Positions 1 through 64,000 of a stretch of 64,000 nucleotides of DNA are shown one piece after another. The stretch spans positions 8,556,001 through 8,620,000 of the forward strand of contig NC_092348.1 in the NCBI RefSeq assembly GCF_963676685.1, read 5' to 3'. Every line of letters begins with the position of its first letter. Position 1 is the first letter of the stretch. Source of the DNA: Mytilus edulis (taxonomy: Eukaryota). The position numbers were made by a program, and so were the translations under genes. The notes below the pieces were generated by a model, which saw nothing but the letters and a program-made list of their open reading frames with translations, searched no databases and had not been told where the DNA came from.

Positions 1-168
1 TATATAATGTTCCTGTTAAATTTGTTTTAAAAATAGAAAATTTTCACATCTTCATACATGTATCTAACATCTTTGTGTGTTCATACTGTAATGCTAAACT
101 ATGACAACATATGCATTTTTTTATAATAAGAAATGATGTTGATAACATATTACTGAATACAAACTTAC

Positions 169-3100
169 ACAGCTACAAGACATAGACAGATGGCAGGGTT
201 AGGGTTCCAGGCAATACATCTAGGGGTACCGGACACCTTTAATGTTTTCATACATCTCCCTGTTAATACCTCCCAAAACTTCACTGTTTCATCATCACAG
301 CCTGAAAAATATTCAAAACAAATTAATAGTGATCACTAAGGTAGTTTTAATACAATAGAACCTTCATAGCACCTGTTCTTAACTTGAAAGCTATAATTTA
401 ACTTAGTTGGTACCTGCATTGCTTAAACAACTTTTAACCCAGTATGTTGTATGACTAAGATGTAGATTTTCAGTTTAATATATTGAAATTGTAACTATAT
501 ACTAATTGATATTTCATATACAAATGTTTAGTTTCACTGCATTTTATAAATTTTTGTACGTCAAATCTACTAAGAAGTTAGTGTGAACAGTCATTATTGC
601 AAATGCTTAACCTATATATGTCTATTATAAGTTATATGTTTCGCTACTGACCCCCTACGGATCCATAGAGGGTCAGTAGTTAACCGTATAACGAATTTAT
701 CGCACACTGAACTTTTTCTGCTGCGTTATGTTGAAATATAAACAATGAAACACAACAACATTAATAGATGACGTCACCATTAACGCGTCATGAACCCCTA
801 TGAAATTTACTAATCCCCTACGGTCTCATAGGGGGTCACCACGTGACGTCTTTAAACCAATCACAACATGATAATTTACCCGCCATGCGATAAAGCTAGA
901 TGCCTTCCATTTGTTGGATTACTTCTCCTTTGACATTTCCTTATTTTCAGTATTTTTGAATAAAATATGTGGATCCCAGGTAAAAAGCTTATCCATCCTA
1001 ACTTTTCAGAGTACATTGATAATGAAGTAAAATATGAGACTGCAAATTAAAAAAAAATTTGTGTGCATTAATAACTGTGATTGTTGAACAAATGAACGTA
1101 CAACAAAAATGCATACACATTATGTTTTCAAAATTTAAAATGGGACTTTTTATTTTTGAAAAACCTATCATGTCACAAATTTGGCAGTAAAACAACATTG
1201 CAACTGTTCAGAATTTCCCGTAATAATGTTTATCTTACCTGAGGCTAACCATTGTCCTGTTGGGTCAGCAGATATACATCTAACAATATCTGTATGGCCT
1301 TTATAAATCTGAAAAAATATAATTTTGAATAAATGTGGTCAAATAATACTATTAGAACTGGGTCTTAGTATTTACTGTCAGTAACATTATCTTCAGTTAT
1401 CCAGACCATAACTGACCATGTGGTTTACTAATAAATAAAAAAAATGTCAAAAAAACATATTAAAATAACACTGGCTTTATATTTGACTGCCATTTTGATT
1501 AAGGTCAACATACCTGAAGCACAAGTAACTTTTAACTTTCAAAATTCAAAGTCAATATAAATAATCTATTGCCACTTTTCAGGCTAATAATAAATTCCAA
1601 TGCTTGTGATACCAACCAATTTTAGACTTGATATTTGGTGGTAATAAGTGTTGTGTATAAGTGTTCAAACATCTACTTGAGAAAAACAAAAGTTAAGATT
1701 GTAAAAAGAGCAAATTAAGTAATTTTTCCATTTATAAAAGGCCACAACTCAAGAACGGTGCAAGTGACACCACCCAAATTCTAAATCTAAAAGTGTCTGA
1801 TAGTTATCAGCATTGTGTAGATTTTTCATATCATTTGGCTAATTAAAATTAGAGAACAGAATCATATCTTGAAAGGATACTAAATATGATTTTCTGCTTC
1901 GGCATAAAGGTAAGTTTTTAAATTTAAATGAAGATATAGAATCAGTGATTCAAATATAATATTTTTCAAATGAATTAAATTGGATTGGACAGCTGGCTAG
2001 GCTAATATTGATTCATTAATACCGATTTTATGTATATTGATCACTGATAACTGAACCTAGCCATCATTGATAGAAGAGTGTTATAGATTCCAAGGGAGAG
2101 AACTCTTGATGACTTACAATAGCTTGCTGTGTAGGAAATGGTTGTAGATCTTTAGGTTTTGGCAGCTTGGGTATTAAATCTTCTGGATTAATGTTCATCT
2201 GTAAATAAAAATTATTCATGCCTTTCACTGTTGTATCATCAAAACAATAAAAGAGAGTTTACTGAATAATTATTTTTTGCATTTGCAAATATGATCAATG
2301 ACATATGCTTATATGATGTGCTACTTAACAGTTAGGATTCCTCGTACTTTGTAGAAGTTTCATGTTAATTATGTTTTAAAGTAAGAGAATAATTCTAAGG
2401 TATAGTTGTCAGAGATTTCAATGAGTTTTGAGAAAGAAATTACCAAATTTGTTTGTTTAAATTGTACAGTACTCTCCATTAGAAAAAATTCCAACCCCAA
2501 TGAAACTTATATTTCTTTTGAAAATAACAGTTTAACAAGAAGGTATCACATTTAAATATTATTTCACTGATCAACAAAATAATTTAGTTGTTTTAAAAAA
2601 AAGGAAATATTTTGTGGTATTGAAATCAATAACAGATTTATTGCTATTAACATAAAACATTAATCAACAGATTACTCCTTTGAATTATTCGATATTTATG
2701 TTTAGACTAAATACATTTCTTACTCTTGTTTGCTGTTGCCTTGGACATAAATATAAATCTAAACATCTTTCAAATCTTTCCTTAACAAAACTTGAGTATG
2801 CTGGTACTAGTCTTAAGCTGTCATATTTCTTTGGAATAAAATTCATTCTTCTTTCTTCTGGTTCTTGTGATAGCCATTGTTCTTCCTATTAAAAAAAAAG
2901 TTTTATAACATTTGGTTGAGGCCAAATAAAGTTAGAGAACAGAAACCAATTTTGGGACAGACGTACAAACAGACAGACAAGGGTGAAACTTAATGCCCCC
3001 TCAGTTACGGCGGGGACATACTAAAACATGTGCAGTCTCTTGTAGTAAATACATAGTTTTGGACAAACTTATCTTCAAAATATTATTATTACTGTACTGC

Positions 3101-6100
3101 TGTACGTGTAAAGAAGTCAGAAATAGGATCAAATAATTTTATTATATAATTACAAAGTCAAGAGTGTGTCTAAAGTTCAAATGTTTCGAATGTTCACAAA
3201 ATAATACATGTACTAGGTTGAGCAGTTGACAATGCACAATGCAATTAAAGTCGGCAGAACACATGTACGATAAATGTCTGCACCTTGTAAAATATTGTTA
3301 CCGTTCTCTATCTTGAGTTTTTTGTTGTAATGATTTGTTACCATTTTCTATCTTTAGTTTTTTGTTGTAATGATTTGTTACCATTCTCAATCTTCAGCTT
3401 TTTGTTGTAATGATTTGTTACCATTTTCTATCTTTAGTTTTTTGTTGTAATGATTTGTTACCATTCTCAATCTTTAGTTTTTTGTTGTAATGATTTGTTA
3501 CCATTTTCTATCTTTAGTTTTTTGTTGTAATGATTTGTTACCATTTTCTATCTTTAGTTTTTTGTTGTAATGATTTGTTACCATTTTCTATCTTTAGTTT
3601 TTTGTTGTAATGATTTGTTACCATTTTCTATCTTTAGTTTTTTGTTGTAATGATTTGTTACCATTTTCTATCTTTAGTTTTTTGTTGTAATGATTTGTTA
3701 CCATTCTCTATCTTTAGTTTTTTATTGTAATGATTTGTTACCATTTTCTATCTTTAGTTTTTTGTTGTAATGATTTGTTACCATTCTCTATCTTTAGTTT
3801 TTTGTTGTAATGATTTGTTACCATTCTCAATCTTTAGTTTTTTGTTGTAATGATTTGTTACCATTCTCAACCTTAGTTTTTTGTTGTAATGATTTGTTAC
3901 CATTCTCTATCGTTAGTTTTTTGTTGTAATGATTTGTTACCATTCTTTTGTCTTAAATTGACACTTAAGATGATTATACTGACCTCCTCCTTGGTAAATA
4001 AGTATTCTGGAGGTGGATTATAAGATTCCACATGACCTGGAAGTGTAGCTTTAGGTGCTGGAATATTCGCTCGATATCTCCTTGTGGCCTCATTCTAAAA
4101 ATATAATGTAAATATGCTAATTAAAATTTATGAATATTTAACAAAAGTGTAATTAATCCAAACATGACAAATTCATCATGTCTGAGGTAACATCAATTCT
4201 TCCCTCCCCCAATGATCAATCAATAATATGGGAATTACATAAACATTGATGTGATGGTTTGCCTAACACATATCAATGGCCCATCATAAATACTTCTTCC
4301 TGGGTTTTACTATGTTTAAAACATAAATCATGAAAATGTGTAAAAAATCAGGATACAAAAAATTTACTTGAAAAAGCAATCTTAAATAATAAGCTGTGAT
4401 ATCAAAATATTTAACACCCATGCCTCACTTTAACATTCTTCCCAAGGTGAGCCCAAAACGTTTGGAAATTTTCTATTTTCTTTTTAATACTTTCTTGAAA
4501 ACTGCCTCAATACATGATGAAGTAAGAACTAAAGAGGAGATAACTCCTACCTCCTCATCATCTTTCCACAACATATGGTATTTGGGCTCATCGTCTTCTT
4601 TTTCTTTTTTCTCTGTGCTTCTTTTCATCCATCCCATCTTTATTGCATGTACCATCTGACCAACCTACAAATATACATACATCTTATTAAGTCTAACCAT
4701 TATTTTAATTGAAGGTACAACTGTATTAGCATGGCATCCTGAACAATACAATAAACCACTGTTATCCATGTTCTGACGGCCTTGTAATACAGTTTCTAAA
4801 AATAGAGCCACTACATGATATATCGTTGTACATTAATTAATTTTTAAAATGGCAAGGTAAGATATTAATCTAAATCTGACTGATATTATCGTCTGTGGAT
4901 TCTAATATCATTGTCATGGATACCATTTTTGTGAAATGAGGAAAATAAGCATTTCATGGATATTTGATTTGTTGTAATTTGCCAAAGTCTGCATAGAAAA
5001 TGGATAGTTCCTTGATTTGTCTCCCCTAGAATAGTCATGAATCCACGTTCCTTGATTTGTCCCCCTAGAAAAGTAATGAATCCACGTTCCTTGATTTGTC
5101 CCCCTAGAATAGTAATGAATCCACGTTCCTTGATTTGTCCCCCTAGAATAGTAATGAATCCACGTTCCTTGATTTGTCCCCCTAGAATAGTAATGAATCC
5201 ACGTTCCTTGATTTGTCCCCCTAGAATAGTAATGAATCCACGTTCCTTGATTTGTCTCCCTAGAATAGTAATGAATCCACGTTCCTTGATTTGTCCCCCT
5301 AGAATAGTAATGAATCCACGTTCCTTGATTTGTCCCCCTAGAATAGTAATGAATCCACGTTCCTTGATTTGTCCCCCTAGAATAGTAATAAATCCACGTT
5401 CCTTGATTTGTCCCCTAGAATAGTAATGAATCCACGTTCCTTGATTCGTACCCCTAGAATAGTAATGAATCCACGTTCCTTGATTTTTGTCCCCCTAGAA
5501 TAGTAATGAATCCACGTTCCTTGATTTGTACCCCTAGAATAGTAATGAATCCACTTTCCTTGATTTGTCCCCCAGAATAGTAATGAATCCACGTTCCTTG
5601 ATTTGTCCCCCTAGAATAGTAATGAATCCACGTTCCTTGATTTGTACCCCTAGAATAGTAATGAATCCACGTTCCTTGATTTGTCCCCCTAGAATAGTAA
5701 TGAATCCACGTTCCTTGATTTGTACCCCTAGAATAGTAATGAATCCACGTTCCTTGATTTGTACCCCTAGAATAGTAATGAATCCACAGTAATCAGAAAA
5801 ACATGACTCATGAAAGTGATTAATGCTAAAATATATATGTATGACATACATGGTATGTAGGTATGATATAACTGGTAAACATCTATTAAATGCTTTCAAT
5901 AATACTTTAATTCAAAGTAAGAGTTGTTTCATAATCTAAAGTTTTGAAAGATTGGAAGGAAACTCTTGAAACTAGAATCACACAAAATATAAAATGTTGA
6001 AAATTCCACATGAATCTTGAAGATCTAACATGATGATCATGCATGACTTACCTATTGTTTACTGTTAGTTTATAGTTACCTTTAATTTTTCCCACTTCGA

Positions 6101-9100
6101 TGGAATAAAACTTCTTTTGTCAGCTGGTCTGTTGGTAACAGGATGTATCATTGTCTCATGTGTAAAGAAGTCAATCCATGGCTAAAAAAGAAAAAGTGTA
6201 TTTCAGTTGTCCATCAAACAAGGTAAACGTATTGACCAATAAGAGAAAAAAAAAATGTTTAGAAATAAATGATTACATCCATTCAAACTAGATACAATCA
6301 ATCTATTTGTATGTAAGGTTAGGATTTTGTTTTCATTTTCATTCTTTTGCTTTTAAGTTTGTGTTTTCCCCCTTGTTTTTCAACAATTTAATAATTTAAA
6401 TACATCACAAACTCTGAAATCAGGTGGCCTTCTTTCTCTTGATATTTATACCTCATATGTTTCCTTTGCTCCTCCAGGTGTCCTCTGTAACATGAGACCT
6501 TCTATCAGACTGACATCTTCCTTGGTCAGTAATACATTTTGTCCCGTCATTTTGTTTGTCACTGTTCTCCTAGGGTTAAAATTATATTGGATTATATATT
6601 AGTTTTATCAACATATTCTAAATATTTGATGTGTACAAGTTTACTATAACTATAACTATAAGCAAAAGTTTACATCTGCTGAAAACATTTCAATGCATGG
6701 CATTTGTTATCAAAACTAAACATCATATACATGTAATTCCCTACAGAACTAATTTGAGGGTTCATATTAAGTTATCTCCCCTTAATGGTTGTCAACCTCG
6801 CTGTTCACATTAAATGCAGGCCCAGTGTTGATCTATTTTTTTCTCTATTCCTTTAGAGAAATATAGAAAAAGCTTGATATAACTTTTTTCTTTTTTTATA
6901 AAGATAAACATCAATAGTTGTCACCTTCAGCTTTTAAATTCATACTGAAGAAAACATATAAGAGGGTGGTAAAGGGGGGTACTGAACACGGAAACACGTG
7001 AAATAAAAATCGCAAAAACGTAGCACGAAAAATAAAAATCGGGAAAAATGAAGCACGAGAAATAAAATCGTAAATATTAAGAAAAAAAGTACCAGCAGTT
7101 ATTACTCAGCCGTTCATTGTTAATGGACATAAAGACCTTGTGGTCACTTTTTAGGCTAGCCTATGCTACTTGCATCTGATTTGAAAAAAAAAATTATTAT
7201 GATGGACTCTATTACATGTATAGCATACATATACAATAGAAAGTAGAATGGTAACAATATACATCAATTTCCATTATATTACACGTCAAGTTTCAAAAGG
7301 TACTATAACTCACTGACTTTGAGTTAGTTCCAATTTACTTTTTAATAAAATGAGGAACAATGCAAGAACGAGAAATTAAGAGCACCGACACGAAACACGG
7401 AAAATAAATAAGGGGAAATACGAAGCACGCACATCGAACTAAGCACGAGAAAACGAGAAATAAAACACAAAAACACGAAAACACGTGAAATAAAAAGGCC
7501 GAAAACGTTGCACGAAAATAACCCTTTACCACCCTCATATAAATTTTACAGAAATAGGTACATTCCAATCTCTCCAGATCTCTTCTACATTGAATGAGAA
7601 AAAAACCATACACATCAATCTACTTTTAATGAACATGTTAATACAAACCAATAATCTGGATTATCCATTCTCTGTAGAAACTCATCCAGTTCATCTCCTT
7701 TTTTGGGTTTGATTAACTTTCTTCCCTCTACATCATAACCTATATGTGGATAGTCCCTATACCATTCCATTGGAATGTTACCCACGGTGTTACGGATATC
7801 CTGAAATATACAGCAAAAGTAAGTTTTTTTTTTCTAAACTCTAACTTATTTGTTAATCAACAAAGCACAAATTTTTTTGGTTTAAATTATTATGAACTTT
7901 ATTGTACAATTTACATGTTGACATATGGTGTAGACACCTGTATTGTGAAGACTACATGTTTTCCTCTTGACATATGGTGTATACACCTGTATTGTGAAGA
8001 CTACATGTTTTCCTCTTGACATATGGTGTAGACACCTGTATTGTGAAGACTACATGTTTTCCTCTTGACATATGGTGTAGACACCTGTATTGTGAAGACT
8101 ACATGTTTTCCTCAATACGTCTTGGATCACTGAGTAGCAGGGTTGCTGTCTCCTTTGGGTATAAACAACATCTTCATTTATCTATGAGAATATTCAACTG
8201 CATGATCACCTATTGTGTTTTGCTATCGTAAATATTGATAAATAAGTAGAAATAAGAATACTTTCCATTAAACAAACAATTATTTATATACTAATGATGT
8301 ACAAGAAATCATTTAACCAATCAAATAAGATGATAACATTAATACTTAAAATACTTTCCACCAATCAAAACACTTACCTCTTCATCAGAAGAATCATGAT
8401 AGTATTCGTCTTCCACTGTTTGAGATGTTGTTCGTGTATTATTTTTATCATTATATTTATTTTTAGCTGCCACATTAACAGTGTTTGTATCTTCTTCGTT
8501 CACATCTTTGTCTTCTGTATCATTGTCAATAACATTTTCTTTGTCACTTTCACTATTATCCCCATTCTCACTGTCTGATTTGTCATCGTTCTTTACTTCC
8601 TATTGAAAAATTATTTATTAAGTTACAAATCTATATCAGCAATTTTACATTTCAACCATTGTAAATAAAATTGAGAAAAACATATTTTTCATGTTTGTGA
8701 AACATTGATTTTTGTTGTGTCTTTCATTCTTTATGAACCTGTATTATTATTTGATGGCATTTATTTATAACCTGCATACCTGAACATAATTTGTTTGCGT
8801 ATGTAGGTATTTTTTTTAATGAGAGCTCGTAAGCCAATTATTGTGGTCAGACCATACTGATGGTAACTTGATTTTCAATATCTGTTTGAAGTTTTTCCTC
8901 AATCACAATACACAACAGGTCAATAATATTTGATATGTGGTTTTGTAGTTGTTTTGAGTAAGAATTTAACAATATTATGCATGTTCTGTATACATGTTTG
9001 ACAAATATCTTAAACTGTTATTTGACATTAATGAAAATGCATGCCTAAACTTTTTATGACCTAGAACCTTAACTGATGCATTGTCCTCTCTAGCCCAATA

Positions 9101-9572
9101 TAGAGGTGTACAATGCCTGGCTCATTTAAAATGTCCTTTTGTCAATGATTCATGTTGATAAAACTATATCCTTTAGTCTGAAACATTCAAATCTTTGATA
9201 CTTTTAACAAATTAAAGAGATATGAATTTCAATTCTTTAATACCCTAAACAGGTAGAAGAGATAATTCCTCGATACTGTAAACATGTAGAAGAGATATGA
9301 CAATCAATTCTTCAATACTCTAAACTGTAAACACATGGAAGACTAAGAGATATGACATTCAATTCTTGATACTCTGAACACGTAGAGGAAATAGTTCCTC
9401 GATACTGTAAAGATGTAGAAGAGATATGACATTCAATGTATATAAAGGTAGATATCTATACCTCATCATCTGATGTGTCTGGTTCTTCTTCTAGTCCTGA
9501 ATAAACACTTTCTTCTGAATCTGTTGTGTCACCATCTGATTCACTGGCTGATTTGTCATGAAACAAATCCAT
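169..9572 (-). CDS. BOP1: Ribosome biogenesis protein BOP1/ERB1 (PeBoW complex); multi-exon, 3' part continues beyond the left edge
   Basis: GT-AG exons in consistent phase, in transcript order: 9462-9572, 8378-8599, 7649-7800, 6452-6569, 6080-6181, 4551-4664, 3984-4094, 2724-2885, 2118-2198, 1239-1308, 169-301. Translation has BOP1 hallmarks: acidic N-terminus, [70 protein letters not shown] and WD40 [11 protein letters not shown]...[23 protein letters not shown]. The true start may lie in an upstream exon. Confidence 0.95.
640..895. mobile_element. Hairpin-containing non-autonomous repeat in a BOP1 intron
   Basis: Stem-loop ctactgaccc...gggtcagtag at 644-679, a related hairpin near 810-840, TGACGTCA at 769-776 and CCAATCA near 857. 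Similar layout to the elements at 18.1-18.4 kb and 57.2-57.5 kb. Confidence 0.45.
2900..3020 (+). mobile_element. Helentron/HINE-like 3'-end fragment
   Basis: Short (gaca)n tract followed by a GC-rich hairpin-like end (aatgccccctcagttacggcggggacata). Confidence 0.35.
3296..3946. repeat. Intronic minisatellite, 40-bp unit x ~16
   Basis: Near-identical head-to-tail copies of ccattttctatctttagttttttgttgtaatgatttgtta. Confidence 0.97.
4893..5789. mobile_element. MITE (ctgtggattc...gaatccacag termini) whose right end is tandemly amplified
   Basis: Inverted termini at 4893 and 5780-5789; body resembles the copies near 14925-15131, 17044-17250 and 45859-46040. Confidence 0.65.
5008..5787. repeat. 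Intronic minisatellite, 39-bp unit x ~20
   Basis: Unit ctagaatagtaatgaatccacgttccttgatttgtcccc; produces the spurious repetitive ORFs at 5037-5899. Confidence 0.97.
6962..7536. mobile_element. MITE with 15-bp TIR GAGGGTGGTAAAGGG (Sola-like GAG termini)
   Basis: gagggtggtaaaggg at 6962-6976 and ccctttaccaccctc at 7522-7536; flanks ataa/atat; internal cacgaaa/cacgtgaaataaaaa sub-repeats near both ends. Confidence 0.75.
7918..8113. repeat. Tandem repeat, 49-bp unit x 4
   Basis: ttgacatatggtgtagacacctgtattgtgaagactacatgttttcctc starting at 7918, 7967, 8016 and 8065. Confidence 0.95.
9215..9437. repeat. Degenerate tandem repeat in a BOP1 intron
   Basis: Recurrent agagatatga(c)attcaattct and gatactgtaaa-atgtagaaga blocks. 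Confidence 0.7.
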
Positions 9573-10276
9573 CTACAAGAAATAATTGGTTTTAATAAAT
9601 ATAAGACACTGGCTGTCATAATATTATGAATATAAATCCATATTAATAACATTGATAATGATCCCCAAATTTTCACAAATTTCATATGTGATAACTATTG
9701 GCTAAAATTGTCATGATCAAAACAGACCTATGGTTTAAATGTGACTTGGACGGAGAGAAGTCTCATTGGCACTCATACCACATCTTCCTATATCTATATA
9801 CAAGTAAATATGAAAAAAAGACTAAAATCAACACTGACCCTGTGACTCTATTCATGGCCCCTGGGCCCTCAGCAGCAGAATGTAAAAAAGGACCAATTAG
9901 GTAACATCATAAGTATATCAAACAAACAAGGGGTCTGTTTGTATAACTTTGTGAACAAGAAAGAGACAGAAAAGTATCAGCCATGACCGGTAATCAATAA
10001 AAAATAAGTGTGTAAAACTAGTCCAACATGTGCAGATGTGTATGGGTGCATCACTGTCAGTTAGCTACATTACAAAACATGAGTAAAGGATCTTTAACAC
10101 TTTAATATGTGTTTAAAAGATATGCCTTCCTCTTCATACACTTTTTTTAATCAATAATCAGACTCTTCAATAATTTTCTAAGTCTCATGACATGATGAAT
10201 GGTCTGTAACACAAATTACTTGATATTTTTACGAAATCTAAAATTTGAGATGTCTGTAAATATGTATTTCCATTAC

Positions 10277-10614
10277 CTTTAAATATTTTTACAGGATATG
10301 AGTCCTAAAGCCACAATATGACAAAGTATAGTCTAATACAAGCTGATAAAAAGTACAATCTTTTTCGATGTTTACATCTCATAACCGGAAACACGCTACA
10401 TGCAAAAACAAATGATATCTTTGAAATAATTTTCATGTCTTTCATCGATGAATATTCTCAGATGATAGGAATATAGGGATATATTGAAAAACAAAAAAAT
10501 AATTACATATATTTTAAAGACCTTTGTTATTCTTAAAACCAGAATACAGTATTATCATTTACATGGGTCTTATTTACCAAGGGAGAACACTCGGTAACAC
10601 ACACACCGGTAAGT
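10277..10614. promoter_or_regulatory. Putative bidirectional promoter and first non-coding exons of BOP1 (-) and IMPA (+)
   Basis: The genes are divergent. Minus-strand donor aag|gtaatg at 10276, plus-strand donor ccg|gtaagt at 10609, and ETS-like CCGGAA at 10385-10390 between them. Confidence 0.45.
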
Positions 10615-11095
10615 AAGAAAAACGTTTTTTATTAATCTTTATCTAGTCAGTCGAGTGGTTGTTAACTGGTTAAAAGTATTGTTTGGTTTAGTTAAAGGCT
10701 GTGATCCCTCACCCCATAAAAAAAACAAAAAATTGGATAAAAAATAAATGAATAAACAAACAGCAAGAAAGTCAAAATAGCACAAAAAAATTATAAATTT
10801 AAATGAATGTAAGAATGCCCTTCCGTCAGACGATAAATTTTCATTTCGGCTACTGTTAGCGTTAAATTTGTTAAAAATTTCACTGTGTCTCGCCAAAATT
10901 GTGATTCGTCAAAGGTTTCAAATTATTATTGTGAGTACTCAAAATCAGTTTATTTCTTGATCGTCTTTGAGAAAGTGTAATTTTTATCGTCATGCACTAA
11001 AAATTACCGTTAGCGTTACGACCCTCATTTATAAATTTAGACTTATCAAGTTGAGCATAAATAATTCCTAGTAGGGTTCTACATCTCTGTGAAGA

Positions 11096-11319
11096 ATAGG
11101 GCTCTTCACAGTTAGTTTGGCCATATTGGATAGAGGGCAGATTTTCATAATAGAGGTAAAAATAGTGTGAAAATACGGGAAAACATCATTAAAACAGAGC
11201 AGATGCTTGATAGCACACATAGGATTTCCCATACTTTCATACTATTCCCACCTCTTTCTAAAAAATCTGCCCCCTATCCAATATATGAATATGGCCTAAC
11301 TAACCGTGAAGAGCCCTAT
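11096..11319. mobile_element. Short foldback MITE
   Basis: atagggctcttcacagttagtttggccatatt versus aatatggcctaactaaccgtgaagagccctat, plus inner inverted ggatagagggcagatttt/aaaatctgccccctatcc. Confidence 0.8.
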
Positions 11320-11519
11320 AATTTGAAATGAGTGTCTGAAGATCAAAGGTGTTCATAGAGTAACCAATCGGAATAAAGAAATAGAAAACCCAGGATGTAA
11401 ATACTTATGTGAACCATCATACTGTACATGCTGTATACTCTGTCAGAGTCAGTCAATAAGTCAGTACATGAACAAATATATACAAATACTATTTATAAAA
11501 TTAAATTATCAATTAATAT

Positions 11520-12082
11520 AAAAAAAGAAGATGTGGTATGATTGCCAATGAGACAAGTGTCCACACGAGAACAAAATGACACAGACATTAACACCTATAT
11601 GTCACCGTACAGCCTTCAACAATGAGCAAAGCCCATACCGCATAGTCAGCTATAAAAGGCCCGATATGACAATGTAAAACAATTTAAACGAGAAAACTAA
11701 CGGCCTTATTTATATAAAAAATGAACGAAAAACAAATATTTAACACATAAACAAACGACAACCACTAAAATACAGCCTACAGGCTCCTGACTTGGGACAG
11801 GCACATACACAAATAATGTGGCAGGGTTAAACATGTTAGTGGGATCCCATCCCTCCCCCTAACCTGGGACAGTGGTATAACAGTACAACATAAGAACGAA
11901 CTATAAAAATCAGTTGAAAAAGGCTTAACTCATCAGATGGACAAACATACAAGTGGACGTGGCCGGGTACTTGTACATCCCGACAACAAAAAGACACTAG
12001 GAACAGATCTGAGAGTACTTGCAGTTATCTGACAGCTAGTTCAAAGCCACTAACAACTAATAAAAAAAAATCATGCATCTAA
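11520..12082 (+). repeat. Interspersed repeat, 'aagaagatgtggtatgattgccaatgagacaa' family
   Basis: The same head recurs near 24330, 30688 and 61268, and in reverse at about 33270-33492, 57057-57240 and 62075-62118. Confidence 0.8.
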
Positions 12083-12929
12083 GCTGTACTACATAAATAT
12101 AAATTTATTAAATATGAGTAAATCATCCTTAATACGGATAATTCAGCATGTGCTATACTGATGACGTTTTCCTGTCGATATAAATCAGGAGTTAATATTG
12201 CTTTTCAGACAGGTATAGTAGTGGGAGTCAGAAAGTGACCACTCTCCATCTGAGTCACAATTTGTAAAAGTTAACCTTTATAGGTCAAAGTACAACCTTC
12301 AACATGGAGACTTGGCTCACACAGAACAGCAAGCTGTGAGGGACCCCAAAAATAACTAGTGTAAAAAAAATTAAACCATTCAAACAGGAAAACCGATAGT
12401 CTAATCTACATGCATATAAAATGAAAAACAAGAAAAACACTTATGAACCACATCAACAAACAACAACCACTGAACATCAGGTTCTTTACTAGCCAGGTGC
12501 AAACAAATGCAGTGGGTTTAAATGTTTTTATAGGGAGCCAACCTTCACCCTAACCTTGTGTATTTATTTATAGTACTATCCAACATGTGTCCAAGGTTGC
12601 ACTAGCCTTTTAAAAAAAATGGATAAATGAACATATCAGTTTAGCATGTTTAGTTTTGATTGCAACACTCAGCATTGTTTTACTGGATGAACTTTCCTCC
12701 ATGGTTCATCTTTCATTTATGGAGCTCCATATGTACTAGTAAACTTTCCAACAAGGAAAATAATTTGTATTCAGTATTGTAATTTAAAAACTAGTTTCAG
12801 ACATATAGAAGTGAGATACATGTACAATGATGTCAAGAAGCCAAAATTGTGTGGAGATACATCATTAATCATGTTAATATGCAATACAACTGACTTAAAA
12901 AAAATTGTATATTTTTTTTATTGTAGAAT

Positions 12930-15900
12930 ATGTCTACTGCTGAACTTCAAGATTATTTAAAGACAGCTACAGGAGTAGCCAAGGAGGCAGGGGAGGTAAT
13001 TATGAACTTAAGCAATGTCATTGATAATTTATATTCACATTTTTTTATTTGGATTATAAACCAATAATGAATTTAAAAACTTATTTATAAGGTACATATA
13101 AAAATAAATTACAAAAATTTCCTACAGGTACTGAATTTTTTTATAAGTTAATTTTTTGTTTTGCAAATTTTCAGTATGTTGGAATGATGTTGAAGTGATG
13201 GCACAGTCTTCAACCTGACCCAAATGCACAAATGAATATTATATTCTCCAATATGTTTACAATTTAAGGTGATTGTTGTGTTGAAATGATACATTTTGGT
13301 CTTACAATATACGCTGCATTGTTATTTATCTTTTCTCAGGCAAAATATTCCAATTGAACACACTTAAACACTCTTTAAAGTTATATATACATGTATGTAG
13401 TTGAATAGAAAGAATAGGCTACCCCCTTTGCAGAGATGCAAACAGTTTTTTTTTCCTGTCAGACATTGGGGCCTACAGGGTACGAAGTTTTGCCAGACCC
13501 ATCACATTTCTGCCAGACCTATATTTTCACTCAAAATAATCTATGTAAAAACTTTGTAATATGTCTATAAATAACAATGAAATGTAACTGTTTCCTGTTA
13601 AGGGGTTTCCCGAATTTTCCCGCTAAAAAGCACATGGCTTTCAACAATTGTAAACAAAGCATTCAATTTTTGATCATGGATTACAGCTTTAATTAATTGA
13701 ATTTGGATATAGATATTCAACTTAAGGTACAGTCAGGCAATGTTTTTACTTTTTTCTGGATTAAAACTAATTTGAAAGAAAAGTTTAAAAAATAAAATAT
13801 ATTGTGAATATTCAGTGACCCATAGATTTTTTGAACTCTGCTACGGAGGTTAAAGTTACGTCATTTTTCAAACCAATGGTGTGTATTCTCTGTTAAATAA
13901 CTGCGTTTGATATAAATATTTCAATAAATTAACAATGTCAAACATACGATTTCAAAACTGAAATTTATACTGCAAAAGGTTTTATTTTTATTTTTTAAGG
14001 AAGGATATTTGGAAGGTGTCCGGCTATAATAGTTATCATTAAAACAGTTTGAACTCCCGATTTCTATTATGTAATCGAAGCCTTGAATGTTGTTCTATCT
14101 AATCATGCAACGTGGTTGTAAATTCACAATTTTATAAACAAAATACTCTGCCAGGACCGACCGGGGAATTAAGTTTTGGCTGACCCAAGCAGACTAAAAT
14201 ATTGACGGCCATCAGGTCCTGCACAGCAACGAGTTTTGCCGGACCTGCATAAATTCTGCCCCTTAGGTCTGACAGGTCCGACGATTAGTTGCATCTCTGC
14301 CTTTGACAAATAGGGAAAAACAGAAAAATGAAATGAATGTTACTTGAAGAAAAATGGTATAAGGTTATAGAAAAATAAAATAAGATAAAAATAGAAAGAC
14401 AAAAAAAAACAAAGTATACTAAAAAAAAACACCTAAAAAACCCATGCTAAATGTTTAAAATGAATATTACCAGTAAAGTTAGTCATTAAACTGTCATTTG
14501 AATTCTGGTATTAAGGGTCATTGGCTATTGACATGACCTGTTTGGATTGATATTCATATCAGTATACATGTATATCTCATTATTTAGTTGGACAAGGCTT
14601 GTTGTATTTTAAACATTAAGATTGATAATAAATGGGTATGACTCAATGATCGGACATTCTTTGTCAGAAATTACCCAAAATTTATATTCCAGGTAGTTAG
14701 AGAGGCCTTTTACAAAGAGAAATCCTTACAGACCAAAAGTAATTATGCTGACCTAGTGACAGAAACAGATCAGGCCGTAGAGAAACAGATAATTAACTCA
14801 TTGAAAGAAAAATATCCAACTCACAAGTAAGGATAATAATCATTATGAGGCGACATATCTCAGTTTTACATTAGAAGTATGAAGTCCCATGTCACATTTG
14901 CTTTTAACACACACAAATACATTACTATATGGATTCATTAATTTTCGTGGGTACCAATTTTCATGGATTTAGGAAAATTTTCATTTTGCTGGATATTTGA
15001 TTTCGTGGTTTTGCCAAAGCCTGCATACATTTCTATATAACATTTGTAATTCATTCCTCAATGAAATTCGTGGTTCCCAGGTTATGATTAAATCCATGAA
15101 AATTGGTATCCAATGAATAATAATGAATCAAAAATAGTCTGCACTGTTAGCCACTAGTCTGATGGATGTTCCGGATCCAGACAAGTAAAATTTTATTCGG
15201 ACAAGTAAATATTTGCAGAACTTTCTAATGACACATAAGGAAAAGGTGAATATATCCTTCTTCAAAATAGTTGTTGGAATATATTTTGGGCAGACTAATA
15301 CATCACTGTGTATGTTGTGAGAGCGTCAGAAACCTAGATATTTATATAAGTTTTAACAAAAATTCCAAGATAAAGTGCTTCAGTATTGATTTAGAATGAA
15401 AATAATTTACAAAAGAACTGATTTCAATAAAATTGAGAATGGAAATTGGGAATGTGTCAAAGAGACAACAACCCTACCAAATAAAAAACAACAGCAGAGG
15501 GTCACCAACAGGTCTTCAATGTAGCGAGAAATTCCCGCACCCGGAGGCTTCCTTCAGCTGGCCCCTGAACAAATATATACTAGTCCAGTGATAATGAACG
15601 CCATACTTATTTCCAAATTGTACACAAGAAACTAAAATTAAAATAATACAAGACTAACAAAGGCCAGAGGCTCCTGACTTGGGACAGGCGCAAAAATGCG
15701 GCGGGGTTAAACATGTTTGTGAGATCTCAACCCTCCCCCTATACCTCTAACCAATGTAGAAAAGTAAACGCATAACAATACGCACATTAAAATTCAGTTC
15801 AAGAGAAGTCCGAGTCTGATGTCAGAAGATGTAACCAAAGAAAATAAACAAAATGACAATAATACATAAATAACAACAGACTACTAGCAGTTAACTGACA

Positions 15901-18900
15901 TGCCAGCTCCAGACTTCAATTAAACTGACTGAAAGATTATGATTTCATCATATGAACATCAGGCACAATCCTTCATTCAGATCATGAGTTTCCAAGCTTT
16001 TCTAAAAAAAGAACTAAAAAGGTCTATTCTACTTTATGTTTAAAAGACCTCTTTGGATCGTCTGGTTTTGTTGGAATAATACATACTTTCAAACATTTGA
16101 AGGCTGAAATTTCATTGGTTGGTGAAATAATTTATACCAGAACAGAATGTAAAACAGAGTTGTCAGATCCTTAGCTTGTAATCAAAGCTTATCGCATGAT
16201 TTGTATTTAAATCTGATTGTATTTCTATTAACTTTTAGTAAAATAATTAACACTATTTATAACCCCTGGTGTAGATCACATTGTCAATATCTAAAGAAGG
16301 CTGTTTCATCTTTAGCCATATGAAATCCTTTTGAAGTTTTGATTGACGTAAATTTTACATGTTTGCTTCATATTTGTCATTATACTACTCAACATACATA
16401 AAATATTTGCCACTGGAATTAAACAGCCTCTGGTATATAACCCCTTTATTTTCTAGATTTATTGGTGAGGAATCAGTAGCAGGTGGCCATAAGACAGAAT
16501 GGACAGATGACCCCACATGGATCATTGACCCCATAGATGGAACAACTAACTTTGTTCATCAAATACCACATACATGTGTGTGTATAGGACTCTCTATTAA
16601 AAAACAGGTACGACCTTGAACAATGAAGTTTATACATCAAATATCACATAAATGTGTGTGTATAAAACTCTCTATTAAAAAAACCCAGGTACGACCTTGA
16701 ACAACTAACTTTGTACATCATATACCACATACATATGTGTGTATAGGACTCTCTATTAAAAAACAGGTACGACCTTGAACAACTAAACATGTACATTAAA
16801 TACCACATGTGTGTGTAAAGGACTATCTTTTAAAAAAAAACAGGTACAAGCTTACACATCAGTTCTTAAAGTGATCGAAATTAATATTCAATCAAGGTAC
16901 TGAGAAAACAAATTTAGTTGTTTAAAAGCTGCTGAAAATTGAAAATACACCACAAAATGTACCCTCACCTTTTCGTCAGATACAGCACACAAGTTGCACA
17001 AGAGTGATTGTATAAAACAAATATCATTTATGTTAATTGTGCACTGCAGATTCATTTACTTTCAATTCATTATTTTCTTGAGTACCAATTTTTATGGATT
17101 GAGTAACATTTGTATTGCATGGAGATTTGATTTTATTAGTTTGACAGTCTGTGTACAAGCTAATAAAAAAATATTCTTTGTTGAACATTTAAATCTGTGG
17201 ATTACCCGAGCACTTATCTACAAATCTTTTCACCACAAATGATAATGAATGTAAAGTTTTCAAATTTCTCTAACACTTACACTAACAAGAGTGGTGCTTA
17301 TTATTTGGAATTTGTTTACATTTGGAAATGTTTCATTTATAATAATTAAAATTTCTATACATTGTACTTTAGATGGTAGTTGGTGTGGTTTATGCCCCGA
17401 TTTTAAATGAAATGTATACAGGAGCTAAAGGACAGGGAGCATTCTGTAATGGTGAACGGATATCTACTTCACAACAAAATGGTAATTATGTTGGGAATAA
17501 CTGTATGTAATATCAACATTAAATTGTTTATTGACCATAGAACACAAGAACTTACTAGATCTAGAGGTCCAAAGTCTAAAACCTGGTATTATTTTATAGA
17601 TTTCATTGTAAGTAAATTAAATATCAGTTTAAAGATATATAATAGGGTTTATTGATCAGTTGCCTAATCATCATTTGATGCACAAATTTAAAGTAAATGT
17701 AAAAAATTTCTTCAATGAATTTATTTTCCCAAATTATTAAAATGTGTAGCCATTTTAGTGCATTAAATCACAGTTATGTTATCTCAATGGCATGTTACAT
17801 ATATATGTTCCAGACCGTATGAGTATTTGGACTGTACGTGTACGGTCTGGACCGTGTGCGTACTTTTTCAAAATACTCATACGGTCTAACTAATATTCTA
17901 ATGCAATTATTTTGTAACAATTGTTTTGATTGGATTACAGCAAGCGTAAAATTCTCTATCTCCTTGTCTGTAACTAAGGAAGCCGACATTTGGAATTTCG
18001 GAATGTATTGACATGTTATTTCTACAATAATAAACAAAAAACTCACTTGTTGCGTCTAAAAATCTTATTTTTATCAAATTTTATTACATTCTGAAGCGAC
18101 ACAGAAGCCAGAAAAAGCCCGGTGTTTATGTTTGACAGCGGAAGCATACCTATGACGTCACGTAGTGTAGGAACCAAACGGAAGATAACATCTTTTCGCG
18201 GAATTTTCTTTAATGAAGATTTTACACTGAAATTATGATTGAAATTTAATTATGAACTTATTTTGCATTAGAATAGAGATAACTGTATTGTATTTGAAGC
18301 TTTAAGGACGTCCATCGGTAGTTTTACTGTCGCAAATACCTGTTTACCTGTCTCCGCTCCGCGTCGCCAGGTAAACTAAATTTGCGACAGTAAAACTACC
18401 GATGGACGTCCTTAAAGCTTCAAATACAATACAGTTATCTCTTAATTAAGAAGTTGGAAGTTAATTAGATGCATATAACAGATCAATATAACTTAACTCT
18501 CAAATTGATATAAAAAAGTTTAATTGTAATTGAAAAAAAACCTTTATATTTTAATGATTTAAAAATTTCACGCTAATTGAATCTATTACTCTCTTGCATT
18601 TAGCATGTCGATCACTCAGTAAAATAATTGAACTACCATGATCACTAAAATTGAAAATATCGGAAGTAAATATAATGTGGGAAGACAATTGTTTTAGAAT
18701 ATTTGGTGACTTTACAAAAAAATGCAAATGCTAAGGAACACACACGAACTGCAAAAATGTAAATGTAAAAAATATTAGTACGTTACTTGTGGTAGCAAGT
18801 GTGAAATTAGTTGAGAGTACCAAAATTAGGATCAAGATATACAATTAAACAAATATTTAATTTCAATTGTTCATTTGTTCATTTGATCCGTGTAATTGTA

Positions 18901-21608
18901 GTACATGTAATATTAATTAGTTAAACTAAAAACAAAGATTGTGATTAATGTTAATTTGTTTAAATTTAACCCATATGATCTTATAACATGTATGGTCAGC
19001 TCGTACTGGACCATACGTATCGGTCCAAATACTCAAATGGTCTGGAAGATATTTATGAGTAGGACATTTTTATATGCCAACACATTATGATATCCTTTGG
19101 TTTATTCAGTCTATTCACTTCAGCTGTCTGTCTGTCTTTCTGTTAAGTGAACTTTGACCTACAGTTACAAAAAATACAATGTAAAGTCCTACAGTTACAA
19201 AAAATACAATGTAAAGTCTATCTATTAATATAGATGATTATCAGAGTAGTCATTTTTACAATGTCACAAATATTGAAAGTAAGCCCCCTTTTTTTTTTTT
19301 TTTTTAACATTCATAAATTCTTTATTGCACTCTTTGCTGTTTTAACAAATTACTTAATGTATAGCATTCCATCAAGTATCCCTGTTACATACAATTATAA
19401 CTGATATCCTGGTAAGCCCCCATTTGATTTTAACCATTCCCCTAGTAGTTGTATGAGAGTAATGTGTTATTAATCACAAATCCTAGGCAATACTCATTTG
19501 TCTATCAAAAAACTCAAATTTTGTTTACTCTGGTTGGAATATTTTAATATAATGAAATGTTTTATAAAGACAAACTACCTTTTGATTTTGAAGATTTTCT
19601 ATCATCTGTACATATAGTCATTTAAGAGTTATGGAACTTTGATTATTAAAAAATAGGCATATCTTCATACTTCTGTGATACAGTCATAACAGTTACAATT
19701 CCTATTTGTTCTGAATACTTGAAAGTTCTAGGTGTTGTATAAGGAAACTTCTGATAAGTTTCAGACACTTATGATTCAATCAACAATCTTGTCATAAGTT
19801 TCATCTGTATTTCTCCACTTAATCATATATCAACTCTTTTTAACATCAGTATGGGTTCACTTAAAATATAAAATGAATATATATCTATCTAATAAAATAA
19901 TATATCTTTTCAGACCTCAAACAATCTATTATATATCTGGAAGGTGGATCCTCAAGAGAACAAGATGTATTAAGAAGAAAATTTAATATTTATCATAAAG
20001 TTGTTGAGACTACTCGTGGGTATGTTCTTTAGATAACTGTGAAATAAATCTTTGGCCATTTTGAAAACACTTAATGTAAATTGATGATTTGCCTTTGTTT
20101 CATTGATATTTTATGTAGGTCATATTTCATACAGTTATAACTTTTTATTCAAAGCTATGCTGCTAAAGTTATGATAATGTGGTCAAGATATCACATTCTT
20201 GCTGTACCTATATTATTACCATAGTTATAAATTACTACAAAGCAATCAAAAACCACACATACCAACCAAGCGTTACAAATATATATAAAAAAATCAAACT
20301 TTTTAAAAATCATAAATATCTGTATTTTTGACTCTTTGATTGAATTTGAATTGCTAATGGTTACTATGATATTACATTAGCCTCTAACCAAAATAGTAAC
20401 TAGAAAGTACACAAGTTTGTTTTGGCAAATTTTATGTAAATGTTCAGCTTCTATGGTATTTTTTAATGAGATTTTCTTTTTGGTCTTTAATTTACTTTCT
20501 CTTTTAAATTTGGTTTGCACTTTTTCAGAAAATAGGTTTTTTCGAGATAATCTTTTGCCAATTGGCTTCAGTCCTAGACTGTCTATGATATTTTATTCTT
20601 TAACAACTACTAAATAAATTAACTTAATAAGAATTTACAGTTTTCTATTAAAACCTTTTAGTTATTCACCTGAATCAATCCTTTACCAAGTTTATAATTT
20701 ACACAGGACGAGAACATTAGGTTCAGCAGCAATGAATATGGTAAATGTTGCCAAAGGAAGTGGTGATGCATATGTAGAATATGGTTTACATATCTGGGAC
20801 TTTGCTGCATCAGGGGTGATACTGTTAGAGGCTGGTGGTGCTTTGATTGATCCAGCAGGTGAGGTTCTGTTGTTTACTACATCAGGGGGGATACTAAAGA
20901 GGCTGATAGTTCTTTGATTAATCTGTGAGGTAATTATTTATGATTTTTACTGTAACAAGTATCATACGGATTCATACCTATATATAAATATATCTATATA
21001 TGTTGGTAGTCTTGATATATTTATCTACTAAGGATAAAAATTTAACAAAGATGATGATTATTTTCATATAAGGGCAGTTCCATTTCTGTTTTAGGATGAA
21101 CCCTTAATAGTAAGTCAATGATATTTGGTATGCAGTTGTTTAAGCAGTATATCTCATTTTCAGATAAATGTTTTGGCCATGCACCTTCAGTCATGGTTCA
21201 TTGACTTTGAATGTTTTGTATAGTTTACTTATTAAAGTAATGTCATTTTAGTTTCAACATTTGTATTTTACTATCAAAATAAGATATAGACAAGACATAT
21301 CTATGTGTCAGCAGTTTATTTAATTAAAATTGAGAATGGAAATTGGGAATGTGTCAGAGAGACAACTACCCAACCAAAGAGCAGAAAAGAGCGGAAGGCC
21401 ACTAACTGGTCTTCATCCCAGTGAGAAAATCCCTCATTGGACAAGTTCCTGCATTGTAGATATTGTTATTCTTGTAAAATTTTGTTTTTATTTAACAGGT
21501 GGTCCAGTAGATTTTCTTAGTAGAAGAGTTCTATGTGCCTCATCACAATCTTTAGCAGACCAGTTATCTACGACCATACCAGAACATATAGAAATGGAGA
21601 GAGACTGA
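12930..21608 (+). CDS. IMPA1: Inositol monophosphatase (IMPA1/IMPA2 family), 275 aa, 7 coding exons
   Basis: Exons 12930-12995, 14693-14826, 16457-16607, 17373-17481, 19914-20019, 20707-20858 and 21499-21608 sum to 828 nt in phase, all GT-AG. Motifs [43 protein letters not shown] and LHIWDFAAS. Confidence 0.96.
13431..14299. mobile_element. hAT-like non-autonomous DNA transposon
   Basis: Termini CAGAGATGCAA...TTGCATCTCTG; cctttg repeated on both flanks (partial TSD); subterminal gccagacc/ggacc repeats. Confidence 0.7.
14925..15131. mobile_element. MITE of the tggattcatt...aatgaatc family
   Basis: Inverted ends and similarity to 4893-5010, 17044-17250 and 45859-46040. Confidence 0.6.
15427..15975 (+). 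repeat. Interspersed repeat, 'aataaaattgagaatggaaattgggaatgtgtc' family
   Basis: Head repeated at 21325-21435; shares ggctcctgacttgggacagg...gggttaaacatgtt with 11780-11840. Confidence 0.75.
16540..16850 (+). repeat. ~78-bp tandem repeat x4 made of the 3' end of an IMPA exon plus its splice donor
   Basis: Copies start at 16540, 16618, 16699 and 16777; each contains cag|gtac, with GT at 16608, 16689, 16767 and 16844. Confidence 0.92.
17806..19049. mobile_element. Non-autonomous TIR element (TGT-type end, possibly Ginger-like) in an IMPA intron
   Basis: tgttccagaccgtatgagtatttggac versus gtccaaatactcaaatggtctggaaga. Confidence 0.7.
18275..18442. repeat. Long palindrome with perfect 63-bp arms
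   Basis: 18275-18337 is the exact reverse complement of 18380-18442; inner stem gtttacctg/caggtaaac. Confidence 0.95.
19289..19411 (-). mobile_element. 5'-truncated retroposed insert (polyA, AATAAA, 10-bp TSD)
   Basis: TSD gtaagccccc at 19279-19288 and 19412-19421; T17 run at 19289-19305; tttatt at 19321-19326. Confidence 0.85.
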
Positions 21609-22995
21609 AAAAGGCAGACTTAAACAATAAATGTTAGATTTATCAAAATAATAAGGGTGGTTTTCCTGGTTAATTCTAGTGCAAACAAACACTTAGTGCA
21701 TTGGTATGTAGAAAAATTAAAGTTAATTTTCTATGTTAGTTCTAATAGAAATAAACATTCTTTACAATCAGTGAAGGACATGAAGTGATCTGCAGAAATC
21801 CAATTTTAGATGAACTGACCCACAAGACTATAATTTGGTGTCTGAACTGCATTGTCTAGCTTTAACAATATGAATGTTCTTTTCCTGTACAACTACCTAG
21901 CCTAAACTTAACCTGAATCTGTTTAATCATGTCCACTTAAAAGTAAATTACAGGTTAAAACAAACAAAATGTAAGGTTTTATTACTTACCCTGTCACAAT
22001 GTGACAGCTTTGTACTTGTGTTTTTGCGTGGAAAATTTCATGACAAAGAGAATTTTATTAACTTTAATCAATTTTTTTTTGGAGATATTTGTCAAATTTT
22101 CAGTAATTTAAACCGCTTGAGAGTTTGATTGTAGTGGACATGCTTTTGACCTATGGCCTTTTGAATAAAGATTTTGCTCAGATACAATTATTTTCTCGCA
22201 TTTCTGCCTGTACCGATTCAGGAATGAAAGTTGTTATCCATTTGTTTGGTGTGTTTGAGCTTATGATTTTGCCAATTTAATAGGGACTGACCTTTTTAGA
22301 ATTTTCCTCAGAGTTCACTATTTTGTGTTTTTACTTTTGATCAACCCTAAAGTAAAAGTTGATACATGAGATGAATTTGTTTAAAAAGCTCTAACTGATG
22401 TTTGAATTTAATTTTAACTGCCTTACACTTAAATGTGTTACAGCCTTTTGAATTTGGTGATATCATTTTGCTATTCAGTGGTATTAAAAAGTGAATGCCC
22501 TGCATACTATCATTATAAGGCTAGGTAAAGGGACTCTTGTTCAAATTTCTTTATAAAGCATTTCTAAAATGGGTCGATACAGCATTTTAATGATTGCTTG
22601 TTTTGTGACAGTGGGTATTATTCACAGTGGGTGTTTAAGTGCTTAGTTAGGGAGCCTTGGAACTATGTTGGTGGGTTACTGTATTAAAATTTTCTTTATA
22701 CATTTAATAAATTTTAAAAGAGTCTTCTATCACTTTTGTTGTTATAGATATATGTTGTTAATGTTATATGTACTATTTTCATAGAAGTAATCAATATTTA
22801 TTACATATTTGCTGGTCAACATTTTTGTATACGTTTTGTTTATAGAGATAGGTATTTTATATTAAAATAACAGTAAAAAATAAGTCACCATTAGTTATTT
22901 TATTTGTTAGTAGTGAGACATGTGCACGCTGCAGAATTATGACATTGTATTAATTGATGGATGCTATTTGTGTGTGTCTCAACCTGTCATCAAAT

Positions 22996-23152
22996 AGTTA
23001 TCAAAGGTACCAGGATTATAATTTAATACGCCAGACGCGCGTTTCGTCTACATAAGACTCATCAGTGACGCTCATATCAAAACAGTTAAAGGGCCAAACA
23101 AGTACAAACTTGAAGAGCATTGATGATCCAAATTTTCAAAAAATTGTGCCAA
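22996..23152 (+). repeat. Interspersed repeat, 'ccagacgcgcgtttcgtctaca...gactcatcagtgacgctc' family
   Basis: Other copies near 27478-27545, 30230-30392 (reverse), 31328-31600 (both orientations) and 39568-39655. Confidence 0.8.
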
Positions 23153-23616
23153 ACACATAGAACACCAGTCATAGGGATGATAAAACAGCAGGGAGGTGTT
23201 AAATATTTGTATACAAAGTTTCATACTTCGAAGGTTGATTTTGTGAATTCTTGATACCTTTAAACAGATGCCTCATGTGAGAATTATGTCATATGTCCAT
23301 TGTCCTTGACCTCATTTTTATGGATCATCATCTCCTTAAAAATGAGTTATTTTTTCATGTGAATTTTAAAAAAATAGATTATTTAAATTTGGTATATGGG
23401 ATCCTTGCAAGTTTGCATATTCAACAAACAGGGTGACCTGACCATGATCCACTTTATAGATAATAAATCAAGGTTAAATTTTGTTATCAAGTCCTTATCT
23501 CAGATTTTATAATCAATATGTAAACAATGTTTGAAAGGATGTTAAGGCCCATTCGGGAGGTTTGATTTGACCATGACCTTATTTTTATGGATAATTTTTC
23601 AATGTTAGGTTTTCAT

Positions 23617-24158
23617 CATCTTCGCTAGCCAAGGGTTACGATCCACTCCCGCTCTCTTCACCCTTGGCAGATTGAGCTAACATTTGTGATATCAATGTTG
23701 CGCCATCTATCGGAAGATTAAAGTCACGCCCATTCCGAATACATTATTCTTGGCCAATGGTAGCACTTGAACTCTTCAATTTGGAGGTAAAAACACTGTA
23801 GCGTCTAGATTCTACACACTTGTTAAAGCCGGAAACGAAAATATACGTCAACATTCATGCATTTGTGCATGAAACATACACATGAACTTCTATTAGTTGA
23901 TTAAAACATTCAAGTTGTCACTAAATATAGTCGTATGTTAAGTGATGTAAAGACTTGTTGCGCAATAAACACGTGGCAATTGTTTACAAACACTTTCTAC
24001 ATCTACACATGATCATTTTATAGGCGCTTTTTGATTGGATGCAGCGAGTTTCTACTGCAACCAATAAAAATCATTACCTTGTGTCTCCGAAATTTTATCT
24101 CAATCCGCCAAGGGTGAAGAGAGCGGGAGTGGATCGTAACCCTTGGCTAGCGAAGATG
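23617..24158. mobile_element. Young non-autonomous DNA transposon, 52-bp perfect TIR and 9-bp TSD (MULE- or AcademH-like)
   Basis: TIR catcttcgctagccaagggttacgatccactcccgctctcttcacccttggc at both ends; TSD ggttttcat at 23608-23616 and 24159-24167. Confidence 0.93.
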
Positions 24159-24954
24159 GGTTTTCATGTATTGTTCTTTCTTTCTCAAATACTTTAAAGC
24201 AATTAGTCAAATATATTTGGTATATATAATGATTGGAATGTGTATATGTCTGCCTTGTATGGTCATCTTACCTGACTTCAATTTGATGAGTAAATGGTCA
24301 ATGTTATGTTTTTATAGCTAGTAGATAGATATAAGAAGTTGTGGTATGAGTCCCAATGAGACAACTCTCCATCCAAGGAGAAATGCCTATACGTAGTCAG
24401 ATCTATGACAGTTGTTTCCCACTCGTTCCATTGCTTAATACGATTGATTTTGTCAGTTTGTATGGACCATCTCTTTTACGACGGGTGCCACATGTGGAGC
24501 AGGCCACCTTCCGGAGCACATGAGATCACCCCTAGTTCATGTTGCTTATTCTTTAGTTTTCTATGTTGTGTCATGTGTACTATTGTTTGTCTGTTTGTCT
24601 TTTTCATTTTTAGCCATGGCTTTGTCAGTTTATTTTCGATTTATGAGTTTGAATGTCCCTTTGGTATCTTTTGTCCCTCTTTTAGGATTTACCTTAAAGT
24701 ATGATATTTTTGTTTTTTGTTATACTTTTTCGATTATATGCAACACAGGTTTTCCCTAAAGATTGATCAAGTCATGCCCCCAAAAAAGATATATTTAAGC
24801 TAGCCATGAGGATCTCTTGGTATTTGTATTCCCAAAAATGCGATTCATTTTGGTTTTCCAAATGGTTGGACTCTATTGTACTTGATGAGGGCTATATCAG
24901 AAACACGTGTTATGCACAGCGTATTCACATCACTTGATTTATTAGTATCCTTGT

Positions 24955-25745
24955 AAACAGCAACCCTTCATAAAGGAAATCCTGAAAAGAATCTTGAACT
25001 TTGGAATATAAGTATCAACTTAAGATGAAAGTTTATTATGAAGTTACGTTGCATGTCATGTCAAACATTTATCACATCTTGTAAACAAGGAATAATCTAA
25101 AGGAACTAAACATGTAGGTGAATTAATCTTACTTGACAAAGATAGATAGTACAAATGCATTTCCTACCGTTTTAAAATGTTTCAAACTGAAAGAAGCGAT
25201 AAGTACTTTAACCTTTTCATCTCTTAGTTTGTGCAATGAATGTCAAAGCGAGTTGTATAATGTATCATTTTTTACGTTCATTATACTAGTGATTGACATT
25301 GCAAGACGAAACGGTGCTCATTTGTGACGTTTGATTTATCTACCTGACTTTCACAAGATGAAAAATAAAGCCAGTCAAATTGAACCTCCTTTTATATTCT
25401 TATACCAATTAGGTTTGAAAAATCGAGACACATAATTGATCAGCAATTTTTCATTACAAAATTAAATATATCTTTTTCTTTTTAGCAGATTTATATGGTA
25501 TCAACTAGAAACAAATAATGGATTTAATAAAAATGTATTTTTTTGGATGAAATTTGACACCTGCTCTTCACCGTAAATTTAAACACGCTGAATATAAACA
25601 CAGGTCACAACACTTGTTTTGTTAGAATTTGGTGCAGTTGGTCATGCCCAACTAACATAACTGATTAGAATTTAAAAACAAGGTCAAATTAAAACAATAA
25701 CACATTTTAACAAGGTTAACATTTATGTCGACTGTTTAAAAGAAA
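24955..25745 (-). pseudogene. Block paralogous to 40265-41105; possibly a decayed LRR-gene relic
   Basis: Collinear similarity with 40265-41105 (e.g. gcaacccttcataaaggaaatcctga; cacttgttttgtt...atttggtgcagt.ggtcatg). Minus-strand fragments such as LKHFKTVGNAF look LRR-like, but there is no open frame. Confidence 0.35.
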
Positions 25746-26272
25746 GTTTTGGGCTATTTTGTTTGTTTTCAAAAATAAAAGATAACGAAAAAAAAAATCA
25801 GATAAATAATACTTGTGTACATCAATTTTAATAAAAGTTGCCTACTTCTTTTGCACATATCAACAAAATGCTGTTTTACTATTGAAATGATAAATAATAC
25901 CAGAAGTATTATCTGGTACGCCGGATTAATGTTTCATCTACACGAGACACATTAGTTGTGCATGAATTAAAAACCAATTGAAGGTCAAATCAATAACTAA
26001 GTTAAGAAGCATTGAAACCCATAAGAAAAGAAACATTAATGTTCCTACGAATATTTCATTATATGCCCTGTAAATTTTCAGGAAATGAGTATATTAATTA
26101 TAAACTCATTACATATGAAAGAGTTAAAAATGTGTACGTCAAACGAGTGTTTAGTCTACAAAAGACTCAGCAGTGACATTCGAATTAAAAACGATATTGA
26201 GTTAAAATACATAACGACATTGAAGGGCACTGAAGAAAAAAATATCAATTCAAATACAGCTTAAATGTAATA

Positions 26273-26490
26273 AAAAGTAAAAATCACAAAAATACTGAAC
26301 TCCGAGGAAAACTCAAAATGGAAAGTCCTTAATCAAATGGCAAAATCAAATGATAAAACACATCAAATGAACGAACAACAACTGTCACATTCCTGACTTT
26401 GTATGGGCATTTTGAAATGTAGAAAATAGTGGATTGAACTTGGTTTTATAGCGCTTAACCTCTAACTTGTATGACAGTCGCATCAAATTA
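26273..26490 (+). repeat. Interspersed repeat, 'aaatcacaaaaatactgaactccgaggaaaa' family
   Basis: Other copies at 33620-33740 and, in reverse, about 22210-22340, 41530-41627 and 43395-43481. Confidence 0.8.
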
Positions 26491-27710
26491 AAGATACGCG
26501 AAAGATACAAATTGGATATTCAAACTCATAAGTCTAAGACATCGTCACAAATGTCATGTCAACAACCGAAAAATGGATAAAAAAAATAGCAGTACACAAA
26601 ATAACAAAATAGAAAACCAAAGATTGAGCAAAACGATCCCCATCAAGTACCGAAGGGGATCTCAGGTGTAACAGAATGATAAGAGGATCATTCTATACGT
26701 CATGTTGCTCCTGTAAATACAAACAATATGATAATTCTAAATCGGTTGGTCACATTCGAGGAAAGGTGAAAGTCACATTCGAGGAAAGGTGAACGGAATT
26801 GTGGTTACGATAATTTGAACATATTCGTCGTCATCTGTGAAACAGATATTCCATAACGGTTAACCAAATCGTAATTGTGTCCATCAATTTTCGAATGGAT
26901 GATTTTAACAACGCAAATTTGACCTCTTTGTTCAAAATCTTCCCACGATAAGTGGAACATATCCGTTGTCCCTTGAGGTAAACATATATGTTCAAACACA
27001 AATTCACTCATTCAATTAAATAAATAAAGGCACCAGTAGTATACCGCTATTCGAAAGTCATAAATCGATATAGAGAAATAATACATGCATTATAAATAAA
27101 GGCAACAGTAGTATACCGCTGTTCGAAATTCATAAATCGATTGAGAAAAAAAACCAAATCGGGGTTACAAACTAAAACTGTGGGAAACGCATCAAATATA
27201 ACAGGAAAACTACAACACAACAGAAACACAACCTTAAAATGTAACTCACACAGAAATGAACTTTAAATAACAATGTCAATTTTCATGACTTGGTACAGGT
27301 CATTTTAAGAAAAAAAATGTTGGGTTGAACCTGGTTGTGTGGCATGCCAAACCTACCGCTTTAATGGCAATGCTAAATATAACATTAAAAAGACAGGATT
27401 ACATGACAGAATTACAATACAGATAAATGGGAGAAAAAATAGGATTGAGAAACACGTGAATAATAGCTAACACAAGGTATCAGGTTTAAAATTTAATACT
27501 CCAGACGCGCGCCTCGTCCACACAAGACCAACCAGTGACGTCCAGATAAGATCCTGGAATTAATCGCTTCTTTAGGCATTTATATAATTCATCAATCATA
27601 TTGACAAACTTGATAACAAATCATTTATCTCTAAAACAACATATCTCATAGGTTTTCATAATGTTGCAGAATTAAACTCCACACACAATTATTGGTATAG
27701 CAACGATTTG

Positions 27711-29600
27711 TTAATCATTTTGTTTAGTGCTATGTCTAAATGATATTGCATATTTCAGTTTATCCCAAAATAAAACATCTTCCATTTTAAGATATGTTTG
27801 AGAATTGAGACAACTTTTCAAATCAGGATCAATATTATCTAAAGTTATATAACCCTTCAACACAATTATCAAATGACGACCTTTAGCATGTAGACTTTTC
27901 CTCAAAGCTGTTCGGAATTCCATCATGCACCATTCACTTTTTAAGAAATCATTGGTTATAAGTAAGATGGTGTGATAGCTGTTTTCAACACTGTAGAATA
28001 TATTATCAGCTATAGTATTACCAACTATAAAATCTCTATGATGCAGACAGAGCCTGCATGCTCTCCCAGCTTCCTCTGACTCCAACTTGGGTAAAGCTGT
28101 ATGTATAACCCAGTCAACATCCTTCTCGCTGTAGGCAATAAATGCATCATATTCTTTTTCATCGACTGTGACACTTCTGTGTTCACATGGACAGTTTATA
28201 TTAAGTCGAGTAAACAAAATAACTTTGATCATATTCCTGAAATAGATTGTCAATAAAGTTATGATGACCAATGTTATTGTTATGATGCTCAAAACAACTA
28301 CTTGAAAGTTTACAACTGTCTCCTTGTTACAGTTAAGATCTGTAGCGGACATATTTATCAGCTTACGTCCACGGACGTTCGAGGGTTTTGAACACTTTAG
28401 AGACCCAAGGTAATCATAAACTTTTGGCATAGTCTTTGAAGATAGATATGCCATTACTTCAAGTACTCCACAATCACATACGAACGGATTTTCACTGATG
28501 TCGACTTTAATAAATTCGTGAGTTGAAAATGAGTCTATCATACGTTTTGTTAGTGAAGTTATATTATTACGCCGTAAATCTATTGTTACGACTGATTTGT
28601 TTTTTGTTACAGCTAAACCGTAATCTGGTATCATAGGAAGGACTTGTATGTTATTATTGGAAAAGTCTATATATTCCATCACTGGGAAGCGTCGTTGCCA
28701 TCCTTGCATTTTATAAAAAGTGTCAAACATCCCATTATTAGAAAAATTCAATATTTTGAGATTTTCTGCAACGTCGGTATAAACTATCTTATTGATGTCA
28801 TTCTTTCTTAGATTCCCTTTTTGCCCACTTATTTCATAAACCTCAAGGTTGTTGTACAAACAGGCTCTCTTCTGTGTGTTAAAATAATGGTTATGTTGAT
28901 TGAGTGCAGTGCTGAAGTCATACAACTTACAGTTTTTCTCCAAATCTTCAAATTTCACCTTTGTTCCCCTTCGAATAATGGAAAAAGCATTCTCCGGTCC
29001 ACATTCTGCAGCTCTTGTTATAGCAGAGTTAGCTTTTGAAATTGAGTCATAAAATTCTCCAACCCTTTGACTAACAGTAACGTTGTCCATTTGAAGATAT
29101 TTAATTGTGTCGGGAATGCTGTTTATCAACTGATTCTTGTAATCGGTCCTGTAATCTTTAATTCGACAGTCTTTGATGTAAATTTTATTTAGTTTGTCTG
29201 CTCTGAACGGCCATGGAAAGTATACTACACTATCTTCACAAGTGACGGATAAGTCAAATCTGATATTTGATGATATTTTATCTGTAAAATTTCTAAATTC
29301 TGATAACTTGATACTGAAGTCATCTTTAACAATACATACAATATCAAAGTCAGTATAACCAGTATGTGATATATTACATAGGCTACTCCAGTTCTCAAGG
29401 CTTTCAAACTCATTCATAACATAAGACAAATGTGTGAATGAATCTATGGAACTATTCATCTGCTGTTGTTTTATAACCAAATTGTTTCCCCTTTCGTTTG
29501 TAACGGTAACGATATTAAGTCCAAGTCCAAGTAAAGGAAAAATATTAAGAACAGTGACATAGTATCTCATTCTGAACTGTTTCCTTGTATTATATTTCAT
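27711..29600 (-). CDS. Toll-like receptor A (single exon; signal peptide, Cys-containing N-region, few LRRs, LRRCT, TM, TIR)
   Basis: 629-aa ORF. LRRs LKILNFSNN, MEYIDFSNNNI, IDLRRNNITSL; LRRCT ENPFVCDC...LKCSKP; TM VVVLSIITITLVIITLLTIYF; TIR YDAFIAYS, LCLHHRDFIVG, SEWCMMEF, FWDKLK. The likely start is the second Met (29570), which aligns with the paralog starts. Confidence 0.95.
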   Translation of the reverse strand: MKYNTRKQFRMRYYVTVLNIFPLLGLGLNIVTVTNERGNNLVIKQQQMNSSIDSFTHLSYVMNEFESLENWSSLCNISHTGYTDFDIVCIVKDDFSIKLSEFRNFTDKISSNIRFDLSVTCEDSVVYFPWPFRADKLNKIYIKDCRIKDYRTDYKNQLINSIPDTIKYLQMDNVTVSQRVGEFYDSISKANSAITRAAECGPENAFSIIRRGTKVKFEDLEKNCKLYDFSTALNQHNHYFNTQKRACLYNNLEVYEISGQKGNLRKNDINKIVYTDVAENLKILNFSNNGMFDTFYKMQGWQRRFPVMEYIDFSNNNIQVLPMIPDYGLAVTKNKSVVTIDLRRNNITSLTKRMIDSFSTHEFIKVDISENPFVCDCGVLEVMAYLSSKTMPKVYDYLGSLKCSKPSNVRGRKLINMSATDLNCNKETVVNFQVVVLSIITITLVIITLLTIYFRNMIKVILFTRLNINCPCEHRSVTVDEKEYDAFIAYSEKDVDWVIHTALPKLESEEAGRACRLCLHHRDFIVGNTIADNIFYSVENSYHTILLITNDFLKSEWCMMEFRTALRKSLHAKGRHLIIVLKGYITLDNIDPDLKSCLNSQTYLKMEDVLFWDKLKYAISFRHSTKQND

Positions 29601-30530
29601 GGGGAACAGGATGTATCTAGATCCTTAAAAAATCAACTGGCCAAAAAATGCAAAACGACTTTATTTTCTTTCAGCAAATATAATGCTCTTAGTCTATTTC
29701 GTTTGTTTTCTTCATTTCAGAAGACATAAATAAGGATAATAATGTTGTGAACAAACTTGAAGTAATGATAAATAATAATGTTTACGGAACTGTGTATTAT
29801 CATTTAGTAAAACATATAACACAGACAGTTGTAAAGAATTTCCGCAAACTACGTTTTTTTCTGAATTAATTATGATAAATAGGTAACATTTAATTAAAAT
29901 CTGCAAAAACAAAAACAAAATCAAAACCATTACCCGTCTGCATTAAAACCTTCGCGGATACTTTATTTTCAAAATTGGAAAAAAACCCACATTGATTGCA
30001 AACAGTTTTAAAGAATATTTTTGTTTTTGATTTTGTGCCATATGGCACTGGGTCGATGCCACTGCTGGTGGAGTTTTAATTCCCCGAAGGTATCACCAGC
30101 CCAGTAGTCTGTGCTGACACGAATTATCATTGATATGGTCATTTTTTTAAATTAACTGTTTCCAAAACTTTTAAATTTTTGAAATACTAAGGCTTTTCTT
30201 CCTCAGTACAGGAATAGATTACCTTAGCTGTATTTGTCAAAACCTTTAGGAATTTTGGTCCTCAATGCTCTTCAACTTCGTACTTTATTTGGCCTTTTAA
30301 ACAATTTTTGGATTCGAGCGTCACTGATGAGTCTTTTGTAGAAGAAATACGCGTAAGTACAAAATTTTAAACTGGTATCTATGGTGAATTTATTTAGAAA
30401 AAGAAAATTTTTGTTTACGTTCTGCATGAATATGTTTTTTGCTAGACAATTATATAATATTTTTTATCTGCACATCCACCTAGTCAGAAAAGCATTTAAC
30501 AATGTAGTAACTTATGTTCTGTAATGTCAA
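29601..30530 (-). promoter_or_regulatory. Upstream block conserved among the three minus-strand TLR paralogs
   Basis: 29601-29965 aligns with 48050-48410 and 59590-59960; 30410-30530 aligns with 48530-48650 and 60070-60160. A repeat is inserted at about 30050-30392 in this copy only. Confidence 0.6.
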
Positions 30531-30925
30531 AGAGAGACTGTTGCTCTATAGAAATCTTCCGTTTGCATAAAATAGCAAGGATTCGTCATTTCTTTTTCGA
30601 ATTTGGGAACGACACTATAATATTTTTATGATTTACTAGCATTCTTTTTTTTTTTAACATTACCTGTTATGGATTGTATGTAAATATAAAAAAGATATGG
30701 TATGATTGCCAATGAGACAACTATCCACAAAAGACCAAAATAACACAGACATTAACAACTATAGGTCACCGTACGGCCTTCAACAATGAGCAAAGCCCAT
30801 ACCGCATAGTCAGCTATAATAGGCCCCGATAAGATAATGTAAAACCTGAATATAAATGTTTTAAACGATGTGTTGTACATTTTAAACTTTCAATCGAACT
30901 TAATACATAAATATCATTCGACAAT

Positions 30926-30948
30926 CCCCCCCCCCCCCCCCCCCCCCC
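30926..30948. repeat. Poly-C homopolymer
   Basis: Run of about 23 C. Confidence 0.9.
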
Positions 30949-31609
30949 CAATTACGTTAAAAGAAGTGAAATTGAAAAATACCTATGTTTCGATGTTCAT
31001 TTCTCGTAAAGTTATTTTGCAAAAGCAGACATAGAAGCGAATTTGCTCTCGAATCTTGTGATTAACGCTAGAAACAAGACCAGATGTGTTGAAACGGTCA
31101 ACATTTCTTGATTGCATGCGTCACAAGCCATATATGCGATATAGACTTACTTTAATAATTGTGACTTAGGTAGAGAGTTGGCACTCATACCACATCTGCT
31201 TATGTTTATGAATAATGTTGTCACGTGATCCTCTCCTCCATCTTTCTAAAATGATAATATGTAAACAGAAGTGATCTGAGTTTGTATACTATGTTGATTC
31301 CATATATTCGTTGATCGTTGAATACTAAACTCATCATAGATACCAGAAATGAAAATTAGCATTTGCCCCAGACGCGCGTTTCGTCTACAAAAGACTCATC
31401 AATGACGCTCGAACAAAAGAAAACGAGAAAAGGCCAATTAAAGTACGAAGTTGAAGAGCATTGAGACCAATAATTTCTATTATTTGGCCTTTTAAACATT
31501 TTTTTATTCGAGCGTCACTGATGAGTCTTATGTAAACGAAACGCGCGTCTGGCGTAAATATAAAATTTTAATCCTGGTACTTATGATGAGTTTATCCTAA
31601 AAGTTAAGT

Positions 31610-32486
31610 AGTCCAGTCAAACTAACTTTGAACCTCAAACTAATTGCAACAGAAAATGTTTTAATTTTAATCTATAGCATTAAGCCCCAAATATACACAG
31701 AAAAAGTCCCATAAATTCTACCTTTAGGAAAACCAAAATCAGCATTTTCAATTTGTTATAGAAATTAACATTGGAAAGGGAGATAACTCTGTGAATTAGT
31801 ATTTTTTGTCAGTTTTTGATTGCTTATCTTAAAATTCGTGTAAAGTATGATGCTTTGCTGGGGTTATGAGTTCGTATTTGGCTATATTATGTAATCTACT
31901 GCGCATGAAATGTACAAGAACCGAAGTGATATCGGTTTTTAAAATTTTTTTTGCACATTTTTCATCAAAGAAAAATGTATGGCTTTGTGACCATTTTCAA
32001 AAAATAGCATTAATACTTCGTATAAGTTATATTTGTAAATTATATTTCTTCAGCATCTACCTTGTTTAAAGAAACATTATTCAATTTGAGATTCTTTACA
32101 TTGACATGCTGACAAATCTAATAAATGGTCAACTGATTTATTATGAAATCTATGTTGTAGCTTGATAAAAGATACGAAAACACATTTAGAGTTGTTTGTT
32201 ACATTCTAAAGACGGGTTCAATATCAAGAATCAATGCATTCTGTTGAATAGAGACGGTAACGTTCTAATTTTGTATCAGATTTTATTGATATTTCTGCCT
32301 TTTTAAGAGAGCTTCAATGCAAATCTCCATAGGAATTATAAAATCATGATTTTTTAGTTTTCTCAAGTTTTTGTTGGACTTTTTTCTGTGTATATTTGGG
32401 GTATAATGCTAAAGGTTAAAACTTAAAAAGTTTCTGTTGCAATTACTTCAAGGTTGAGGTCAAATGTATGCTAGATTGACTGGACT
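31610..32486. mobile_element. Non-autonomous element with ~100-bp imperfect TIRs
   Basis: agtccagtcaa...taattgcaacagaaa...ccccaaatatacacagaaaaagtcc versus ggacttttttctgtgtatatttgggg...tttctgttgcaatta...ttgactggact. Confidence 0.75.
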
Positions 32487-33592
32487 TTTGCTAAATACAG
32501 CTAATAAAACATACCAAATATAGATTAACGATGTATTTATATCTTAATTTAGAAATTTAAATCGACACAAATGGGAGGAAATTAAACTTGAAATCGACAG
32601 AAATGGATCATCTTCATCTTCCCATTGTTATTATTTCATTTTTCACAGCAACATTCCTACAGCATTTGGACAGGGAAAAAGTGTAACAAATTAACATAGA
32701 TGACTCCAATATTCGTAGATTGATTTTCTCCAAACCACGTTAGTTTCAGAATGACGGAAGGGGGCTAAGTTCGATTTAAAAAGAACATCATGCTTGTCAT
32801 CCAAGAGTAACAATATTACAATTGGCAGATTTCAGTTACGTTGTTTACATATTGTACCAAAACTTCAGCTAGCCTGAATTCATTTACCTTAAACTTAACA
32901 TTGTTGTTGGAATTTGAAAATATAACAAACCGTTCGATTTGGAAGAAGTTATGACGTGTCATAGTATAGAAGCGATATATAGAAGATAGAAGCACGAGTG
33001 AAAAGTTCATGTTTATTTTAAATGTATGTGAAACGCATGTTTGGGAATTTTTTTCAATGTTTTCGTTTTTTAAATGCTAAAATTCTTTAAATACTGCCTA
33101 CTTTTTTAATGAGATTTACAAAAAAAAAAAAGGTTTCGTTGGTAGCATTTCGTTAAAAAAAACCAAAACAAAAAGTATCACATAATTAATCAATGACCTT
33201 AATCACAAACTATTGTCCCATGTCGGAAGACTATAATTCAGAGGTTGTCGTGTGTGTGTGTGTGTGTTACATATTTGTTTTTCTCTCATTTTTTGTACAT
33301 AAATTAGGCGGTTAGTTTTCTTGTGTGAATTGTTTTACATTGTCATTTCGGGGTCTTTTATAGATGACTATGCGGTATAGGCTTTGCTCATTGTTGAAGG
33401 CCGTACGTTGACCTACCAGTGTTTATTTCTGAGTCATTTAGTCACTTGTGGAGAGTTGTCTTATTGACAGTTATACCACATCTTCTTTTTTATACTTTAT
33501 TTAAGATAATATGTTTTCAAACATTAAATTTAAAACGACGTTTATTTATCTAAAATTCCAGTTGTTTACCCTGGGTAATTTCTATTACATGA

Positions 33593-33872
33593 TCGAGGTC
33601 TCGGTGGCCGAGTGGTCTAAAAAGTAAAATCACAAAAAAAAGCGACCTCCGAGGAAAATTCAAAATGGAAAGTCCCTAATCGAATGGCAAAATCAAAAGC
33701 ACAAATACATCAAACGAATGTATAACAACTGTCATATTCCAGAGCTATTACTGAAATCACTAGCCAGTCAACACTGAGTTGTGAGTTTGAACCATGCTCG
33801 TGCAGCTGCACTCGACTCCAATCTTAATTGAATAAGATTGTCAGTTTTCCTATCAAATGTTGGCGGTTTTCT
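33593..33872 (+). mobile_element. tRNA-derived SINE interrupted by another repeat
   Basis: A-box-like ggtggccgagtggtctaa (33603-33620) and B-box-like gagtttgaacc (33783-33793), with a repeat insert at 33620-33740 between them. Confidence 0.6.
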
Positions 33873-35729
33873 AAACTTAAAAGTGTAGTTATAACACAAA
33901 AAGTAAAATAAAAAAACATTTCCCTTGTTATGTACCACAGATTGTACCACATACTTTAAAAGGTACACATGCCTGATCTCCAGCAAATTTTCTTTAATCA
34001 TCAGATGACCTATATTTCACTCCATACATTTCACTTGCATCGCATTGACTCAGGTCTGTACATGACAGGTTATTCTGAAAGCAAACATAATCTTTTGAGC
34101 GCATATATTTTCATTTACAAGTACAACCAATTTAAAGAAGGTAGTCAGAAGACATTTGGCCCTAGAAAATACCGGTTCAAACCAACCTTATCAATCCATC
34201 TAAACTTTAGCGGAGATATAAGAAGTGGTTGAGGAAGTTGTGATGTCATCCATATACTCAAAGCAAATGTTGACAACGTTGAATCGCAAGGGAGCAGCTT
34301 GGCCAGACAAGCATCTTTTGTAGTTACAATTTTTGCACGTTATTTATAGGGATAACTGTTAACACTTTCGAATTTAATCGTATGATCATCAAGAAAACCC
34401 ATAAGCTTTCTTGCAATCGAAAAAGATTCATCAACACCAAAATTTTGTAATTTAACTCAATCAGACAAAAAATCTCTGCACAACTGTTTTAAGACTTTGA
34501 AAAACTTTTGTTTTCACTTAAGTCAAACATTGGCTTCATATGTTAACTCACATCTTGAAATTGCATGCATGCATTGCAGGCAAGCATTGACAGACGATGA
34601 AATCAAAGAGTTTGTATAGTTCAATTATAAATATAAAGCATCCATGATCCTTTCTTATACTTCCAACCTGTCTACCGCAATACATGGCCTGCAAAATCAT
34701 ACGCATTTCGTTTTCGTGTCGTAAATGTCGACGCGGTCAATGACGAGAACCGTTTTTGCACAATTGCGTTTTACAATTTGAGGATGGAAAAAAGTTCCAG
34801 CTGTAAAATAGTTCATCATTGTTTCTTACTTAGTGGCCTTTGTTTGTTTTTGCGGTAGTAGACAATAGAACTCCCGAGAAACTAGAGTAATTCTTACATT
34901 TTTTTTGTGGAAGATAAACTTTTTCCAGTCCGAAAAGAAGCGACTTTCAATTTCTTGGTGTAAAGTTTGATCTACAATCACATTCGGCTACCTTGATTAA
35001 TTTTTAAAAGATATATGTGTCAAAGGCAACAACACTAGAGATAGCTCTTAAAAACAGTAGAGCTGAGATTGGACGAACTCTACCCCCTCCCCAGGTCACC
35101 ATATGTCATACCATCCTTAATAAAACAAAAATATGCAGTTTATCAAACTCGGAAAGAGTGGAATTATGATGTTTGTTTCTTGAGCTGAAATTTTTATCAG
35201 TTTCAATTTTTCTGATGCACTAAATGCTTAACCCATTACAATTATCGGGAAGTAATTACTACCACTTGAAAGAAAAAAGTTAAGTTTGTGTCTGTATTTG
35301 CAAGAGAAAAAAAACAAATGCTTCACAATAGATCTGTCAGAACTTGCAAATCTATAAATTAGATGCAAATAATAAAATACTTAATTAAAATCCTGACAGA
35401 TTATTATAACTTGAATAAAATAATATACATGGCATGAAAACATGTTATTTCAAATTTACCCGTTTTAGAAAAAAGTGACCAAACAAACTTCTTTTGTGAT
35501 CTTTTATTGACACGAGGCTGACGTCATACAGGAACTTCTTAGGAAGACAAAAAAAAGTTAGCAGTATCCTTTAGCTTTACTTTCCGCCACATATCTAATG
35601 TTTTCTTATATTAACTAATTCAAAATGCAGTTACTATCTATGTTGAACACATCTATCTCACCGAACTTGAGATAAAGAATACATCACATACAGTTAAGTC
35701 TGACTCATATATTAAATCAAATATAAATA

Positions 35730-36300
35730 TTAGCTTATGACAATAGAGATTATTGCAGCTTCTTAATTGTGACCTTTACATTTTTATGTAGCAATATTCC
35801 AGCATCGCTTTCAAATGGATTATGTATCTCCCAGTTGATATGATACTCTAGGGCTTATATTTCATGTCATGATTTCCTTGGTAGAGTGTTGCTACTATTA
35901 TGGAAGCCACAACACCACGAGTTCAAACTGGTGAAATTGATATCATACCTTGGCAAATTTTACGGACACCATCACAATTTGGTTGACCGTTACTGAATAT
36001 CCATTTCACAGATGAAAGCGGATATGTAACTATTGTCGTAAATATCGTCCACATTTCCCGAACGTGACCTTCCGAATTAGACTTATTATCGGGTTTTTAC
36101 AAACAAAACAACACTACAAGTGCTACATGTTGAACAGATCTACCACATAACCTAAGATCAATCCTAGCATTTGGTCAGGTTTGTGTTACTCATTCTTTAG
36201 TTATCTATGTTGTGTTTTGTGTACAATTGTTTGACTGTTGGTTTATTCGTTTTTAGCCATGGCGTTGTCAGCTTAGTTTTAAAGTCTCTTTGGTCATCAT
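35730..36300 (+). mobile_element. Degraded Penelope-like retroelement 3' fragment
   Basis: Translates in pieces to FLCSNIPASL..GLCISQLI*YSRA...KFYGHHHNLVDRY, matching 45280-45560. Confidence 0.55.
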
Positions 36301-36561
36301 TCTTTGTTTAGTTAAGACCTTTTTAGCCGGATGTTATTTTTGGGACGTTTTAGACGACTTTTATAACATTTTAAAACTTCTGTCACCGTACAGCATACAT
36401 TGATATTTACAAAGAAATATTATCCGTTTTGTTAATTATTTTGTTTATTCTTGTGTTTTCATTTTTAGAAGATGAATTGCTTTCTGATAGTGTTCGATCG
36501 TTTGTTACCATATAATGTTAACAATACGTGAATATTTCTTTTAAAAAATACAAGTAATTCT

Positions 36562-36830
36562 CAGACAAATGAACTATTATATAATATGATTTATAACACG
36601 TGTGTTTTCCCGGATTTTGATACAGATGATTCTAAGAATTGTAACAAAATACGTATAATTAATCTAGCTGCGTGTTTATTTGAATGTAAATATTGTAGGA
36701 ATGAAAAGTTTACCTGCTAGTTCGTTTGATTCAACGGTCATAATTTCAACATGGTGAGTATACTTAGTTTAGTTGATGGTTTATTTGATGATATTGTTTA
36801 CGTACGTACTTAGATTTAATACATGTTCTG
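36562..36830 (+). promoter_or_regulatory. Conserved block ~0.8-1.0 kb upstream of the TIR-less TLR; duplicated at 63330-63610
   Basis: aaatgaactattatataa.atgatttataacacg...cccggattttgatac.gatgatt..aagaattgta is present at both sites in the same orientation. Confidence 0.55.
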
Positions 36831-37592
36831 AACACATATTTAAAACTATATAAAACTATATAAATGAATGTATGGTAATTTAGCTGTGATGATTTAAAGT
36901 GAATAATAACTTGTAATATTGAATATATCACTTTCCGACCAAATAATTCAGTGATTCACGAAGCCAAAATATTCAGGAATCCGAAACAATAAACACATAT
37001 AGCAGAGTTGAAGCTACCAAAAAGTTTACAAAATTATAACGATTTAAATCATTGAGCACACGATTTAATCAAAAGCAGAGAATTTTTATTGGAGTTCATT
37101 ACTTTTGTTTTTTTTATAAATTTAAATTGCGAGAATTAAAATTTTATAAGTTAACAGTGTATAATATCATCCTCAAATGGTGTCTTTAAGACGTTTGGTA
37201 TAAATTTACCGATTGTTTTATCAACAATAGCAGATTCTGCTCTGTATTTGTCATGTTTGTGCAGTATGGCATTGAAATAGCTAGGGGTATCCCCATAAAT
37301 TTTATTACGTAGCCATGTACAAGAAAGAACGAAATATCCGTCTCTGTATAACCCTGTTTTGCTAAACTAAGGAAATACCAAAGAACTTAATTTAAATAGT
37401 CGAGGAAATAAAAACAAACATTGTGTTAACATGAATATTCAAACTTGCAGATGTTTTCTTTATTTGTCCTGTAACAGTTAGATTTAATCCAGGTGCTCTC
37501 CTAACAGTGCGAAGAAAACCACAACGGTTCCTGAACTCAGTAACATAACAGATACAGATACAGAAGTAGTTTTAATCATAGATTAGGCCATT

Positions 37593-38993
37593 ATGGGGTT
37601 TTGTTCGTATCAATCATTCCGATTTTGTGTTGATCTCCTACTGTTTTTATTATTTGCTAATCATGTGACGACTGAAAACAAAAACAAGATTCAATCAGCA
37701 AAGAAATTATCTAAACTGTCAGGGTATGTAACCATGGTAACGGATAATAATACGTTTTCTATCTTACAACCATGGCAACAGTTTTGTAAGGTAAATGAGT
37801 TACAAAAACAAAACAAACCCGGTGAATACTATATCGAGATTATTTGCAATATCAACAACAATGTTTTAAACTTTCTCGATTTTCGACGCTTCACATCCAG
37901 AATTAAAGCAGATATGTTATTTTCCGTTGACATAACGTGTGGACAGAATGGAAGCATTTTCTTTCCATACCCGGGCCGAGCACGTCTCCTCCATTCATTA
38001 CGAATATCAAACTGTGTTTTGAATGGATTTACATCAGAAGCAACATCGGATGATATTGATACAATACCTGATCGTATAAAATATTTCACTTTGGTCAATT
38101 CCGTGATATATATGACTCAAAATGATTTTCAACAGTTTCAAGGAGCAAAACATTTGAATCAAGCTTTTCAGTGTGGTAATGTAAACGCTGTAAAAATAAT
38201 TGAAAACAATATATCTTGCTGGATTGGTAATATGAATAAACGTTCACGATTAGAAACCTTTCAAGCGCGACCTAATTTCCGTGATCGCACCTGCACCTAT
38301 AAATATCTTCGACATCTCCATAAAAGTTTTTCAATGATACAACCGTTTACTCGGCAGATTGATAAATCTATGTATCCGAACATTGAAACGCTTAACTTTA
38401 GTGCAGCTAATATGATAGAAACACCAAAACATTTACAGGAATGGAGGCTAGGAGCAAAGGATTTGAAATATTTAGATCTTAGTCACAACTTAATAGAAGA
38501 TGTTTTTCCTATAATATGTCATGATAAATACAAAGGTGATAGCCCTCAAGGATTTGTAGATTTACGTTATAATAACATATCATCACTCACACAATACGGA
38601 ATAAGAACATGCTTACGTGGTATTTGTCATAAACTAACGGTTGATATACGAAATAATCCGTTTATGTGTGATTGTGGTGTAAAGTACTTTCAAGACATTT
38701 TCCAATATATAGACAATCGAATGGCATCATCTTATTATGATGTGAGAGAAAATAATTTCTCTCGTTATAAATATCTGTATGGTCTTAAATGCTACAATCC
38801 ACCTTCACTGCGAGGAAGAATAATTTCTAAATTATCACTTAGTGAAATCGGGTGCAAGCCTAAATTACAAACAGTAACAAATGTTTCATCAGGGCCAATT
38901 ATAGCAGTGATGCTTGTTAGCTTTTTTCTTTGCGTGTGTCTGTTTGTTGGTATCAGATATAGAGAACAAATTGCTGTAAGTTGTAGTAAGTAG
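37593..38993 (+). CDS. TLR-like LRR transmembrane protein B lacking a TIR domain (466 aa)
   Basis: Signal peptide; ectodomain homologous to TLR A/D (FFPYPGRA ~ FPWPFRA; IPDRIKY ~ IPDTIKY); LRRs LKYLDLSHNLI and VDLRYNNISSL; NNPFMCDC...LKCYNPPSLRGR; TM IIAVMLVSFFLCVCLFVGI; stop about 12 residues after the TM. Confidence 0.85.
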   Translation: MGFCSYQSFRFCVDLLLFLLFANHVTTENKNKIQSAKKLSKLSGYVTMVTDNNTFSILQPWQQFCKVNELQKQNKPGEYYIEIICNINNNVLNFLDFRRFTSRIKADMLFSVDITCGQNGSIFFPYPGRARLLHSLRISNCVLNGFTSEATSDDIDTIPDRIKYFTLVNSVIYMTQNDFQQFQGAKHLNQAFQCGNVNAVKIIENNISCWIGNMNKRSRLETFQARPNFRDRTCTYKYLRHLHKSFSMIQPFTRQIDKSMYPNIETLNFSAANMIETPKHLQEWRLGAKDLKYLDLSHNLIEDVFPIICHDKYKGDSPQGFVDLRYNNISSLTQYGIRTCLRGICHKLTVDIRNNPFMCDCGVKYFQDIFQYIDNRMASSYYDVRENNFSRYKYLYGLKCYNPPSLRGRIISKLSLSEIGCKPKLQTVTNVSSGPIIAVMLVSFFLCVCLFVGIRYREQIAVSCSK

Positions 38994-38999
38994 TAGTTC

Positions 39000-41105
39000 G
39001 TACTGTCGACCATGCTATAATTTCACGGTTTCTAAGAATGACAATGTGAATGCAATTAACTATACTGATATGACTTTTTAAATGTTTATGTTAATGATTG
39101 GAGTCCTGAGCTTTCAACCTTCACAATCACATCAGTTACTGTAATAATAAAACCATCGATACTCACTGTTTTAACTGTATATTCAATCTAATATTTATAC
39201 CGCATAGCCAACAATGGTCTCATATAGTTTAGACTGAAGTTTATCATCTCGGACATAATCCTTGATATGATTTCACTATTCGACTGTAAAACACCAACCA
39301 AAGACCAATTCAATATAAAACATGTAAGCATATTCTTAATTCTATGGAGATGTTGTATACCGATCCTGGAACTGAGATACGACCCAGGTAAACGTATCGA
39401 TCCTTTTAGTCAACGTATTCTAAAAGTTTACCAAATCAACACTGTTCTTGGTAATGCATTAAGAGGTTGTCAAAAAGGTTTTCGAGGTACAGCAAAACAT
39501 AGCATCAGTGGAATGGTATTTTTATTCAACCTATTTTACTACATGACAGACACTTTATAGTCAGATGATAGTTATCAAAAGTATCAGGCTTATCATTTAA
39601 TACGCCAGGCGCGCTTTTCGTCTACATAAGACTCATCAGTGACGCTCAGATCAAATATGAAATATGCTGCAAATAATTCATGTATTGAGCAGATACTCTC
39701 ACATTTAATAAAGCGTAAAAACGAACATACGTCTACGTGAAGGGAACATAAGACATTCACATGTGTTGGTCAAATGAAATAAAGAAACATGCTTCTGCAT
39801 ATTCCCCATTATGTAGTAACTTGAATGATTTTCGTCTACTTTAGGACAACAGTAAAAATGACACTAGCTATCAAGCAGTCAAAGTGTAACGAAGTATAGC
39901 TCAACAAATTGCTCAGTAATTCTCCTTTGCCACTTAGTTCATTTAACTTTTTACTATTCATTTATCTGCACTATGATTCATATTACAGCTTTAAGATATA
40001 TGATTGAAAAAACTGGACAATTAAGGTTAAAAAAAAAACAATTTGGGGGGGGAGACTTTTTGTTATTTTTCAAAATAAGAAATGCTTATTCACATAAAAC
40101 AGCATCAAGCACAACGTATAAAATAACTAAATATAAATCAATTCATAAGGATGTAACAAATCCTGCATCTGATAATTGTCAACTCTGATATATAGTATAT
40201 AGCAACCTTTTGTGCAGGTGTTGAAAAAACGAGTTTTTTTTCTATAATTATGTAATATTGTAAATGAACAGCAACCCTTTTTAAAGGAAATCCTGATAAG
40301 AAACGTGAGTTATGAAATATGGGTATCAAAAAGATGAAACATTTATTATAAATATACGTTGCATGTCAAACATTTATCAAAAGTTGTAAACAAGGAACAA
40401 GCGTAAGGAACTAAAAATGCCGGGGAATTAATTCAAAGTGACAAAGATAAATTTAACATGTGCATTTCCTACAGACTTGAAACTTTGCAACTGAAATAAT
40501 GTAAAAGTTAATAGTTTTTTTAAGTTATTCGTCGCTTATTTTGGACAATAAGTGTCAACACGTATTATATGATGTCACATTTTACATGTATCTTATACAT
40601 GCGGTTTACATTGAATGTAGAAAAGGTTTCATATTTTTAACATGATCTTTTGTACTTCTTTTTCATAAAAATACTATAAATTAAATTTTTCAAGATGAAT
40701 TTATTTACTTGCATTTTTCTAGTTTAGATTTAAGGCGAAAACAAATTAAAGCAACCCAAAAATATCAAAACTTAAAACCAATAAAGTTAGACTATCGAAA
40801 AAATAAAAGGCGGTTAACTTCAAATGCAATAATAAAAATATCGATTGCATTTTTAGCAGTTTAATACGGTTATATGGTATTAATTGGAAATGAATAAGAA
40901 AAATAATAAAACCTATTTCGAAAATTCGACATCTGCTCTCCATCGTGAATGTAAACACGCTTAATATCACCATCACACTTGTTTTGTTTTGATTTGGTGC
41001 AGTGGGTCATGACTTAGTTACATAACTGAAGATGAATTAAAATCAAGGCCAAATTAAAACAATTACATATTGCTTGGAGTTATAAACATTAACTTCGACT
41101 GTAAC
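39000..41105 (-). pseudogene. Probable highly decayed TLR relic convergent with gene B
   Basis: Minus strand 39230-39180 reads KLYETIVGYAV*ILD*I (compare TIR start KKYDAFIAYSEKDVDWV); LIAFTLSFLE follows; LRR-like scraps lie further upstream; 40265-41105 is paralogous to 24955-25745. Confidence 0.35.
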
Positions 41106-43109
41106 ATAAGGCTATTAAACGACTCAGATAAAAAAAAAAAGTTGACTTCTTTTTTTTCACATCTGAACTAAATGTTGTGTTTGCTTTTTATTACATTAAA
41201 TTTTTTCATGGTGTACAATAACTGCTTATATTTCGAAATGATCGATTCATGTGAACATAATTAAAGCTAAAGGAAATCTATTGACACGATTTATTTGAGT
41301 ATTGTGCTGGTTTAGTTCACTACGATTCAGTACAGTGGCAACAGTTGTTATATATATAATACTACGTACATTTAACAAGATTAACAGTTTTTCAAAAAAG
41401 TTTTATCCACTCAGTAATCAGTGCATCGGTTCTGACATGATTTATTCAAAAATTTCTTAAATTAATTGATTTCAAAATAATCAGAAACTAAGGTTTGCAC
41501 TCCCCGATGCAAAGTTGACCTTGCTTTTCATTCGTTTGATGTGTTTGCACTTTTGCCTTTGACATTTAATTAGGGTCTATCTGTTTTGATAATTCCTCGG
41601 ACTTAGGTATTTTTTTTATTTACTTTTTCGAAAGATTGTGCTATCTTATGCAGTCAGGAATCTACTTCGTCAAAATTATCTCCCCATTACGCCAGTTAAT
41701 TTTCACAATCGTAGAAATGGAAGCCATTGTAGGGATGACGCGCTGCCAATTTTGCTCTTGGAAACCGATAAATTTATCCGCATAGCACCATTACGATCCT
41801 TATATGTCAGTTATATTATAAAAGACAAATATATCTACTTGCTAATGAGCATCAATTAATGATCTTGTCTGCATTGATTCAATTTTAAACTATTGTCTAA
41901 TCGGTTGTCAGGTGGAATTTTTTTAATTTCTTAAACATTTAAAAAAACTCTAATTAAATATTTCGTGGAAGGGCAGACTAGATTTTTTTAGTGGTTGAAG
42001 ACTATAAACCTTAGTTATCACACACAAACAATTGATTTTTTTCGAAGATATGCATTTTCATCATCCAACTTGAAAGACTGTCGTCAAGTACTTTTAGTAA
42101 AAAAAAAATAGCTATTCGAACACACCTACTCTGTTTTTATGATTCATTAGATAGGTATTTCACGTGACCCATATATTTCATCTTTTAGTACTGTGATTTT
42201 TTTCTGTTATAAAGTCAACCTGTAGCTTTAATATATAAAAATATAAGAATCTGAAGCGAGATGATGTATCAAATATTCTTGCTTTGTACGTTTTCAAGAC
42301 AAAATATTCAACTCAAACACACCCTAACATAAAAAGGTGCACTCGATTTTCTCTTTTCGATACAATTGTTACCCATTTTTTAGAATTTTTTCTTGAGTCA
42401 CATAATGGAGGGGCAGAAACGAAAATTACTGAACTAATAGATTAATATGTTTTCCGTCCGTGGTAATTTTTTCCAAAAAAAATCGGAGGTTATGCATTTT
42501 CTACATCCAACTTGATAGATACACATGTCTTTGACTTGATATCTAATTGTTCTGCTTAACTATGTAATAGAGCAATAGAAACCTTATGCAAATGGTGTTT
42601 TTGAAATAGAACACTTCGTAATTGAGAAGAAAATTGTCATTTTATTTGTTTCAATTAACTTTCAAATTTTTTGTTACTATAGTAAACATTACAGTAAGAA
42701 TTTATCGCCTTCTCTAACAAAGAGCTTCGATTCTTTTGTTCTGTTTCAACCGGGTTTCCGCCTGTATGTAGCTTTTGGCAATAATGCTCATCGCGTGTTC
42801 AAATTATCTTACATCCGTAGGTAGTAAATGATAGGGTGTGAGCGCAATAAACACAATAGTCTAAAAAAAATGACCCAAAAAAACACACAACAATTATAAA
42901 ACTAAAGTTTGATCAACACTAACCGAAACAGGAATTGGAGGTGAACTCGTATGCTCCAGAATGGTAGGCCTTTCCTGTTCCACCAGTAAAACTGCAGTAT
43001 TACTGTTGTCAAAATACATTGATGAGTCTTATATGGTGGTAAGTTTTTAATTTGTTTAGTAGTTATCGTTATGAAATACGTATAAACTACGTATGTGTGA
43101 TTATAAAAC

Positions 43110-43380
43110 AAATAATTCCTTTCTGTGTAGCATCATTACAGCAGCGCCTGCATATGGAGTATATATATCCCAGTTAACACAATGTTCCAGGGCTTTTTTG
43201 TCTAATCTTATTTCCTCGATATGAGGTTGTTGCTCACAAGGAAGCTATAAAACCAAGAGTTCAAACTTGTGAAATTTAAATCATTCCTTTCTTGAGCGTT
43301 GTAGAAGACCTGTTTCACAGATGACGGTATGTTAATTGTCGTAACCATAATCCCGTCCTCTTTTCCCCAAATGTGACCTT
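43110..43380 (+). mobile_element. Penelope-like retroelement fragment
   Basis: FLCSIITAAPAYGVYISQLTQCSRA...LLTRKL*NQEF. Confidence 0.6.
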
Positions 43381-44589
43381 CTTATCATCGTGCTTGTGTT
43401 TTGTCATTTGATTTTGCCATTTGATTAGGGACTTTCCGTTTTGAATTTTCCTCGGAATTTAGTATTTTTTTAATTTTACTTGTTAATCGAAATATTGAAA
43501 TAGCATGCATATTTACTATAAGCCATGATAATTTTCTGTATAATTTTCTACAGCTTTTAAAGTTCACTGTATAATATTGGTGATAAAATATTTATTAAAG
43601 CATTTAATTTGCTTTTATTTTCTATTAAAAGTTAGGCATTCCGATGATTTGTTTTGGAGGACACTTAACTAAGTCATGACCCACTGCACCAAATTTCTGA
43701 CAAAGTCACTGCAATAAACAGTCTTCTATAAGCTGTGTTTAAATTTTGTGAAATACATACTAAACGTTGACGTTACGCAATAAAAGGTTTGATACATTGA
43801 AACCCACCTTAACATTATGGTATCTTTCTCTTAGGAACAAGCATTCACTTTTATAAAAGTATTCTTGTTTTATCAACTGGATGATCAAGTTAACAAATTG
43901 TATAAACCATTCCATACATTAAACCAATATTTCAAATGAACGAGTGAATGTATGAGATATATATGAGTAAGACATCAGCAAGCAACAATTGACTAACAAA
44001 TATTGCTACAAAACAACTTTAAACAAATACGATGTACTATGAGTACATGGTGTTTAACCGTTCAAAGAGGGCTTGGTGTTGTGGATAATCAATCTTCTCC
44101 TAACGATAAAATAAAAGTGCTGTTCCAGCAAAACAATCTGCAAACACTATAGTTATTTGAATAGCCTAACAAAAAAATTAACAGCAAATCTGAGAATATA
44201 TTTTACACCAACCAACAAATTTGTAAGTATTATTTCATTATTCTACTTCAATCACGAAAGAGAAGATTTTAAAAATAACAAACCTGTTTTCTCTTTCATC
44301 TTTGTTTTTACATACAAAAGGATAAATGTCTTTTCCGCATATCGCTAACCACAAACTTCACAAAAAATTAAAGAACGATACATTACATAGTCGACTATAT
44401 ATATATCCAAAATTATCACAACGGTTTTGTTTTACGTAATAGGTAGTCGCCATCAATTTAAAATGCAGTATAAGTGTTTATCACATTTTGGCTCTGTTTT
44501 TTGTAGATTCAATTCGAAATTTTCAATCACAATCAGCATAATGTTGCATTAATAAAAAGTCTACACTAACACACTGTTCATGTGCCTCA

Positions 44590-45230
44590 ATTAAAGGCAA
44601 GACTAAATCCCATTTGTCAATGCTCTTCTGAAAAAGGGATCGTATATACAAGCTTCTAGTGTGTCTTATTATGAAGTGTTTACAATTAGAGACGATATCA
44701 CCAAGGTGCTTGACTTCTTTACATCGCCGTTGTGTTTATTCGAAATTGTTGAAATTAAAGAGCAGTCGATATTCAAATGGATGGGAATTTTGAATCTCTT
44801 CTGGTCAGCCTGTTTATGTATTCATATGAAGCATACAATCTTCATTCATTACGATTTTCGACTTCGAAATTGCGTTGTGACACGGCCGTTTTTCTAACAA
44901 TAGTTTTCGTGGATTAGGTCACTGCGTACAAAACAATTTATGCGAATTAGAGTATGGGAAGACAATAAATTCTATATATGTACATTTTAAAGATTTGAAA
45001 ATACAAAGGATTTGTTATAATAGAAAGTCTATGTTCACTTTCTTTACAGTAAATCTTGTCAATCCGAGTAATAAAACCATATCAAGACCTTTGTTAATCT
45101 GAATAATTATAACCTTAAAGATATATTAATATGAAGCAGCACATCCCCTACTTATAACCCTAAAAAACTGCCATTTAAGATAATCTGAATACCGTTCTTT
45201 AATTGGTTAAAAGATAAAGTGATAATTAAC
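44590..45230 (+). pseudogene. Decayed multi-LRR ectodomain relic
   Basis: Frame-hopping fragments NPICQCSSEKG, IRDDITKVLDF, SNNSFRGLGH, FKDLKI, TFVNLNNYNLKDI and LKNCHL resemble LRRNT plus LRR motifs. Confidence 0.35.
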
Positions 45231-45279
45231 ATCTATCGTCATAAAATTCTTTGTAAATAGAATGACGATATGACAATTT

Positions 45280-45700
45280 CCAAAAGGATAATTTCAACTT
45301 CACCAATTAGAACGCTTGCAGCGGCACCAGCATATGGAGTATATGTGTCTCAATTGATACATTACCCTAGAGCTAGCTCAAAGAACGTTGATTTTGTTGA
45401 ACGTTGAATACTGCTTTCTCAAAAGTTGCTAAGACAGGGCTATGAATCAATCAAATTAAGGTCATCCCTCAAGAAATTTTACGGTCGCCATCATGAGCTG
45501 ATTGGCCATTATGACAAAAGTGTGTCAGATATCATATCTGATATTCTTCCTCAGTCATTATAACCTTCCATCATTATCGAACTGAACAAAGAAATAACAC
45601 GACGTGCGTATACGGTGCAGGAAATGCTTAACATTCCGGAGCACCTGATTTCACTCCCGGTTTTTAGTGGAGTTCGTGTTGTTTCTTATTCATTATTTAT
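45280..45700 (+). mobile_element. Penelope-like retroelement 3' fragment
   Basis: AAPAYGVYVSQLIHYPRAS...LLSQKLLRQGYESIKLRSSLKKFYGRHHELIGHYD, a post-RT segment; related pieces near 26700-26950(-), 32580-32760, 46040-46400(-) and 61800-62070. Confidence 0.65.
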
Positions 45701-46623
45701 AACTGTTGATGTAAATGTCCCTTTGGTTTGTGAGTCTTTGTTTACTCTTTGGTTTTGATTGTTTTTGTCTCTCTTGTAGGCAGCAACCCTCTATCGTGGA
45801 AATTACTATAGGAAATGCAAGCTATGAAATCAACTGAGAAATAAATACCCCATATGCATACTGTGGATTCATTATTATTCATTGGATACCGATTATCGAG
45901 GGTTTCGTTGGTACAGGTTACCACGAATTTCAAATGTTCAACGAATTACATATTTTCAATAGGTTCTGTATACAGAGATTGGCAAAACCACAAAATCAAA
46001 TATTCACGGAATTGCAATTTTCAGCCATTCACGAAAATTGCTTCGTTAGGTCACATTCCGAAAAGAGGACGGGATTGTAGTAACGACATGAGAACATGTT
46101 CGTTATCATCTGTGAAACGAATATTTTATAACGGTCAACCAACACAAAAAAAATTGATGAGTTCACCGCTTGGAACTCTTGGTTTAATAGCAATCCTCTA
46201 TGAAGGAAATCATGATAGGAAATACAAAGCCTGAAAGGTCGTATCAACGAGGAGTTGATATATACTCCGTGTGTAGGAACTGCTAGACTGATGCTACATA
46301 GACATGGAAAGTTCACAATTGGAAAGCTGACATCATCTCGTTTGTCGTAATTATTTACTTTTCAACCGACCCTCATTAGCAGTTGATTAAGATGTGAGTC
46401 AAGATATGGCCTAACCGTATCTGTTGTATCCTTTATCCCAAGTTCGATGAGATAGAGATAGATGCGTTCAACAAAGTCAACATATTTTTGATTATTTAGT
46501 GAGAGAACATCACTTAATTAAATCGGGAATTAATCGTCTTAGATGTGTCACATAATTTATCAATTAAATTTACGAAATAAATAACAAACTATTTTATTGT
46601 AAAACAACACGTCTCTTAGGTTA

Positions 46624-48048
46624 TCATTTTTAGCCATGGCGTTGTCAGTTAATAAATCCATCATAGTCTTTCTCTACGTTAATGTCATTTCTGAATTCAC
46701 ATGGACAGTTGATATTGAGTCGCGTAAATAAAATAACATTGATCAAATTTCTGAAATAGATTGTCAACAAAGTTATAACGAACAATGTAATTGTTATGAT
46801 GCCCATAACGAAGACTGGAAAATGGATGACAGTTTCCTTGTTGCAGTTTAGTTCTGTTGGAGACAGACTGATGAATTGTCGTCCACGGACGTTTGAGGGA
46901 TTTTCACACTCAAGCGACTCTAGGTAATCATAAGCTTTTGGCATTGTCTTTGAAGATAAATATTCCATTACTTCAATTATTCCACAGACACAAAAGAACG
47001 GATTTTCAGTGATATCGACTTTAACAAATGCGTATGTAAAGAACGAGTCTATCTTACCTTTTGTTAATGAATTGATTTTATAACGCCGTAAATCTATTAT
47101 AACAACTAATTTTGTATTTTTCGATTTTAATCCGTTATCTAGTATTATTGGGAGGACTGTTATGTTGTTATCGGAAAAGTCTATATATTCCATTTCTGGG
47201 AATCGTAGTCGCCATCTTTGTAGTTTATAAAAAGAGTCAAATATACCATTACCAGAAAAATTCAAAATTTTAATATTTTTTGCAACATCTGTATGAAGAA
47301 TCTTATTAACATATTTGTTTTTAAATCCTGCATTCCACTTATTTCAAAAACCTCAAGGTTATTGTACAAACAGGTTCTCTTCTGGGTGTTAAACAAATGA
47401 TTATACTGCTCGAGTGCAGTGCTTAAATTAAATAAGTAATAGGTGTGCATATCTTCAAAAAAAATCTGTATTCTTCTCCTGATAATGGAAAAAGCATTTT
47501 CCGGTCCGCATTCTGCAGCTCTTGCTATAGACGATTTAGCTTTTGGTTTTGAGTCATAGTTTTCTCCAAGCCTTTGAATAATTGTAACGTTGTCCATATA
47601 TAGATATTTTATTGTGTCGGGAATTCTTTCTATCAATGGATTATTGTAATCGGATTTGTAATCCTTACTTTTGCAGCCTTTAATATCAATTTTATTTATT
47701 TTGTCTGCTCTTTACAAGTGACGGATAAGTCAAATCTGATATTTGATGATACTTGATTGGTAAAATTTCTAAATTCAGATAAATTTATAATGGAATTACA
47801 TTTAATGATAAACACAATGTTAAAGTATGTATGACCAGTTTGCTATATATTACATTGGATACTCCAGTTCTCAAGGCTTTCAAACTCATTCGTAACGTAA
47901 GTAAAATTGGCAATTGTATCCACTGAATCAATCATCTGAGGTTGTGATGCTACCAAATCATTATTCTTTACTTTTTTTTAACTTTAAAGATATCTAATGC
48001 AAGTTCAAGCAAAGTATAAATATAAAGAAACGTGAGATAGTTTTTCAT
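46624..48048 (-). pseudogene. TLR C pseudogene (paralog of A/D), TIR deleted
   Basis: ATG at 48048 in the conserved cagttcagaATG context; early frameshift in an A8 run, in-frame TAG near 47845, deletion of the FPWPF segment near 47712, and a frameshift between ORFs 47262-47636 and 46645-47265. Homology ends at YDGFI, the start of the TIR. Confidence 0.9.
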
Positions 48049-49216
48049 TCTGAACTGTTTCCTGGAAAAATATTTTATAGTATACCGGATGATCTAGATC
48101 CTTATAAAATCAACAGAACTTGAAAAGCAAAACAAATCTTATTTTGTTCAGCAAACATAATGCTCATAGTTAATTTCGTTTGTTTTCTACATAACTGATA
48201 CATAAAGTATATAAATAACAAAGAAAACAAACTTTAATGAAACGTTTACGGAACTATGTACTATCATTTACTAAGACATAATACACAACAAATCGTAAAT
48301 GTTTTCCGCAATATAAGTTTTATCTGGAGTAATTATGATAAATAGGTGACATCTAAAATAACACTTCATAACATAACTAAACAGGCTGTGTTGAACCTTT
48401 ACGGATACTAGATTCTAAAAGAGCATCTTCCCTTGCATAGCAGAGAAAACATTTATTTCGTCACTAAATTACTAAATTGCAGCTTTATTTGCACTAGCGC
48501 CATACGGTATTTCGTTGCTCGCTAATTTATGGTTACGTTCTATATAAATATCTTTTACTAGACAATTATATAATGTATTTTTCATCTGCATACCCAGTCA
48601 ACCAGAGAAGAACTTAAAATTGCGGTAACATATTTTCTGCAATTTCAATAAATGAAGCTTGAAGCCCAGATTTGTCTCCAGTTTTCATTGATTTTAAATT
48701 ATTTCGTATCATCCTGAGATGCTATAAGAAACACATTAGCAGGTTTGCAGAATACTCTACAAAAACAAAGAATGCACACGCTGAAATGTCTCGCCTTATT
48801 TACTAATCATTGATATTATGTTGATAGTCCTAAATATAATTGACCATTAACCAAGAAAACTAAACAGTGATCAATGAACCATGAAAATGAGGTCAAGGTC
48901 AGATGAACCATGCCAGGTAGACATGTACAGCTAACAATTCTTCCATGCAACAAATATAGTTGACTTATTGATTATAAATTAAGAAAAACAGACCAAAACA
49001 CAAATACTTAACACTGTGCAATGAACCGTGAAAATGAGGTCAAGATCAAATAAAACCTGTGCGACTGACATATAGTTCATACAATATTTCCATACACCAA
49101 ATATAGTTGACCTATTGCATATAGTATTTGAAAAAAAATGAAACCAAAACTCAAAAATTTAACTATAACCACTGAACCATGAAAATGAGATCAAGGTCAG
49201 ATGACACCTGTCAGTT

Positions 49217-52200
49217 TAGTGGGAGATATTAGCAGGCAAAATCGAGGGAATTGTGCAAATGATGATACAAGCATGAAAATTACCACAAAGCATCATTATT
49301 ATATACTTTTTAAGAAACAACTGCTGGCCATAAAAAAAAATCATTTTTTCAAGATGGCCACGACCTTTTTCTAAAATGGCTGTTTTTACAGTTTGAAAAT
49401 ACTATTTTTTTCTTGAAAACTTTTCTTTGACCTTCTTTTAGTGAATTTAAACAGCTATCAAGTTTGGTAGCTACCTTCCTTTCATGTGAAAAATTTACTA
49501 GAAAGAATTTTTCACATATCCCGGGTTTACGCATGCGCGAAAATGTAACAAAATTCATTCAAAATATTTGGACCATTTACTATCAAATTAGTGTTTGGGG
49601 ATTTTCAATGATCTTATGATTTAGTTTGATAACATTTTTCAAGGTTATGATACACATGATTTAACAATTTCGCATGCGCAAACTATGTATAGACATAAAG
49701 AGCGATTTTTATGCAATACCAGGCAGGGCACACTGGTATAAATCGTAGTTCATCTCATTTATCTAAAAATCGAGGCCCTTGTAGAGCTGTTCAAGTAAGT
49801 GTAACATCTATGATGCCACTGTTTAAAAACAAACCCATTCAGTTGCAATGATCAGGTATTCGATGGATAAGCCGAAAATTGTGGTTAATACGGGAGAAAC
49901 ATCAATAGTAACGAAGAAATGACTTGTAAAATTCTGGGTAATATATTACGTAATATTGGATGGACATGTGTCCTCAGTTAAACCAATATTGCAACACCTA
50001 GAACGGCAGATTCTTTGTATGTATTTTCAAATGTACCTACATTTGTAGGACTAGACACGCGCATCAGATAACTGTATGTGTTTTGCTTGAATTGTATCGG
50101 CTTAAGAAAGCTAAACACAGAAATTATAATCATGTCATGACTCTGTGACGTTTAATGATTTGATAGACTGGTGTAAGGAAATATAGTCATCTAGATCACA
50201 GTTTAATTCCTGGCGTTCAATTATAAAATAAGAACTTCTTGTGAATTTGGTAGTATGCTCATTTCATGAGTCAGATTTTGTACAAACAGTCCATATGAAG
50301 CATGATGGATGCCGTATTTATCTAGGTCTTGATCATGTAAATTATTCTCGATCGTTACCGACCTTCTCCGAGATATGGCATCCTTTGATTGATTTTGAAA
50401 ATGATAATTTCACTGTACGTAAGACCAGCAGATATTTTTCTTATAGCACAATTGATCAGACAAAAAACAGAATAATGCAATTGTGAAGGGCGATACTGTT
50501 GTCATAGGGTTAACCGAAGATCCCTTTTAGACATATGGATGGTAGCTGGACAAGAAGTCAGTAGACTATCAGATGAATTTGAAAGAATTAGTGGCATTCT
50601 ATAATAACAGATGAACTACTTAATGAACACTCTACAAAAACAAAAAATGATTTCTTTAAAAAGATCAAAGGCAAACAATACGAAGATCGTTTGAAGCAAA
50701 TGCAAAACGAAGGAGAACCTGTTTCTTATAACCAGATCAACAAGAACAACTTCTTATTATGTCCGTAAAATAAAACTGTAAACGTCTTTGTCATAAACAA
50801 AGCTAGAGAACCTTAAAAGTGATTGCGATATCTTTTCTAGACTTGTATTTCTTGTCACAGTAGACAAATTGACTTGGAATATTTCTTTATCCATTAAAAA
50901 TAAACTGCTCTTCCGTTTTTGTCTCAGGATGTCACTTTGAACAGTGGTATAAAATCGGTGCAAATGGGTATACTTGAAACATTTTGCGATTAGCTGATCC
51001 AAATTCTGACGCATTTATCGTTGGTGGGGCAATAATGGTTTATTCTATAATATTGAGAACTGTCATCAAGTTTATTTTTTCATCACATTTTATCAAGTTG
51101 TATTGAACATTATTATCATACTTGACTTTTTATACTACTGTATGCAATGTATATGTTTACATTTTGTTTGATTTCTCATGATGAGGGCCTCAGGGAAGAT
51201 TAGTTATATAGCTAACTGTGTAACCCTCTTAAATACAGTTTTGTTGTTGTTGTTATTTTGGGCCACCGGGCAACAATATTTGATGATTTTGCAAATGATG
51301 TCATACTGCCTTACATAAAATCGATAAGTATTCAAGAGTAGACATTGTATTTGATGTTTATACAAAATTCTCAGAAATGATCCTGAATATGTTTAATTGT
51401 CATTTGTTCCATGTTTGCATTGTGTTCTGATTCTTTGTAAATATTTTTCGGGTAAATCGATTTCTGTTTGATGTGATGCTGTTCTAATCTGATTTTAATT
51501 GTCTGTTATTTATACTGTATCTTTTCTTTGGTAATCTGTTATGTAAAAGGGAAATGTGTGTTAACACCTGAGCAAACATCCAACCTCATATCTTTTGCAA
51601 ATTCTTTGACCTGACAATTAAACCATCCTGATGCAACTTTCTGCCCTATATTTTAATTTTGCTAATAAATGTGTCAGTGAACAAAATCCTCAAAGTCACA
51701 CATAATGAGTTCATAGTAATTTCATAGTAATTTAAATAATTTAATTACCCCTGATTTCTTTCAAAACACACCATTTGAACTCATGATATGTAAAATTAAG
51801 GATTTAGTGCTCACATTATTATCGACCTAATTTTTCCTGCTATAACCTATCTTGTAAATAAACTCCTGGGAAATACTGTGTAGCAATGCCATTGGTATCC
51901 ATGTTTGAATTAAACATAAATCATAATTTAATTACAACTTTTATTTTATATATATACATCACAATTATAATTTGGCCCTTGGGGAAACTACTCAGCTAAA
52001 CAATATAATTTTTTGCTCCATGCCTAAACCAAGAGCCTAGCTATGTGCATACTGAAAGTATCAAAGTATAGACCCCTGGCTTGACATTACACCAATCCAA
52101 TTGGAACGATGGTTCAAAATAAATGCATGAGGCTATCAGGAAGCCTATGAGGCTATCATTCCTAGAGGCTATCATGCCTATGAGGCTATGAGGAAGCCTA

Positions 52201-54128
52201 TAATGAGACAATGAGGAAGCCTATAAGGAGGCTATGAGGAAGCCTAGAAGTGTTGATGTTGAATTGGTGTTGGAATGAATTTGTATGAAATTTGACAGTT
52301 TATCCCCAGAAATTCTTGGGGGATGAGTGAAATTTTTGAAACAACCAGTGATAAAATTTCATAAATGAAATCTATAAACCGTGCTGAGATTGATTCCCCT
52401 GTCATGGCAATATTGAAGGCGAAAGGAGGGGTCGGTGGGAGGCAAGCTGTTAGCTAAAACACTATCAGAGCCAATATTATTCTTATAACTGCTTAATCTG
52501 CATTTAAATAAATGAATACTCAAGGCAGCATACACAGGTTTTTAATACACAACTTCTTAATGGGATACTCCTAAGTGGGAGGAGTTAAAACTGCACCCAG
52601 ATTAATGTATCAAGAAACAAAGGACAAAGGAAGCCAAATGCCACAAGTGGTCACTAATTAACAAGACATGTATATTTGTATTAGAACTGATGTAAATAGA
52701 CCTCCTGCTAAGAACATGTGATAAACTTCACATCTAACTGATTGACATATGATAATAAATCTGTTTCATCTCAACAGCAAAGAAAATACACATCCTGGGA
52801 AAATCCTAAAATAATGACTACTGAGTAATTAAAATCAAACTATGTATAAACTTACTTATATAACATATAAGTACCTATTTACTAAATGAATAATTTAAAG
52901 GCTAGATGTGACAAGACAAAAGCAAGGTTTTTGTGCTAGACGGAAAGGTGTTGGTTCTAGTAGAACACCAGGGGACTGGAGTAGTTTTCTCTGTGAAGAT
53001 GACAACGAAACGAAGTTTTTCAAGTTTCTTACCGACATAATTGCTTCTTTAGAGACTACCCCTTGTAATCATGGAGAAGCAGATACACGAATGTTTGTCC
53101 ATGTTCGGCTTGCTTCCTGTACGTGACAAATCAAATGCGTTTGGTCCTCGTGTAGCTACTCTTCCTTGGATGTGATACTTTAATGGATTTTCGTGGGAAA
53201 GGAAATAGGTCAGTTTGGATGACATGGGAAGTATTTCCAGATGTAAGTTTTTCTTCGCTGAAGTATAAAGACACATACATGGACATCATAGAAGCATTTG
53301 TTTGCATCATGTGTGACAGAATAACATCAACATTTGCTGTTAACGAGGCGCGATGTGAATTGTTACCCAGGAAGCAGCGGCATTGTGATGCAGTTCCGCC
53401 TACAAGAGTTTTTTCTCGAAACACATTCAAAGAAAAGCATATCAAGGAGGACAAGTTTGGGCTATGCCTGATTTGTGTATTCGACAGGTACATATACCAA
53501 ATCATGAACACTTGGGTTTGCTGAAAGAAAAAAAAATCGTTGACAGTTGGAAACCAAAAAGGACTTCTTCGGCTGCCGTTGTATCATCCTGTCAGGAACT
53601 CTGAAATGCGAAAGCAAAAAATCCTGCTGTGTTGACAACTGTAAATGCTACCGTTCTGTCCTTCCTTGTACAGGTTTTTGTATTGGCTACTGTCAGATAA
53701 TTATAAGATAACCAACCTGTCTATCTAACAGAACTAGGCATGTTAACTTAACAAAGAATGTGATATCATTTGTTAAGTTGATGGAAATTATAAAAAAAAT
53801 ACATTTTCAAAATTTTTGCCGCCATTTTGGAACCGGAAGTCACTTTTTTTGTTATTTATGTGATGTTTTGTCGTAGTTTAGGAACTGTAATTTACGTTTT
53901 ATCAAAACTTACATTGGATTATACCTATAACACAACTTTCAAGGATTTTCGAAATGTAGCCAATTGGATATAACGCCATTTGCAAAATGATCGGTGGCCA
54001 TCTTGAAAAAAAAGAAATTTTTGATGGCCAGCACCTGATATTTTTTAATTATCATTTAGTCAACCTTCATGGCAAATTTCATGCTTGTATCACGATTTGC
54101 ACAATTATGTCCATACTATCTCCCACTA
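49217..54128 (+). mobile_element. Degraded Academ-like DNA transposon (~4.9 kb)
   Basis: TIR TAGTGGGAGATA/TATCTCCCACTA plus subterminal aattgtgcaaat..tgatacaagcatgaaa; TSD gtt. Broken coding relics FTVRKTSRYFS..IDQ, NNAIVKGD..VIGLTEDP, WMVAGQEV, CNHGEADTRMFVHV, VNEAR, VPPT and a C-terminal Cys-rich cluster at 53590-53695. Confidence 0.75.
52128..52246. repeat. Short degenerate tandem repeat (gaggctat/gaagcctat)
   Basis: Repeated atgaggctat and ggaagcctat units. Confidence 0.7.
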
Positions 54129-55311
54129 GTTGGACATGTACACCTTACAATCATTCCATACACCGAATATGCAAGACCTATTGCTTATAGTATCTGAGAT
54201 ATGGACTTGACCACCAAAACGTAACCTTGTTTAGTGATCCATGAAATGAGGTCGATGTCAAGTGAAAACTGTCTGACGGGCGTAAGGACCTTGCAAGGTA
54301 CGCACATACCAAATATAGTTACATTACTTATAATAAGACAGAATTTAACATTAAAAAAATGTTAACTTTTTCTTCAAGTAGTCACTGAACCATGAAAATG
54401 AGGTCAAGGATATTCGGCATGTGACTGACAGAAAGTTCGTAACATGAGGCATCTATATACAAAGTATGAAGCATCCAGGTCTTCCAACTTCTTAAATATA
54501 AAGCTTTTAAGAAGTTAGCTAACGCCACCGCCGCCACTGTAACCGCCGCCAGATCACCATCCCTATGTCGAGCTTTCTGCAACAAAAGTTGCAGGCTCGA
54601 CAAAAACTAATAGTTAAAAACACAAACGGGAAATTACATTTTGTTTGTCCTGTCGAATTGTATATTTCAAAGATATGGAATGACTTATCAACAACCATAG
54701 TTACTACTGAAATCTGGTAAAAATGACATCCCGGGAAAAATAGCAATTTTTGTTCCTGTTCCAGGCAAGAATTTAACGGTTCAGTGCTGACATGAACTTT
54801 CATGATGTGGTTATAATATGTAGAAGAACTGATCACAAAATATCAAGATAATAAGAATGACTAAGTTTTGCGCTGATAAAACCTTTAACAAGATTTAGGT
54901 TTTTTTTTTAACTTCCTGTCTTCAATACTCTCCAACTCTGTATTTTGTTTGGCCTTTAAACTGTGTTTTTTGTGAGTGCGACAGATAACACTTTCAAATA
55001 TATTTGATGACCAAAGAAACATAAAAAGATATGTAAAATACATCTTGATATGTCAAAATAACATACGGAGTATATTTTCACCTGGTTTTGGGATCTCATG
55101 CCAAACTGTATAAGCTTCGAATATTTACAGTCATATAACGGTTAGCTAGCTTACAAAACCGGGTTCAATCCATCATTTTCTACATAAGAAAATGCCTGTA
55201 TCAATGCAATGACGATGTAAAACTGATTTGTTAGAATTATGAAAGCAAATCCAGCAAGAGTGTGTGATTTTGATTTTTCAACTGTACCATGCAACAATTG
55301 GGACCAATGTC

Positions 55312-55558
55312 CACATTTTTGAGTGTGAAAGGAGTACAGAAAGACATTTGATTGGTCTTCAGTCCTCAGAAACACTTCCAGCAAAGCCATGTACACACTT
55401 TTTAGTGTGAAAGGAATACAGAAAGACATTTGATTTGTCTTAAGTCCTCAGAAACAATTCCAGAAAAGTCATGTACACATTTTTGAGTGTGAAAGGGGGT
55501 ACAGAAAGACATTTGATTGGTCTTAAGTCCTCAGAAAGAATTCCAGGAAAGACATTTG
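55312..55558. repeat. Tandem repeat, ~82-bp unit x 3
   Basis: cacattttt(g)agtgtgaaagg..tacagaaagacatttgatt.gtctt.agtcctcagaaa starting near 55312, 55394 and 55476. Confidence 0.9.
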
Positions 55559-57240
55559 AGAAACTTTAATGTTCCGAAGTGGGATGTTTACAATTGACAA
55601 AACATCGTTGGTCTTCAACATCTGTGAATCCCATCGGGCAGAACTTGTTTTTAATTGCAGATGAGGGAACGTACAGTGTACATATCCAGACCACAATGAT
55701 AGAAGTAAAGCCAAAGCAGACCGTGGTGCCAACCCAACTGTTTGTAAGAGGTGTGGTTAAAGACCAGATAGTTAATGCCAATTGGATCAAGGATAACTCT
55801 AGAATTTAACCATATATAAATGAAAATAGGAGAATTGTAATCCATTTTATTTTTGCCTTACTCACACATATGTCAACAAGATCTCTGTTTTATTTTTGTA
55901 GCCTACAAAAAAGGCTACACTATTTTTTTTAATGCATACATAAAAAAGTATTCAAATCATGCCTCACCATTTGTTTACCCATGTAACAAACACTGCAGTA
56001 TTTCTCTTTATCAAAATGAGTGTAAGTAGACTACATTTATAAAGATAGCTACATTGTGTTTATTTCATTTAGAATGGGCCATCAATGTCAAATCACCACA
56101 TGCATTTTCAACCAGAGATGTACATTAATATTGTACTAACATATATGTATATTTTGCATGTATTTGTAAACCAGAATATGTGTCCTGACTGAGTGACCCC
56201 ATAAGACATATCCCAATTTGCTATCAAATTTTCATGTTCTGTGAACCATGATTTTGTTTCTGAAATCATTACATGACTAGACCTTCCTTGTAGCAGAATG
56301 TGAAGATGATCTTATAACCTTGCTTCTGTTTGACTTTGCATGAACTTATCTGAGACAGGCACGTACTTAAAGACAATAGAAATTACTTCAATTTCCAATT
56401 ATTAACTTTAATTTTACAAAGCAACATCCATGCAGAAGTAATAAGTTAACAGAGCTGACTCTTGTATTTATAAATTAATTTTGTTCGAACTTCACATTGC
56501 TTTTACGATTGATGGCACGGAGCTCCCTTTTGTTTATAAATTTTAAGTTTGTCTTTCAAAAGTTACAGACTGGCATTGTCAGATAAAGGCAATTGGTGGA
56601 CATGTACTATAATTAAAGTTTGAAAGCTTTATTTACTTGATACTCTAAATATTTGTAGGAATTTGTAAACATAACAATCCGTTCTATAGAATGAATCATA
56701 GACAACTTATGTTTATGTTTTAAATCATTTTATGAGGAATGTACTTTTAGGTATTTCTTTCCATGCTTAATATATTTCTTCCACTTTGTATATGCTAAAT
56801 TTCTTTTAACATTGTCTACTGCTTCAATGGGATTTTCAACTTGTTTTCAATTCGTTTTTGGTATCAAGCAACAAATTATATATTTTTAGAAAACATGTAT
56901 GTGTTTTTTCCCCCGGAGAATTGACTCGCTTTATTCTATAGAACATAATTATTCAATCGTTTTGAAGATCTTTATAACAGATAATTTTAGATTTGAAAAC
57001 AACTATTTATTTTCCAGCTTGACATAACGATGAAGATATAAAAAAAAACTAAACTAGTTATTTTTTCGTTTGAATTGTTTTACATTTGTCATTTCGGGAC
57101 CTTTTATAGCTGACTATGTGGTATGGGCTTTGCTCATTGTTAAAGGCTTATAGTGACCTTTAGTTGTTAATTTCTGTGGTCTTTTTTTAACCTTGTGGAG
57201 AGTTGTCTCATTGGCAATGATATCACATCTTCGTTTTTTT

Positions 57241-57540
57241 TAAGGAATGACTGTAATATTTTTTCTGTCTATGAAGAAATAATATAAAAAAATTTGGTGC
57301 ACACTGAATAACGCGCGTAGCGTGTTATTTAACAGTGTGCACCACATTTTTTATGTTATTTTGAATAGACAGAAAAAATATTACAGTCATTTCTTATAAT
57401 TTAATTCTAAATTCCATTTTAAACCGTAGAAAACCATGAAAAAACGTTGATGACGTCACGGTCACATGACTAAATTATGTTTACGGGCTGATAACAAAAT
57501 AACGTCAGCCAATCAGTAGACGCGTTACATCTTAAATTAA
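57241..57540. mobile_element. Palindrome-containing non-autonomous element directly 3' of TLR D
   Basis: About 155-bp imperfect palindrome at 57241-57396, followed by TGACGTCA (57451-57458) and CCAATCAG. Confidence 0.7.
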
Positions 57541-57727
57541 ATCATATATATCAACTATATCAGAGCGTTTCCTTTAACCATTCTAAATTAGAAAGTCATT
57601 GACTATATTTGAATGCATAAATAACTTGATTAAACATGTATCAAAAACCTACTAATAGACCCTCATTCACACTAACATACTAGAACGTGCATTCAGTTAT
57701 ATGTACAAACAAATAATATCCATTTTG

Positions 57728-59587
57728 TTATTTGTTTTGACTTTTCTTGTGTCTAAATGATATTCCATATTTCAGTTTATCCCAAAATAACACATCTCCA
57801 ATCTTAAGATAGGTATGCGAATTGAGACAACTTTTCAAATCAGAATCAATATTATCTACAGTTATATTACCCTTCAACACAATTATTAAATGTCGACCTT
57901 TATCGTTTAAACTTTTCCTCAAAGCCGTTCTGAACTCCATCATACACCATTCACTCTTCAAGAAATCATTGGATATAAGTAAGATGGTGTGAAAGCTGGT
58001 TTCAACACTGTTGAATATGTTATCAGCTATAGTATTACCAACTATAAAATCTCTATGATGAAGACAGAGTCTGCATGCTCTCCCAGCGTCCTCTGACTCC
58101 AACTTTGGTAAAGCTGTATGTATAACCCAGTCAACATCTTTCTCGCTGTAAGCAATAAATGCATCATATTTTTTACCTTCGTGTGCGACATTTCTGAATT
58201 CACATGGTAAGTTTATATTGAGTCGAGTAAACAAAATTACTTTGATCATATTTCTGAAATATATTGTCAAAAAAGTTATGACGAACAATGTTATTATTAT
58301 GATGCCCATAACGACGACTGGAAAATTGATGACCGTTTCCTGATTACAGTTTAGTTCTGTCGACGACAGAGTTATCATCTGACGTCCACGGACTTTTGAG
58401 GGATTTTCACACTTAAGAGTTCTGAGGTAATCATAAGCTGTTGGCATAGTCTTTGTAGATAAATATTCCATTACTTCAATTATTCCACAATCACATAAGA
58501 AAGGATTTTCACTGAGGTCGACTTTAACAAACTCGTGAGTTGAGAACGAGTCTATCATACCTTTTGTTAATGAAGTAATATTATTACGCCTAATATCTAT
58601 TAATCCTACTGATTTTGTCTTTTTCACAGTCATTCCGTAATCTCGTATCATTGGAATAACTTTTATGTTATTATTGGAAAAGTCTATATATTCCATCACT
58701 GGGAATCGTAGTCGCCAGCCTTGTAATTTATAGATAGTGTCAAACATTCCGTTACCAGAAAAATTCAATATTTTAAGATTTTCTGCAACGTCTGTATGAA
58801 CAATCTTATTGACATCATTTTTTTCTAAATCTTTCATTCCACTGATTTCATAAACTTCAAGGTTGTTGTACAAACAGGTTCTCTTCTGAATGTTAAAATA
58901 ATGATTATATTGCTCGATTGCAGTTTCGAGGTCAAACATAAAATAGTTGTGCATATCTTCAATGTTCGCCGTTGTTCCCCTTAGAATAATAGAGAAAGCA
59001 TTTTCAGGTCCACATTCTGCAGCTCTTGTTATAGGCGAGTTAGCTTTTGACAATGAGTCGTATAATTCTCCAATCCTTAGAATAATAGTGACGTTGTCCA
59101 TTTGTAAATGTTTGATTGTGTCGGGAATGCTGTTTATTAACGAATTCTTGAAATCAGTTCTGTAATCTTTAATTCTACAGTCTTTGATGTAGATTCTATG
59201 TAGTTTGTCTGCTCTGAACGGCCAAGGAAAGTGAATGATACCATCTTTACAAATAACGGATAAGTCAAATCGGATATGTGACGATACATGATTCGTAAAA
59301 TTTCTAAATTCTGATAACTTTATACTGGAGTTACCCTCAACGATACACACAATATCAAAGTCAATGTGACCAGTTTGTGATATATTACATAGCCTACTCC
59401 AGTTCTCAAGGCTTTCAAACTCTTTCATAACATAAGAAAAATTGGTAAATGTATCTATGGACCTATTTGTCCGTTCTTCTGTTGCCACCAACTCAATACT
59501 TCTTCCTGTTGTAACGGAACAGATGTGTAATGCAAATCCAAGTCCAAGCAAGGGATAAATGTTTGAAATTGTGATATCATTTTTCAT
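57728..59587 (-). CDS. Toll-like receptor D (single exon, 619 aa), close paralog of TLR A
   Basis: Same architecture as A: LRRs, ENPFLCDC, TM VVVMGIIIITLFVITFLTIYF, TIR YDAFIAYSEKDVDW...HRDFIVG...SEWCMMEF...FWDKLK. Confidence 0.95.
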   Translation of the reverse strand: MKNDITISNIYPLLGLGFALHICSVTTGRSIELVATEERTNRSIDTFTNFSYVMKEFESLENWSRLCNISQTGHIDFDIVCIVEGNSSIKLSEFRNFTNHVSSHIRFDLSVICKDGIIHFPWPFRADKLHRIYIKDCRIKDYRTDFKNSLINSIPDTIKHLQMDNVTIILRIGELYDSLSKANSPITRAAECGPENAFSIILRGTTANIEDMHNYFMFDLETAIEQYNHYFNIQKRTCLYNNLEVYEISGMKDLEKNDVNKIVHTDVAENLKILNFSGNGMFDTIYKLQGWRLRFPVMEYIDFSNNNIKVIPMIRDYGMTVKKTKSVGLIDIRRNNITSLTKGMIDSFSTHEFVKVDLSENPFLCDCGIIEVMEYLSTKTMPTAYDYLRTLKCENPSKVRGRQMITLSSTELNCNQETVINFPVVVMGIIIITLFVITFLTIYFRNMIKVILFTRLNINLPCEFRNVAHEGKKYDAFIAYSEKDVDWVIHTALPKLESEDAGRACRLCLHHRDFIVGNTIADNIFNSVETSFHTILLISNDFLKSEWCMMEFRTALRKSLNDKGRHLIIVLKGNITVDNIDSDLKSCLNSHTYLKIGDVLFWDKLKYGISFRHKKSQNK

Positions 59588-60160
59588 TCTGAACCGTTTC
59601 CTTCAAATATATTAGATGGGATACCGGTTGTTATCTTCGTCCCTTTAAAATGAGCAAATATATTTATATAAAAAACTGAACGACTCTATTATTTTTTAAA
59701 CGAATAGAAAGCTTTAATCCGTCTGTTAAAGATACATAAAGTATATAAATAGTTCATAAAATAAGTATAATGACGATTTAAACAAAATTGGATACAATAA
59801 TAAATAAAAAGTTTACTGAACTGTACTAAAACCAATTACAATGACAGTCGTAAATGTTTTATCTGTAGTCGTTATGATAAATAGTTAACATTTAAATTAC
59901 ATTTGAAAACATTAAAATCTAACAAAATCAGAATTATCAAATCATCACGGATACTAGATTCTCATAGGACGAATTCTTTTTTGTATATCAAAGCTTTTAA
60001 AAATGTCCACATCACTAATTAAAAGCTTACTATGCAATAAAACCAACGTGTATTATTGGGATACAAAATATTGGTTACCGTCTGTATGAATATGTTTTGC
60101 TTTGGTATTATATTTAATATTTTTATAAGCACTTCATGTTAGCCTGATAAGAATTTAACA

Positions 60161-61462
60161 ATTTAACGGTATGGCAATTAGAGTTGTATATTTCAACAGT
60201 ATGAGACCGAGTGTTGTTTATTTTAACAGAATGAAAACTAATATTTTAACGGTATGACAACAAAAGTTGTAAACTTTAACTAAATGACAACAAGAGTTAT
60301 ATAGTGTAACGGTATGACAACAAGAATTGTATATTGTAACGGTATGACAACGAGAATTGTATATTGTAACGGTATGACAACAATAGTTGTATGTGTAACG
60401 GTATGACAACAAGACTTGTATATTAACACGGTATGACTATGAGAGTTGTATATTTAACGGTATGACAACAAGAGTTGTAACTTATAAATGTATGACAACA
60501 AGAGTTGTATATTGTAACAGTATGGCAACAAGAGTTGTATATTTTAACGGAGTGACAACAAGAGTTGTATATTGTAACGGTAAGACAACACGAGCTGTAT
60601 GTTGTAACGGTAAAGCAACAAAAGTTGTATATTTTAACGGTAGGAGAACAAGAGTTGTATATTTTAACGGTATGCCAACAAGATTTGTATACTTTGACGG
60701 TATGGCAACACAAGTTGTATTATTTAACGGTAAGGCAACAATAGTTGTATATTGTAACGGCATGACAACAAGAGTTTTATATTTTAACGGTGACAACTAG
60801 AGTTGTATATTGCAGCGGTATGACAACAAGAGTTGTATATTGTAACGGTACTTCAACGAGAGTTGTATATTGTAACGGTATGACAACAAGAGTTGTTTAT
60901 TTTAAAAGAGTCACAACACGAGTGATATATTTTAACGGTTTGACAACACGAGTGATATATTTTAACGGTATGACAACAAGAGTTGTATATTTAAACGGTA
61001 TGACAACAAGAGTTGTATATTGTTACGGTATGGCTAACCGCTTGTATATTAACACGGTATGACAATGAGAGTTGTATATTTAACACGGTATGACAACAAG
61101 AGTTGTTTCTTGTAATGGTATGGCAACACGGGTTGTTCACTATAATGGTATAATAACAAGAGTTGTATCGTGTAACGATAAAGCAACAAGAATTGTATAA
61201 TGTAATGGTATAACACCAAGAGTTGTATATTGTTATGGTATGGCCAAAATAGTTATTAGATATATACAGGTTATGAGTGCCAATGAGACAACTCTCCATC
61301 CTAGTCACAATTTATAGTAAAGTAAACCATTATAGTTCAAGGTACATGTTCACGGTATGACAAAAAGAGTTGTATATTGTAACGGTATTGCAACTAGAGT
61401 TGTATATTTTTACGATATGGCAACAAGAGTTATATATTTTAACATTGTTTATTCTAACGGTA
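60161..61462. repeat. Satellite, 30-bp unit (ggtatgacaacaagagttgtatattgtaac), roughly 40 diverged copies
   Basis: Tandem array at 60161-61257, interrupted by a repeat fragment at about 61258-61350, then resuming to about 61462. Confidence 0.95.
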
Positions 61463-63329
61463 TAGAAATTTCAAATGAAGAAGAGAGAAACATTCATAGG
61501 TCATCGTACAGCCATCAACATTACTAAAACCCTGTACATGAAAATAACGACCTAATTTATAAAAATCCATCAACGTATGACTTTGGTAAATAACAAACTA
61601 TTCAATTAAGTTGTAAATGTTTAGGCTCAATAGATCCATACAGAGCACGCACCACTAAAACTGGACAAAAATAAGAAAAAGCGCCGCTATAAGACATTTA
61701 CCATTTGCAGTTATTGTAAAATATAAATTAAAGCCAATAATATCGACATCGCCGATATGTGTAGCTGACTATTTTGAATTTAATATAAGCGGCCATCTCA
61801 GTACAATAATCTCTATCAGACGACAAGATTTTAATTTTGACATTAAAATTTCCCTCACCTTAGCAGCAATATATCATCTTCACCTGTATGTAGTATATAT
61901 ATTTCCCAACTCAATCGGTATTCAAGATCTTGCAGCTACTACACTGAGTTTATTAAACGTCACCAGTTTCTGAGCATAGAACTGATGAACCGGGGTGATG
62001 TCAAATAATGTCTTTTCCTTTTTATATTAAAAAAAAAGTAATTCGGAAGATACCAAGACCTTTGTTCGCTTGTAAAAAGTTGTCTCATTGGTAATCATAC
62101 CACATCTTCTTTTTATATAAATTTGTTAATAATTATCAACTTCATAAATAATACATGATGGTTTTGAAGTATGCATTATAGGTACTGACGTTGTTTGTCA
62201 TCAATGCGTTCACTTATGCATCAACAGAAACAATCAGCAATAATACTTAGGTCACTTAAATTTTCGCGACAGAAAATTGCGTTGCAGTCACGGACTATTT
62301 TGTTTGTACTGAACAATCAAAAGGTAGAACAAGTCTGAGTTCTCAGCAATGTCAGGTGAACGGTGCAATACAGGCGATGTTTTTTATTTTGATAGGAATG
62401 AGATCATTGCCTTTTTCTTCAAAAACCTATATAAAAACACACAGGAAGAAAGACAGACTGAGGTGATATTTGATTATTTTGATAAAACATGTGTATAAAA
62501 TTGAAAATGTTAATGTTGCATGTTATAAGAATTGTTCATATTCTTATTTTATATCGTCAAACATTAAGCAGGACAATCTGACTATATGATAAAAATAGAG
62601 TTAAATGAACAAATCTACAATAATAGTAGCCATTTCGTATCTAGGACAATTCAATGGACCATATTAGGCGTGGCTTTATAATTTGTTTTATAAATCGTTA
62701 ACAAAACAAACTTATAAGGAAATAGACGCAGTGAAAGAGAGTGAGTTCATATTACATCGTTCGCAAGTATGCTCGTGGGTTAATAGATTGGAAACTGCTA
62801 AGCTATGTTTTAAACTAATAATCTATACAAGCAAGTACATAACAGTCCGATTATGATATAAAACCTCGGCAGTTGAGTGAAGATAGCTAGAATTATATTC
62901 CTGAATGGTGGAAGAAGGCAATTTATCGATACTGAGTCTGCCAGTCATATTCACTTAATTATGGAAATATGAAAGAATCAAAATTGAAATTTGATACATA
63001 GCAACATAAGAACTCCTTATTTATTGGAAAACTTATAATATAAAATTATCCAATATCCAGAGTGGACTAATTTGTTTTGATGTGAAGAATCGTACCATGG
63101 ATATTGTATTCAATTTTCATTGTATTTTCATAAGTTAGATTGTTTTCTGATTGTTTTATACTTGTTTTCTTGAAAACAAGTTGTTTGTTGGTCTCTTTCT
63201 AATTTCTATCAGTTTGAATGTGCCTCTGGTATCTTTTGCCTCTCTTTTAATCGCTTTAAAAGCGGTCTTAATTTGCCTTATAATAATGACAATTTGGTAA
63301 TTCTACAAAAGAAGGATGCACTAGACCTT

Positions 63330-63610
63330 GATAAATGAACTATTATATAACATGATTTATAACACGATATTTATCCCGGATTTTGATACGGATGATTCCA
63401 AGAATTGTACCAGTATATGTATAATTAAACTAGTTGTTTGTGTACTTTATTTTAACATTTTGAGGATGATTTGAATTTTAACATAGTAGGAATGAAGATG
63501 CTAGTTAATTCGATGCGAGTTTTCGAATTAAGCAAGGTAGATTTAATCATTTAAGTTGCTAGTTTATTTGATAATTGTTTTGAAGCTTTTACATATTATA
63601 CTTTAAGCAT
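63330..63610 (+). promoter_or_regulatory. Paralog of the block upstream of TLR-like gene B
   Basis: Collinear with 36562-36830. Confidence 0.55.
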
Positions 63611-64000
63611 GTATATATCTTTTAATTGTAATACTTTATGGCAATTCGACTGAGACGATTCAAAGTATATGACAACTAATAACATTGAATAGAACACATA
63701 AGCTTCTCATTCCAATGTTATTATTCAGTGATGCTTGAAGCACAAATACCCAGGAACACGGGACCATAGACAAACGGCGCAGAGTTGACACCACATAATA
63801 CACGAGAAAGTTATGAAGAGCGAAATGTTTGAACGCTTCCAGAGACACGATTGAAATAAATGCATGCATTTTAACTTTTCAAAACCTCCATGGAGATATT
63901 ATAGCACAAGAGGGCCAAGTATATGTTTTACACATACTTAAAGTATATTGTATAAGAGAATGCATAGTAATGTTAATAACATTTTATTTTGAAAGAATAA

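What the first reader, a model, noticed from the sequence alone, without database searches (positions are those of the whole stretch)
24955..64000. Candidate paired-receptor module: TIR-bearing TLR head-to-head with a TIR-less TLR, duplicated as a unit
Seen: the order [block X 24955-25745] - TLR A(-) - [block Y 36562-36830] - TIR-less B(+) recurs as [X' 40265-41105] - psiC(-) / TLR D(-) - [Y' 63330-63610]. Y lies about 1 kb upstream of the B start codon, so a B-type paralog is predicted to start shortly after position 64000. B shares the unusual ectodomain of A/D but is much more diverged than A is from D, so the two classes split well before the module duplication. Inference: a co-inherited divergent signalling/co-receptor (or decoy) pair, analogous to TLR4/RP105 or to plant head-to-head immune receptor pairs. 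I am not aware of this being described for molluscan TLR clusters.
Basis: partly seen in the sequence, partly recalled or inferred. Interest (0 to 1): 0.75.

Follow-up and report, generated by a model that had tools for sequence, protein, structure and literature searches.

The report
Mussel TLR paired with TIR-less sibling
In mussels, a signalling Toll-like receptor gene sits back-to-back with a related receptor gene that lacks the signalling domain and the pair was copied as a unit; the tail-less receptor is likely a co-regulated decoy or helper, and receptors like it fall outside a published mussel census that required the signalling domain.

Summary
An intact TIR-less paralog B' (77% to B) starts 1.66 kb past the window, followed by a TIR-bearing gene E. 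The blocks X-A-Y-B and X'-psiC/D-Y'-B' are collinear, with matching ages (dS 0.40 and 0.37; non-coding 0.33-0.37). B is under purifying selection (dN/dS 0.34), folds as an LRRNT-LRR-LRRCT solenoid with one membrane helix, and its relatives in other Mytilus records are TIR-less. Accession order matches the same gene order in three assemblies.

Three corrections. B is a truncated copy of the E lineage, not of A (AU p=0.0004). Y travels with A-type genes: 6 of 8 copies have no B beside them. TIR loss is routine in this family: psiC, 9 of 19 ORFs translated in this genome, and 46 of 94 family representatives.

So the unit is real and old, but an obligate A-B receptor pair is not shown. A co-regulated decoy or accessory receptor is the most likely reading (0.45). 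First exons, co-expression and binding remain untested.

The parts
24956..25735 (.). Block X, non-coding, 3' of A; duplicated as X'
27711..29570 (-). Gene A: 619-aa TLR (LRR solenoid, membrane helix, TIR), coding region in one open frame
   Evidence: contigs of run X2 lie on the CDS
36505..37352 (.). Block Y (core 36564-36700): conserved non-coding block on the 5' side of both A and B; inferred shared promoter / first-exon region
   Evidence: promoter role not tested
37451..37592 (+). 5' untranslated part of B's coding exon, after a splice-acceptor-like site at 37449-37450
   Evidence: sequence; a 243-base X2 contig lies from 37450 with 51 letters not placed in the listed piece
37593..38993 (+). 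Gene B: 466-aa single-pass LRR protein, 12-residue tail, no TIR
   Evidence: X2 contig 38795-39112 runs through the stop
40267..41102 (.). Block X'
46645..48084 (-). psiC: A-type pseudogene with three frameshifts, one stop and an internal deletion of almost the whole TIR
57728..59587 (-). Gene D: 619-aa TIR-bearing TLR, 76% to A
63273..64000 (.). Block Y' (runs 198 bases past the window end). Beyond the window follow gene B' (+, G000:C5:8621659-8623068, 469 aa, TIR-less, 77% to B) and gene E (+, G000:C5:8632982-8634985, 667 aa, TIR-bearing, closest TIR-bearing relative of B found in this genome, 40%)
   Evidence: for Y'; for B' and E

Best explanation
B and B' are intact, selectively conserved, TIR-less single-pass LRR receptors that likely arose as truncated copies of the neighbouring TLR gene E, lie head-to-head with TIR-bearing A-type TLRs across a conserved block Y, and likely act as co-regulated non-signalling decoys or accessory receptors for this TLR family. 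Shown: anatomy, collinear duplication, matched divergence, purifying selection, no TIR. Supported by tree tests: descent from the E lineage. Inferred history: an ancestral A(-)/E(+) divergent arrangement; E duplicated in tandem; the copy next to Y lost its TIR; then X-A-Y-B duplicated once, with an extra A-type copy (psiC) decaying. Inferred mechanism: Y drives both directions, so B is made with A; B binds the family's ligand or a family ectodomain but brings no TIR, so it would dampen or tune signalling, as RP105 does for TLR4. The target may be E as much as A.
For: Collinear chain X, A 3' flank, A, Y, B versus X', psiC, D, Y', B'. dS A/D 0.40 (95% bootstrap 0.33-0.48), dS B/B' 0.37 (0.29-0.48); non-coding distances 0.33 (X), 0.33 (Y), 0.37 (B 5' part). 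dN/dS B/B' 0.34 (0.24-0.49), like A/D 0.33. All 12 B-clade rows lack a TIR; Pfam finds none in B, B', P0001, P0004, P0034. The B clade joins E (100/98); grouping B with the A clade is rejected, p-AU 0.0004. The longer tail of the M. trossulus B aligns with E's linker and first TIR strand. Accession order: M. coruscus CAC5415040 E, 41 B, 42 A-type, 47 B, 50 A-type; M. galloprovincialis VDI78758 A, 57 B, 55 D, 54/53 B'; M. edulis CAG2184651/52 A, 53 B, 54/55 A-type/D pieces, 56 B'. Both B genes found in the genome face an A-type gene. Model pLDDT 84; best match 5T4, Z 16.1, rmsd 4.1, 249 aligned. One run (X2, RNA by guess) holds contigs of both A and B, with zero depth in five repeat-free bins outside the genes.
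Against: No functional data. Y is not B-specific: 6 of 8 copies lie at C5:10.37-10.47 Mb with no B coding sequence in the 130 kb fetched, so its conservation may reflect A's promoter alone. The intact A-type gene on C14 has neither Y nor B in the 40 kb fetched. Three raw RNA runs (about 6% of each read) gave almost no depth on either gene. Accession order gives no strand, and gene order is expected to be similar among Mytilus species, so linkage is weak evidence of function. The two M. coruscus B copies are not one-to-one orthologs of B and B' (p-AU 0.0003-0.0004), while D groups with M. coruscus A42 (97/93), so the history includes conversion or a further duplication. E's exact sister place is less firm when P0057/P0059 are added (89/92; 81). 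Pairwise dN/dS averages over the whole time since duplication.
Confidence: 0.45

Rival explanations
1. Adjacency is a historical accident. B is a functional LRR-membrane protein with its own job (ligand capture, adhesion, or signalling through an unrelated partner, like 5T4 or FLRT) and was carried along when a block of about 15-28 kb duplicated.
For: B comes from E, not A. One inversion plus one block duplication explains the layout. Y copies exist without B. TIR-less membrane forms are named in scallop, oyster and abalone records. The fold resembles 5T4, FLRT and Nogo receptor as much as TLRs.
Against: Both B genes found keep an A-type gene opposite. Y stays alignable from 36505 to 37352, into B's upstream region. 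M. coruscus also has two B and two A-type models interleaved.
Confidence: 0.3
2. Obligate paired receptor: A and B form a heterodimer in which B senses or stabilises and A signals, so the two are inherited as a module like plant head-to-head NLR pairs or RLK/RLP partners.
For: Matched divergence of A/D and B/B'. 2 of 2 B genes face an intact A-type gene. The A-type copies at C5:10.37-10.47 Mb that lack B are all TIR-less or broken.
Against: The intact C14 A-type gene has no B beside it. B's nearest TIR-bearing relative is E. Trees of the A and B copies do not mirror each other in M. coruscus.
Confidence: 0.2
3. B is a decaying truncated TLR duplicate with no present function (birth-and-death debris).
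For: psiC and several copies at C5:10.37-10.42 Mb are such debris. B alleles differ in where the tail stops. Raw RNA depth was near zero in three runs.
Against: Open frames of 466-491 aa in this genome and in M. edulis, galloprovincialis, trossulus and coruscus records. dN/dS 0.34. Contigs in run X2.
Confidence: 0.05

Closest known systems
Bivalve Ls-type / X-group TLRs (PMC4346834, PMC10279657)
   Same: Short ectodomain, few canonical LRRs, LRRCT motif, single coding exon, tandem clustering (A, D, E).
   Different: B and B' have no TIR; the mussel census required LRR + membrane helix + TIR, so such genes were excluded by design. Divergent pairing is not mentioned in the parts read.
RP105 (CD180) and TLR4
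   Same: A TLR-like ectodomain with a membrane helix and no signalling domain; RP105 is described as a TLR4 homologue and inhibitor (PMC3699456, start of abstract).
   Different: No MD-1/MD-2 cofactor sought here; ectodomain about 370 aa against about 600; no interaction shown. RP105 is not head-to-head with TLR4 (recalled).
Plant head-to-head NLR pairs and RLK/RLP partners (recalled; PMC6709784 seen only as a search listing)
   Same: Divergent orientation around a shared upstream region; two old, different clades duplicated together.
   Different: Surface LRR-TIR receptors, no NB-ARC, no integrated domain; the coding regions are 8 kb apart; dependence not shown.
5T4 / FLRT / Nogo receptor LRR proteins
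   Same: LRRNT-LRR-LRRCT solenoid of similar size; top structural matches, Z 15-16.
   Different: About 15% identity; B nests among TIR-bearing mollusc TLRs by sequence.

Membership tests
Canonical TLR (genes A, D, E) | Extracellular LRR domain | tested here: met
   Pfam LRR hits below cut-off; model of A has a repeating-strand ectodomain; the homologous B model matches LRR structures
Canonical TLR (genes A, D, E) | Single membrane helix | tested here: met
   hydropathy 2.9-3.0; helix 422-443 in A
Canonical TLR (genes A, D, E) | Intracellular TIR | tested here: met
   PF01582 E 4e-11, 3e-12, 4e-18
Canonical TLR (genes B, B') | Intracellular TIR | tested here: not met
   no Pfam TIR; tails of 12 and 15 aa; no TIR remnant by tblastn after B or B'; X2 contig runs through the stop
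Ls-type / X-group TLR | Short ectodomain with few recognisable LRRs and an LRRCT | tested here: met
   about 415-445 aa before the membrane; no LRR family reaches its Pfam cut-off in A, D or E; LRRCT cysteines conserved
Ls-type / X-group TLR | Placement in the published TIR-domain clade | not tested
   the papers' sequence sets and supplements were not read
RP105-like accessory receptor | TLR-derived ectodomain, membrane anchor, no TIR | tested here: met
RP105-like accessory receptor | Binds and modulates a signalling TLR | not testable with these tools
   needs co-immunoprecipitation and reporter assays
Head-to-head paired immune receptors | Divergent adjacent genes of two clades, inherited together | tested here: met
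   2 of 2 B genes; collinear duplication; matching accession order in three assemblies, strand unknown there
Head-to-head paired immune receptors | Shared bidirectional promoter and co-expression | tested here: inconclusive
   Y is 5' of both genes; one run holds both; first exons not mapped
Head-to-head paired immune receptors | Mutual functional dependence | not testable with these tools
   needs genetics; the unpartnered C14 gene argues against strict dependence for the whole A class

The most novel reading that the evidence does not exclude
Mollusc short-ectodomain TLRs form a three-form system (signalling, membrane-anchored TIR-less, secreted), and the Mytilus A-Y-B unit is an animal counterpart of plant paired receptors: two ancient receptor clades transcribed from one bidirectional promoter and working as an obligate sensor/signalling heterodimer.
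Probability: 0.2. Interest if true: 0.78.

Novelty: new variant of a known kind. Interest (0 to 1): 0.52.

Why it matters
Mussels have the largest reported TLR repertoire, and how so many receptors are kept in check is open. The census read here (PMC10279657) required a TIR, so conserved TIR-less members are outside it; in my sample they were about half of this family (46 of 94, partial models included). A divergent TIR+/TIR- unit with a defined non-coding block gives a small, direct test of decoy or co-receptor control in an invertebrate: one promoter reporter and three receptors.

Tried and rejected
B spliced to a downstream TIR exon: a donor-like site lies just before the stop, but an X2 contig runs through it, tblastn finds no TIR between B and psiC or between B' and E, and database models end the same way. 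Rejected.

Y as a B-specific marker: rejected. Y or X as interspersed repeats: not supported (lower-bound searches). B as a truncated copy of A: rejected. 'Unusual' ectodomain as a new fold: rejected; it is a degenerate LRR solenoid; the wide structural search was not run.

Complex prediction of the A and B ectodomains: no answer, score 0.00 in two single-sequence runs; no evidence either way. Run search: no RNA holder listed on record. Exact E protein not in the collection. Earlier findings: three look-ups, none returned.

Seven paper searches showed no listing on head-to-head or TIR-less mollusc TLR pairs. Subscription papers are not in the library and no supplements were read, so absence from print is not established.

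Full report
1. Observation. The window lies at G000:C5:8556001-8620000. It is a Mytilus mussel by homology: B is 97% identical to a protein named M. edulis. The ORFs are as reported: A (-, 619 aa from Met) and D (-, 619 aa) with Pfam TIR, B (+, 466 aa) without, and psiC broken into four frames. X/X' and Y/Y' are real and far above chance (E 1e-85 and 8e-51). The genome search found X only at these two places.

2. The prediction. Searching the genome with B gave 23 matches from 70 candidates scored. The best non-self match starts at extended window coordinate 65659: B', 469 aa, 77% identical, no TIR. Next on the same strand is E (76982-78985), a 667-aa TLR with TIR and 40% identity to B. The order is X, A(-), Y, B(+), X', psiC(-), D(-), Y', B'(+), E(+). 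No further member was found from 40 kb left of the window to 79 kb right of it.

3. One duplication. A sensitive alignment gives a collinear chain from X through the A 3' flank, A, Y and B to X', psiC, D, Y' and B'. A's 3' flank matches psiC's, so psiC is the positional twin of A and D is an extra A-type copy holding Y'. Synonymous distances are 0.40 (A/D) and 0.37 (B/B') with overlapping intervals; non-coding distances are 0.33, 0.33 and 0.37. These fit a single event. Against a simple story: the two M. coruscus B models are 88% identical to each other and are rejected as one-to-one orthologs of B and B' (p-AU 0.0003 and 0.0004), while D groups with M. coruscus A42. Gene conversion or an independent duplication is needed; I cannot tell which.

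4. B is a maintained, TIR-less membrane protein. dN/dS between B and B' is 0.34 (0.24-0.49), equal to A/D. All 12 B-clade rows in the tree lack a TIR; some are partial models, and P0001 has a duplicated tail and was cut to 466 aa. The AlphaFold model (pLDDT 84) shows an N-terminal helix, a repeat domain and one membrane helix. Residues 57-421 align to 5T4, FLRT2 and Nogo receptor at Z 15-16, rmsd about 4, and to TLR3, TLR4 and RP105 at Z 14-15. The 'unusual' ectodomain is a degenerate LRR solenoid. In run X2 (RNA by guess, found with B, so B's coverage is by choice) three listed contigs cover B, one through the stop, and five cover parts of A; five repeat-free bins outside the genes have zero depth. 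Three raw RNA runs, about 6% read, gave near-zero depth on both genes.

5. B comes from the E lineage. In a 52-row ectodomain tree the B clade joins E (100/98) and then another TIR-bearing gene, apart from the A clade. Forcing B with the A clade is rejected (p-AU 0.0004); B, E, P0057 and P0059 form one side with support 98. With P0057/P0059 present, E groups with them rather than directly with B, at modest support. The longer M. trossulus B tail aligns to E's linker and first TIR strand, and the same stretch lies out of frame after B's stop here. So B is inferred to be a truncated E-type TLR.

6. What Y is. Eight copies were found: two here and six at C5:10.37-10.47 Mb (6 by genome search; 2 more by local search). 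Seven of eight lie 1.1-7.0 kb upstream of an A-type gene or pseudogene in one orientation; two of eight have a B gene on the other side. Y is therefore best read as the A-type 5' block. It may also serve B: an X2 contig starts at an acceptor-like site at 37450 with 51 letters not placed, a donor-like site sits at 36753 and at the matching place in Y', and the bin holding Y has depth 0.49. The first exons were not mapped, so a bidirectional promoter is an inference. All eight copies contain a TTCN3GAA site (STAT-type, recalled) against 0.28 per kb background; the copies are related, so this is a lead.

7. Other mussels. Consecutive accessions on single scaffolds give E, B, A-type..., B..., A-type in M. 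coruscus (CAC5415040-50), A, B, D, B' in M. galloprovincialis (VDI78758-53) and A, B, D, B' in an M. edulis assembly (CAG2184651-56). M. californianus has adjacent B-like and E models (XP_052061737/8). Intervening accessions and strands were not seen. Conserved order among congeners is weak evidence of function.

8. TIR loss is routine. psiC lost its TIR by an internal deletion. Of 19 family ORFs translated from this genome, 10 have a TIR, 4 have a membrane helix only and 5 have neither; this is not a full census. Of 150 representatives hit by B, 94 covered most of the ectodomain: 48 with TIR, 14 membrane-only, 32 neither; 56 were dropped for short coverage, and truncated gene models may inflate the TIR-less share. 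Membrane-only members carry scallop, oyster and abalone names. Of three intact TIR-bearing A-type genes found, two have a B partner; the C14 gene has neither Y nor B in 40 kb.

9. Mechanism. Shown: anatomy, unit duplication, constraint, absence of TIR. Supported by tree tests: origin from E. Inferred: shared promoter and a decoy or accessory role. TLR signalling needs two TIRs brought together (established knowledge), so a co-expressed relative with the same ectodomain and no TIR would most simply compete for ligand or occupy a dimer. I give this 0.45, an independent role with accidental linkage 0.30, an obligate A-B pair 0.20 and debris 0.05.

10. Known context. PMC10279657 (read: parts 1-3 of 10, section 15, keyword passages) describes the X group (formerly Ls) as short TLRs with few canonical LRRs, states that mussel TLRs are single-exon and tandemly duplicated, and kept only proteins with LRR, membrane helix and TIR. 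PMC4346834 (passages) defines Ls TLRs and reports 80 of 83 oyster TLR genes with a TIR. PMC12521104 (passages) mentions oyster TLR homologs lacking membrane domains; the words decoy, co-receptor and heterodimer do not occur in it. PMC3367398 (passages) counted only sequences with intact TIRs. PMC3699456 (start of abstract) describes RP105. PMC6709784 was seen as a listing only. Seven searches showed no listing on this arrangement; supplements and subscription papers were not seen.

11. Verdict. A real, old, co-duplicated head-to-head unit with a conserved TIR-less receptor: a new variant of a known kind. Interest 0.52, held down by the lack of functional evidence and by how often this family loses its TIR.

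Noticed in passing
G000:C5:33979611-34053449 (L095-L098): Four family members of 364-378 aa with no membrane helix and no TIR, ending at the LRRCT; likely secreted forms (dN/dS 0.46 for one pair).
   Followed up: partly
G000:C5:10373000-10476000 (L083-L091, L036-L038): Second A-type cluster: six Y copies, at least three broken copies, one membrane-only gene (460 aa) and one without a membrane helix (438 aa); no significant TIR match in 130 kb.
   Followed up: partly
G000:C5:19359754-19361726 (L040): A-type gene of 469 aa followed by broken TIR remnants: TIR loss caught in progress.
   Followed up: partly
window 36540-36760 and the other seven Y copies: Each holds a TTCN3GAA site (STAT-type, recalled), several next to a second similar site; possible cytokine-inducible control.
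   Followed up: partly
TIR of A, D, E, C14 gene and C5:9.98 Mb gene: The BB-loop position that is proline in most vertebrate TLRs (recalled) is Val or Ile here, but Pro in the C5:92.8 and 91.06 Mb genes.
   Followed up: no
window 3295-3954, 5007-5787, 60149-61444: Tandem minisatellite arrays (about 80-, 39- and 30-base periods) that give spurious ORFs.
   Followed up: no
G000:C5:8620245-8621045 (L024), just past the window: An interspersed repeat inserted between Y' and B' doubles their distance relative to Y and B.
   Followed up: partly
G000:C5:8543930-8545633 (L033) and G000:C14:35354258-35355946 (L079): B-box/NHL (TRIM-like) ORFs lie 38 kb from A and 10 kb from the C14 A-type gene; the C14 one was judged by eye only.
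   Followed up: no
L061 (G000:C2:60925685-60931211 region): A second copy of the TIR-coding stretch lies just downstream of a family TLR.
   Followed up: no
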